NCBI RefSeq assembly: GCF_046119375.1
Contig: NW_027362769.1
Coordinates: 385,950,001 to 386,014,000 of the forward strand
Reading direction: 5' to 3'
Origin: Phyllobates terribilis
Taxonomy: Eukaryota
DNA: 64,000 nucleotides
Below the pieces are notes generated by a model that saw nothing but the letters and a program-made list of their open reading frames with translations, was not told where the DNA came from and made no database searches. Made by a program: the position numbers and the translations under genes. Numbering within the stretch: the first letter of the stretch is position 1; each line of letters starts with the position of its first letter. This document shows positions 1 through 64,000 of this stretch, one piece after another.

Positions 1-3000
1 AGTTACATCCTGTATTATACTCCAGAGCTGCACTCCCTATTCTGCTGGTGCAGTCACTGTGTACATACATTACATTACTGATCCTGAGTTACATCCTGTA
101 TTATACCCAAGAGCTACACTCACTATTCTGCTGGTACAGTCACTGTGTACATACATTACTGATCCTGAGTTACATCCTGTATTATACTCCAGAGCTGCAC
201 TCACTATTCTGCTGGTGCAGTCACTGTGTACATACATTACATTACTGATCCTGAGTTACAACCTGTATTATACTCCAGAGCTGCACTCACTATTCTGCTG
301 GTACAGTCACTGTGTACATACATTACTGATCCTGAGTTACATCCTGTATTATACTCCAGAGCTGCACTCACTATTCTGCTGGTGCAGTCACTGTGTACAT
401 ACATTACATTACTGATCCTGAGTTACATCCTGTATTATACTCCAGAGCTGCACTCCCTATTCTGCTGGTGCAGTCACTGTGTACATACATTACTGATCCT
501 GAGTTACATCCTGTATTATACTCCAGAGCTGCGCTCACTATTCTGCTGGTGCAGTCACTGTGTACATACATTACATTACTGATCCTGAGTTACAACCTGT
601 ATTATACTCCAGAGCTGCACTCACTATTCTGCTGGTACAGTCACTGTGTACATACATTACTGATCCTGAGTTACATCCTGTATTATACTCCAGAGCTGCA
701 CTCACTATTCTGCTGGTACAGTCACTGTGTACATACATTACTGATCCTGAGTTACATTCTGTATTATACTCCAGAGCTGCACTCCCTATTCTGCTGGTGC
801 AGTCACTGTGTACATACATTACATTACTGATCCTGAGTTACATCCTGTATTATACCCCAGAGCTGCACTCACTATTCTGCTGGTGCAGTCACTGTGTACA
901 TACATTACATTACTGATCCTGAGTTACCTCCTGTATTATACTCCAGAGCTGCACTCACTATTCTGCTGGTGCAGTCACTGTATACATACATTACATTACT
1001 GATCCTCAGTTACCTCCTGTATTATACTTCAGAGCTGCACTCACTATTCTGCTGGTGCAGTCACTGTGCACATACATTACATTACTGATCCTGAGTTACA
1101 TCCTGTATTATACTCCAGAGCTGCACTCACTATTCTGCTGGTGGAGTCACTGTGTACATACATTACATTACTGATCCTGAATTACATCCTGTACTATACT
1201 CCAGAGCTGCACTCACTATTCTGCTGCTGCAGTCACTGTGTACATACATTACATTACTGATCCTGAGTTACATCCTGTATTATACTCCAGAGCTGCACTC
1301 ACTATTCTGCTGGTGCAGTCACTGTGTACATACATTACTGATCCTGAGTTACATCCTGTATTATACTCCAGAGCTGCGCTCACTATTCTGCTGGTGCAGT
1401 CACTGTGTACATACATTACATTACTGATCCTGAGTTACATCCTGTATTATACTCCAGAGCTGCACTCCCTATTTTGCTGGTGCAGTCACTGTGTACATAC
1501 ATTAACTTACTGATCCTGAGTTACATCCTGTATTATACTCCAGAGCAGCACTCACTATTCTGCTGGTGGAGTCACTGTGTACATATATTACATTACTGAT
1601 CCTGAGTTACATCCTGTATTATACTCCAGAGCTGCACTCACTATTCTGCTGGTGCAGTCACTGTGCACATACATTACATTACTGATCCTGAGTTACATCC
1701 TGCATTATACTCCAGAGCTGCACTCACTATTCTGCTGGTGCAGTCACTGTGTACATACATTACATTACTGATCCTGAGTTACATCCTGTATTATACCCCA
1801 GAGCTGCACTCACTATTCTGCTGGTGCAGTCACTGCGTACATACATTACATTACTGATCCTGAGTTACATCCTGTATTATACTCCAGAGCTGCACTCACT
1901 ATTCTGCTGGTGCAGTCACTGTGTACATATATTACATTACTGATCCTGAGTTACATCCTGTATTATACCCCAGAGCTGCACTCACTATTCTGCTGGTGCA
2001 GTCACTGTGTACATACATTACATTACTGATCCTGAGTTACATCCTGTATTATACCCCAGAGCTGCACTCACTATTCTGCGGGTGCAGTCACTGTGTACAT
2101 ATATTACTGATCCTGAGTTACATCCTGTATTATACTCCAGAGCTGCGCTCACTATTCTGCGGGTGCAGTCACTGTGTACATACATTACATTACTGATCCT
2201 GAGTTACATCCTGTATTATACTCCAGAGCTGCGCTCACTATTCTGCGGGTGCAGTCACTGTGTACATACATTACATTACTGATCCTGAGTTACATCCTGT
2301 ATTATACTCCAGAGCTGCACTCACTATTCTGCTGGTACAGTCACTGTGTACATTCATTACATTACTGATCCTGAGTTACATCCTGTATTATACCCCAGAG
2401 CTGCACTCACTATTCTGCGGGTGCAGTCACTGTGTACATACATTACATTACTGATCCTGAGTTACATCCTGTATTATACTCCAGAGCTGCACTCACTATT
2501 CTGCTGGTACAGTCACTGTGTACATACATTACATTACTGATCCTGAGTTACATCCTGTATTATACTCCAGAGCTGCGCTCACTATTCTGCTGGTGCAGTC
2601 ACTGTGTACATACATTGCATTACAGATCCTGTGTTACATCCTGTATTATACCCCAGAGCTGCATTCACTATTCTGCTGGTGCAGTCACTGTGTACATACA
2701 TTACATTACTGATCCTGAGTTACATCCTGTATTATACCCCAGAGCTGCATTCACTATTCTGCTGGTGCAGTCACTGTGTACATACATTACATTACTGATC
2801 CTGAGTTACATCCTGTATTATACCCCAGAGCTGCACTCACTATTCTGCGGGTGCAGTCACTGTGTACATACATTACATTACTGATCCTGAGTTACATCCT
2901 GTATTATACCCCAGAGCTGCACTCACTATTCTGCTGGTGCAGTCACTGTGTACATACATTACATTACTGATCCTGAGTTACATCCTGTATTATACTCCAG

Positions 3001-3371
3001 AGCTGCACTCACTATTCTGCTGGTGCAGTCACTGTGTACATACATTACATTACTGATCCTGAGTTACATCCTGTATTATACTCCAGAGCTGCACTCACTA
3101 TTCTGCTGGTGCAGTCACTGTGTACATACATTACATTGCTGATCCTGAGTTACATCCTGTATTATACTCCAGAGCTGCACTCACTATTCTGCTGGTGCAG
3201 TCACTGTGTACATACATTACATTGCTGATCCTGAGTTACATCCTGTATTATACTCCAGAGCTGCACTCACTATTCTGCTGGTGCAGTCACTGTGTACATA
3301 TATTACATTACTGATCCTGAGTTACCTCCTGCATTATACTCCAGAGCTGCACTCCCCATTCTGCTGGTGCA
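1..3371. repeat. 86-bp tandem repeat array (~39 copies in window, open at the left edge), with 81-bp variants
   Basis: Unit ATCCTGTATTATACTCCAGAGCTGCACTCACTATTCTGCTGGTGCAGTCACTGTGTACATACATTACATTACTGATCCTGAGTTAC; spurious ORF starts recur every 86 nt (808/894, 1066/1152/1238); 81-bp units lack one CATTA. Confidence 0.98.
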
Positions 3372-3499
3372 TTTGTGCTTTGGTACAGGTCATTTGATGT
3401 CAGGCGCCTTGCTGACGGTTTCCAGTACTGTGTAGCCCTGTTTGTGCTGTGTTAGCTGCTGTACTCTACACCTCACACTGCACTCAGCTCCTCACAGCT

Positions 3500-4290
3500 C
3501 AGCTTCCTGTGACGTCATACTGTAAACAGTGATTGTTGCAGCAGCAGGGAGGTCACTGAGGTCAGTGTCAGACTGACGTCATCAGCCAACCCAGGAAACC
3601 CTGGTACACAACACACCGACTGGCCCGAGCTGTCCATCACTGCCAGACCACGCCCACTCCGCCGGGTCCTCTCCTTCTATTGGTGAGCGGGATGATTACC
3701 GTATATGGTCTGCCACTGCCACAGCGAACGCTCCTATTGGCTGAGAGGCGACGCCTCCTGGTGATGTCACTACACAAACAAAGCGCAGCATGCCGGGACT
3801 TGTAGTTCCTGCCGGAAGATACCATGTGTAGGTGGGACGACTTTCCCAGCATTGCCCAGTACAACTCCCCTCAGGTGACTGCACACAGGTGTAAGCACAC
3901 CATTACTTATCCATTCATGCATTATACACGTAGTCAGTCACGTGACATATAATATTATTATTTATCTGCATTTTGTATGGATGAGAGCAAATGTTATTGT
4001 GGTTTGTGGCTACAAAGTGGTGTGTTATTTATGACGTCATTCTGTGGTGACCATAAGACTATTCATCAGACGTGACGTCCCAGATCAGCAGAAAGCGACT
4101 AATTCGAGTGATCGAGGGCGATCGGTGAGCTCGGGTCGTACCATGTGCTTGTATGAGGGGAGCCGTGTGTGCAAACTCCTAGAAATCTGCAGCCGCACTC
4201 AGCAGCGTATAAAACTACAGCTCCCATCAGGCTGTGCTGGTCTCCGCCTCCTCTGGGTGTATCTGGCTGATGCGCAGCTGCAGGGAGGCG
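3500..4290. promoter_or_regulatory. CpG-rich promoter upstream of UBALD1
   Basis: Perfect CRE palindromes TGACGTCA at 3510, 3574 and 4032; inverted CCAAT (ATTGG) at 3679 and 3736; ZNF143/Staf-type motifs at 3788-3806 (revcomp ACTACAAGTCCCGGCATGC) and 4214-4232 (ACTACAGCTCCCATCAGGC); CCGGAAG ETS core near 3812; TATAAAA at 4208-4214. Confidence 0.7.
4240..4290 (+). other. UBALD1: Probable non-coding first exon of UBALD1 (start approximate)
   Basis: TATAAAA about 30 nt upstream; strong donor GCG|GTGAGT at 4291; matching acceptor TTTCTGGTTTTGTATCCGCAG| ending at 4407, 43 nt before the ATG. Confidence 0.5.
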
Positions 4291-4420
4291 GTGAGTGCGG
4301 TGTGTTGTGTATATAGATGTGTGTACCGGTGTGTGCCTCTCATGGTGGTCCTAGTGCAGGGGGCTCCCTACCACTCTTATCCTTTATTTCTGGTTTTGTA
4401 TCCGCAGAGCGGTGCAGTGA

Positions 4421-5160
<740 letters not shown>

Positions 5161-5248
5161 ACTCCTGTGGACGATCTAGAGGGCAGGTTGGTTGTCGCTT
5201 AACTGACTTTATGCTTTGTTTTGCTTTTACTTTCTCCCCTCTCCGCAG

Positions 5249-5308
5249 ACCGCCCTTAGCGCTTTCTTCCAGGAGACAAATCTGCCGCACATCCCGCACC
5301 AGCAGATG
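5249..5308 (+). CDS. UBALD1: UBALD1 coding exon 2 (TALSAFFQETNLPHIPHQQM)
   Basis: Polypyrimidine acceptor ...TTTCTCCCCTCTCCGCAG|ACC; donor ATG|GTAAGT; matches family motif TALSAFFQETN; phase 0/0. Confidence 0.95.
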
Positions 5309-5599
5309 GTAAGTTGGAGATAATGGGCTGTGAGAATGGGGGAGGGGCTCCTATCAGCAAATATCTTTTATTTATTTTATTTGCTTTTGTTCTTGGAGAT
5401 GTATCTTGTTTTTACTTCTCTAAATGCTGCACCTCCAGGAATGCAGCAGAATTGTGAATGCAGCTCTGAATGTGACTGGAGTATAAAACATCCAGTTAGA
5501 GGAAAAATGGGCAGGGAATTGGGAAAGATTTTGCTTGCTGTCATTGAATGAAACCATTCTTCAATATTTCCAGAGGCTCAAAGCCTGTACAGATTTAAT

Positions 5600-5825
5600 G
5601 CTCACAGCTGAAGGTTTGTTACAATTGTATCCAGCCTACGCTGAGTTAAACCGCCTCAGCTATGAGAAGCTTGTGCCGTCTACTGCAGCTGAGATCACTG
5701 ATTGTCTGCAGCGCTGTAGACTATAACACGCACCAGAAGCAGCGGCCTTTGACTTGGGGAGGTTGAGTAAAGCACAGGCTTCCCCTTTTTTTTTCACTTA
5801 ATTGTAACAAACCCTCAGCTGTTAG
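5600..5825. mobile_element. Small inverted-repeat (MITE-like) element
   Basis: CAGCTGAAGGTTTGTTACAATT near 5603 pairs with AATTGTAACAAACCCTCAGCTG near 5800. Confidence 0.55.
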
Positions 5826-5919
5826 AAGTATTAGGTCAGTCTGGTTGTAGGTAAACGCTCCAGTCCTTGACAGCATGCGGAGAAGGAGGACAATGTGTGA
5901 TATTTTGTATAGTCAAGTA

Positions 5920-6151
5920 CGAGGGTGAGTCAAAAAAAACCCGCACTCTTTGATAGATCCTAAACAGCAAAACTAATTGGCGCAGCTGCTCTTCTCGTGC
6001 AAATCACAAGTGGGGCGGCCATTTGTTTCTCGCACAGCCGTCATAAATGAACTAATTTAACATGTTCAATCCTGCACGGCGGGGAGACGGCGACCTCGTA
6101 CGGAAAGTGCTGAGAAGACCGTGCAGCAAAAAATATTTTGACTCGCCCTCG
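5920..6151. mobile_element. Mariner-type MITE (232 bp)
   Basis: TA|CGAGGGTGAGTCAAAA ... TTTTGACTCGCCCTCG|CA terminal inverted repeats; the right TA target duplication has decayed to CA; no coding capacity. Confidence 0.8.
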
Positions 6152-6171
6152 CAGTTTGCTTTTCAGCTGTT

Positions 6172-6240
6172 GCAAAACTACAACTCCCACCATGCCTTGT
6201 CAGCTGGAGCTGTAAGGGCATTCTGGGAACTTTAGTTTCA
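6172..6240. repeat. Short palindromic element carrying paired ZNF143-like motifs
   Basis: AAACTACAACTCCCACCATGCC ... GGGCATTCTGGGAACTTTAGTTT form an imperfect hairpin. Confidence 0.55.
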
Positions 6241-6278
6241 AACCTGATGAGCCCCATTTTGTTCTTTTTTATATATAA

Positions 6279-6599
<321 letters not shown>

Positions 6600-6957
6600 G
6601 GCGCCAAGTACTGACTGACCTCAAGGAGGCAGGATGGAGGAGGGTGGTGTGAAGACTTTAATCAGCTGCCTGCACCTTCCAAGTATTGCCACCTCAGCAA
6701 TGCGGCAGCCATCTTCTTTCTGATGCACTCGTTACCTCACTTGCCTGCAGAGCGTTGCACCACTAGAAAGATGCTCTGCACGATTACCACATGGCAGAGC
6801 CGCCAGCCATACCTCATACTGCATTTGAGCGTTTCCGGGCCTCAGCACGCGGAGCTCACGGTGTCGGGTTTATGGGTTGTTTTTTTGGGATGTCCTTTAA
6901 CCCTTTGATGTCATTTACTACAGATATTCCTGTAGCGGTTTTCAGAAGTTGATAAAA

Positions 6958-6963
6958 AATAAA
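6958..6963 (+). terminator. Polyadenylation signal of UBALD1
   Basis: AATAAA about 360 nt after the stop codon, followed by T-rich sequence. Confidence 0.65.
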
Positions 6964-7091
6964 CACTTTAATCTTCTATGCACCTGTAGCCTGGATCTGA
7001 GGAGGGAGGAATCTGCAAAATATGTCAAAAAAATAACTTTAGTGTCTTTCTTCTAGGCCAAGGTATCATAAATTGGAGTGTCGGCCTCCAT

Positions 7092-7238
7092 GGCCTGAGG
7101 CTGCACTACTGAGAGGTGATGGCTATAACCTGCTGGAGCTGACTACGCCAGGTGTGAGTGGTGGTCTCTCTCCATGCAAGGTTTCCATAGCAACACCGCA
7201 CCTGGCAGGAATCTGACTCAGTGGTGCAGCCTCAGGCC
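7092..7238. repeat. Inverted-repeat element containing an RFX X-box
   Basis: Perfect 15-bp inverted repeat GGCCTGAGGCTGCAC (7092) / GTGCAGCCTCAGGCC (7224); GTTTCCATAGCAAC at 7181-7194. Confidence 0.5.
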
Positions 7239-7547
7239 TGTAACTGGAGTATAACTAGGCCTAGATGTCAGATATAGAAAAAGGGTTTCACGTTATGGTT
7301 TGTCTTTCAATTGTGTAAATTTAGGGTGGCGGGGAGACATCTTAGACCCAAAGGGAAGAATTTGGACGAATTCAGGCTCATGGTCCAAATTATGCCCGAT
7401 GATGATCACAAAAAATATGGCTGCCTGTAGGTGATTTCACACAGCTTTCCGGAGTCCTGACTGACAAATCCTCCCACTTACAAGGTAGATTTGTCATTCG
7501 GGCCTGCAGGAAAAAGACAAAGCCTAGGCCTTGTTTATATGGTCTTT

Positions 7548-7640
7548 GTTGTCCATGGCAACCAATCACAGCGCAGCTTTAGTCTATTAATCTGTTCTGG
7601 TTAAATGAAAGCTGTTCTGTGATTGGTTGTTATGGGCAGC
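7548..7640. repeat. Short hairpin repeat element with X-box-like end
   Basis: CAACCAATCACAGCGCAGCTTT pairs with AAAGCTGTTCTGTGATTGGTTG; begins GTTGTCCATGGCAAC. Confidence 0.5.
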
Positions 7641-7904
7641 TAAGGCCATTTTCCTTTTTTAGAACTTTTTCTGTGTAATTGTGGCCATATCGCCCACAGG
7701 GGCTGTCATGGTGTCTGATACTGTGGAGATTAGTGGCCATGTTGGTCATCAACTAGAAAAATAGAAGTAGTAAACTGCTGAACAGAATTGTGGCTGACTT
7801 TTTCTTGTGTGAAATTTTAAAGCCTTTTAGTACTGGGTTTGGGGTCAGGCTGGAGCTGGCAAACTGAAGGGACAGACGCTTCCCACGTACATGACATGCC
7901 TGTC

Positions 7905-8640
7905 TGTGATCAGTGCCACACGTAACCTACTCGTACATGGTCGGCCTGTCTAATCAGTGCTGTACAGAACCTGACCCGCCCATCTGTGGTCTGTCATGTG
8001 ACCTGCCTGTGCTCGGTGCCATGCATCTGCCAATACACTGCCTGCCTGTGCTCGGTGCCATGCATCTGCCCATACACTGCCTGCCTGTGATCGGTGCCAT
8101 GCATAACCTGACAATCTACCCATACCTGACATACCCGTCTGTCATATGTAACCAGCTCATGTACTTATTTGTGACCTGTCTATGATCAGTGCCACATGTA
8201 CCCTGCTCATACATGGCCGGCCTGATCAGTGCTGTACATGACCTGACCTGCCTGTACTCAGTGCCGTACATAACCTGAGCATCGGCCCATACCTGAGCTG
8301 CCAGTCTGCGTCCTGCCTGTGATCAGTGCCATACGTGATCTGATTTACGTGCCCATATGTGACCTTCTCATCCACCCACTGGTGGCCCCACATGACCTGT
8401 TCACCTACCCCCTGTACATGACCTTGCCCTTCTGGTCACTGTCCTACGTGCCCTGCTCATCTGCGATCAATGGCCGTATGTGACCTGCTTAGCTGCCCGT
8501 CTATGCCTGGACAGGACCTGCTCATCTACCCCCGTAACAGAGCCTACCCATCTGCCCCCTTGTCGTCGGTGACCTTCTTGTCCGTCCATCGATGCCTGTA
8601 CGTAATTTGTCCATCAGTAGGAAGTACCTGTACGTGACTT
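7905..8640. repeat. Degenerate minisatellite between the two converging 3' ends
   Basis: Recurrent GATCAGTGCC / ACATGACCTG / CCTGCCTGT motifs; near-exact tandem CCTGCCTGTGCTCGGTGCCATGCATCTGCC at ~8003-8100; block ~7905 is echoed at ~8184. Confidence 0.7.
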
Positions 8641-8681
8641 GCTCATCAGTCAGTGCCTGTTCATGACTCTTGTATTGCACA

Positions 8682-8713
8682 TTTATTACGTGACAGGTGA
8701 TTTCAGGTTTATT
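8682..8713 (-). terminator. Tandem polyadenylation signals of the C16orf96-like gene
   Basis: TTTATT on + (AATAAA on -) at 8708-8713 and 8682-8687, 120-150 nt past the stop codon. Confidence 0.6.
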
Positions 8714-8835
8714 TCATACATGAGAAAAATAAAAACTCCCGTTATAAAGTCCAGGAGTGACACATATGCAAGTTGAGGCCCAGCAGCGGGTGGCAGCAGG
8801 GATGGTGTTGTGGGGGGTGAAGGTTTCTTCCTTGG

Positions 8836-8987
8836 TCAGACCGCCTGCTCCTCAGGGTTGATTGGTTGCTGTAGCATGTTCGTGCCATCCATGGCCGAGG
8901 GCACATAAAACATGGGCTGCGTGGAGTTTGTGGCAGATGACGACTGTAGTGCGGAGCGGGACGATCGCGCAGAATGACTCGCAGGCC
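8836..8987 (-). CDS. C16orf96: C16orf96-like exon 16, terminal (RPASHSARSS...QQPINPEEQAV*)
   Basis: CCCCTCTCTGTCCACCAG| acceptor in the required phase 1; TGA at 8838-8836; polyA signals downstream. Confidence 0.75.
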
Positions 8988-9072
8988 CTGGTGGACAGAG
9001 AGGGGTAGATACAGTACTTCTAATGCCTGTGCCCTATTAGGGTTAGTGGCCCTTTTAAGCTGCGTGGCTTAC

Positions 9073-9165
9073 GTGAGGTGTGGGTGCTGGAACTCCTGCA
9101 GTGTGGGGTAGCAGAGCGTGCTCGTTCCACTGGGATCCTGTATGGTGGCTGTGGGGTCTTCACTG
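9073..9165 (-). CDS. C16orf96: C16orf96-like exon 15 (AVKTPQPPYRIPVERARSATPHCRSSSTHTS)
   Basis: CTTCTCCCCCAG| acceptor; CAC|GTAAGC donor; phase 1/1; cf. AVKAPSPP...DRVHS. Confidence 0.85.
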
Positions 9166-9232
9166 CTGGGGGAGAAGTCACCAGTGAGACCAGAGTCAAC
9201 AATGCAAAAGAAAAAGATGGGCTGACACTCAC

Positions 9233-9326
9233 CGGGGCTGTCCCGCTCAGCAATGTAAGCCGCGTGACTCTTGTCCAACCGTCCCTTGTACATTACACCA
9301 TCAATCCCCATCAGGTCAAACTCCGT
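9233..9326 (-). CDS. C16orf96: C16orf96-like exon 14 (TEFDLMGIDGVMYKGRLDKSHAAYIAERDSP)
   Basis: CCCTCTGCTCCACAG| acceptor; CCG|GTGAGT donor; cf. EVDILGVDGILYKGR. Confidence 0.92.
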
Positions 9327-9499
9327 CTGTGGAGCAGAGGGTGAAAAGTCTGTCATATCCATAAAGCTTGTGAACCTTTCAGAATTGTCCTTATTTCTGC
9401 CTATATTTCACCTAAAACCACATCTGATTTTTCACTCGTCTTAAAAGTTAGATAAGAAAAGCAATATTTTTGACTTGAGTAAAATGATCTAATGGCATA

Positions 9500-11128
9500 C
9501 AGTTGTGCTCAAAAGTTTACATACCCCGACAGAATTTTTCCTTTCTTGGCCTTGTTTCAGAGAATATGAATGACAACAAAAAAAAACTTTTTCTCCACTC
9601 ATGGTTATTGGTTGGGTGAAGCCATTTATTGTCAAACTACTGTGAAAAAGAGAACACAATCTTAATGACAACCAAAAACATCCAAATGACCCTGATCACA
9701 AGTTCACATACTCCAGTTCTTAATACTGTGTATTGCCCCCTCTAACATCAAAGTCTTTTGTGGTAGTTGTGGATGAGGTTCTTTATTTTCTCAGATGGTA
9801 AAGCTGCCCATTCTTCTTGGCAAAAAGCCTCCAGTTCCTGTAAATTCCTGGGTTGTCTCTCATGAACTGTGCGCTTGAGATCTCCCCACAGTGGCTCAAT
9901 GATATTGAGGTCAGGAGACTGAGATGGCCACTCCAGAACCTTCACTTTGTTCTGCTGTAGCCAATGACAGGTCGACTTGGCCTTGTGTTTTGGATCGTTG
10001 TCATGTTGGAACGTCCAAGTACGTCCCATGTGCAGCTTCCGGGCTGATGAGTGCAAATTTGCCTCCAGTATTTGCTGATAACGTGCTGCATTCATCTTTC
10101 CTTCAACTTTTACCAAGTTCCTGTGTCTTTGTAGCTCGCGCATCTCCAAAACATCAGCGATCCACCTCCATGCTTTACTGTAGGAATGGTGTTCCTTTCA
10201 TCATAGGCCTTGTTGACCTCTCTCCAAAAGTAACGTTTAGGGTTGTGGCCAAAAAGTTCAATTTTGGTCTCATCACGCCAAATTACCTTGTTCCAGAAGT
10301 TTTGAGGCTTGTCTCTGTGCTGTTTGGCGTATTGTAGGCGAGATACTTTGTGGCATTTGCGCAGTAATGGCTTTCTTCTGGCGACTTGACCATTCAGCCC
10401 ATTTTTCTTCAAGTGCCTCCTTATTGTGCATCTTGATACAGCCACACCACTAGTTTTTAGAGAGTTCTGAATTTCAGCTGATGTTATTCATGGGGTTTTC
10501 TTTGCATCCCAAACCAATTTTCCTAGCAGTTGTGGCCGAAATTTTTGTTGGTCTACCTGACTGTGGTTTGATTTTTACAGAGCCCCTGATTATCCATTTG
10601 TTAATCACAGTTTGAACCCTACTGACTGGCATTATCAATTCCTTGGATATCTTTTTGTATCCCTTTCCTGTGTTATACTGTTCAACTACCTTTTCCCGTA
10701 GATCCATTGACAATTCTTTGACGTTTCTGGATTGTGAGGCATGGGGAAAGCAAGCGGCTGGAAGAAAGATGCAAGAGTCTGTCTGGATCCCAGAAACTCA
10801 CTCAGCTTTTATGCACACACTGATAAGTAAACAGGTCACAGGTAAGAATGGTACCTTTAGTAGCCATTCAAACCCATTTGTGTCAAATTCTGTACATGTT
10901 ATCAGGCCAAAATCACCCGGGTATGTGAACTTTTGATCAGGGTCATTTGGATGTTTTGGTTGTCATTATGATTTAAAAAGAGAAAACACAGTAGTTTGAC
11001 AATAAATGGCTTCACCCAACCAATAACCATGAGTGGAGAAAAAGGTTTTTTGTTATCATTCATATTCTCTGAAACAAGGCCAAGAAAGGAAAAATTCTGC
11101 CGGGTATGTAAACTTTTGAGCACAACTG
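9500..11128 (-). mobile_element. Tc1/mariner DNA transposon, IR/DR (Sleeping Beauty-like) type, 1629 bp
   Basis: TA|CAGTTGTGCTCAAAAGTTTACATACCC ... GGGTATGTAAACTTTTGAGCACAACTG|TA; ~215-bp terminal inverted repeats, each with an outer (AAAGTTTACATAC) and inner (CAAGTTCACATAC) direct repeat; TA duplication at 9498-9499 and 11129-11130. Confidence 0.95.
9720..10752 (-). pseudogene. Inactivated Tc1 DD34E transposase
   Basis: Three frameshifted ORFs: 10474-10713 paired-like HTH (DLREKVV..GKGYKKISKEL..GRP); 10110-10445 (RRKPLL, WRDETK, TVKHGGGSLMFW); 9748-10149 (QHDNDPKH, WPSQSPDLNIIE). Small deletion near the C-terminus; start codon inverted. Confidence 0.93.
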
Positions 11129-11302
11129 TATGTCTGTGAATTGTAAAAGTATGTGACCCTTTTGGCCCGGGCAACACTGTGACTTTTTTTTAGATAAAAT
11201 CAGATGTAGTTTTAGCTATAAATTATACAGAAATAAGGAAAATACTGAAGGGTTCACAAACTTTTAAGCACCAGTGTATCTGTCTGTGATGTCCATGCTT
11301 AC

Positions 11303-11453
11303 GTTCTTGTACTGGATTTGCCCGGGGTCTCCGTACGGGAACACTGTGCTGAGGTTTTGGTTGCACGATGATTTTCGGTGGATTGAGTAGGCGCTGTGGG
11401 GTCTCGGGGACTCGCTGTACTGGAGCTCGGGGTCTGACATCTGGGTGGGATCT
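11303..11453 (-). CDS. C16orf96: C16orf96-like exon 13 (DPTQMSD...LSTVFPYGDPGQIQYKN)
   Basis: CTCGTCTTTTCAG| acceptor; AAC|GTAAGC donor; cf. LLTLYPYGDPHVIDY. Confidence 0.85.
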
Positions 11454-11669
11454 CTGAAAAGACGAGTCCATGTGAACACTGGGTTAATACGACTCATGGT
11501 GAAAGTGGTCCATAGTCCTATACACACAGGTAGGACAGATCTGGTGATCTACACCAGGCAGATTGTCAGTCCCCTAAGGAGACTGACAACCATCCTCCTG
11601 TGAATGTATAGAAATTTGTCCATACTCCCCCATAACCATGTGTACAGTGCTGATAGCAGACGCACATAC

Positions 11670-11726
11670 CCGGGGGTCTTGTAATCTCTGCTTCGGGGGT
11701 TCAGAGAGCGCACTGTAACCAGATGT
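11670..11726 (-). CDS. C16orf96: C16orf96-like exon 12 (HLVTVRSLNPRSRDYKTP)
   Basis: TTCTCTCTCTTTTGCAG| acceptor; CGG|GTATGT donor; phase 2/2; cf. HLITIR. Confidence 0.82.
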
Positions 11727-11760
11727 CTGCAAAAGAGAGAGAATCACAAATGGATACGAT

Positions 11761-12140
11761 GTTGCCTACTAGGTTCAGTACCACGTTGGGTAGTAGGTTG
11801 AACATTAGGTTGAGTACTATGTTCAGTCATAGTCAGTATTAGGTTCAGTACCATGTTCCGTACTAGGTTCGGTCACAGGTTTAGTACTAGGTTCCGTCAT
11901 AGATTCAGTGCTAGGTTGGGTACTATGTTGCCTACTCGTTTCAGTACCACGTTGAGTAGTAGGTTGAACATTAGGTTGAGTACTAGGTTCCGTCATAGAG
12001 TCAGTATTAGGTTCAGTACCATGTTCCGTACTAGGTTCGGTCATAGGTTGGGTACTACTTTGGGCACTAGGTTTGGTACTAGGTTCAGTACCATGTTGGG
12101 TACTAGATTGAGTAATAGGTTCGGTCAGAGGTTGGGTACT
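11761..12140. repeat. Degenerate 12-bp minisatellite in intron 11
   Basis: Recurrent TAGGTTCAGTAC / TAGGTTGGGTAC / TAGGTTCCGTCA; a ~80-nt block is duplicated (11825 vs 12000). Confidence 0.85.
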
Positions 12141-12143
12141 CAC

Positions 12144-12206
12144 GGTGCGGTTCCCATGGTTACAGGACGGTCACATGAGATGCACTTTACTCTCTCGAAC
12201 AGTTTC
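12144..12206 (-). CDS. C16orf96: C16orf96-like exon 11 (KLFERVKCISCDRPVTMGTAP)
   Basis: TGTATTCACAG| acceptor; ACC|GTGAGT donor; conserved CxSCDRP motif of the C16orf96/QRICH2 family. Confidence 0.93.
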
Positions 12207-12520
12207 CTGTGAATACACAATGTTTGATAAGTGCACACCGTCACAATATAAAGCTCCCGGCACGGTCTATCACAAATCTTAGGATTTTGGCAGGTCTGTA
12301 TGCGGCAGTTTCGCCGCAGCCCCTGACTTCATATACACCCGGTGTCAGTCTTTACTGTAATATTAAAATTACCTTCCTGTTGGGAATGAACAGTTACATG
12401 GCGCCCCCTATAGGAAAGGGGGCTGTGAATATAATTCTACTTTACGGCAGTTCTGCTCTCAGTCATTGAAGAGCATCACCCGTGCCCCCACTACGCCCCC
12501 TACGTGCGCACACCACTCAC

Positions 12521-12639
12521 TTCCTGAAGCCCGCCGCCCCGTCTGGATCGAAGGTCTGGCTGGAGCTGAGATGCTTCTTCAGGAATTTCCAGAGCTCCTC
12601 CAGGTCCTTGTGAACGGAGTCCAAGTCCGAGCGGCTCAA
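12521..12639 (-). CDS. C16orf96: C16orf96-like exon 10 (LSRSDLDSVHKDLEELWKFLKKHLSSSQTFDPDGAAGFR)
   Basis: CCTTCTGCATCTTCTAG| acceptor; GAA|GTGAGT donor; cf. LVHSDLDPLKKEMEEVWK...DPDSAAGFR. Missing from the ORF track. Confidence 0.92.
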
Positions 12640-12957
12640 CTAGAAGATGCAGAAGGTGCGGAGATGTGACAAAGGAACAGGCTGCACAGCAGCACAGAGT
12701 ATTTTAGGAGAGGAATGTGTCAATGACAGGTGTAGTTGTCCGCCACTCATGATGATGTTACGGAGGGATATGGAGACAAGTGTGCAGTCATACACTGAGA
12801 GTCATTTAATGGAAGGAGCAGAACTGCCAGCAGCACAGAGTATTTTAGAAGAGGAGTGTGTTAGAGATAACAATGTTTGCCTCTATCCCCGGCGGCCTGA
12901 TGACGGCATCCAGCGTTTCCTAGAGATGAAGTTTGCTCAGCCGGGAACAAAGGTCTG

Positions 12958-14187
12958 AGAGCACAGGGCGCCAGTGACGGGAGGACAGGGCGCCGGTGAG
13001 GGGACAGGGCTCCGGTGAGAAGGGGACAGGGCTCCGGTGAGAAGAGGACAGGGCGCCGGTGAGAAGAGGACAGGGCTCCGGTGACAGGAGGACAGGGCTC
13101 CGGTGAGAAGAGGACAGGGCTCCGGTGAGAGGAGGACAGGGCTCCGGTGAGAAGAGGACAGGGCTCCGGTGAGAAGAGGACAGGGCTCCGGTGACAGGAG
13201 GACAGGGCGCCGGTGAGAGGACAGAGCGCCGGTGAGGGGACAGGGCTCCGGTGCGAAGAGGACAGGGCTCCGGTGAGAGGAGGACAGGGCTCCGGTGAGA
13301 AGAGGACAGGGCTCCGGTGACAGGAGGACAGGGCTCCGGTGACAGGAGGACAGGGCGCCGGTGAGAGGACAGAGCGCCGGTGAGGGGACAGGGCTCCGGT
13401 GAGAAGAGGACAGGGCGCTGGTGAGAGGAGGACAGGACGCCGGTGAGGGGACAGGGCTCCGGTGAGAAGAGGACAGGACGCCGGTGAGAGGATGACAGGA
13501 CGCCGGTGAGGGGACAGGGCGCCGGTGCGAGCACAGGGCGCCGGTGAGGGCACAGGGCGCTGGTGAGGGCACAGGGCACTGGTGAGGGCACAGGGCGCCG
13601 GTGAGGGGACAGGGCGCCGGTGAGAGCACAGGGCGCTGGTGAGGGGACAGGGCGCCGGTGAGAGCACAGGGCGCCGGTGAGAGCACAGGGTGCTGGTGAG
13701 GGCACAGGGCGCTGGTGAGGGGACAGGGCGCCGGTGAGAGCACAGGGCGCCGGTGAGAGCACAGGGCGCTGGTGAGGGCACAGGGCGCTGGTGAGGGAAC
13801 AGGGCGCTGGTGAGGTGACAGGGCGCCGGTGAGAGCACAGGGCGCCGGTGAGAGCACAGGGTGCCGGTGAGGGCACAGGGCGCTGGTGAGGGGACAGGGT
13901 GCCGGTGAGGGCACAGGGCGCTGGTGAGGGGACAGGGCGCCGGTGAGAGCACAGGTCGCTGGTGAGGGCACAGGGCGCTGGTGAGGGGACAGGGTGCCGG
14001 TGAGAGCACAGGTCGCTGGTGAGGGCACAGGGCGCTGGTGAGGGGACAGGGTGCCGGTGAGAGCACAGGTCGCTGGTGAGGGGACAGGGTGCCGGTGAGA
14101 GCACAGGGCGCCGGTGAGGGGACAACACCGGTGAGAGCATAGGGCGCCGGCGAGGGGACAGGACGCCGGTGAGAGAACAGGGCGCCA
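12958..14187. repeat. GC-rich 20-23 bp minisatellite in intron 9
   Basis: About 60 units of ACAGGGCGCCGGTGAG(GGG/AGC/AAGAGG); longer AGGAGG-type units on the left, 20-mers on the right. Confidence 0.95.
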
Positions 14188-14309
14188 CCCGGCAGCTTCT
14201 CAATAATGTATATTGTAAGGGGTCAATTGTTTATGTGATGTCATGGCGGCTCTGTTAATCTCCCACAATGCACCACATTGCTGCGCACAGGAGCTGTGTA
14301 CACTCTTAC

Positions 14310-14474
14310 CTTGGCCTCTAGCCCTGCCAGCAGCTTGGCCAGCATGTTCTGCCACTCGGACTCCTGCGCTGCCAGTTTTTTGATCAGAGCCTCCAGCACA
14401 GCATTAACCTCGCTGACGGCGGCCTCCAGATCCGCGCGGCCCACCAGGGCCTCCAACGCCCGTCTGTCCGCCTT
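14310..14474 (-). CDS. C16orf96: C16orf96-like exon 9 (KADRRALEALVGRADLEAAVSEVNAVLEALIKKLAAQESEWQNMLAKLLAGLEAK)
   Basis: TCTTGTTTACAG| acceptor; AAG|GTAAGA donor; cf. family KADRSALAGKASRVDLE...HEDSW. Confidence 0.92.
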
Positions 14475-14641
14475 CTGTAAACAAGACCCCGGAGGTGAGC
14501 GACGTCTCGAAGCTCTGGATGTGACTGGAGCATCAGAGGAAATGTGTGCTGAACCTGGGGCCCAACATAATGTCTGCACCGGGGCCCCTCGCTGCACGTC
14601 CCATGTATAATCCGGGGCCCCTGTGATAGATACACACGTAC

Positions 14642-14716
14642 CAGATTCAGCTCCAACATGAAATCCCCCTGATCCAACTTCTTCTTCTGCAGCTCATCAA
14701 TCTGACTCTGAAGGGT
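14642..14716 (-). CDS. C16orf96: C16orf96-like exon 8 (TLQSQIDELQKKKLDQGDFMLELNL)
   Basis: CCTCTTCTTGCAG| acceptor; CTG|GTACGT donor; cf. family TLQAQIKRLEMNKVNK. Confidence 0.88.
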
Positions 14717-14823
14717 CTGCAAGAAGAGGTATCACACGTGATGGGATTAGATACACGGCTCAGCAGACATTTTTCCCTCACATCCCACAACCATTAATAA
14801 CACCGTACGCTCCGCTCCCTCAC

Positions 14824-14934
14824 CGCGGTCTCGGACAGATCTGCTGCCAGCTTGTCGGTCTTGCTGTCCAGTTGTTGTAGCGCCATATTCAGATCATGGA
14901 GTCCACTCTTCAGAGCGCTCAAGTCAACCTTGTC
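14824..14934 (-). CDS. C16orf96: C16orf96-like exon 7 (DKVDLSALKSGLHDLNMALQQLDSKTDKLAADLSETA)
   Basis: TTTCCTCACTTTTAG| acceptor; GCG|GTGAGG donor; 111 nt; coiled-coil-like. Confidence 0.85.
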
Positions 14935-15008
14935 CTAAAAGTGAGGAAAATATAAGAACGATCGAGCCGCAGAGGAAACATCACTGACGAGCTCTCACGA
15001 GACGCTAC

Positions 15009-15094
15009 CTTCCGATTCTCAGCGAACAGACTCTCCACATCCTGCCGGACACTGCGCAACTGCTGGAGCAAATCCTCAGGAATACGGTTCTTAC
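15009..15094 (-). CDS. C16orf96: C16orf96-like exon 6 (GKNRIPEDLLQQLRSVRQDVESLFAENRK)
   Basis: Acceptor GATTGCAG|GTAAGA; donor AAG|GTAGCG; 86 nt, phase 1/0, continuing the frame from exon 5; resembles QRICH2 KRTIPPELQEQL. Confidence 0.82.
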
Positions 15095-15105
15095 CTGCAA
15101 TCAGA

Positions 15106-18100
15106 GTATAGGGGGCAGTATTATAGTAGTTATATTCTTGTACATAGGGGGCAGTATTATAGTAGTTATATTCTTGTACATAGGGGGCAGTATTATAGTG
15201 GTTATATTCTTGTACATAGGGAGCAGTATTATAGTAGTTATATTCTTGTACATAGGGAGCAGTATTATAGTAGTTATATTCTTGTACATAGGGAGCAGTA
15301 TTATAGTAGTTATATTCTTGTACATAGGGAGCAGTATTATAGTAGTTATATTCTTGTACATAGGGGGCAGTATTATAGTAGTTATATTCTTGTACATTGG
15401 GGTCAGTATTATAGTAGTTATATTCTTGTACATAGGAGCAGTATTATAGTAGTTATATTCTTGTACATAGGGAGCAGTATTATAGTAGTTATATTCTTGT
15501 ACATAGGGGCAGTATTATAGTAGTTATATTCTTGTACATAGGGGCAGTATTATAGTAGTTATATTCTTGTACATAGGAGCAGTATTATAGTAGTTATATT
15601 CTTGTACATAAGGGGCAGTATTATAGTAGTTATATTCTTGTACATAGGAGCAGTATTATAGTAGTTATATTCTTGTACATAGGGGGCAGTATTAAAGTAG
15701 TTATATTCTTGTACATAGAGGGCAGTATTATAGTAGTTATATTCTTGTATATAGGAGCAGTATTATAGTAGTTATATTCTTGTACATAGGGAGCAGTATT
15801 ATAGTAGTTATATTCTTGTACATAGGGGCAGTATTATAGTAGTTATATTCTTGTACATAGGGAGCAGTATTATAGTAGTTATATTCTTGTACATAGGGGC
15901 AGTATTATAGTAGTTATATTCTTGTACATAGGGGGCAGTATTATAGTAGTTATATTCTTGTACATAGGGAGCAGTATTATAGTAGTTATATTCTTATACA
16001 TAGAGGGCAGTATTATAGTAGTTATATTCTTGTACATAGGGAGCAGTATTATAGTAGTTATATTCTTGTACATAGGGAGCAGTATTATAGTAGTTATATT
16101 CTTGTATATAGGGGGCAGTATTATAGTAGTTATATTCTTGTACATAGGGGCAGTATTATAGTAGTTATATTCTTGTACATAGGAGCAGTATTATAGTAGT
16201 TATATTCTTGTACATAGGGAGCAGTATTATAGTAGTTATATTCTTGTACATAGGGGGCAGTATTATAGTAGCTATATTCTTGTACATAGGAGCAGTATTA
16301 TAGTAGCTATATTCTTGTATATAGGGGCAGTATTATAGTAGTTATATTCTTGTACATAGGGGCAGTATTATAGTAGTTATATTCTTGTACATAGGAGCAG
16401 TATTATAGTAGTTATATTCTTGTACATAGGGAGCAGTATTATAGTAGTTATATTCTTGTACATAGGGAGCAGTATTATAGTAGTTATATTCTTGTATATA
16501 GGGGGCAGTATTATAGTAGTTATATTCTTGTACATAGGGGCAGTATTATAGTAGTTATATTCTTGTACATAGGAGCAGTATTATAGTAGTTATATTCTTG
16601 TACATAGGGAGCAGTATTATAGTAGTTATATTCTTGTACATAGGGGGCAGTATTATAGTAGCTATATTCTTGTACATAGGAGCAGTATTATAGTAGCTAT
16701 CTTCTTGTATATAGGAGCAGTATTATAGTAGTTATATTCTTGTACATAGGGGCAGTATTATAGCAGTTATATTCTTGTATATAGGAGCAGTATTATAGTG
16801 GTTATATTCTTGTACATAGGGAGCAGTATTATAGTAGTTATATTCTTGTACATAGGGAGCAGTATTATAGTAGTTATATTCTTGTACATAGGAGCAGTAT
16901 TATAGTGGTTATATTCTTGTACATAGGGAGCAGTATTATAGTAGTTATATTCTTGTACATAGGAGCAGTATTATAGTAGTTATATTCTTGTACATAGGGG
17001 CAGTATTATAGTAATTATATTCTTGTACATAGGGGGCAGTATTATAGTAGTTATATTCTTGTACATAGGGGCAGTATTATAGTAATATAAATTCTTGTAT
17101 ATAGGAGCAGTATTATAGTAGTTATATTCTTGTACATAGGGGCAGTATTATAGTAGTTATATTCTTGTACATAGGGAGCAGTATTATAGTAGTTAAATTC
17201 TTGTACATAGGGGGCAGTATTATAGTAGTTATATTCCTGTACATAGGAGCAGTATTATAGTAGTTATATTCTTGTATATAGGGGCAGTATTATAGTAGTT
17301 ATATTCTTGTACATAGGGGCAGTATTATAGTAGTTATATTCTTGTACATAGGGGCAGTATTATAGTAGTTATATTCTTGTACATAGGGGGCAGTATTATA
17401 GTAGTTATATTCTTGTACATAAGGGGCAGTATTATAGTAGTTATATTCTTGTACATAGGAGCAGTATTATAGTAGTTATATTCTTGTACATAGGGGGCAG
17501 TATTAAAGTAGTTATATTCTTGTACATAGGGAGCAGTATTATAGTAGTTATATTCTTGCATATAGGGAGCAGTATTATAGTAGTTATATTCTTGTACATA
17601 GGGGCAGTATTATAGTAGTCATATTCTTGTACATAGGAGCAGTATTATAGTAGTTATATTCTTGTACATAAGGGGCAGTATTATAGTAGTTATATTCTTG
17701 TACATAGGAGCAGTATTATAGTAGTTATATTCTTGTACATAGGGGGCAGTATTAAAGTAGTTATATTCTTGTACATAGAGGGCAGTATTATAGTAGTTAT
17801 ATTCTTGTATATAGGAGCAGTATTATAGTAGTTATATTCTTGTACATAGGGAGCAGTATTATAGTAGTTATATTCTTGTACATAGGGGCAGTATTATAGT
17901 AGTTATATTCTTGTACATAAGGAGCAGTATTATAGTAGTTATATTCTTGTACATAGGGGCAGTATTATAGTAGTTATATTCTTGTACATAGGGGGCAGTA
18001 TTATAGTAGTTATATTCTTGTACATAGGGAGCAGTATTATAGTAGTTATATTCTTATACATAGAGGGCAGTATTATAGTAGTTATATTCTTGTACATAGG

Positions 18101-21100
18101 GAGCAGTATTATAGTAGTTATATTCTTGTACATAGGGAGCAGTATTATAGTAGTTATATTCTTGTATATAGGGGGCAGTATTATAGTAGTTATATTCTTG
18201 TACATAGGGGCAGTATTATAGTATTTATATTCTTGTACATAGGAGCAGTATTATAGTAGTTATATTCTTGTACATAGGGAGCAGTATTATAGTAGTTATA
18301 TTCTTGTACATAGGGAGCAGTATTATAGTAGTTATATTCTTGTACATAGGGAGCAGTATTATAGTAGTTATATTCTTGTACATAGGGAGCAGTATTATAG
18401 TAGTTATATTCTTGTACATAGGGGGCAGTATTATAGTAGTTATATTCTTGTACATTGGGGTCAGTATTATAGTAGTTATATTCTTGTACATAGGAGCAGT
18501 ATTATAGTAGTTATATTCTTGTACATAGGGAGCAGTATTATAGTAGTTATATTCTTGTACATAGGGGCAGTATTATAGTAGTTATATTCTTGTACATAGG
18601 GGCAGTATTATAGTAGTTATATTCTTGTACATAGGAGCAGTATTATAGTAGTTATATTCTTGTACATAAGGGGCAGTATTATAGTAGTTATATTCTTGTA
18701 CATAGGAGCAGTATTATAGTAGTTATATTCTTGTACATAGGGGGCAGTATTAAAGTAGTTATATTCTTGTACATAGAGGGCAGTATTATAGTAGTTATAT
18801 TCTTGTATATAGGAGCAGTATTATAGTAGTTATATTCTTGTACATAGGGAGCAGTATTATAGTAGTTATATTCTTGTACATAGGGGCAGTATTATAGTAG
18901 TTATATTCTTGTACATAGGGAGCAGTATTATAGTAGTTATATTCTTGTACATAGGGGCAGTATTATAGTAGTTATATTCTTGTACATAGGGGGCAGTATT
19001 ATAGTAGTTATATTCTTGTACATAGGGAGCAGTATTATAGTAGTTATATTCTTATACATAGAGGGCAGTATTATAGTAGTTATATTCTTGTACATAGGGA
19101 GCAGTATTATAGTAGTTATATTCTTGTACATAGGGAGCAGTATTATAGTAGTTATATTCTTGTATATAGGGGGCAGTATTATAGTAGTTATATTCTTGTA
19201 CATAGGGGCAGTATTATAGTAGTTATATTCTTGTACATAGGAGCAGTATTATAGTAGTTATATTCTTGTACATAGGGAGCAGTATTATAGTAGTTATATT
19301 CTTGTACATAGGGGGCAGTATTATAGTAGCTATATTCTTGTACATAGGAGCAGTATTATAGTAGCTATATTCTTGTATATAGGGGCAGTATTATAGTAGT
19401 TATATTCTTGTACATAGGGGCAGTATTATAGTAGTTATATTCTTGTACATAGGAGCAGTATTATAGTAGTTATATTCTTGTACATAGGGAGCAGTATTAT
19501 AGTAGTTATATTCTTGTACATAGGGAGCAGTATTATAGTAGTTATATTCTTGTATATAGGGGGCAGTATTATAGTAGTTATATTCTTGTACATAGGGGCA
19601 GTATTATAGTAGTTATATTCTTGTACATAGGAGCAGTATTATAGTAGTTATATTCTTGTACATAGGGAGCAGTATTATAGTAGTTATATTCTTGTACATA
19701 GGGGGCAGTATTATAGTAGCTATATTCTTGTACATAGGAGCAGTATTATAGTAGCTATCTTCTTGTATATAGGAGCAGTATTATAGTAGTTATATTCTTG
19801 TACATAGGGGCAGTATTATAGCAGTTATATTCTTGTATATAGGAGCAGTATTATAGTGGTTATATTCTTGTACATAGGGAGCAGTATTATAGTAGTTATA
19901 TTCTTGTACATAGGGAGCAGTATTATAGTAGTTATATTCTTGTACATAGGAGCAGTATTATAGTGGTTATATTCTTGTACATAGGGAGCAGTATTATAGT
20001 AGTTATATTCTTGTACATAGGAGCAGTATTATAGTAGTTATATTCTTGTACATAGGGGCAGTATTATAGTAATTATATTCTTGTACATAGGGGGCAGTAT
20101 TATAGTAGTTATATTCTTGTACATAGGGGCAGTATTATAGTAATATAAATTCTTGTATATAGGAGCAGTATTATAGTAGTTATATTCTTGTACATAGGGG
20201 CAGTATTATAGTAGTTATATTCTTGTACATAGGGAGCAGTATTATAGTAGTTAAATTCTTGTACATAGGGGGCAGTATTATAGTAGTTATATTCCTGTAC
20301 ATAGGAGCAGTATTATAGTAGTTATATTCTTGTATATAGGGGCAGTATTATAGTAGTTATATTCTTGTACATAGGGGCAGTATTATAGTAGTTATATTCT
20401 TGTACATAGGGGCAGTATTATAGTAGTTATATTCTTGTACATAGGGGGCAGTATTATAGTAGTTATATTCTTGTACATAAGGGGCAGTATTATAGTAGTT
20501 ATATTCTTGTACATAGGAGCAGTATTATAGTAGTTATATTCTTGTACATAGGGGGCAGTATTAAAGTAGTTATATTCTTGTACATAGGGAGCAGTATTAT
20601 AGTAGTTATATTCTTGCATATAGGGAGCAGTATTATAGTAGTTATATTCTTGTACATAGGGGCAGTATTATAGTAGTCATATTCTTGTACATAGGAGCAG
20701 TATTATAGTAGTTATATTCTTGTACATAAGGGGCAGTATTATAGTAGTTATATTCTTGTACATAGGAGCAGTATTATAGTAGTTATATTCTTGTACATAG
20801 GGGGCAGTATTAAAGTAGTTATATTCTTGTACATAGAGGGCAGTATTATAGTAGTTATATTCTTGTATATAGGAGCAGTATTATAGTAGTTATATTCTTG
20901 TACATAGGGAGCAGTATTATAGTAGTTATATTCTTGTACATAGGGGCAGTATTATAGTAGTTATATTCTTGTACATAAGGAGCAGTATTATAGTAGTTAT
21001 ATTCTTGTACATAGGGGCAGTATTATAGTAGTTATATTCTTGTACATAGGGGGCAGTATTATAGTAGTTATATTCTTGTACATAGGGAGCAGTATTATAG

Positions 21101-24100
21101 TAGTTATATTCTTATACATAGAGGGCAGTATTATAGTAGTTATATTCTTGTACATAGGGAGCAGTATTATAGTAGTTATATTCTTGTACATAGGGAGCAG
21201 TATTATAGTAGTTATATTCTTGTATATAGGGGGCAGTATTATAGTAGTTATATTCTTGTACATAGGGGCAGTATTATAGTATTTATATTCTTGTACATAG
21301 GAGCAGTATTATAGTAGTTATATTCTTGTACATAGGGAGCAGTATTATAGTAGTTATATTCTTGTACATAGGGAGCAGTATTATAGTAGTTATATTCTTG
21401 TACATAGGGAGCAGTATTATAGTAGTTATATTCTTGTACATAGGGAGCAGTATTATAGTAGTTATATTCTTGTACATAGGGGGCAGTATTATAGTAGTTA
21501 TATTCTTGTACATTGGGGTCAGTATTATAGTAGTTATATTCTTGTACATAGGAGCAGTATTATAGTAGTTATATTCTTGTACATAGGGAGCAGTATTATA
21601 GTAGTTATATTCTTGTACATAGGGGCAGTATTATAGTAGTTATATTCTTGTACATAGGGGCAGTATTATAGTAGTTATATTCTTGTACATAGGAGCAGTA
21701 TTATAGTAGTTATATTCTTGTACATAAGGGGCAGTATTATAGTAGTTATATTCTTGTACATAGGAGCAGTATTATAGTAGTTATATTCTTGTACATAGGG
21801 GGCAGTATTAAAGTAGTTATATTCTTGTACATAGAGGGCAGTATTATAGTAGTTATATTCTTGTATATAGGAGCAGTATTATAGTAGTTATATTCTTGTA
21901 CATAGGGAGCAGTATTATAGTAGTTATATTCTTGTACATAGGGGCAGTATTATAGTAGTTATATTCTTGTACATAGGGAGCAGTATTATAGTAGTTATAT
22001 TCTTGTACATAGGGGCAGTATTATAGTAGTTATATTCTTGTACATAGGGGGCAGTATTATAGTAGTTATATTCTTGTACATAGGGAGCAGTATTATAGTA
22101 GTTATATTCTTATACATAGAGGGCAGTATTATAGTAGTTATATTCTTGTACATAGGGAGCAGTATTATAGTAGTTATATTCTTGTACATAGGGAGCAGTA
22201 TTATAGTAGTTATATTCTTGTATATAGGGGGCAGTATTATAGTAGTTATATTCTTGTACATAGGGGCAGTATTATAGTAGTTATATTCTTGTACATAGGA
22301 GCAGTATTATAGTAGTTATATTCTTGTACATAGGGAGCAGTATTATAGTAGTTATATTCTTGTACATAGGGGGCAGTATTATAGTAGCTATATTCTTGTA
22401 CATAGGAGCAGTATTATAGTAGCTATATTCTTGTATATAGGGGCAGTATTATAGTAGTTATATTCTTGTACATAGGGGCAGTATTATAGTAGTTATATTC
22501 TTGTACATAGGAGCAGTATTATAGTAGTTATATTCTTGTACATAGGGAGCAGTATTATAGTAGTTATATTCTTGTACATAGGGAGCAGTATTATAGTAGT
22601 TATATTCTTGTATATAGGGGGCAGTATTATAGTAGTTATATTCTTGTACATAGGGGCAGTATTATAGTAGTTATATTCTTGTACATAGGAGCAGTATTAT
22701 AGTAGTTATATTCTTGTACATAGGGAGCAGTATTATAGTAGTTATATTCTTGTACATAGGGGGCAGTATTATAGTAGCTATATTCTTGTACATAGGAGCA
22801 GTATTATAGTAGCTATCTTCTTGTATATAGGAGCAGTATTATAGTAGTTATATTCTTGTACATAGGGGCAGTATTATAGCAGTTATATTCTTGTATATAG
22901 GAGCAGTATTATAGTGGTTATATTCTTGTACATAGGGAGCAGTATTATAGTAGTTATATTCTTGTACATAGGGAGCAGTATTATAGTAGTTATATTCTTG
23001 TACATAGGAGCAGTATTATAGTGGTTATATTCTTGTACATAGGGAGCAGTATTATAGTAGTTATATTCTTGTACATAGGAGCAGTATTATAGTAGTTATA
23101 TTCTTGTACATAGGGGCAGTATTATAGTAATTATATTCTTGTACATAGGGGGCAGTATTATAGTAGTTATATTCTTGTACATAGGGGCAGTATTATAGTA
23201 ATATAAATTCTTGTATATAGGAGCAGTATTATAGTAGTTATATTCTTGTACATAGGGGCAGTATTATAGTAGTTATATTCTTGTACATAGGGAGCAGTAT
23301 TATAGTAGTTAAATTCTTGTACATAGGGGGCAGTATTATAGTAGTTATATTCCTGTACATAGGAGCAGTATTATAGTAGTTATATTCTTGTATATAGGGG
23401 CAGTATTATAGTAGTTATATTCTTGTACATAGGGGCAGTATTATAGTAGTTATATTCTTGTACATAGGGGCAGTATTATAGTAGTTATATTCTTGTACAT
23501 AGGGGGCAGTATTATAGTAGTTATATTCTTGTACATAAGGGGCAGTATTATAGTAGTTATATTCTTGTACATAGGAGCAGTATTATAGTAGTTATATTCT
23601 TGTACATAGGGGGCAGTATTAAAGTAGTTATATTCTTGTACATAGGGAGCAGTATTATAGTAGTTATATTCTTGCATATAGGGAGCAGTATTATAGTAGT
23701 TATATTCTTGTACATAGGGGCAGTATTATAGTAGTCATATTCTTGTACATAGGAGCAGTATTATAGTAGTTATATTCTTGTACATAAGGGGCAGTATTAT
23801 AGTAGTTATATTCTTGTACATAGGAGCAGTATTATAGTAGTTATATTCTTGTACATAGGGGGCAGTATTAAAGTAGTTATATTCTTGTACATAGAGGGCA
23901 GTATTATAGTAGTTATATTCTTGTATATAGGAGCAGTATTATAGTAGTTATATTCTTGTACATAGGGAGCAGTATTATAGTAGTTATATTCTTGTACATA
24001 GGGGCAGTATTATAGTAGTTATATTCTTGTACATAGGGAGCAGTATTATAGTAGTTATATTCTTGTACATAGGGGCAGTATTATAGTAGTTATATTCTTG

Positions 24101-27100
24101 TACATAGGGGGCAGTATTATAGTAGTTATATTCTTGTACATAGGGAGCAGTATTATAGTAGTTATATTCTTATACATAGAGGGCAGTATTATAGTAGTTA
24201 TATTCTTGTACATAGGGAGCAGTATTATAGTAGTTATATTCTTGTACATAGGGAGCAGTATTATAGTAGTTATATTCTTGTATATAGGGGGCAGTATTAT
24301 AGTAGTTATATTCTTGTACATAGGGGCAGTATTATAGTATTTATATTCTTGTACATAGGAGCAGTATTATAGTAGTTATATTCTTGTACATAGGGAGCAG
24401 TATTATAGTAGTTATATTCTTGTACATAGGGGGCAGTATTATAGTAGCTATATTCTTGTACATAGGAGCAGTATTATAGTAGCTATATTCTTGTATATAG
24501 GGGCAGTATTATAGTAGTTATATTCTTGTACATAGGGGCAGTATTATAGTAGTTATATTCTTGTACATAGGAGCAGTATTATAGTAGTTATATTCTTGTA
24601 CATAGGGAGCAGTATTATAGTAGTTATATTCTTGTACATAGGGAGCAGTATTATAGTAGTTATATTCTTGTATATAGGGGGCAGTATTATAGTAGTTATA
24701 TTCTTGTACATAGGGGCAGTATTATAGTAGTTATATTCTTGTACATAGGAGCAGTATTATAGTAGTTATATTCTTGTACATAGGGAGCAGTATTATAGTA
24801 GTTATATTCTTGTACATAGGGGGCAGTATTATAGTAGCTATATTCTTGTACATAGGAGCAGTATTATAGTAGCTATCTTCTTGTATATAGGAGCAGTATT
24901 ATAGTAGTTATATTCTTGTACATAGGGGCAGTATTATAGCAGTTATATTCTTGTATATAGGAGCTGTATTATAGTGGTTATATTCTTGTACATAGGGAGC
25001 AGTATTATAGTAGTTATATTCTTGTACATAGGGAGCAGTATTATAGTAGTTATATTCTTGTACATAGGAGCAGTATTATAGTGGTTATATTCTTGTACAT
25101 AGGGAGCAGTATTATAGTAGTTATATTCTTGTACATAGGAGCAGTATTATAGTAGTTATATTCTTGTACATAGGGAGCAGTATTATAGTAGTTAAATTCT
25201 TGTACATAGGGGGCAGTATTATAGTAGTTATATTCCTGTACATAGGAGCAGTATTATAGTAGTTATATTCTTGTATATAGGGGCAGTATTATAGTAGTTA
25301 TATTCTTGTACATAGGGGCAGTATTATAGTAGTTATATTCTTGTACATAGGGGCAGTATTATAGTAGTTATATTCTTGTACATAGGGGGCAGTATTATAG
25401 TAGTTATATTCTTGTACATAAGGGGCAGTATTATAGTAGTTATATTCTTGTACATAGGAGCAGTATTATAGTAGTTATATTCTTGTACATAGGGGGCAGT
25501 ATTAAAGTAGTTATATTCTTGTACATAGGGAGCAGTATTATAGTAGTTATATTCTTGCATATAGGGAGCAGTATTATAGTAGTTATATTCTTGTACATAG
25601 GGGCAGTATTATAGTAGTCATATTCTTGTACATAGGAGCAGTATTATAGTAGTTATATTCTTGTACATAAGGGGCAGTATTATAGTAGTTATATTCTTGT
25701 ACATAGGAGCAGTATTATAGTAGTTATATTCTTGTACATAGGGGGCAGTATTAAAGTAGTTATATTCTTGTACATAGAGGGCAGTATTATAGTAGTTATA
25801 TTCTTGTATATAGGAGCAGTATTATAGTAGTTATATTCTTGTACATAGGGAGCAGTATTATAGTAGTTATATTCTTGTACATAGGGGCAGTATTATAGTA
25901 GTTATATTCTTGTACATAGGGAGCAGTATTATAGTAGTTATATTCTTGTACATAGGGGCAGTATTATAGTAGTTATATTCTTGTACATAGGGGGCAGTAT
26001 TATAGTAGTTATATTCTTGTACATAGGGAGCAGTATTATAGTAGTTATATTCTTATACATAGAGGGCAGTATTATAGTAGTTATATTCTTGTACAAAGGG
26101 AGCAGTATTATAGTAGTTATATTCTTGTACATAGGGAGCAGTATTATAGTAGTTATATTCTTGTATATAGGGGGCAGTATTATAGTAGTTATATTCTTGT
26201 ACATAGGGGCAGTATTATAGTATTTATATTCTTGTACATAGGAGCAGTATTATAGTAGTTATATTCTTGTACATAGGGAGCAGTATTATAGTAGTTATAT
26301 TCTTGTACATAGGGGGCAGTATTATAGTAGCTATATTCTTGTACATAGGAGCAGTATTATAGTAGCTATATTCTTGTATATAGGGGCAGTATTATAGTAG
26401 TTATATTCTTGTACATAGGGGTAGTATTATAGTAGTTATATTCTTGTATATAGGAGCAGTATTATAGTGGTTATATTCTTGTACATAGGGAGCAGTATTA
26501 TAGTAGTTATATTCTTGTACATAGGGAGCAGTATTATAGTAGTTATATTCTTGTACATAGGAGCAGTATTATAGTGGTTATATTCTTGTACATAGGGAGC
26601 AGTATTATAGTAGTTATATTCTTGTACATAGGGAGCAGTATTATAGTAGTTATATTCTTGTACATAGGAGCAGTATTATAGTGGTTATATTCTTGTACAT
26701 AGGGAGCAGTATTATAGTAGTTATATTCTTGTACATAGGAGCAGTATTATAGTAGTTATATTCTTGTACATAGGGAGCAGTATTATAGTAGTTAAATTCT
26801 TGTACATAGGGGGCAGTATTATAGTAGTTATATTCCTGTACATAGGAGCAGTATTATAGTAGTTATATTCTTGTATATAGGGGCAGTATTATAGTAGTTA
26901 TATTCTTGTACATAGGGGCAGTATTATAGTAGTTATATTCTTGTACATAGGGGCAGTATTATAGTAGTTATATTCTTGTACATAGGGGGCAGTATTATAG
27001 TAGTTATATTCTTGTACATAAGGGGCAGTATTATAGTAGTTATATTCTTGTACATAGGAGCAGTATTATAGTAGTTATATTCTTGTACATAGGGGGCAGT

Positions 27101-30100
27101 ATTAAAGTAGTTATATTCTTGTACATAGGGAGCAGTATTATAGTAGTTATATTCTTGCATATAGGGAGCAGTATTATAGTAGTTATATTCTTGTACATAG
27201 GGGCAGTATTATAGTAGTCATATTCTTGTACATAGGAGCAGTATTATAGTAGTTATATTCTTGTACATAAGGGGCAGTATTATAGTAGTTATATTCTTGT
27301 ACATAGGAGCAGTATTATAGTAGTTATATTCTTGTACATAGGGGGCAGTATTAAAGTAGTTATATTCTTGTACATAGAGGGCAGTATTATAGTAGTTATA
27401 TTCTTGTATATAGGAGCAGTATTATAGTAGTTATATTCTTGTACATAGGGAGCAGTATTATAGTAGTTATATTCTTGTACATAGGGGCAGTATTATAGTA
27501 GTTATATTCTTGTACATAGGGAGCAGTATTATAGTAGTTATATTCTTGTACATAGGGGCAGTATTATAGTAGTTATATTCTTGTACATAGGGGGCAGTAT
27601 TATAGTAGTTATATTCTTGTACATAGGGAGCAGTATTATAGTAGTTATATTCTTATACATAGAGGGCAGTATTATAGTAGTTATATTCTTGTACAAAGGG
27701 AGCAGTATTATAGTAGTTATATTCTTGTACATAGGGAGCAGTATTATAGTAGTTATATTCTTGTATATAGGGGGCAGTATTATAGTAGTTATATTCTTGT
27801 ACATAGGGGCAGTATTATAGTATTTATATTCTTGTACATAGGAGCAGTATTATAGTAGTTATATTCTTGTACATAGGGAGCAGTATTATAGTAGTTATAT
27901 TCTTGTACATAGGGGGCAGTATTATAGTAGCTATATTCTTGTACATAGGAGCAGTATTATAGTAGCTATATTCTTGTATATAGGGGCAGTATTATAGTAG
28001 TTATATTCTTGTACATAGGGGTAGTATTATAGTAGTTATATTCTTGTATATAGGAGCAGTATTATAGTGGTTATATTCTTGTACATAGGGAGCAGTATTA
28101 TAGTAGTTATATTCTTGTACATAGGGAGCAGTATTATAGTAGTTATATTCTTGTACATAGGAGCAGTATTATAGTGGTTATATTCTTGTACATAGGGAGC
28201 AGTATTATAGTAGTTATATTCTTGTACATAGGAGCAGTATTATAGTAGTTATATTCTTGTACATAGGGGCAGTATTATAGTAATTATATTCTTGTACATA
28301 GGGGGCAGTATTATAGTAGTTATATTCTTGTACATAGGGGCAGTATTATAGTAATATAAATTCTTGTATATAGGAGCAGTATTATAGTAGTTATATTCTT
28401 GTACATAGGGGCAGTATTATAGTAGTTATATTCTTGTACATAGGGAGCAGTATTATAGTAGTTAAATTCTTGTACATAGGGGGCAGTATTATAGTAGTTA
28501 TATTCCTGTACATAGGAGCAGTATTATAGTAGTTATATTCTTGTATATAGAGGCAGTATTATAGTAGTTATATTCTTGTACATAGGGGCAGTATTATAGT
28601 AGTTATATTCTTGTACATAGGGGCAGTATTATAGTAGTTATATTCTTGTACATAGGGGGCAGTATTATAGTAGTTATATTCTTGTACATAAGGGGCAGTA
28701 TTATAGTAGTTATATTCTTGTACATAGGAGCAGTATTATAGTAGTTATATTCTTGTACATAGGGGGCAGTATTAAAGTAGTTATATTCTTGTACATAGGG
28801 AGCAGTATTATAGTAGTTATATTCTTGCATATAGGGAGCAGTATTATAGTAGTTATATTCTTGTACATAGGGGCAGTATTATAGTAGTCATATTCTTGTA
28901 CATAGGAGCAGTATTATAGTAGTTATATTCTTGTACATAAGGGGCAGTATTATAGTAGTTATATTCTTGTACATAGGAGCAGTATTATAGTAGTTATATT
29001 CTTGTACATAGGGGGCAGTATTAAAGTAGTTATATTCTTGTAAATAGAGGGCAGTATTATAGTAGTTATATTCTTGTATATAGGAGCAGTATTATAGTAG
29101 TTATATTCTTGTACATAGGGAGCAGTATTATAGTAGTTATATTCTTGTACATAGGGGCAGTATTATAGTAGTTATATTCTTGTACATAGGGAGCAGTATT
29201 ATAGTAGTTATATTCTTGTACATAGGGGAAGTATTATAGTAGTTATATTCTTGTACATAGGGGGCAGTATTATAGTAGTTATATTCTTGTACATAGGGAG
29301 CAGTATTATAGTAGTTATATTCTTATACATAGAGGGCAGTATTATAGTAGTTATATTCTTGTACATAGGGAGCAGTATTATAGTAGTTATATTCTTGTAC
29401 ATAGGGAGCAGTATTATAGTAGTTATATTCTTGTATATAGGGGGCAGTATTATAGTAGTTATATTCTTGTACATAGGGGCAGTATTATAGTAGTTATATT
29501 CTTGTACATAGGAGCAGTATTATAGTAGTTATATTCTTGTACATAGGGAGCAGTATTAAAGTAGTTATATTCTTGTACATAGGGGGCAGTATTATAGTAG
29601 CTATATTCTTGTACATAGGAGCAGTATTATAGTAGCTATATTCTTGTATATAGGGGCAGTATTATAGTAGTTATATTCTTGTACATAGGGGCAGTATTAT
29701 AGTAGTTATATTCTTGTATATAGGAGCAGTATTATAGTGGTTATATTCTTGTACATAGGGAGCAGTATTATAGTAGTTATATTCTTGTACATAGGGAGCA
29801 GTATTATAGTAGTTATATTCTTGTACATAGGAGCAGTATTATAGTGGTTATATTCTTGTACATAGGGGCAGTATTATAGTAGTTATATTCTTGTACATAG
29901 GGGGCAGTATTAAAGTAGTTATATTCTTGTACATAGGGAGCAGTATTATAGTAGTTATATTCTTGCATATAGGGAGCAGTATTATAGTAGTTATGTTCTT
30001 GTACATAGGGGCAGTATTATAGTAGTTATATTCTTGTACATAGGAGCAGTATTATAGTAGTTATATTCTTCTACATAAGGGGCAGTATTATAGTAGTTAT

Positions 30101-33100
30101 ATTCTTGTACATAGGAGCAGCATTATAGTAGTTATATTCTTGTACATAGGGGGCAGTATTAAAGTAGTTATATTCTTGTACATAGGGAGCAGTATTATAG
30201 TAGTTATATTCTTGCGTATAGGGAGCAGTATTATAGTAGTTATATTCTTGTACATAGGGGCAGTATTATAGTAGTTATATTCTTGTACATAGGGGCAGTA
30301 TTATAGTAGTTATATTCTTATACATAGGGGGCAGTATTATAGTAGTTATATTCTTGTACATAGGAGCAGTATTATAGTAGTTATATTCTTGTACATAGGG
30401 GCAGTATTATAGTAGTTATATTCTTGTACATAGGAGCAGTATTATAGTAGCTATATTCTTGTACATACGGGCAGTATTATAGTAGTTATATTCTTGTACA
30501 TAGGAGCAGTATTATAGTAGTTATATTCTTGCACATAGGGGGCAGTATTATAGTAGTTATATTCTTGTACATAGGGGCAGTATTATAGTAGTTATATTCT
30601 TGTACATAGGGGCAGTATTATAGTAGTTATATTCTAGTACATACGGGCAGTATTATAGTAGTTATATTCTTGTACATAGGAGCAGTATTATAGTAGTTAT
30701 ATTCTTGTACATAGGAGCAGTATTATAGTAGTTATATTCTTGTACATACGGGCAGTATTATAGTAGTTATATTCTTGTACATAGCTGCAGTATTATAGTA
30801 GTTATAGTCTAGTACATACGGGCAGTATTATAGTAGTTATATTCTTGTACATAGGGGGCAGTATTATAGTAGTTATATTCTTGTACATAGGGGCAGTATT
30901 ATAGTAGTTATATTCTTGTACATACGGGCAGTATTATAGTAGTTATATACTAGTACATACGGGCAGTATTATAGTAATTATATTCTTGTACATACGGGCA
31001 GTATTATAGTAGTTATATTCTTGCACATAGGGGGCAGTATTATAGTAGTTATATTCTTGTACATAGGGGCAGTATTATAGTAGTTATATTCTTGCACGTA
31101 GGAGCAGTATTATAGTAGTTATATTCTTGTACATAAGAGCAGTATTATAGTAGTTATATTCTTGTACATAGGGGCAGTATTATAGTAGTTATATTCTTGT
31201 ACATAGGGGCAGTATTATAGTAGTTATATTCTAGTACATACGGGCAGTATTATAGTAGTTATATTCTTGTATATAAGAGCGGTATTACAGTAGTTATATT
31301 CTGTACATAGGGGGCAGTATTATAGTAGTTATATTCTTGAACATAGGAGCAGAATTATAGTAGTTATATTCTTGTATATAGGAGCAGTATTATAGTAGTT
31401 ATATTCTTGTATATAGGAGCGGTATTACAGTAATTATATTCTTGTACATAGGGGCAGTATTATAGTAGTTATATTCTTGTACATAGGGGTAGTATTATAG
31501 TAGTTATATTCTTGTACATAGGGGCAGTATTATAGTAGTTATATTCTTGTACATAGGAGCAGTATTATAGTAGTTATATTCTTGTACATACGGGCAGTAT
31601 TATAGTAGTTATATTCTTGTACATAGGGGCAGTATTATAGTAGTTATATTCTTGTACATAGGGGGCAGTATTATAGTAGTTATATTCTTGTATATAGGGG
31701 CGGTATTACAGTAGTTATATTCTTGTACATAGGAGCAGTATTTAGTAGTTATATTCTTGTACATAGGAGCAGTATTATAGTAGTTATTTTCTTGTATATA
31801 GGAGCAGTATTATAGTAGTTATATTCTTGTATATAGGAGCGGTATTACAGTAGTTATATTCTTGTACATAGGGGCAGTATTATAGTAGTTATATTCTTGT
31901 ATATAGGAGCAGTATTATAGTAGTTATATTCTTTTATATAGGAGCAGTATTATAGTAGTTATATTCTTGTATATAGGAGCGGTATTACAGTAGATATATT
32001 CTTGTACATAGGGGCAGTATTATAGTAGTTATATTCTTGTACATAGGGGCAGTATTATAGTAGTTATATTCTTGTACATAGGGGGCAGTATTATAGTAGT
32101 TATATTCTTGTATATAGGAGCAGTATTATAGTAGTTATATTCTTGTACATAGGAGCAGTATTATAGTAGTTATATTCTTGTATATAGGAGCGGTATTACA
32201 GTAGTTATATTCTTGTACATAGGAGCAGTATTACAGTAGTTATATTCTTGTATATAGGAGCAGTATTACAGTAGTTATATTCTTGTACATAGGGGCAGTA
32301 TTATAGTAGTTATACTCTTGTACATAGGAGCAGTATTATAGTAGTTATATTCTTGTACATAGGGACAGTATTATAGTAGTTATATTCTTGTACATAGGGG
32401 CAATATTATAGTAGTTATATTCTTGTACATAGGGGCAGAATTATAGTAGTTATACTCTTGTACATAGGAGCAGTATTATAGTAGTTATATTCTTGTACAT
32501 AGGGGCAGTATTCTATTAGTTATATTCTTGTACATAGGGACTGTATTATAGTAGTTATATTCTTGTACATAGGGGCAGTATTATAGTAGTCATAATCTTA
32601 TATATAGGGGGCAGTATTATAGTAGTTATATGCTTGGACATGGGGCAGTATTATAGAAGTTATATTCTTGTACATAGGAGCAGTATTATAGTAGTTATAT
32701 TCTTATACATAGGGTGCAGTATTATAGTAATTATATTCTTGTACATAGGGGCAGTATTATAGTAGTTATATTCTTGTACATAGGGGCAGTATTATAGAAG
32801 TTATATTCTTGTACATAGGAGCAGTATTATAGTAGTTATATTCTTGTATATAGGGGGCAGTATTATAGTAGTTATATTCTTGTACATAGGGAGTAGTATT
32901 ATAGTAGTTATATTCTTGTACATAGGGGCAGTATTATAGTAGCTATATTCTTGTACATAGGGAGCAGTATTATAGTAGATATATTCTTGTACATAGGGGG
33001 CAGTATTATAGTAGTTATATTCTTGTACATAGGGGCAGTATTATAATAGTTATATTCTTGTACACAGGAACAGTATTATAATAGTTATATTCTTGTACAT

Positions 33101-36100
33101 AGGGGGCAGTATTATAGAAGTTATATTCTTGTACATAGAGGGCAGTATTATAGTAGTTATATTCTTGTACATAGGGGCAGTATTATAGTAGTTATATTCT
33201 TGTACATAGGGGGCTGTATTATAGTAGTTATATTCTTGTACATAGGAGCAGTATTATAGTAGTTATATTCCTGTACATAGGGGCAGTATTATAGTAGTTA
33301 TATTCTAGTACATACGGGCAGTATTATAGTAGTTATATTCTTGTACATAGGAGCAGTATTATAGTAGTTATATTCTTGTACATAGGAGCAGTATTATAGT
33401 AGTTATATTCTTGTACATACGGGCAGTATTATAGTAGTTATATTCTTGTACATAGCTGCAGTATTATAGTAGTTATAGTCTAGTACATACGGGCAGTATT
33501 ATAGTAGTTATATTCTTGTACATAGGGGGCAGTATTATAGTAGTTATATTCTTGTACATAGGGGCAGTATTATAGTAGTTATATTCTTGTACATACGGGC
33601 AGTATTATAGTAGTTATATACTAGTACATACGGGCAGTATTATAGTAATTATATTCTTGTACATACGGGCAGTATTATAGTAGTTATATTCTTGCACATA
33701 GGGGGCAGTATTATAGTAGTTATATTCTTGTACATAGGGGCAGTATTATAGTAGTTATATTCTTGCACGTAGGAGCAGTATTATAGTAGTTATATTCTTG
33801 TACATAAGAGCAGTATTATAGTAGTTATATTCTTGTACATAGGGGCAGTATTATAGTAGTTATATTCTTGTACATAGGGGCAGTATTATAGTAGTTATAT
33901 TCTAGTACATACGGGCAGTATTATAGTAGTTATATTCTTGTATATAAGAGCGGTATTACAGTAGTTATATTCTGTACATAGGGGGCAGTATTATAGTAGT
34001 TATATTCTTGAACATAGGAGCAGAATTATAGTAGTTATATTCTTGTATATAGGAGCAGTATTATAGTAGTTATATTCTTGTATATAGGAGCGGTATTACA
34101 GTAAATATATTCTTGTACATAGGGGCAGTATTATAGTAGTTATATTCTTGTACATAGGGGCAGTATTATAGTAGTTATATTCTTGTACATAGGGGCAGTA
34201 TTATAGTAGTTATATTCTTGTACATAGGAGCAGTATTATAGTAGTTATATTCTTGTACATACGGGCAGTATTATAGTAGTTATATTCTTGTACATAGGGG
34301 CAGTATTATAGTAGTTATATTCTTGTACATAGGGGGCAGTATTATAGTAGTTATATTCTTGTATATAGGGGCGGTATTACAGTAGTTATATTCTTGTACA
34401 TAGGAGCAGTATTTAGTAGTTATATTCTTGTACATAGGAGCAGTATTATAGTAGTTATTTTCTTGTATATAGGAGCAGTATTATAGTAGTTATATTCTTG
34501 TATATAGGAGCGGTATTACAGTAGTTATATTCTTGTACATAGGGGCAGTATTATAGTAGTTATATTCTTGTACATAGGTGCAGTATTATAGTAGTTATAT
34601 TCTTGTATATAGGAGCAGTATTATAGTAGTTATATTCTTGTATATAGGAGCAGTATTATAGTAGTTATATTCTTGTATATAGGAGCGGTATTACAGTAGA
34701 TATATTCTTGTACATAGGGGCAGTATTATAGTAGTTATATTCTTGTACATAGGGGCAGTATTATAGTAGTTATATTCTTGTACATAGGGGGCAGTATTAT
34801 AGTAGTTATATTCTTGTATATAGGAGCAGTATTATAGTAGTTATATTCTTGTACATAGGAGCAGTATTATAGTAGTTATATTCTTGTATATAGGAGCGGT
34901 ATTACAGTAGTTATATTCTTGTACATAGGAGCAGTATTACAGTAGTTATATTCTTGTATATAGGAGCAGTATTACAGTAGTTATATTCTTGTACATAGGG
35001 GCAGTATTATAGTAGTTATACTCTTGTACATAGGGGCAGTATTATAGTAGTTATACTCTTGTACATAGGAGCAGTATTATAGTAGTTATATTCTTGTACA
35101 TAGGGACAGTATTATAGTAGTTATATTCTTGTACATAGGGGCAATATTATAGTAGTTATATTCTTGTACATAGGGGCAGAATTATAGTAGTTATACTCTT
35201 GTACATAGGAGCAGTATTATAGTAGTTATATTCTTGTACATAGGGGCAGTATTCTATTAGTTATATTCTTGTACATAGGGACTGTATTATAGTAGTTATA
35301 TTCTTGTACATAGGGGCAGTATTATAGTAGTCATAATCTTATATATAGGGGGCAGTATTATAGTAGTTATATGCTTGGACATGGGGCAGTATTATAGAAG
35401 TTATATTCTTGTACATAGGAGCAGTATTATAGTAGTTATATTCTTATACATAGGGTGCAGTATTATAGTAATTATATTCTTGTACATAGGGGCAGTATTA
35501 TAGTAGTTATATTCTTGTACATAGGGGCAGTATTATAGAAGTTATATTCTTGTACATAGGAGCAGTATTATAGTAGTTATATTCTTGTATATAGGGGGCA
35601 GTATTATAGTAGTTATATTCTTGTACATAGGGAGTAGTATTATAGTAGTTATATTCTTGTACATAGGGGCAGTATTATAGTAGCTATATTCTTGTACATA
35701 GGGAGCAGTATTATAGTAGATATATTCTTGTACATAGGGGGCAGTATTATAGTAGTTATATTCTTGTACATAGGGGCAGTATTATAATAGTTATATTCTT
35801 GTACACAGGAACAGTATTATAATAGTTATATTCTTGTACATAGGGGGCAGTATTATAGAAGTTATATTCTTGTACATAGAGGGCAGTATTATAGTAGTTA
35901 TATTCTTGTACATAGGGGCAGTATTATAGTAGTTATATTCTTGTACATAGGGGGCTGTATTATAGTAGTTATATTCTTGTACATAGGAGCAGTATTATAG
36001 TAGTTATATTCTTGTACATAGGGGCAGTATTATAGTAGTTATATTCTTGTACATAGGGGGCAGTATTATAGTAGTTATATTCTTTTACATAGGGGCAGTA

Positions 36101-39100
36101 TTATAGTAGTTATATTCTTGTACATAGGGGGCTGTATTATAGTAGTTATATTCTTGTACATAGGAGCAGTATTATAGTAGTTATATTCTTGTACATAGGG
36201 GCAGTATTATAGTAGTTATATTCTTGTACATAGGAGCAGTATTATAGTAGTTATATTCTTGTACATAGGAGCAGTATTATAGTAGTTATATTCTTGTACA
36301 TAGGGGCAGTATTATAGTAGTTATATTCTTGTACATAGGAGCAGTATTATAGTAGTTATATTCTTGTACATAGGGAGCAGTATTATAGTAGTTATATTCT
36401 TGTACATAGGGGCAGTATTATAGTAGTCATATTCTTGTACATAGGAGCAGTATTATAGTAGTTATATTCTTGTACATAAGGGGCAGTATTATAGTAGTTA
36501 TATTCTTGTACATAGGAGCAGTATTATAGTAGTTATATTCTTGTACATAGGGGGCAGTATTAAAGTAGTTATATTCTTGTACATAGAGGGCAGTATTATA
36601 GTAGTTATATTCTTGTATATAGGAGCAGTATTATAGTAGTTATATTCTTGTACATAGGGAGCAGTATTATAGTAGTTATATTCTTGTACATAGGGGCAGT
36701 ATTATAGTAGTTATATTCTTGTACATAGGGAGCAGTATTATAGTAGTTATATTCTTGTACATAGGGGCAGTATTATAGTAGTTATATTCTTGTACATAGG
36801 GGGCAGTATTATAGTAGTTATATTCTTGTACATAGGGAGCAGTATTATAGTAGTTATATTCTTATACATAGAGGGCAGTATTATAGTAGTTATATTCTTG
36901 TACATAGGGAGCAGTATTATAGTAGTTATATTCTTGTACATAGGGAGCAGTATTATAGTAGTTATATTCTTGTATATAGGGGGCAGTATTATAGTAGTTA
37001 TATTCTTGTACATAGGGGCAGTATTATAGTATTTATATTCTTGTACATAGGAGCAGTATTATAGTAGTTATATTCTTGTACATAGGGAGCAGTATTATAG
37101 TAGTTATATTCTTGTACATAGGGGGCAGTATTATAGTAGCTATATTCTTGTACATAGGAGCAGTATTATAGTAGCTATATTCTTGTATATAGGGGCAGTA
37201 TTATAGTAGTTATATTCTTGTACATAGGGGCAGTATTATAGTAGTTATATTCTTGTATATAGGAGCAGTATTATAGTGGTTATATTCTTGTACATAGGGA
37301 GCAGTATTATAGTAGTTATATTCTTGTACATAGGGAGCAGTATTATAGTAGTTATATTCTTGTACATAGGGGCAGTATTATAGTAATTATATTCTTGTAC
37401 ATAGGGGGCAGTATTATAGTAGTTATATTCTTGTACATGGGGGCAGTATTATAGTAATATAAATTCTTGTATATAGGAGCAGTATTATAGTAGTTATATT
37501 CTTGTACATAGGGGCAGTATTATAGTAGTTATATTCTTGTACATAGGGAGCAGTATTATAGTAGTTAAATTCTTGTACATAGGGGGCAGTATTATAGTAG
37601 TTATATTCCTGTACATAGGAGCAGTATTATAGTAGTTATATTCTTGTATATAGAGGCAGTATTATAGTAGTTATATTCTTGTACATAGGGGCAGTATTAT
37701 AGTAGTTATATTCTTGTACATAGGGGCAGTATTATAGTAGTTATATTCTTGTACATAGGGGGCAGTATTATAGTAGTTATATTCTTGTACATAAGGGGCA
37801 GTATTATAGTAGTTATATTCTTGTACATAGGAGCAGTATTATAGTAGTTATATTCTTGTACATAGGGGGCAGTATTAAAGTAGTTATATTCTTGTACATA
37901 GGGAGCAGTATTATAGTAGTTATATTCTTGCATATAGGGAGTAGTATTATAGTAGTTATATTCTTGTACATAGGGGCAGTATTATAGTAGTCATATTCTT
38001 GTACATAGGAGCAGTATTATAGTAGTTATATTCTTGTACATAAGGGGCAGTATTATAGTAGTTATATTCTTGTACATAGGAGCAGTATTATAGTAGTTAT
38101 ATTCTTGTACATAGGGGGCAGTATTAAAGTAGTTATATTCTTGTAAATAGAGGGCAGTATTATAGTAGTTATATTCTTGTATATAGGAGCAGTATTATAG
38201 TAGTTATATTCTTGTACATAGGGAGCAGTATTATAGTAGTTATATTCTTGTACATAGGGGCAGTATTATAGTAGTTATATTCTTGTACATAGGGAGCAGT
38301 ATTATAGTAGTTATATTCTTGTACATAGGGGCAGTATTATAGTAGTTATATTCTTGTACATAGGGGGCAGTATTATAGTAGTTATATTCTTGTACATAGG
38401 GAGCAGTATTATAGTAGTTATATTCTTATACATAGAGGGCAGTATTATAGTAGTTATATTCTTGTACATAGGGAGCAGTATTATAGTAGTTATATTCTTG
38501 TACATAGGGAGCAGTATTATAGTAGTTATATTCTTGTATATAGGGGGCAGTATTATAGTAGTTATATTCTTGTACATAGGGGCAGTATTATAGTAGTTAT
38601 ATTCTTGTACATAGGAGCAGTATTATAGTAGTTATATTCTTGTACATAGGGAGCAGTATTATAGTAGTTATATTCTTGTACATAGGGGGCAGTATTATAG
38701 TAGCTATATTCTTGTACATAGGAGCAGTATTATAGTAGCTATATTCTTGTATATAGGGGCAGTATTATAGTAGTTATATTCTTGTACATAGGGGCAGTAT
38801 TATAGTAGTTATATTCTTGTATATAGGAGCAGTATTATAGTGGTTATATTCTTGTACATAGGGAGCAGTATTATAGTAGTTATATTCTTGTACATAGGGA
38901 GCAGTATTATAGTAGTTATATTCTTGTACATAGGAGCAGTATTATAGTGGTTATATTCTTGTACATAGGGGCAGTATTATAGTAGTTATATTCTTGTACA
39001 TAGGGGGCAGTATTAAAGTAGTTATATTCTTGTACATAGGGAGCAGTATTATAGTAGTTATATTCTTGCATATAGGGAGCAGTATTATAGTAGTTATATT

Positions 39101-42100
39101 CTTGTACATAGGGGCAGTATTATAGTAGTTATATTCTTGTACATAGGAGCAGTATTATAGTAGTTATATTCTTGTACATAAGGGGCAGTATTATAGTAGT
39201 TATATTCTTGTACATAGGAGCAGCATTATAGTAGTTATATTCTTGTACATAGGGGGCAGTATTAAAGTAGTTATATTCTTGTACATAGGGAGCAGTATTA
39301 TAGTAGTTATATTCTTGCGTATAGGGAGCAGTATTATAGTAGTTATATTCTTGTACATAGGGGCAGTATTATAGTAGTTATATTCTTATACATAGGGGGC
39401 AGTATTATAGTAGTTATATTCTTGTACATAGGAGCAGTATTATAGTAGTTATATTCTTGTACATAGGGGCAGTATTATAGTAGTTATATTCTTGTACATA
39501 GGAGCAGTATTATAGTAGCTATATTCTTGTACATACGGGCAGTATTATAGTAGTTATATTCTTGTACATAGGAGCAGTATTATAGTAGTTATATTCTTGC
39601 ACATAGGGGCAGTATTATAGTAGTTATATTCTTGTACATAGGGGCAGTATTATAGTAGTTATATTCTTGTACATAGGGGCAGTATTATAGTAGTTATATT
39701 CTTGTACATAGGTGCAGTATTATAGTAGTTATATTCTTGTATATAGGAGCAGTATTATAGTAGTTATATTCTTGTATATAGGAGCAGTATTATAGTAGTT
39801 ATATTCTTGTATATAGGAGCGGTATTACAGTAGATATATTCTTGTACATAGGGGCAGTATTATAGTAGTTATATTCTTGTACATAGGGGCAGTATTATAG
39901 TAGTTATATTCTTGTACATAGGGGGCAGTATTATAGTAGTTATATTCTTGTATATAGGAGCAGTATTATAGTAGTTATATTCTTGTACATAGGAGCAGTA
40001 TTATAGTAGTTATATTCTTGTATATAGGAGCGGTATTACAGTAGTTATATTCTTGTACATAGGAGCAGTATTACAGTAGTTATATTCTTGTATATAGGAG
40101 CAGTATTACAGTAGTTATATTCTTGTACATAGGGGCAGTATTATAGTAGTTATACTCTTGTACATAGGGGCAGTATTATAGTAGTTATACTCTTGTACAT
40201 AGGAGCAGTATTATAGTAGTTATATTCTTGTACATAGGGACAGTATTATAGTAGTTATATTCTTGTACATAGGGGCAATATTATAGTAGTTATATACTTG
40301 TACATAGGGGCAGAATTATAGTAGTTATACTCTTGTACATAGGAGCAGTATTATAGTAGTTATATTCTTGTACATAGGGGCAGTATTCTATTAGTTATAT
40401 TCTTGTACATAGGGACTGTATTATAGTAGTTATATTCTTGTACATAGGGGCAGTATTATAGTAGTCATAATCTTATATATAGGGGGCAGTATTATAGTAG
40501 TTATATGCTTGGACATGGGGCAGTATTATAGAAGTTATATTCTTGTACATAGGAGCAGTATTATAGTAGTTATATTCTTATACATAGGGTGCAGTATTAT
40601 AGTAATTATATTCTTGTACATAGGGGCAGTATTATAGTAGTTATATTCTTGTACATAGGGGCAGTATTATAGAAGTTATATTCTTGTACATAGGAGCAGT
40701 ATTATAGTAGTTATATTCTTGTATATAGGGGGCAGTATTATAGTAGTTATATTCTTGTACATAGGGAGTAGTATTATAGTAGTTATATTCTTGTACATAG
40801 GGGCAGTATTATAGTAGCTATATTCTTGTACATAGGGAGCAGTATTATAGTAGATATATTCTTGTACATAGGGGGCAGTATTATAGTAGTTATATTCTTG
40901 TACATAGGGGCAGTATTATAATAGTTATATTCTTGTACACAGGAACAGTATTATAATAGTTATATTCTTGTACATAGGGGGCAGTATTATAGAAGTTATA
41001 TTCTTGTACATAGAGGGCAGTATTATAGTAGTTATATTCTTGTACATAGGGGCAGTATTATAGTAGTTATATTCTTGTACATAGGGGGCTGTATTATAGT
41101 AGTTACATTCTTGTACATAGGAGCAGTATTATAGTAGTTATATTCTTGTACATAGGGGCAGTATTATAGTAGTTATATTCTTGTACATAGGGGGCAGTAT
41201 TATAGTAGTTATATTCTTTTACATAGGGGCAGTATTATAGTAGTTATATTCTTGTACATAGGGGGCTGTATTATAGTAGTTATATTCTTGTACATAGGAG
41301 CAGTATTATAGTAGTTATATTCTTGTACATAGGGGCAGTATTATAGTAGTTATATTCTTGTACATAGGAGCAGTATTATAGTAGTTATATTCTTGTACAT
41401 AGGAGCAGTATTATAGTAGTTATATTCTTGTACATAGGGGCAGTATTATAGTAGTTATATTCTTGTACATAGGAGCAGTATTATAGTAGTTATATTCTTG
41501 TACATAGGGAGCAGTATTATAGTAGTTATATTCTTGTACATAGGGGCAGTATTATAGTAGTCATATTCTTGTACATAGGAGCAGTATTATAGTAGTTATA
41601 TTCTTGTACATAAGGGGCAGTATTATAGTAGTTATATTCTTGTACATAGGAGCAGTATTATAGTAGTTATATTCTTGTACATAGGGGACAGTATTAAAGT
41701 AGTTATATTCTTGTACATAGAGGGCAGTATTATAGTAGTTATATTCTTGTATATAGGAGCAGTATTATAGTAGTTATATTCTTGTACATAGGGAGCAGTA
41801 TTATAGTAGTTATATTCTTGTACATAGGGGCAGTATTATAGTAGTTATATTCTTGTACATAGGGAGCAGTATTATAGTAGTTATATTCTTGTACATAGGG
41901 GCAGTATTATAGTAGTTATATTCTTGTACATAGGGGGCAGTATTATAGTAGTTATATTCTTGTACATAGGGAGCAGTATTATAGTAGTTATATTCTTATA
42001 CATAGAGGGCAGTATTATAGTAGTTATATTCTTGTACATAGGGAGCAGTATTATAGTAGTTATATTCTTGTACATAGGGAGCAGTATTATAGTAGTTATA

Positions 42101-45100
42101 TTCTTGTATATAGGGGGCAGTATTATAGTAGTTATATTCTTGTACATAGGGGCAGTATTATAGTATTTATATTCTTGTATATAGGAGCAGTATTATAGTA
42201 GTTATATTCTTGTACATAGGGAGCAGTATTATAGTAGTTATATTCTTGTACATAGGGAGCAGTATTATAGTAGTTATATTCTTGTACATAGGGGCAGTAT
42301 TATAGTAATTATATTCTTGTACATAGGGGGCAGTATTATAGTAGTTATATTCTTGTACATGGGGGCAGTATTATAGTAATATAAATTCTTGTATATAGGA
42401 GCAGTATTATAGTAGTTATATTCTTGTACATAGGGGCAGTATTATAGTAGTTATATTCTTGTACATAGGGAGCAGTATTATAGTAGTTAAATTCTTGTAC
42501 ATAGGGGGCAGTATTATAGTAGTTATATTCCTGTACATAGGAGCAGTATTATAGTAGTTATATTCTTGTATATAGAGGCAGTATTATAGTAGTTATATTC
42601 TTGTACATAGGGGCAGTATTATAGTAGTTATATTCTTGTACATAGGGGCAGTATTATAGTAGTTATATTCTTGTACATAGGGGGCAGTATTATAGTAGTT
42701 ATATTCTTGTACATAAGGGGCAGTATTATAGTAGTTATATTCTTGTACATAGGAGCAGTATTATAGTAGTTATATTCTTGTACATAGGGGGCAGTATTAA
42801 AGTAGTTATATTCTTGTACATAGGGAGCAGTATTATAGTAGTTATATTCTTGCATATAGGGAGCAGTATTATAGTAGTTATATTCTTGTACATAGGGGCA
42901 GTATTATAGTAGTCATATTCTTGTACATAGGAGCAGTATTATAGTAGTTATATTCTTGTACATAAGGGGCAGTATTATAGTAGTTATATTCTTGTACATA
43001 GGAGCAGTATTATAGTAGTTATATTCTTGTACATAGGGGGCAGTATTAAAGTAGTTATATTCTTGTAAATAGAGGGCAGTATTATAGTAGTTATATTCTT
43101 GTATATAGGAGCAGTATTATAGTAGTTATATTCTTGTACATAGGGAGCAGTATTATAGTAGTTATATTCTTGTACATAGGGGCAGTATTATAGTAGTTAT
43201 ATTCTTGTACATAGGGAGCAGTATTATAGTAGTTATATTCTTGTACATAGGGGCAGTATTATAGTAGTTATATTCTTGTACATAGGGGGCAGTATTATAG
43301 TAGTTATATTCTTGTACATAGGGAGCAGTATTATAGTAGTTATATTCTTATACATAGAGGGCAGTATTATAGTAGTTATATTCTTGTACATAGGGAGCAG
43401 TATTATAGTAGTTATATTCTTGTACATAGGGAGCAGTATTATAGTAGTTATATTCTTGTATATAGGGGGCAGTATTATAGTAGTTATATTCTTGTACATA
43501 GGGGCAGTATTATAGTAGTTATATTCTTGTACATAGGAGCAGTATTATAGTAGTTATATTCTTGTACATAGGGAGCAGTATTATAGTAGTTATATTCTTG
43601 TACATAGGGGGCAGTATTATAGTAGCTATATTCTTGTACATAGGAGCAGTATTATAGTAGCTATATTCTTGTATATAGGGGCAGTATTATAGTAGTTATA
43701 TTCTTGTACATAGGGGCAGTATTATAGTAGTTATATTCTTGTATATAGGAGCAGTATTATAGTGGTTATATTCTTGTACATAGGGAGCAGTATTATAGTA
43801 GTTATATTCTTGTACATAGGGAGCAGTATTATAGTAGTTATATTCTTGTACATAGGGGCAGTATTATAGTAGTTATATTGTTGTACATAGGGGGCAGTAT
43901 TAAAGTAGTTATATTCTTGTACATAGGGAGCAGTATTATAGTAGTTATATTCTTGCATATAGGGAGCAGTATTATAGTAGTTATATTCTTGTACATAGGG
44001 GCAGTATTATAGTAGTTATATTCTTGTACATAGGAGCAGTATTATAGTAGTTATATTCTTGTACATAAGGGGCAGTATTATAGTAGTTATATTCTTGTAC
44101 ATAGGAGCAGCATTATAGTAGTTATATTCTTGTACATAGGGGGCAGTATTAAAGTAGTTATATTCTTGTACATAGGGAGCAGTATTATAGTAGTTATATT
44201 CTTGCGTATAGGGAGCAGTATTATAGTAGTTATATTCTTGTACATAGGGGCAGTATTATAGTAGTTATATTCTTGTACATAGGGGCAGTATTATAGTAGT
44301 TATATTCTTATACATAGGGGGCAGTATTATAGTAGTTATATTCTTGTACATAGGAGCAGTATTATAGTAGTTATATTCTTGTACATAGGGGCAGTATTAT
44401 AGTAGTTATATTCTTGTACATAGGAGCAGTATTATAGTAGCTATATTCTTGTACATACGGGCAGTATTATAGTAGTTATATTCTTGTACATAGGAGCAGT
44501 ATTATAGTAGTTATATTCTTGCACATAGGGGCAGTATTATAGTAGTTATATTCTTGTACATAGGGGCAGTATTATAGTAGTTATATTCTTGTACATAGGG
44601 GCAGTATTATAGTAGTTATATTCTAGTACATACGGGCAGTATTATAGTAGTTATATTCTTGTACATAGGAGCAGTATTATAGTAGTTATATTCTTGTACA
44701 TAGGAGCAGTATTATAGTAGTTATATTCTTGTACATACGGGCAGTATTATAGTAGTTATATTCTTGTACATAGCTGCAGTATTATAGTAGTTATAGTCTA
44801 GTACATACGGGCAGTATTATAGTAGTTATATTCTTGTACATAGGGGGCAGTATTATAGTAGTTATATTCTTGTACATAGGGGCAGTATTATAGTAGTTAT
44901 ATTCTTGTACATACGGGCAGTATTATAGTAGTTATATACTAGTACATACGGGCAGTATTATAGTAATTATATTCTTGTACATACGGGCAGTATTATAGTA
45001 GTTATATTCTTGCACATAGGGGGCAGTATTATAGTAGTTATATTCTTGTACATAGGGGCAGTATTATAGTAGTTATATTCTTGCACGTAGGAGCAGTATT

Positions 45101-48100
45101 ATAGTAGTTATATTCTTGTACATAGGGGCAGTATTATAGTAGTTATATTCTTGTACATAGGCAGCAGTATTATAGTAGTTATATTCTTGTACATAGGGGC
45201 AGTATTATAGTAGTTATATTCTTGTACATAGGGGGCAGTATTATAGTAGTTATATTCTTGTACATAGGGAGCAGTATTATAGTAGTTATATTCTTATACA
45301 TAGAGGGCAGTATTATAGTAGTTATATTCTTGTACATAGGGAGCAGTATTATAGTAGTTATATTCTTGTACATAGGGAGCAGTATTATAGTAGTTATATT
45401 CTTGTATATAGGGGGCAGTATTATAGTAGTTATATTCTTGTACATAGGGGCAGTATTATAGTAGTTATATTCTTGTACATAGGAGCAGTATTATAGTAGT
45501 TATATTCTTGTACATAGGGAGCAGTATTATAGTAGTTATATTCTTGTACATAGGGGGCAGTATTATAGTAGCTATATTCTTGTACATAGGAGCAGTATTA
45601 TAGTAGCTATATTCTTGTATATAGGGGCAGTATTATAGTAGTTATATTCTTGTACATAGGGGCAGTATTATAGTAGTTATATTCTTGTATATAGGAGCAG
45701 TATTATAGTGGTTATATTCTTGTACATAGGGAGCAGTATTATAGTAGTTATATTCTTGTACATAGGGAGCAGTATTATAGTAGTTATATTCTTGTACATA
45801 GGAGCAGTATTATAGTGGTTATATTCTTGTACATAGGGGCAGTATTATAGTAGTTATATTCTTGTACATAGGGGGCAGTATTAAAGTAGTTATATTCTTG
45901 TACATAGGGAGCAGTATTATAGTAGTTATATTCTTGCATATAGGGAGCAGTATTATAGTAGTTATATTCTTGTACATAGGGGCAGTATTATAGTAGTTAT
46001 ATTCTTGTACATAGGAGCAGTATTATAGTAGTTATATTCTTGTACATAAGGGGCAGTATTATAGTAGTTATATTCTTGTACATAGGAGCAGCATTATAGT
46101 AGTTATATTCTTGTACATAGGGGGCAGTATTAAAGTAGTTATATTCTTGTACATAGGGAGCAGTATTATAGTAGTTATATTCTTGCGTATAGGGAGCAGT
46201 ATTATAGTAGTTATATTCTTGTACATAGGGGCAGTATTATAGTAGTTATATTCTTGTACATAGGGGCAGTATTATAGTAGTTATATTCTTATACATAGGG
46301 GGCAGTATTATAGTAGTTATATTCTTGTACATAGGAGCAGTATTATAGTAGTTATATTCTTGTACATAGGGGCAGTATTATAGTAGTTATATTCTTGTAC
46401 ATAGGAGCAGTATTATAGTAGCTATATTCTTGTACATACGGGCAGTATTATAGTAGTTATATTCTTGTACATAGGAGCAGTATTATAGTAGTTATATTCT
46501 TGCACATAGGGGGCAGTATTATAGTAGTTATATTCTTGTACATAGGGGCAGTATTATAGTAGTTATATTCTTGTACATAGGGGCAGTATTATAGTAGTTA
46601 TATTCTAGTACATACGGGCAGTATTATAGTAGTTATATTCTTGTACATAGGAGCAGTATTATAGTAGTTATATTCTTGTACATAGGAGCAGTATTATAGT
46701 AGTTATATTCTTGTACATACGGGCAGTATTATAGTAGTTATATTCTTGTACATAGCAGCAGTATTATAGTAGTTATAGTCTAGTACATACGGGCAGTATT
46801 ATAGTAGTTATATTCTTGTACATAGGGGGCAGTATTATAGTAGTTATATTCTTGTACATAGGGGCAGTATTATAGTAGTTATATTCTTGTACATACGGGC
46901 AGTATTATAGTAGTTATATACTAGTACATACGGGCAGTATTATAGTAATTATATTCTTGTACATACGGGCAGTATTATAGTAGTTATATTCTTGCACATA
47001 GGGGGCAGTATTATAGTAGTTATATTCTTGTACATAGGGGCAGTATTATAGTAGTTATATTCTTGCATGTAGGAGCAGTATTATAGTAGTTATATTCTTG
47101 TACATAAGAGCAGTATTATAGTAGTTATATTCTTGTACATAGGGGCAGTATTATAGTAGTTATATTCTTGTACATAGGGGCAGTATTATAGTAGTTATAT
47201 TCTAGTACATACGGGCAGTATTATAGTAGTTATATTCTTGTATATAAGAGCGGTATTACAGTAGTTATATTCTATACATAGGGGGCAGTATTATAGTAGT
47301 TATATTCTTGAACATAGGAGCAGAATTACAGTAGTTATATTCTTGTATATAGGAGCAGTATTATAGTAGTTATATTCTTGTATATAGGAGCGGTATTACA
47401 GTAATTATATTCTTGTACATAGGGGCAGTATTATAGTAGTTATATTCTTGTACATAGGGGCAGTATTATAGTAGTTATATTCTTGTACATAGGGGCAGTA
47501 TTATAGTAGTTATATTCTTGTACATAAGAGCAGTATTATAGTAGTTATATTCTTGTACATACGGGCAGTATTATAGTAGTTATATTCTTGTACATAGGGG
47601 CAGTATTATAGTAGTTATATTCTTGTACATAGGGGGCAGTATTATAGTAGTTATATTCTTGTATATAGGGGCGGTATTACAGTAGTTATATTCTTGTACA
47701 TAGGAGCAGTATTTAGTAGTTATATTCTTGTACATAGGAGCAGTATTATAGTAGTTATTTTCTTGTATATAGGAGCAGTATTATAGTAGTTATATTCTTG
47801 TATATAGGAGCGGTATTACAGTAGTTATATTCTTGTACATAGGGGCAGTATTATAGTAGTTATATTCTTGTACATAGGTGCAGTATTATAGTAGTTATAT
47901 TCTTGTATATAGGAGCAGTATTATAGTAGTTATATTCTTGTATATAGGAGCAGTATTATAGTAGTTATATTCTTGTATATAGGAGCGGTATTACAGTAGA
48001 TATATTCTTGTACATAGGGGCAGTATTATAGTAGTTATATTCTTGTACATAGGGGCAGTATTATAGTAGTTATATTCTTGTACATAGGGGGCAGTATTAT

Positions 48101-51100
48101 AGTAGTTATATTCTTGTATATAGGAGCAGTATTATAGTAGTTATATTCTTGTACATAGGAGCAGTATTATAGTAGTTATATTCTTGTATATAGGAGCGGT
48201 ATTACAGTAGTTATATTCTTGTACATAGGAGCAGTATTACAGTAGTTATATTCTTGTATATAGGAGCAGTATTACAGTAGTTATATTCTTGTACATAGGG
48301 GCAGTATTATAGTAGTTATACTCTTGTACATAGGGGCAGTATTATAGTAGTTATACTCTTGTACATAGGAGCAGTATTATAGTAGTTATATTCTTGTACA
48401 TAGGGACAGTATTATAGTAGTTATATTCTTGTACATAGGGGCAATATTATAGTAGTTATATTCTTGTACATAGGGGCAGAATTATAGTAGTTATACTCTT
48501 GTACATAGGAGCAGTATTATAGTAGTTATATTCTTGTACATAGGGGCAGTATTCTATTAGTTATATTCTTGTACATAGGGACTGTATTATAGTAGTTATA
48601 TTCTTGTACATAGGGGCAGTATTATAGTAGTCATAATCTTATATATAGGGGGCAGTATTATAGTAGTTATATGCTTGGACATGGGGCAGTATTATAGAAG
48701 TTATATTCTTGTACATAGGAGCAGTATTATAGTAGTTATATTCTTATACATAGGGTGCAGTATTATAGTAATTATATTCTTGTACATAGGGGCAGTATTA
48801 TAGTAGTTATATTCTTGTACATAGGGGCAGTATTATAGAAGTTATATTCTTGTACATAGGAGCAGTATTATAGTAGTTATATTCTTGTATATAGGGGGCA
48901 GTATTATAGTAGTTATATTCTTGTACATAGGGAGTAGTATTATAGTAGTTATATTCTTGTACATAGGGGCAGTATTATAGTAGCTATATTCTTGTACATA
49001 GGGAGCAGTATTATAGTAGATATATTCTTGTACATAGGGGGCAGTATTATAGTAGTTATATTCTTGTACATAGGGGCAGTATTATAATAGTTATATTCTT
49101 GTACACAGGAACAGTATTATAATAGTTATATTCTTGTACATAGGGGGCAGTATTATAGAAGTTATATTCTTGTACATAGAGGGCAGTATTATAGTAGTTA
49201 TATTCTTGTACATAGGGGCAGTATTATAGTAGTTATATTCTTGTACATAGGGGGCTGTATTATAGTAGTTATATTCTTGTACATAGGAGCAGTATTATAG
49301 TAGTTATATTCTTGTACATAGGGGCAGTATTATAGTAGTTATATTCTTGTACATAGGGGGCAGTATTATAGTAGTTATATTCTTTTACATAGGGGCAGTA
49401 TTATAGTAGTTATATTCTTGTACATAGGGGGCTGTATTATAGTAGTTATATTCTTGTACATAGGAGCAGTATTATAGTAGTTATATTCTTGTACATAGGG
49501 GCAGTATTATAGTAGTTATATTCTTGTACATAGGAGCAGTATTATAGTAGTTATATTCTTGTACATAGGAGCAGTATTATAGTAGTTATATTCTTGTACA
49601 TAGGGGCAGTATTATAGTAGTTATATTCTTGTACATAGGGAGCTGTATTATAGTAGTTATATTCTTGTACATAGGAGCAGTATTATAGTAGTTATATTCT
49701 TGTACATAGGGAGCAGTATTATAGTAGTTATATTCTTGTACATAGGGGACAGTATTATAGTAGTCATATTCTTATACATAGGGGGCAGTATTATAGTAGT
49801 TATATTCTTGTACATAGGGGTAGTATTATAGTAGATATATTCTTGTACATAGGGGGCAGTATTATAGTAGTTATATTCTTGTACATAGGGGCAGTATTAT
49901 AGTTGTTATATTCTTTTACATAGGGGCAGTATTATAGTAGTTATATTCTTGTACATAGGGAGCAGTATTATAGTAGTTATATTCTTGTACATAGGGGGCA
50001 GTATTATAGTAGTTATATTCTTGTACATAGGGGGCAGTATTATAGTACTTATATTCTTGTACATAGGGGGCAGTATTATAGTAGTTATAGTCTTGTTCAT
50101 AGGGGCAGTATTATAGTAGTTATATTGTACATAGGGGCAGCATTATAGTAGTTATATTCTTGTACATAGGGGCAGTATTATAGTAGTTATATTCTTGTAC
50201 ATAGGGGCAGTATTATAGTAGTTATATTCTTGTACATAGGAGCAGTATTATAGTAGTTATATTCTTGTACATACGGGCAGTATTATAGTAGTTATATTCT
50301 TGTACATAGGGGCAGTATTATAGTAGTTATATTCTTGTACATAGGGGGCAGTATTATAGTAGTTATATTCTTGTATATAGGAGCGGTATTACAGTAGTTA
50401 TATTCTTGTACATAGGAGCAGTATTTAGTAGTTATATTCTTGTACATAGGAGCAGTATTATAGTAGTTATTTTCTTGTATATAGGAGCAGTATTATAGTA
50501 GTTATATTCTTGTATATAGGAGCAGTATTACAGTAGTTATATTCTTGTACATAGGGGCAGTATTATAGTAGTTATATTCTTGTACATAGGGGCAGTATTA
50601 TAGTAGTTATATTCTTGTATATAGGAGCAGTATTATAGTAGTTATATTCTTGTATATAGGAGCAGTATTATAGTAGTTATATTCTTGTATATAGGAGCGG
50701 TATTACAGTAGATATATTCTTGTACATAGGGGCAGTATTTTAGTAGTTATATTCTTGTACATAGGTGCAGTATTATAGTAGTTATATTCTTGTACATAGG
50801 GGGCAGTATTATAGTAGTTATATTCTTGTATATAGGAGCAGTATTATAGTAGTTATATTCTTGTACATAGGAGCAGTATTATAGTAGTTATATTCTTGTA
50901 CATAGGAGCGGTATTACAGTAGTTATATTCTTGTACATAGGAGCAGTATTACAGTAGTTATATTCTTGTATATAGGAGCAGTATTACAGTAGTTATATTC
51001 TTGTACATAGGAGCAGTATTATAGCAGTTATATTCTTGTATATAGGAGCGGTATTACAGTAGTTATATTCTTGTACATAGGGGCAGTATTATAGTAGTTA

Positions 51101-54100
51101 TATTCTTGTACATAGGGGCAGTATTATAGTAGTTATATTCTTGTACATACGGGGCAGTATTATAGTAGTTATATTCTTATACATAGGGGGCAGTATTATA
51201 GTAGTTATATTCCTGTACATAGGAGCAGTATTATAGTAGTTATATTCTTGTACATAAGAGCAGTGTTATAGCAGTTATATTCTTGTACATAGAGGCAGTA
51301 TTATAGAAGTTATATTCTTGTACCTAGGAGCAGTATTATAGTAGTTATATTCTTGTACATACGGGGCAGTATTATAGTAGTTATATTCTTATACATACGG
51401 GGCAGTATTATAGTAGTTATATTCTTATACATAGGGGGCAGTATTATAGTAGTTATATTCTTGTACATAGGAGCAGTATTATAGTAGTTATATTCTTGTA
51501 CATAGGGGCAGTATTATAGTAGCTATATTCTTGTACATAGGAGCAGTATTATAGTAGTTATATTCTTGTACATAGGGGGCAGTATTATAGTAGTTATTTT
51601 CTTGTACATAGGGGGCAGTATTATAGTAGTTATATTCTTGTACATAGGGGGCAGTATTATAGTAGTTATATTCTTGTACATAGGAGCAGTATTATAGTAG
51701 TTATATTCTTGTACGTAGGAGCAGTATTATAGTAGTTATATTCTTATACATAGGGAGTAGTATTATAGTAGTTATATTCTTTTACATAGGAGCAGTATTA
51801 TAGTAGTTATATTCTTGTACATAGGAGCAGTATTATAGTAGTTATATTCCTGTACATAGGAGCATTATTATAGTAGTTATATTCTTATACATAGGGAGTA
51901 GTATTATAGTAGTTATATTCTTGTACATAGGAGCAGTATTATAGTAGTTATATTCTTGTACATAGGGGCAGTATTATAATAGTTATATTCTTATACATAG
52001 GGGGCAGTATTATAGTAGTTATATTCCTGTACATACGAGCAGTATTATAGTAGTTATATTCTTGTACATAGGGGCAGTATTATAGTAGTTATATTCCTGT
52101 ACATAGGGGGCAGTATTATAGTAGTTATATTCTTGTACATAGAGGCAGAATTATAGAAGTTAAATTCTTGTACATAGGAGCAGTATTATAGTAGTTATAT
52201 TCTTGTACATACGGGGCAGTATTATAGTAGTTATATTTTTGTCCATAGGGGGCAGTATTATAGTAGTTATATTCTTGTACATAGGAGCAGTATTATAGTA
52301 GTTATATTCTTGTACATAGGGGCAGTATTATAGTAGTTACATTCTTTTACACAGGGGGCAGTATTATAGTAGTTATATTCTTGTACATAGGAGCAGTATT
52401 ATAGTAGTTATATTCTTGTACATAGAGGCAGTATTATAGTAGGTATATTCTTGTACATAGGGGGCAGTATTATAGTAGTTATATTCTTGTACATAGGGGG
52501 CAGTATTATAGTAGTTATATTCTTGTACATTGGGGCAGTATTATAGTAGTTATATTCTTGTACATAGGGGGCAGTATTCTATTAGTTATATTCTTGTACA
52601 TAGGGACAGTATTATAGTAGTTATATTCTTGTACATAGGGGCAGTATTCTATTAGTTATATTCTTGTACATAGGGGCAGTATTATAGTAGTCATATTCTT
52701 ATACATAGGGGGCAGTATTATAGTAGTTATATTCTTGTACATAGGGGCAGTATTATAGTAGTTATATTCTTGCACATAGGGAGCAGTATTATAGTAGATA
52801 TATTCTTGTACATAGGGGGCAGTATTATAGTAGTTATATTCTTGTACATAGGGGCAGTATTATAATAGTTATATTCTTGTACACAGGAGCAGTATTATAG
52901 TAGTTATATTCTTGTACATAGGGGCAGTATTATAGTACTTATAATCTTATACATAGGGGGCATTATTATAGTAGTTATATTCTTATACATAGGGGGCAGT
53001 ATTATAGTAGTCATATTCTTGTTCAAAGGAGCAGTATTATAGTGGTTATATTCTTGTACATAGAGGCAGTATTATAGTAGTTATATTCTTGTACATGTGA
53101 GCAGTATTATAGTAGCCATATTCTTGTACATAGTGGCAGTATTATAGTAGTTATATTCTTGTACATAGGGGCAGTATTATAGTAGTTATATTCTTGTACA
53201 TAAGGGCAGTATTATAGTAGTTATATTCTTGTACATAGGGACAGTATTATAGTAGTTATATTCTTGTACATAGGGGCAATATTATAGTAGTTATATTCTT
53301 GTACATAGGGGCAGTATTATAGTAGTTATACTCTTGTACATAGGAGCAGTATTATAGTAGTTATATTCTTGTACATAGGGGCAGTATTCTATTAGTTATA
53401 TTCTTGTACATAGGGACTGTATTATAGTAGTTATATTCTTGTACATAGGGGCAGTATTATAGTAGTCATAATCTTATATATAGGGGGCAGTATTATAGTA
53501 GTTATATTCTTGGACATGGGGCAGTATTATAGAAGTTATATTCTTGTACATAGGAGCAGTATTATAGTAGTTATATTCTTATACATAGGGTGCAGTATTA
53601 TAGTAATTATATTCTTGTACATAGGGGCAGTATTATAGTAGTTATATTCTTGTACATAGGGGCAGTATTATAGAAGTTATATTCTTGTACATAGGAGCAG
53701 TATTATAGTAGTTATATTCTTGTATATAGGGGGCAGTATTATAGTAGTTATATTCTTGTACATAAGGAGTAGTATTATAGTAGTTATATTCTTGTACATA
53801 GGGGCAGTATTATAGTAGCTATATTCTTGTACATAGGGAGCAGTATTATAGTAGATATATTCTTGTACATAGGGGGCAGTATTATAGTAGTTATATTCTT
53901 GTACATAGGGGCAGTATTATAATAGTTATATTCTTGTACACAGGAACAGTATTATAATAGTTATATTCTTGTACATAGGGGGCAGTATTATAGAAGTTAT
54001 ATTCTTGTACATAGGGGGCAGTATTATAGTAGTTATATTCTTGTACATAGGGGCAGTATTATAGTTGTTATATTCTTTTACATAGGGGCAGTATTATAGT

Positions 54101-57100
54101 AGTTATATTCTTGTACATAGGGGGCTGTATTATAGTAGTTATATTCTTGTACATAGGAGCAGTATTATAGTAGTTATATTCTTGTACATAGGGGCAGTAT
54201 TATAGTAGTTATATTCTTGTACATAGGAGCAGTATTATAGTAGTTATATTCTTGTACATAGGAGCAGTATTATAGTAGTTATATTCTTGTACATAGGGGC
54301 AGTATTATAGTAGTTATATTCTTGTACATAGGGAGCTGTATTATAGTAGTTATATTCTTGTACATAGGAGCAGTATTATAGTAGTTATATTCTTGTACAT
54401 AGGGAGCAGTATTATAGTAGTTATATTCTTGTACATAGGGGGCAGTATTATAGTAGTCATATTCTTATACATAGGGGGCAGTATTATAGTAGTTATATTC
54501 TTGTACATAGGGGTAGTATTATAGTAGATATATTCTTGTACATAGGGGGCAGTATTATAGTAGTTATATTCTTGTACATAGGGGCAGTATTATAGTTGTT
54601 ATATTCTTTTACATAGGGGCAGTATTATAGTAGTTATATTCTTGTACATAGGGAGCAGTATTATAGTAGTTATATTCTTGTACATATGGGGCAGTATTAT
54701 AGTAGTTATATTCTTGTACATAGGGGGCAGTATTATAATACTTATATTCTTGTACATAGGGGGCAGTATTATAGTAGTTATAGTCTTGTTCATAGGGGCA
54801 GTATTATAGTAGTTATATTGTACATAGGGGCAGCATTATAGTAGTTATATTCTTGTACATAGGGGCAGTATTATAGTAGTTGTATTCTTGTACATAGGGA
54901 GCAGTATTATAGTAGCTATATTCTTGTACATAGGGAGCAGTATTATAGTAGATATATTCTTGTACATAGGGGGCAGTATTATAGTAGTTATATTCTTGTA
55001 CATAGGGGCAGTATTATAATAGTTATATTCTTGTACACAGGAGCAGTATTATGATAGTTATATTCTTGTACATAGGGGGCAGTATTATAGAAGTTATATT
55101 CTTGTACATAGTGGGCAGTATTATAGTAGTTATATTCTTGTACATAGGGGCAGTATTATAGTTGTTATATTCTTTTACATAGGGGCAGTATTATAGTAGT
55201 TATATTCTTGTACATAGGGGGCTGTATTATAGTAGTTATATTCTTGTACATAGGAACAGTATTATAGTTATATTCTTGTACATAGGAGCAGTATTATAGT
55301 AGTTATATTCTTGTCCATAGGGGCAGTATTATAGTAGTTATATTCTTGTACATAGGGAGCTGTATTATAGTAGTTATATTCTTGTACATAGGAGCAGTGT
55401 TATAGTAGTTATATTCTTGTACATAGGGAGCAGTATTATAGTAGTTATATTCTTGTACATAGGGGGCAGTATTATAGTAGTCATATTCTTATACATAGGG
55501 GGCAGTATTATAGTAGCTATATTCTTGTACATAGGGGTAGTATTATAGTAGATATATTCTTGTACATAGGGGGCAGTATTATAGTAGTTATATTCTTGTA
55601 CATAGGGGCAGTATTATAGTTGTTATATTCTTTTACATAGGGGCAGTATTATAGTAGTTATATTCTTGTACATAGGGAGCAGTATTATAGTAGTTATATT
55701 CTTGTACATAGGGGGCAGTATTATAGTAGTTATATTCTTGTACATAGGGGGCAGTATTATACTACTTATATTCTTGTACATAGGGGGCAGTATTATAGTA
55801 GTTATATTCTTGTTCATAGGGGCAGTATTATAGTAGTTATATTGTACATAGGGGCAGCATTATAGTAGTTATATTCTTGTACATAGGGGCAGTATTATAG
55901 TAGTTATACTCTTGTACATAGGAGCAGTATTATAGTAGTTATATTCTTGTACATAGGGACAGTATTATAGTAGTTATATTCTTGTACATAGGGGCAGTAT
56001 TATAGTAGTTATACTCTTGTACATAGGAGCAGTATTATAGTAGTTATATTCTTGTACATAGGGGCAATATTATAGTAGTTATATTCTTGTACATAGGGGC
56101 AGTATTATAGTAGTTATACTCTTGTACATAGGAGCAGTATTATAGTAGTTATATTCTTGTACATAGGGGCAATATTATAGTAGTTATATTCTTGTACATA
56201 GGGGCAGTATTATAGTAGTTATACTCTTGTACATAGGGACAGTATTATAGTAGTTATATTCTTGTACATAGGGGCAGTATTATAGTAGTTATATTCTTGT
56301 ACATAGGGGCAGTATTATTGTGGTTATATTCTTGTACATAGGGGACAGTATTTTAGTAGTTATATTCTTGTACATAGGGGCAGTATTATAGTAGTCATAT
56401 TCTTATACATAGGGGGCAGTATTATTGTAGTTATATTCTTGTACATAGGGGCAGTATTATAGTAGTTATATTCTTGTACATAGGGAGCAGTATTATAGTA
56501 GATATATTCTTGTACATAGGGGGCAGTATTATAGTAGTTATATTCTTGTACATAGGGGGCAGTATTATAGTAGTTATATTCTTTTACATAGGGGCAGTAT
56601 TATAGTAGTTATATTCTTGTAGATAGGGAGCAGTATTATAGTAGTTATATTCTTGTACATAGGGGCCGTATTATAGTAGTCATATTCTTATACATAGGGG
56701 GCAGTATTATAGTAGTTATATTCTTGTACATAGGGGTAGTATTATAGTAGATATATTCTTGTACATAGGGGGCAGTATTATAGTAGTTATATTCTTGTAC
56801 ATAGGGGCAGTATTATAGTTGTTATATTCTTTTACATAGGGGCAGTATTATAGTAGTTATATTCTTGTACATAGGAGCAGTATTATAGTAGTTATATTCT
56901 TGTACATAGGGAGCAGTATTATAGTAGTTATATTCTTGTATATAGGGGGCAGTATTATAGTAGTTATATTCTTGTACATAGGAGGCAGTATTATAGTAGT
57001 TATATTCTTGTACATAGGAGCAGTATTATAGTAGTTATATTCTTGTACATAGGAGCAGTATTATAGTAGTTATATTCTTGTACATAGGGGGCAGTATTAT

Positions 57101-58665
57101 AGTAGTTATATTCTTGTACATAGGGGCAGTATTATAGTAGTTATATTCTTGTACATAGGAGCAGTATTATAGTAGTTATATTCTTGTACATAGGGGGCAG
57201 TATTATAGTAGTTATATTCTTGTACATAGGAGCAGTATTATAGTAGTTATATTCTTGTACATAGGGGGCAGTATTATAGTAGTTATATTCTTGTACATAG
57301 GGGCAGTATTATAGTAGTTATATTCTTGTACATAGGGAGCAGTATTATAGTAATTATATTCTTGTACATAGGGGCAGTATTATAGTAGTTATACTCTTGT
57401 ACATAGGAGCAGTATTATAGTAGTTATATTCTTGTACATAGGGGTAGTATTATAGTAGATATATTCTTGTACATAGGGAGCAGTATTATAGTAGTTATAT
57501 TCTTGTACATAGGGGCAGTATTATAGTTGTTATATTCTTTTACATAGGGGCAGTATTATAGTAGTTATATTCTTGTACATAGGAGCAGTATTATAGTAGT
57601 TATATTCTTGTACATAGGGAGCAGTATTATAGTAGTTATATTCTTGTATATAGGGGGCAGTATTATAGTAGTTATATTCTTGTACATAGGAGGCAGTATT
57701 ATAGTAGTTATATTCTTGTACATAGGAGCAGTATTATAGTAGTTATATTCTTGTACATAGGAGCAGTATTATAGTAGTTATATTCTTGTACATAGGGGGC
57801 AGTATTATAGTAGTTATATTCTTGTACATAGGGGCAGTATTATAGTAGTTATATTCTTGTACATAGGAGCAGTATTATAGTAGTTATATTCTTGTACATA
57901 GGGGGCAGTATTATAGTAGTTATATTCTTGTACATAGGAGCAGTATTATAGTAGTTATATTCTTGTACATAGGGGGCAGTATTATAGTAGTTATATTCTT
58001 GTACATAGGGGCAGTATTATAGTAGTTATATTCTTGTACATAGGGGGCAGTATTATAGTAGTTATATTCTTGTACATAGGGGGCAGTATTATAGTAGTTA
58101 TATTCCTGTACATAGGGGGCAGTATTATAGTAGATATATTCTTGTACATAGGGGGCAGTATTATAGTAGTTATATTCTTGTACATAGAGGGCAGTATTAT
58201 AGTAGATATATTCTTGTACATAGGGGGCAGTATTATAGTAGTTATATTCCTGTACATAGGGGGCAGTATTATAGTAGATATATTCTTGTACATAGGGGGC
58301 AGTATTATAGTAGTTATATTCTTGTACATAGGGGGCAGTATTATAGTAGTTATATTCTTGTACATAGGGGCAGTATTATAGTAGTTATATTCTTGTACAT
58401 AGGGGGCAGTATTATAGTAGTTATATTCTTGTACATAGGGGGCAGTATTATAGTAGTTATATTCCTGTACATAGGGGGCAGTATTATAGTAGATATATTC
58501 TTGTACATAGGGGGCAGTATTATAGTAGTTATATTCTTGTACATAGAGGGCAGTATTATAGTAGATATATTCTTGTACATAGGGAGCAGTATTATAGTAG
58601 TTATATTCTTGTACATAGGGGCAGTATTATAGTAGTTATACTCTTGTACATAGGGGGCAGTATTA
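15106..58665. repeat. Giant 35-36 bp minisatellite/satellite array (~43.6 kb, ~1,230 copies) filling intron 5 of the C16orf96-like gene
   Basis: Unit GG(G/A)GCAGTATTATAGTAGTTATATTCTTGTACATA(G); no unique insert seen on reading through; diagnostic variants recur at fixed kb periods. Confidence 0.99.
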
Positions 58666-58736
58666 GAACAGCCACACTCTTGTCCTGTGGCTATATTTTG
58701 GAGTTATGTAATGTAACCTGCCCAGTTGTCTCTCAC

Positions 58737-58887
58737 CCATCTCTATGTCGAGCCTCTTCAGCTCTTGTTCTATATCCAGGACCCGTCTCTCCAGACCCTC
58801 GTGTTTTCCGGGCAATGCCCCCAGACTGTTTAGGATCTTTTTTACATTGCGCTGTTTGGTCTCATTGCTTAGTGTCCAGTCTTCGCT
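58737..58887 (-). CDS. C16orf96: C16orf96-like exon 5 (SEDWTLSNETKQRNVKKILNSLGALPGKHEGLERRVLDIEQELKRLDIEM+G)
   Basis: Acceptor TATCATCACCAG|; donor ATGG|GTGAGA (phase 1); aligns with recalled [26 protein letters not shown]...ANMG. Confidence 0.8.
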
Positions 58888-59433
58888 CTGGTGATGATAC
58901 GGCATAAATGATAGGTATGTGTTGAAATCACATAAAGTGTTTTTATGGAAATTCGATAGCGCGAGAGTAAAAGAACCCCCCTCCGCACATTCAGCGCATT
59001 GTACAGCATTATACGCGGTATATAAATCATGTGTATATACAATGGAAATGCCCTTTTCATATGGATGACTTCCTAACACGACCTCCATTCATCTCTCAGC
59101 TGTTTGTATTGGGGGGCGGTAATCATTATACCGCTATTGTTACGCTGCCTATTGTAGTCAATGGAGGTTAATTGCTTAGATTGTTGTCACTGCGCTCAGA
59201 CAATCCCTTTAATAACAGTGAAAGTGATCTCATCAGGTCTTTACCGCCATCCAGTCTCCTATAACCAGAAACAGTACTGACTAAAACATGAGAAGGGGCG
59301 GAAGGGAGGATTGAGGAGTGACCCAAAAGGGAAATTTTAGCTTTCAAATACTGCTTCTCCTGGACCGTCTTTGGTCAGAAATACTTTTATATCCCGTGCG
59401 AAAACTTTTTTTTTTTTCAGAATGCTCAGGTTC

Positions 59434-59630
59434 CTCTGTTATTCCTCTTGGAAATGTATGAATAATCTGGGGAATTACCATTCCCCTTGTGAAAGGGGTT
59501 AGTCCCTATACACTACCCGCACTGATTGGACAGTGCTGTGACAAGTGATTGATCAATGGACCGTGTGACAGGGACTCACCCCTTATTGGTAACACTCAGT
59601 TGTCATTTAAGTTTCCAGGAGGAATAAGAG
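59434..59630. mobile_element. Inverted-repeat (MITE-like) element in intron 4
   Basis: TTATTCCTCTTGGAAA pairs with TTTCCAGGAGGAATAA. Confidence 0.45.
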
Positions 59631-59722
59631 AGGTTCGGTAAAAGAAAATGATGCAGCAAGGTTTTAGTGACATTTTAGTGACATTTTAGTGATTTGAAGT
59701 TCTCTAAATATATATTATATAC

Positions 59723-59809
59723 CTTGTCGGCCAGAACATCATGTATAGTTGGCCAGGTGACCAGGTCAGATGGCTCGGGATAGGAATACAGCTTTCTCTG
59801 CAGATTCTC
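59723..59809 (-). CDS. C16orf96: C16orf96-like exon 4 (ENLQRKLYSYPEPSDLVTWPTIHDVLADK)
   Basis: TTCTCATTACAG| acceptor; AAG|GTATAT donor; resembles the family segment [24 protein letters not shown]. Confidence 0.85.
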
Positions 59810-60145
59810 CTGTAATGAGAAGGAAAGAAATTTATTATATTCAAATAAATTAGCATATATTTGCATGTATGTCATATACCTATAAAGTTAGTATACCCCA
59901 TATATACCATACGCGCTCGATCGAGGTGTTCTGAATGAGGAGAGGGGTAGCTCCTCAGGGTTCGGCTTATCTTCCCTGAGAACAAATGACTGGATGATCC
60001 TGCTCATTCCCAAGATATGTTTGGATGGCCCCCCATACACATGGCCCCCATAACCTTATCTTTAGAATGAGGGACATAATATTTTGAGCAATCATCCCAA
60101 AAGATGCGTGTGATATGTAAGGTCCAGGGTCCCGTGAGCGCTCAC

Positions 60146-60226
60146 CAGCTTGTCTTCTAGCAGGGGGACATGTTGCGTCCTCCCGTCCAGGTCTTGTAGT
60201 CTCCTTTCCACCTCCTGGATATTTAT
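60146..60226 (-). CDS. C16orf96: C16orf96-like exon 3 (INIQEVERRLQDLDGRTQHVPLLEDKL)
   Basis: TTTCTGCTTTACAG| acceptor; CTG|GTGAGC donor; 81 nt. Confidence 0.88.
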
Positions 60227-60423
60227 CTGTAAAGCAGAAAGAAGATATGACATATCCTGCCAACGAGGCTCCTCAGAGGAGAACATGCACCAGCCATGCT
60301 GGGTTCCTATTGGTACTTTCTCTTCTTGGTTTGTCCGCCCCCAAGGAGCGACCTCATGTAAAATGAATGATTTTTATGCTGAATATTGTCACTCTAACTT
60401 TATATTTCCACCTGGAGCCTTAC

Positions 60424-60528
60424 CTTTGTTATCTGGTTGCCCAGAGATGCTAGTCTTTCTTGGATGAAGTCGTTGGCCTGTCTCAGGGTGTTGAAGGTGC
60501 TGAGTAGCTCCTGGAAGGCGCTCATGGC
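60424..60528 (-). CDS. C16orf96: C16orf96-like exon 2 (AMSAFQELLSTFNTLRQANDFIQERLASLGNQITK)
   Basis: TCTCTATTCTAG| acceptor; AAG|GTAAGG donor; 105 nt, phase 0/0. Confidence 0.88.
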
Positions 60529-60818
60529 CTAGAATAGAGATGCGATTGGTGAGTTATGGCTTGTGGAGGGTGTACCTATACCAAGCATAGTGGTAGTAGT
60601 CACATCTGTGGCCATGTTGATTTATGGGGCCCAAAAACCCTTAGGTTTGAGGGTCTACAATGCAGTAGGACTGCGAGCAATTCTTAAAAAGTGATATAGG
60701 TTTTCATTGCCCATGACCGATCCAAGCTATGGTTCCTCTCTATGAACCCAATAGCAGCTGTTGGGGCTTTTTGGGTCTTCACCCTCACATTCATGTCTAG
60801 AACACGTTCACGTCTGAC

Positions 60819-61214
60819 CTTGTGGACTCCATCTTCGTTGATCTCCGTCTTCTTCTTGAGCTGCATTAGCTGCCACATCTCCTCCACAGGTTTCCTTTGG
60901 GATTGACTGGCTTGTAAAAGACTGGTGGAGCTTGGCAAAGAATCTAGATGGTGGAGCCTGGACTCCATCTGGGCCACCTTGTCCAGCAGCTGGTGGAACA
61001 GCGTGGATGGTTTCCCTGAGTCGTCCATGTTAATCGGCCCCGGCTGTATGAATTCCCTCTCCTCCTGGGACAACTTCCTCCGCACGTCCACCACCTGCAG
61101 GTGGTCCATGAGCCCGTAGAGTAGGGAGTAGAGCGCATTGAAATTTACTGCACCAAGTTCTGGAGAACCTATTGCTAAGTTCAGGAGCTCCTTGAAGGAC
61201 ACGGAGCCTGGCAT
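60819..61214 (-). CDS. C16orf96: C16orf96-like exon 1 (MPGSVSFKELLNLAIGSPELGAVNF...EDGVHK, 132 aa)
   Basis: Kozak GCCGCCTCCACCATG; donor AAG|GTCAGA; upstream acceptor TCTCGTCTAG| at 61235. Confidence 0.92.
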
Positions 61215-61402
61215 GGTGGAGGCGGCTGAGGGGTCTAGACGAGAATGCAACATAAATAAGTAAATATGCGACATAAAGAAGCAAAACACTGCACAAGATC
61301 CTATAAAAATGGATGGAGTTGGAAGTAGACACCACAATGTTCCTCAAGAATGATACTCTTCAGGTATTTTACACTTTAAGGGATGGGCAAAATGACACTT
61401 AA

Positions 61403-61743
61403 AGGGGACTTGTCACACGGTGAAACGCATCCAGTTTTTGCCCCTTATATTATTCCTGCTGTTCCTCGGAGTATTTTTTTATTTTTTTCTCTCAAATCCA
61501 CCATATTGTTCTAGAGATATGGGTCTTTTTACTTTTATGGCGTTTACCAAGGGGCGTGGCTCACAATGCAGCGCAACCTCAAGACACACCCCCTTATTAA
61601 AAAAAAAGTATAAAATTAATACTAAATAAAAAGGCCCATATCTCTGGAACCGTATGTCGGATTTAAGAAAGACAAAAATTGGAATATACAGGAGAGGAGC
61701 GATAATTAATTGTAAGGACTTTTGTGCTGGTGACATGTCCTCC
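61403..61743. mobile_element. TTAA-targeting MITE (T2/Kolobok-like)
   Basis: TTAA|AGGGGACTTGTCAC ... GTGACATGTCCTCC|TTAA; internal inverted repeat AGAGATATGGG / CCCATATCTCT. Confidence 0.75.
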
Positions 61744-61966
61744 TTAAAGGGGTTGTCCACTCATTTCATACATAAGGAAAAAAAAAGTGTTATTGCCTGC
61801 AGCTTCCCCCTGGAGATATCAGAGTGGCCAGATCGGTGCCGATCACTTGATTTAGGGAATCCACCCTCACTAATATCTGATCCAACCCAGTTTATATCCG
61901 CGACATGTCATCCTATTAATATTCCCGGTATAACCTTTAAGCACCAGCTTGTTCCCGATACCTTAC

Positions 61967-62130
61967 CTTATGAAGAAGCAGAGGCGGCTGGTGTCTCTGG
62001 ATAGAGTGCAAGCTCTTCAGTCCAGCTGGTGCATGCTGGAATTCATTCTGTCCTAGAGGGAAACCTCCTAGCAACCCTCGCAGCCGGCCATGCCTGCTGA
62101 GTCCCGGATTGTGCCGGGAAGTTTTCACCG
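61967..62130 (-). other. C16orf96: Probable non-coding upstream exon of the C16orf96-like gene (5' end approximate)
   Basis: Strong donor CATAAG|GTAAGG at 61966, pairing with the acceptor at 61235 just before the ATG; locally GC-rich with X-box-like motifs. Confidence 0.45.
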
Positions 62131-62143
62131 ATTGCTAGGAGAC
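62063..62143. promoter_or_regulatory. Pair of inverted RFX X-box-like motifs at the putative C16orf96-like promoter
   Basis: ACCTCCTAGCAAC (62063-62075) and ATTGCTAGGAGAC (62131-62143; revcomp GTCTCCTAGCAAT); consensus GTNRCC(N0-3)RGYAAC. Confidence 0.45.
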
Positions 62144-62405
62144 CAGAGAAACGCCTGGTAATCTGCAGAGGACTCTTCTTGTCTAGTGTTTATGTCCCTG
62201 TTGCCACCGCTGCTGCTGGTAACTTAACCCCTGAGTTTCCTGCACTATGGACCTCTGCATTCAGTCAGCCGCTGGCGAGCAGATATACATCGCTCCTCAA
62301 TCGGCGGATCAGTGGCTAAAAGCAAACTGGCGCCTTCATACTTGCTGAAAGATCCTGCATGTACTGTAGGAAGCAGCTCCTGATGGCAGCAGCTAAAAGC
62401 CCTAA

Positions 62406-62805
62406 GGGAACGTTCACACAAACAATTTGCCACCTGAGTATTTAACCACAGTTCAGAAGCAAATCCAGGATAAAAATCTGCATAAATTATAGGAAATTTG
62501 TCACTGATTTTGAGGCAGATTTGCAGCAAATTTCATCCTAAGAATTATAAAGGGATAAATCAGCAGTGAAATGCAGATTTAAAATCAGAGACATAAGTCG
62601 ATTTCCGCTGCAGATTTTTTTCACCCTCCATATACGAAACATTTTCAGTCCACAAATCTGCCTGTAAAAATCTGCAACAGATGCCACGGACGACTTTGCA
62701 ACCGATTTGACGCAAATCACATGCAAAATCAGCATATACAACATGTATTTGCTGCAGATTTAACACAATTTTTTACTTTGGATTTGGATCAGTGTGAATT
62801 TTGCA
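62406..62805. mobile_element. Degenerate PIF/Harbinger-like MITE with TGCAGATTT/AAATCTGCA internal repeats
   Basis: TAA|GGGAACGTTCACAC start; GTGTGAA near 62792; many internal inverted TGCAGATTT motifs. Confidence 0.45.
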
Positions 62806-62852
62806 AACACTTTTCACCTTTATCCTATGTACATTCATCACTGTCAACTTAA

Positions 62853-63114
62853 AGGGGTTGTACTCTACTTTTATACTGATGACCTATACTTAGGATCCAC
62901 TCCTATTCACTCGAGTAATGGCGAAGGTGCAGTACCTTGCAGTAGCCACAATACAATTGATGGCGCTATGCTGTTCCGCTCCGCAACGAAAAATATCCTG
63001 CCGCCACCAAGAACGGCTAATCATGGGTTGCTGGGGGTCGCATCCCCACCGATCTGATATTGATGACCTATCTAAAGGATAAGTCATCAATGTAAAAATA
63101 GTGGACAACCCCCT
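62853..63114. mobile_element. TTAA-targeting MITE (T2/Kolobok-like)
   Basis: TTAA|AGGGGTTGTAC ... GTGGACAACCCCCT|TTAA; subterminal GATGACCTAT / AGTCATC symmetry. Confidence 0.75.
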
Positions 63115-63139
63115 TTAATAAGGTGAATGGGCACCATTA

Positions 63140-63452
63140 GGGTATGTTCACATGTAGCATTTTTACCGCATCATTTTTTCCTTATATAAAATCCCTTTTT
63201 GTTAATGCCGCGTTTGGTGCAGTTTTTTATTTTGTTGATCTTAAATGGGTTAAAAAAAAATGCTACAAAAACACTGAAAATATCTGCATTAAAAAAAGCA
63301 TCACATGTAAAAAAAAAAAAAAAAAACCTCAAGGAAGCAAATGCGACATGTGCATGAGACTTTAGAAATCTCAATAATTTTGCTGTTAATGTAAAATGCC
63401 TTGTTTTTATGCATGAAAAGAAGCATCAAAAACGCAGCGTGTGAACGAGCTT
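63140..63452. mobile_element. PIF/Harbinger-like MITE
   Basis: TTA|GGGTATGTTCACATG ... CGTGTGAACGAGCTT|TTA; A/T-run-rich interior with ATGC/GCAT repeats. Confidence 0.5.
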
Positions 63453-64000
63453 TTAGTTTGCCACAAAAATGGTGCGCTCAGCTTAACATAAAGAGACAGG
63501 GCACATGCGCTAGGATCCACTCCATTCTCCACTTCTTGGTGGTCTTCAGACCAGGAAAGAGGGAGGAGCTTGGGGACAATGGTTGATCGGTAAGCGTCCC
63601 AATAGTTGGACCATTGACCATAGACCTTCACACAGCTGATCAAGGTGGCGCTACAAACCCACCTATTGGACTGATTAGCCGACAACTGAGTGTCTATCAG
63701 GGGCACTTGACTCTGTCCAAATGGGGTTGTTGAGAAAAGGGATTTAACAAGTTTTTTTTAACATTTTTCTGTCTCTTCCAAAAACAGCGCCACCTCTGTC
63801 CACAGGTTGTGTCTGGTATTGCAGCTAAACCCCGATACGTTTCAGTAGAGCTCAGCCGCAATCCCCCGTGTCATTACCTACCTGACAACATGTTGAAGTG
63901 CAAAATTGGACTAAAATATTCCTTATCTGCTGAAACTCGCTCCAAGACCAAGTCTTCTACGTTCCATGACTTGAGGGGTCTGTTAAAGTAATTCAGGACA

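Follow-up and report, generated by a model that had tools for sequence, protein, structure and literature searches.

Exons that recreate a 5' splice site when joined to the preceding exon are well described in human genes, where this applies to 3.6% of exons (6,837), 21.7% of genes contain at least one such exon and 93.8% of these exons are constitutive (PMC6224609). A putative annotated RS-exon is one whose junction donor is as strong as 90% of real donors, which corresponds to a MaxEntScan score of at least 5.52 in human (PMC6224609). In mammalian cells, the exon junction complex keeps such donors repressed, and recursion requires that the upstream intron be removed first (PMC6224609). In flies, the outcome depends on how strong the donors are relative to each other, on exonic elements and on prior splicing, and the competition between the regenerated and the downstream donor decides the inclusion of Ubx-type exons, with prior splicing of the upstream intron favoring inclusion (PMC8605326). 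Reporter work showed that a strong junction donor combined with a weak own donor favors skipping (PMC6224609, PMC8605326). We found no report in the literature of recursive splicing studied in amphibians; one poison-frog genome paper has recursive splicing in its reference list only, within a discussion of long introns (PMC6278860).

The DNA analyzed here (the window) is a stretch of 64,000 nucleotides from Phyllobates terribilis, and on its minus strand lie at least the first nine coding exons of the P. terribilis C16orf96 homologue, which is a DUF4795 gene. The assignment to the C16orf96/DUF4795 family is based on a Pfam score above the threshold and on orthology to named homologues. The open reading frame of exon 9 matched PF16043 (Pfam DUF4795) with E = 4.1e-10 and 39.8 bits against a cut-off of 34.8, and each of the nine exon peptides was 100% identical to P0184 (XP_073504694.1, annotated as P. 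terribilis C16orf96 homolog isoform X2) in tblastn and blastp searches. Splice junctions were read directly; the nine exons sum to 1257 nt without a stop and every intron is GT-AG. Exon 1 (61214-60819) begins at an ATG, and the ATG at 61214 was taken as the start codon because residue 1 of most homologues aligns with residue 1 of the exon 1 peptide. Exons 2 (60528-60424), 3 (60226-60146) and 4 (59809-59723) are followed by exon 5 (58887-58737; 151 nt), which is 100% identical to P0184, ends in phase 1 (...GAG ATG G) and has the donor TGG|GTGAGA. Intron 5 (15095-58736) is 43,642 nt long. Exon 6 (15094-15009; 86 nt), whose peptide (G)KNRIPEDLLQQ... lies at the N-terminal edge of the DUF4795 region, is separated by a 74-nt intron 6 (14935-15008), with the pyrimidine-rich acceptor ...tttcctcacttttag, from exon 7 (14934-14824; 111 nt). 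Exon 8 (14716-14642) and exon 9 (14474-14310) complete the model.

Exon 6 opens with a donor-like motif. The minus strand reads ...ctgattgcag|GTAAGAACCG... with the acceptor AG at 15096-15095, and the acceptor and the motif are juxtaposed as TTGCAG|GTAAGA (15089-15100). Joining exon 6 to the end of exon 5 (GAGATGG|gtgaga, last base 58737) gives TGG|GTAAGA at the ligated junction. Both sequences are exactly those of the original prediction, which had also described the exon's own donor, AAG|GTAGCG (15003-15011; GT at 15008-15007), as mismatched at +4 and +5; the reading bears this out, and the donor departs from the consensus at +6 as well. The duplex energy with the 5' end of U1 (in kcal/mol) was used as a proxy for donor strength in place of MaxEntScan. 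The ligated TGG|GTAAGA scored -9.2 versus -6.2 for the exon's own donor, in agreement with the claim that the reconstituted donor is the stronger of the two. It contains GT and forms six contiguous Watson-Crick pairs with U1, and its energy equals that of the stronger among the real donors of exons 1-9, which ranged from -4.6 to -10.0. At -11.0, where the full consensus gives -11.8, the unspliced form CAG|GTAAGA outscores every other donor-like 9-mer in this part of the gene; it had been overlooked earlier. A GT donor was recreated at the junction of exons 5 and 6 and at none of the other seven of the eight modeled exon-exon junctions. By its predicted pairing with U1, TGG|GTAAGA (CAG|GTAAGA when unspliced) is a sequence-competent donor, which places exon 6 in the putative annotated RS-exon class. 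The exon is annotated in the P. terribilis RefSeq models P0184 and P0283 and included in all frog orthologues, and its junction donor reaches the strength of this class by the U1-energy proxy (-9.2), the human threshold being on the MaxEntScan scale.

Use of the reconstituted donor would delete 86 nt and shift the frame, as had been predicted. Joining exon 5 to exon 7 yields ...EM-G-Q-G-stop, with a TGA at 14926-14924, three codons into exon 7, that lies 100 nt upstream of the next junction and has many junctions downstream. Under the 50-55-nt rule, a stop so far upstream of a junction marks a transcript for nonsense-mediated decay, and the transcript without exon 6 is therefore a predicted target of this pathway.

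The arrangement shares features with each of the described systems. Like the RS-exons of Blazquez et al. (2018; PMC6224609), exon 6 is a coding exon whose ligation recreates a donor, whose own donor is weaker and whose skipping through the recreated donor would damage the mRNA. Unlike those exons, the frog exon is known here from sequence alone, and its downstream intron is just 74 nt, which may permit the earlier removal of that intron. In those parts of the work of Sibley et al. (2015) that are recounted in PMC6224609 and PMC5126111, cryptic RS-exons resemble the frog locus in having an acceptor followed by GTAAG in a gene with a very long intron. As recounted there, their sites lie inside the long intron, which they segment, and leave no trace in the mRNA, whereas the frog motif lies at the end of the intron and exon 6 is conserved, in frame and annotated. 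Exon 6 thus falls outside the definition of a cryptic RS-site, being an annotated, coding and conserved exon with the site at the intron end. The original prediction of a recursive-splicing exon stands as far as the 3' splice site directly before a donor motif is concerned, but the site is not inside the long intron and belongs to a coding exon. The mI and mII microexons of Drosophila Ubx and other expressed RS-exons (Hatton, 1998; Joseph et al., 2021, PMC8605326) are similar to exon 6 in that an expressed exon opens with a donor motif. Wobble positions are conserved throughout the Ubx microexons (PMC8605326), whereas the synonymous sites of the frog exon drift at the background of the gene, and, unlike the Ubx microexons, skipping of the frog exon is out of frame. 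Lastly, use of CAG|GTAAGA would remove a 160-nt nested intron and regenerate TTGCAG|, a likeness to the nested or multi-step splicing of dystrophin (PMC4829307) that is read here from the DNA only.

To determine the distribution of the motif, protein searches were run, which returned about 30 C16orf96 homologues from anurans. Nine of these had usable genomic loci, which were fetched and their exons mapped singly, and the sample compared was ten orthologues plus the window. TGG|GTAAGA was identical in six of eight neobatrachians, a set that includes Ranoidea and Hyloidea: P. terribilis (intron 5 of 43,642 nt), Ranitomeya imitator (9,291 nt), Bufo gargarizans (1,097 nt), Leptodactylus fuscus (1,444 nt), Dendropsophus ebraccatus (1,324 nt) and Aquarana catesbeiana (10,302 nt). 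Conservation of GGT-AAG in orthologues with a short intron had been named in advance as an outcome that would refute the original prediction, and the Bufo, Leptodactylus and Dendropsophus sequences are of this kind. Dendrobates tinctorius (intron 5 of 6,901 nt) reads TGT|GTAAGA, where a change of Gly to Cys weakens the ligated form alone, which drops to -4.3. The motif was lost by synonymous change in Anomaloglossus baeobatrachus (TCG|GAAAGA, Gly codon GGA; 5,532 nt) and in Spea bombifrons (TCG|GCAAGG, Gly codon GGC; 933 nt), and Bombina bombina (3,687 nt) has TCA|GTAAAA, which encodes Ser-Lys. Two of the four dendrobatoids have therefore lost or weakened the motif. By this distribution, the strong motif is ancestral to neobatrachian frogs, dating at least to the common ancestor of the sampled ranoids and hyloids.

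All 10 orthologues read have an exon 6 of 86 nt and conserve its peptide, and intron 6 of the other hyloids is 68-81 nt. The own donor of the exon had a U1 duplex energy of -5.6 to -6.6 and was never GTRAG in all 10 species; the donors among the ten anurans were GTTGGT, GTCGGT, GTTTGT, GTGACG, GTAGCG, GTAATG and GTACGA (for example, L006:4760-4768 and window 15003-15011). As judged from these orthologues, the weakness of the exon 6 donor predates the Bombina split. One Hyperolius locus (L002) was rejected as an exon 6 orthologue; it is a partial second copy with exon 1- and exon 2-like pieces alone. Short annotated proteins of about 207-215 amino acids that correspond to the exon 1-2 part only were present in Hyperolius riggenbachi (L002:35254-36360) and Rana temporaria (P0301). 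Both frogs also have full-length orthologues, and the short proteins look like partial duplicates.

Much of the motif is accounted for by the peptide that it encodes. Exon 6 starts with GTAAGA because the phase-1 peptide Met-Gly-Lys-Asn is coded ATG G|GT AAG AAC. Seven of the nine motif bases (-3 to +1, +3, +4 and +6) are set by the peptide Met-Gly-Lys-(Asn/Met/Ile), and the free positions are solely +2, the third base of the Gly codon, and +5, the third base of the Lys codon. Given Gly-Lys at a phase-1 junction, the probability of GGT-AAG from the codon usage of the gene was 0.15 in Phyllobates, 0.31 in Bufo and 0.23 in Aquarana. AGGTAAG occurred five times in the window versus 12 times expected from shuffles. 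The synonymous background was taken from the same nine exons without the split codon, in this one gene and in five lineages (Phyllobates, Bufo, Leptodactylus, Dendropsophus and Aquarana). The third base was identical in all five lineages at 21 of 100 four-fold codons of conserved residues, and nine of 22 conserved Lys codons were AAG in all five. The joint background probability for the two free sites is 0.21 x 0.41, or about 0.09, which is not significant. With this background and with two losses or weakenings among the dendrobatoids, the conservation of the motif did not exceed what coding constraint and neutral inertia provide. Such a comparison suggests that the motif arises from the Gly-Lys codons and that the exon is probably ordinary, and one donor-recreating exon in a multi-exon gene is unsurprising.

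Annotated proteins were consistent with inclusion of exon 6. The annotated isoforms of P. terribilis, D. tinctorius and Anomaloglossus contain exon 6 in all cases and differ elsewhere. No short product of exon 6 skipping was detected among database proteins with P0184:1-274 as the query, a weak negative in that nonsense-mediated decay and clustering could hide such products. The sole close match to this query, P0300, was rejected as a skipped product; it reads into intron 5. P0300 comes from a 995-nt transcript-like Logan contig of an unsampled hyloid, whose nearest named relative is Dendropsophus (88% identity). In P0300, exons 1-5 are joined and the frame continues through two codons of intron 5 (...LEM-G-E); intron 5 was therefore still present when introns 1-4 had been spliced. 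This transcript hints that intron 5 is removed late and is a weak pointer against the upstream-intron-first order.

Intron 5 is filled by a 35/36-bp satellite (15112-58665, minus strand) with about 1,230 copies and 93% matches by TRF, whose edge is 17 nt from the acceptor AG of the intron. The last satellite unit is truncated, and its C-rich tract is the one that the real acceptor uses. About 900 of the units contain a pyrimidine tract and then ACAAG, a weak look-alike of an AAG acceptor. The satellite was rejected as a source of competing donors; there is no GTAAG in the 43.6 kb and the sole GTGAG is the donor of intron 5 itself. Intron 5 also contains the satellite in D. tinctorius (193 copies), Anomaloglossus (155 copies), Leptodactylus (40 copies), Bufo (26 copies) and Dendropsophus (about 20 copies), and in R. 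imitator 42 and 13 copies flank a 7.3-kb non-repeat insertion. The insertion (L004:5108-12407) is 46% G+C, contains no N and is probably a transposon. The satellite intervals are window 15112-58665, L003:5115-11958, L004:3645-5107 and 12408-12877, L005:7979-13435, L006:3685-4591, L007:5136-6540, and L008:11140-11649 and 12075-12266. Seven hyloids of five families thus have one orthologous satellite with a 35-bp unit in the same orientation, confined to intron 5 within the fetched loci. The 35-bp satellite was absent from the orthologues of Aquarana (ranoid), Spea (pelobatoid) and Bombina (bombinatorid).

The satellite unit itself is highly conserved. Its consensus was identical at 35 of 35 positions among four dendrobatoids, at 34 of 35 when these were compared with Bufo and Leptodactylus and at 33 of 35 with Dendropsophus, and both the mixture of 35- and 36-bp lengths and a C/T polymorphic position recurred in every satellite-bearing species. 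Phyllobates matched Bufo, Leptodactylus and Dendropsophus at only 47-54% of positions in intron 6 and in the unique 5' flank of intron 5, and at 55-61% of four-fold sites. The consensus of an array that evolves in concert is expected to drift at about the mutation rate. The unit is near-invariant while the neighboring sequence has diverged, which suggests that it is under constraint or is fed by an unknown homogenizing source. Long-lived satellites are known in hyloid frogs, PcP190 being an example (PMC11675491), and a published description of the 35-bp satellite of intron 5 was not found in the literature. We regard the conservation of the satellite unit as a more unusual result than the donor motif.

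We think it likely that exon 6, a member of the putative RS-exon class, is ordinary and constitutive and is skipped at noise level at most. By analogy with the work on mammals and flies, the motif might be blocked by an exon junction complex upstream of the exon 5-6 junction, or, alone or together with this, the tiny intron 6 might be removed first; first removal of an intron of 68-81 nt, as in the hyloids, could well disfavor use of the motif. Occasional use would yield an exon 5-7 mRNA with an early stop that is subject to nonsense-mediated decay, which would amount to splicing noise. Two routes would converge on this one out-of-frame mRNA. Either exons 5 and 6 are ligated and recursive splicing then removes exon 6 and intron 6 (route a), or the intron 6 acceptor is paired, with intron 5 still present, with CAG|GTAAGA as a distal alternative donor (route b), in which case the intron would be 160 nt (exon 6 plus intron 6) and TTGCAG| would be regenerated directly before exon 7. 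Three features count against an ordinary exon: the exon's own donor, which is weak in all 10 species, falls short of the motif by about 3 kcal/mol; CAG|GTAAGA could be used with the intron 6 acceptor before an exon junction complex exists; and the exact 9-mer was kept across the ranoid-hyloid split. A rival explanation is a conserved neobatrachian switch for unproductive splicing, in which the permanently weak natural donor has to compete with the strong one that opens exon 6; by route a or b, exon 6 would be lost from a regulated share of the transcripts, which would then be degraded by nonsense-mediated decay. This explanation draws on the identity of TGG|GTAAGA in six of eight neobatrachians of Ranoidea and Hyloidea, on the energies of the motif (-9.2 ligated and -11.0 unspliced), on an own donor of -5.6 to -6.6 without GTRAG in all 10 species, on the stop placed 100 nt ahead of the next junction by skipping, and on the finding that exons which respond to loss of the exon junction complex tend toward weak donors (PMC6224609). 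We nevertheless consider it unlikely. Synonymous conservation of the motif is within the background (about 0.09), and neither its loss in Anomaloglossus nor its weakening in D. tinctorius came with visible compensation in the own donor. The Phyllobates gene has three other donors that are as weak as that of exon 6 or weaker, and skipping was absent from the annotated isoforms and from the search for short products. A different function for the first two bases, in which GT is kept for recognition of the acceptor or as part of an exonic enhancer and not as a donor, seems quite improbable. U2AF35 reportedly prefers AG|GU, GT opens exon 6 in eight of 11 species, and in Bombina (Ser, A|GT) and D. 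tinctorius (Cys, T|GT) the preceding base changed and GT was kept; against this, Spea (GC) and Anomaloglossus (GA) manage without GT, and phylogenetic inertia would give the same pattern.

The original prediction had proposed a built-in switch tied to the giant satellite intron, in which the length or satellite content of intron 5 governs use of the reconstituted donor, and in Phyllobates the motif does end a 43.6-kb intron with satellite up to 17 nt from the acceptor AG. This coupling was not supported by the comparison of orthologues, in which the motif and the satellite dissociate in both directions, and we regard it as extremely unlikely. Aquarana has the motif without the satellite (intron 5 of 10.3 kb), Anomaloglossus has the satellite without the motif and D. 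tinctorius has the satellite with a weakened motif, while Bufo, Leptodactylus and Dendropsophus keep the motif beside arrays of just 0.7-1.4 kb. The identical 9-mer spans sizes of intron 5 from 1.1 kb to 43.6 kb, with the satellite present or absent. Because of this two-way dissociation, the motif must be older than the Phyllobates expansion; by the same comparison, the 43-kb expansion is an event of the Phyllobates lineage laid over an old arrangement, with no specific relation between motif and satellite. A broader proposal, that the motif, the weak own donor, the tiny intron 6 and the conserved satellite form a regulatory module in hyloids for production of productive mRNA of the C16orf96 homologue, is in our judgment very improbable. 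In such a module, the repeat RNA might attract or titrate an RNA-binding factor, or slow the pairing of the ends of intron 5, and could thereby bias exon 6 inclusion versus out-of-frame skipping.

On present evidence, exon 6 is best regarded as one of the few percent of vertebrate exons that begin like a donor by happenstance, and the apparent tie to the satellite intron is a single-species coincidence. If the motif were used, exon 6 would be a first amphibian case of exon removal by recursive or nested splicing. The orthologues provide natural controls: Anomaloglossus and Spea are synonymous knock-outs of the GT, and D. tinctorius weakens the ligated form only.

Other repeats were present in the window. 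A 19-bp G+C-rich minisatellite (12963-14186) of 61.5 copies with higher-order periods of 38 and 57 bp is located just downstream of exon 9 on the gene strand, presumably in intron 9; the proline/serine-rich open reading frames of 360-430 codons found there are products of the minisatellite and not genes. The 86-bp tandem repeat at 1-3371 (39.6 copies, 94% matches) runs off the start of the window and generates spurious long open reading frames on both strands. The downstream part of the host gene also contains a broken Tc1/mariner (Sleeping Beauty-like) transposase (9748-10713, minus strand), a remnant with three open reading frames that match HTH_SB, HTH_Tnp_Tc3_2 and DDE_3.

Follow-up and report, generated by a model that had tools for sequence, protein, structure and literature searches.

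In humans, intron 3 of CACNA1C carries a VNTR with a 30-bp unit, a median length of 5.7 kb, lengths of up to 61 kb and 158 unit types (PMC11118589). In Drosophila, the introns of the Y-linked genes kl-3 and kl-5 contain megabases of 5-7-bp simple satellite on the heterochromatic Y chromosome; transcribing them takes days, and the process relies on dedicated RNA-binding proteins, on Blanks and Heph, and on co-transcriptional splicing (PMC6508621, PMC11207136). Among frogs, PcP190 is a 190-bp heterochromatic satellite of Hyloidea, derived from 5S rDNA (PMC11675491).

Here we analyse a stretch of 64,000 nt from the frog Phyllobates terribilis (the window), in which intron 5 of a C16orf96 homolog is almost entirely one 35/36-bp minisatellite. 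It has features of an intronic VNTR, with a head-to-tail unit in the 10-100-bp range that is wholly intronic and with variant units in duplicated blocks. The CACNA1C array is a small island in a much larger intron; it is far from splice sites and human-specific, whereas the frog array makes up 99.8% of its intron, lies at the 3′ splice region and is built of a unit common to four frog families. The two have in common an intronic unit of about 30 bp, some 160 unit types, large internal tandem duplications and lineage specificity (PMC11118589).

The original prediction described this intron as a case of gigantism and a possible small-scale analogue of kl-3 and kl-5, and some traits do agree. Here too a sperm-related gene has a near-pure tandem-repeat intron (99.8%) that is spliced out, and introns dominate the gene span, intron 5 amounting to 83% of the CDS span. 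However, an intron of the Y-loop type would be expected to measure hundreds of kilobases to megabases, more than 1000 times a typical intron, while the frog intron measures 43,642 bp, has a 35-bp unit and exists in short versions in orthologs. It is about 20-600 times as long as the other introns of the gene, yet normal for vertebrates. The analogy with the Drosophila Y genes is superficial only, and a vertebrate counterpart of their giant-gene programme is not established. Like the frog unit, PcP190 is a tandem repeat recognisable across distant families of Hyloidea, and it is transcribed (PMC11675491); in contrast to PcP190, the frog unit is 35 bp long, euchromatic, intronic and held at an orthologous gene position.

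Host Gene and Transcript

The host gene is not QRICH2 but a homolog of C16orf96, a sperm-type coiled-coil gene with DUF4795 that is a DUF4795 paralog of QRICH2. In agreement with the testis enrichment originally cited for human C16orf96, that ortholog has been reported to be spermatid-enriched (PMC9933954). By exact spliced alignment, the minus strand of the window encodes 100% of the P. terribilis RefSeq proteins XP_073504694.1 and XP_073504693.1 through 16 GT-AG coding exons, as many as had been predicted to share an open frame, and the CDS there spans 52,379 bp, just as NCBI gives for the gene. Pfam finds DUF4795 in exon 9 (E = 1.1e-09) and exon 10 (E = 2.3e-06), at contiguous profile positions 71-166, and PF16043 is carried by all homologs. 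Single-exon Pfam searches gave no match for exons 1-8, exons 5 and 6 among them; continuity across intron 5 was taken from orthologous proteins and RNA.

All exons lie on the minus strand. A loose RNA end behind 61236, uniquely mapped and found in all four runs, gives the 3′ end of a non-coding 5′ exon (61969..61998), whose splice partner is 61236; one RNA contig shows about 163 nt of this exon, so that it probably extends to ~62131. Exon 1 of the coding series (60819..61236; RNA pieces 60818-61236) has a 5′ UTR portion from 61236 and the start codon at 61214-61212. It is followed in the spliced model by exons 2 (60424..60528), 3 (60146..60226), 4 (59723..59809) and 5 (58737..58887; 151 nt, ending in phase 1), with RNA joints at 60527/60818, 60226/60424, 59808/60145 and 58887/59723, respectively. 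Beyond intron 5, the model places exon 6 (15009..15094; 86 nt), which begins with GTAAGA (Gly-Lys), and then exons 7-16, together at 8836..14934: exon 7 (14934-14824), exon 8 (14716-14642), the two DUF4795 exons 9 (14474-14310) and 10 (12639-12521), exon 11 (12206-12144), exon 12 (11726-11670), exon 13 (11453-11303), exon 14 (9326-9233), exon 15 (9162 or 9165-9073) and exon 16 (8987-8836).

RNA contigs from four runs link exon 5 straight to exon 6. They run through exons 1-2-3-4-5 and then directly into exon 6, the loose end of the exon-5 contigs being letters 7-36 of exon 6. The exon 5|6 junction, which the original prediction had asked for in RNA, is present in contigs of runs X1, X15 and X16, and run X3 yielded a contig of 2,215 nt, long enough to hold all of the downstream CDS; two of the RNA runs reach a word depth of about 400. 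No competing loose end at the intron 5 donor occurs in the RNA contigs. The exon 5-6 contigs therefore establish that the gene is one transcription unit from which intron 5 is precisely removed, and separate transcription of the two gene halves, which had been considered as an alternative, is contradicted by contigs that run from exons 1-5 into exon 6. Words of the repeat also occur in RNA runs, though these are not assignable to the C16orf96 locus; removal of intron 5 is shown by the junction.

Structure of Intron 5 and Its Array

Intron 5 (15095..58736, minus strand) is a GT-AG intron of 43,642 bp joining exons 5 and 6 in phase 1, and the exact spliced model reproduces the predicted donor and acceptor. 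On the minus strand the donor reads ...GAGATGG|GTGAGA, with G at 58736, and the acceptor ...TTGCAG|GTAAGAACCGT, where 15095 is the final base of the intron. The adjacent intron 6 has the 74 bp expected, and the remaining introns measure 67-1,976 bp.

TRF reported a single 35/36-bp minisatellite at 15112..58665 on the minus strand (period 35, also 71; 1230 copies; 93% matches). Segmentation of the whole array gave 1,230 units of 32-36 bp, 704 of them 35 bp and 513 of them 36 bp, which fall into 161 distinct types with no foreign insert; there are 0 N bases in the window. The array accounts for 43,554 of the 43,642 bp of the intron, confirming the predicted composition to the base. Non-repeat letters comprise 71 nt on the donor side (58666..58736, minus strand) and, on the acceptor side, 17 nt by TRF or about 11 by eye, close to the ~70 and ~10 bp foreseen. 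The unique 71-nt 5′ end, delimited by splice-site reading and segmentation, is weakly alignable to the corresponding region of other hyloids, and none of the RNA contigs of the four runs falls on it.

Repeat comparison identified a higher-order block at 15201..24035 (minus strand; 8.8 kb) with 2.9 copies of a 3,058-bp (86-unit) period and no mismatch; it adjoins the acceptor and forms the last part of the array. Exact repeats of 5.8, 2.1 and 1.7 kb inside the array have offsets of 3,058, 13,300 and 1,600 bp. The array has grown by block duplication, with multi-kilobase blocks of units recurring, some as identical copies, while over about 80% of its length the order of unit types is non-periodic and information-rich. 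The perfect 3,058-bp period at the array end reflects either a duplication of very recent date or a loop in the assembly. Comparison of the unit with JGI metagenome contigs gave 0 matches, a search for its sequence as text in a library of papers gave no relevant match, and Rfam over 8000-16000 found none. Kinship of the 35-mer with an 86-bp satellite at 1-3371 was considered, but only two shared 8-mers were seen by eye and it is not claimed.

The sense strand of the array is 39% A, 30% U, 22% C and 8.6% G. It contains 0 occurrences of GTAAG or GTGAG, 0 of AATAAA or ATTAAA, and no pyrimidine run of at least 10; 1,199 of its 1,324 AG dinucleotides are AAG. Folding of the sense RNA gives -17 kcal/mol per 284 nt (z = +2.7), compared with -59.5 for the antisense.

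Splice-site reading places the last full unit and a degenerate partial unit immediately before the acceptor (15095..15140, minus strand), a layout also seen in three other hyloids. The final 42 nt ahead of the acceptor are AG-free, and a branch-site-like UACUAUAAU, which occurs in 1,077 units of the array, lies about -26 to -34 from the true AG, with a C/U-rich tract. Judged from these letters, the segment would supply the branch-site and C/U-tract role at the acceptor. The junction at 15095/15094, AG|GTAAGA, resembles the AG|GTAAGT-type recursive splice sites of long introns. It was rejected as such a site: in the RNA contigs it opens a constitutive coding exon kept in the mRNA, and GTAAGA is also found in hyloids with an intron of 0.6-1.4 kb (GTAAAA in Mixophyes), the motif predating the expansion.

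The Orthologous Intron in Other Frogs

The 16-exon structure is common to P. terribilis and five other frogs. Their intron 5 measures 1,444 bp in L. fuscus, 1,324 bp in D. ebraccatus, 592 bp (gap included) in E. coqui, whose assembly breaks within the array, 1,985 bp in Mixophyes and 933 bp in Spea. In three further hyloid families, represented by Leptodactylus, Dendropsophus and Eleutherodactylus, the orthologous intron is likewise filled with the 35-bp unit (0.3-1.4 kb of repeat, 6-40 units), and in these three hyloids it is confined to intron 5 of the gene, lies on the sense strand and ends at the acceptor. No further copy of the 35-mer was found in about 90 kb of orthologous loci. The array ends in the same unit phase beside the acceptor in P. 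terribilis, D. ebraccatus and L. fuscus, and the unit is absent from intron 5 of Mixophyes and Spea. An origin of the repeat by duplication of the ancestral acceptor region was discarded, there being no convincing likeness to the acceptor regions of the latter two.

Since the unit is common to the orthologous introns of hyloid families, the repeat is ancient and only its ~30-fold expansion is lineage-specific. The array in intron 5, already lying on the sense strand and in contact with the 3′ splice region, predates the split of the hyloid families; on the way to P. terribilis its tens of units became about 1,230. The anuran comparison that the original prediction proposed thus places the birth of the array outside this lineage and its size within it. 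Intron 5 measures 43.6 kb here against 0.6-1.4 kb in the other hyloids, and the genes of three other dendrobatoids span at most 22 kb as a whole (20.4 kb in D. tinctorius, 21.6 kb in Anomaloglossus and 19.2 kb in R. imitator). Because the gene works with 6-40 units elsewhere, a large array is not required for its function.

Units paired at random between families share 91-93% of their letters, and their consensus sequences agree at 34-35 of 35 positions. For comparison, identity across families is 82% for CDS nucleotides, 60-64% at fourfold sites and 38-64% in neighbouring introns, and the P. terribilis protein shares 76-80% of its amino acids with those of other hyloids. The unit is far better conserved than neutral sequence. 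An array bound to its locus and evolving purely passively would be expected to drift, so constraint, drive or inter-locus conversion must be at work, and the conserving force could be functional. The 35-mer family also turns up elsewhere in the genomes of D. tinctorius and E. pustulosus, where it has been translated into gene models, and its words occur in the runs of at least 12 organisms; the conservation is therefore not specific to intron 5.

Interpretation of the Expanded Intron

With a probability of about 70%, we consider intron 5 to be an ordinary, efficiently spliced intron filled by an old minisatellite whose expansion was passive. The duplicated blocks would stem from unequal exchange or replication slippage. 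The expansion may be tolerated because the transcribed strand would be nearly inert in splicing, being G-poor, unstructured and devoid of consensus 5′ splice sites and canonical poly(A) signals over 43.5 kb. The array would offer only weak mimics of 3′ sites, each a short pyrimidine run followed by AAG, that exon definition could ignore, with the last unit presumably providing the true acceptor with its branch site and pyrimidine tract. At general Pol II rates, 43.6 kb corresponds to tens of minutes of transcription, and the extra length would add some tens of minutes to each transcript without a dedicated function. Conservation of the unit would most likely reflect membership of a dispersed hyloid repeat family and not a role at the C16orf96 locus. 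Selection against the creation of poly(A) signals was also considered and set aside: only about 6 units carry the needed change, so the count of zero AATAAA is not significant.

What counts against passive expansion is the conservation of the unit far beyond neutrality, and that the array has been kept beside the 3′ splice site in four families. The 35-mer might instead be a selected cis-element at this locus, a branch-site and C/U-tract module or a protein-binding platform promoting the exon 6 acceptor, with the P. terribilis array as its hyper-expanded version. This would suit a unit more conserved than the coding exons, the shared phase by the acceptor in P. terribilis, D. ebraccatus and L. 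fuscus, and the recurrence in 1,077 units of the motif that forms the predicted branch site; we nevertheless hold it to be unlikely, as Mixophyes and Spea splice intron 5 without the unit, which also occurs at unrelated loci and in the runs of many organisms. Similarly doubtful is a broader reading, by which the 35-mer is a module under selection or molecular drive across Hyloidea, dispersed to other genes, with its unstructured, C-tract-bearing, branch-site-like strand always in the host transcript. At C16orf96 it would have acted in the 3′ splice region of intron 5 from a time before the hyloid families parted, and the P. terribilis allele would amount to a splicing or RNA-binding-protein element naturally over-expressed at 1,230 copies. 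A function of the large array as such in P. terribilis, whether to delay transcription, to act as a sponge for RNA-binding proteins or to tune expression through polymorphic length, seems very unlikely when 6-40 units suffice in related frogs, other dendrobatoid genes span 19-22 kb in total and only tens of minutes of transcription are added at general Pol II rates. Such a function would nonetheless be in keeping with 1,230 near-identical, unstructured units bearing C-tracts and UGUA in one pre-mRNA, with the high expression in two runs, and with the association of VNTR sequence variants at human CACNA1C with expression (PMC11118589).

The length of the array could also be questioned, since the 2.9 perfect copies of the 3,058-bp block at 15201-24035, with zero mismatches, are what over-extension or looping within a repeat might leave, and the break in the E. 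coqui assembly inside the same array indicates that it is hard to assemble. We regard a substantial artefact as quite unlikely: about 80% of the array presents a non-periodic order of 161 unit types, as in real long-read sequence, the window has no Ns, and a real human VNTR shows similar block duplication (CACNA1C, PMC11118589). An error of a few kilobases would, moreover, leave the picture unchanged. It is hardly probable that a mobile carrier of the 35-mer inserted independently in each of the four hyloid families, which would make their arrays non-orthologous. The family is dispersed, and insertion would account for the young look of the units, but all four arrays agree in intron, strand and end-point to within about 10-25 nt of the same acceptor, transposon ends were not seen, and the roughly 90 kb of orthologous loci hold no other copy.

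Intron 5 of the P. terribilis C16orf96 homolog offers a natural test case, a vertebrate pre-mRNA with about 1,230 tandem weak 3′ splice-site mimics between two exons that is spliced exactly at high expression, and for which the orthologs with 6-40 units are built-in controls. It points to traits that may let a repeat grow harmlessly within a gene, namely a G-poor, unstructured sense strand free of strong donors and canonical poly(A) signals. It also raises the question of a 35-bp intronic unit that has changed less across frog families than the coding sequence surrounding it.

The host gene and its intron 5

In the window, Tandem Repeats Finder (TRF) reports a single array at 15112-58665 (period 35, 1230 copies, 93% matches), which makes up 99.8% of the 43,642 bp of intron 5. 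On the minus strand the intron begins at GAGATGG|GTGAGA (intron base 1 at 58736) and ends at TTGCAG|GTAAGAACCGT (last intron base at 15095), and all coordinates of the original prediction were correct. Composition is even along the array (30-31% G+C, plus-strand GC skew of about +0.45) and the window holds no N bases. Cutting at a conserved 8-mer yields 1,230 units of 32-36 bp and 161 distinct types, 704 units being 35 bp and 513 being 36 bp long; these two classes differ in the C-tract (CCCC, CTCC, CCCCC or CTCCC). Segmentation into units found no foreign insertion in the array.

The gene had been linked to QRICH2, but it is a C16orf96 homolog, a paralog of QRICH2 through DUF4795 (PMC11006759), a domain that Pfam places on exons 9 and 10. 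Full-length relatives recovered with exon 1 carry the name ‘uncharacterized protein C16orf96 homolog’, and a further search recovered orthologs from about thirty anurans, the closest being that of Phyllobates terribilis itself (92-100% identity to the window’s exons by tblastn). In an exact spliced search, XP_073504694.1 (660 aa) and XP_073504693.1 (661 aa) both proved to be encoded in the window with zero differences, in 16 coding exons separated by GT-AG introns throughout. The coding span is 52,379 bp, as is the gene range in GCA_046119375.1 for the matching RefSeq protein; the window is therefore that RefSeq locus, and the 43.6-kb intron is already implicit in the existing RefSeq model. 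The two isoforms use alternative acceptors 3 nt apart in a NAGNAG-type tandem at exon 15 (9165 vs. 9162). In humans, C16orf96 is reported to be enriched in early and late spermatids (PMC9933954).

Other introns of the gene also carry repeats. Intron 9 (1,670 bp) is 73% GC-rich 19-bp minisatellite (12963-14186, ~61 copies), through which all three minus-strand frames are open for more than 400 codons, and a 12-bp repeat (11767-12122, ~30 copies) accounts for 85% of intron 11 (417 bp); thus three introns are mostly tandem repeat. Intron 13 contains a frameshifted Tc1/mariner (Sleeping Beauty-like) transposase remnant on the minus strand (9751-10797), with Pfam matches to HTH_SB, HTH_Tnp_Tc3_2 and DDE_3, each in a separate frame. 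About 5.5 kb beyond the stop codon lies an 86-bp satellite (1-3371, 39.6 copies, 94% match) that continues past the window start.

Exon 5 is spliced to exon 6

Logan contigs from four RNA runs of two studies were placed on 58640-61300. Their joints between exons 1-2, 2-3, 3-4 and 4-5 read CT..AC on the plus strand, i.e., GT..AG on the gene strand, and they include a 5′ non-coding exon mapping to 61969-61998. The piece covering exon 5 extends to 58731 with one mismatch and is followed by 30 loose letters, which are the reverse complement of letters 7-36 of exon 6; the six bridging letters are exon 6 GTAAGA aligned to intron GTGAGA, hence the one mismatch. The exact exon 5-6 junction is present in runs X1, X15 and X16, and run X3 has a 2,215-nt contig with 1,204 letters past exon 5, enough for exons 6-16 (1,163-1,166 nt) and a short 3′ UTR. 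Two runs had a word depth of about 10-47, and the remaining two reached about 380-400. Among the contigs of the four runs, none lay on the unique 71-nt intron start and none showed an alternative loose end at the exon 5 donor. The predicted junction thus exists in RNA, and the exon 5-6 contigs exclude two separately transcribed gene halves. In each of the four runs, numerous unrelated RNA contigs of high depth match ~33 bp of intron 4 (59431-59465), probably a piece of a repeat that is abundant and transcribed.

The AG|GTAAGA at the acceptor opens a coding exon that is kept in the mRNA. It is also conserved in hyloids with a short intron 5, and is therefore not an adaptation to intron size.

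Features that may make the array tolerable

The sense strand of the array is 39% A, 30% U, 22% C and 8.6% G. Across its 43.5 kb there is no GTAAG, GTGAG or GTRAGT, no AATAAA or ATTAAA, and no pyrimidine run of 10 or more, while 1,199 of the 1,324 AG dinucleotides are in weak AAG. A 284-nt sense piece folds at -17.2 kcal/mol, more weakly than 200 of 200 shuffles (z = +2.7); its antisense folds at -59.5 kcal/mol. Being G-poor and unstructured, and free of consensus donors and canonical poly(A) signals, such a strand may be tolerated within the gene. Each unit has a UACUAUAAU motif (1,077 copies in the array) followed by a short C-rich tract and AAG; judged from sequence, this would be a very weak imitation of a 3′ splice site, and no donor follows it. 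At the true acceptor, TCTGATTGCAG stands in place of the last unit’s AAG, which leaves a 42-nt AG-free stretch with the UACUAUAAU motif at about -26 to -34; the last unit may accordingly be read as supplying a putative branch site and the pyrimidine tract.

Origin and growth of the array

In exact gene models built for five further frogs, the 16 coding exons are shared throughout and the intron 5 position always holds a phase-1 intron, of 933 bp in Spea bombifrons, 1,985 bp in Mixophyes fleayi, 1,444 bp in Leptodactylus fuscus, 1,324 bp in Dendropsophus ebraccatus, and 592 bp in Eleutherodactylus coqui, where a 132-N gap inside the array (11948-12079 of locus L004) means that the true size may differ. 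The P. terribilis unit is also found, on the sense strand, in intron 5 of the last three species, all hyloids, and nowhere else in the 13-33 kb of locus searched in each. It fills 1,405 of the 1,444 bp in L. fuscus; in D. ebraccatus a 425-bp unrelated G+C-rich insert (L003 11950-12374) divides the array in two. In P. terribilis and all three other hyloids the array ends ~10-25 nt from the acceptor, and three of these four species share the unit phase at which the last partial unit stops. The Mixophyes intron lacks tandem repeats and shows no resemblance to the unit, and the Spea intron has an unrelated 33-bp repeat (L001 5714-6015); the Spea locus also carries a 1.1-kb array of a 75-bp unit in intron 2 (3182-4272). 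The introns of this gene seem to acquire tandem repeats recurrently. The simplest reading is that the array arose once, between the departure of the Mixophyes lineage and the divergence of the four sampled hyloid families, and later grew roughly 30-fold in a single lineage. The whole gene spans 20.4 kb in D. tinctorius, 21.6 kb in Anomaloglossus and 19.2 kb in R. imitator, which puts intron 5 in these three well below 43 kb.

Long motifs recur in the order of unit variants, and stretches of 5.8, 2.1 and 1.7 kb are repeated exactly, offset by 3,058, 13,300 and 1,600 bp, respectively. Nearest the acceptor, 8.8 kb at 15201-24035 consists of 2.9 copies of a 3,058-bp, 86-unit block with zero mismatches, which points to a triplication of very recent date or else to looping by the assembler, and is the sole part of the array length not to be trusted without spanning reads. 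Long-read assemblies of the human CACNA1C intron-3 30-mer contain 158 unit types, with a median of 5.7 kb and alleles of up to 61 kb; in both arrays a few units are common and many are rare, and there are large duplications within the array (PMC11118589). The intron 5 array is a new, unusually pure case of intronic VNTR expansion.

An over-conserved unit with copies at other loci

Units picked at random from different families share 91-93% identity, close to the 93.5% found within an array. The consensus is unchanged at 34 or all 35 of its positions, and P. terribilis carries 125 copies of the unit that is commonest in L. fuscus. For comparison, coding identity is 82%, fourfold-degenerate sites 60-64%, and introns 6-8 38-64% between species; under neutral drift the arrays should differ at roughly one third of positions. 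The unit might have a splicing role at this locus, a possible source of constraint, but it is not private to intron 5. Translated units form the tails of a D. tinctorius uPAR-like gene model (P0296, MYKNITTIILPP) and an Engystomops pustulosus WD-repeat gene model (P0297, YVQEYNYYNTAP), so at other loci the array has been exonised or mis-annotated as a terminal exon; unit 31-mers also occur in RNA and DNA runs of at least 12 organisms. The conservation is therefore probably that of a dispersed hyloid repeat family, maintained by drive, inter-locus conversion or a mobile carrier. PcP190 provides a precedent for a long-lived hyloid satellite (PMC11675491).

Comparison with Drosophila giant introns

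The introns of kl-3 and kl-5 comprise megabases of simple satellite, take ~90 h to transcribe, and rely on Blanks, Heph and co-transcriptional splicing (PMC6508621, PMC11207136). The proposed analogy extends only to a sperm-type gene with a tandem-repeat intron, 43.6 kb standing against megabases. Nor is ‘gigantism’ apt: this length is large for the compact C16orf96 homolog but ordinary for a vertebrate. The P. terribilis genome is estimated at 12.6 Gb (PMC12208295). The value of the intron 5 array lies instead in a clean test case for splicing and in its over-conserved unit.
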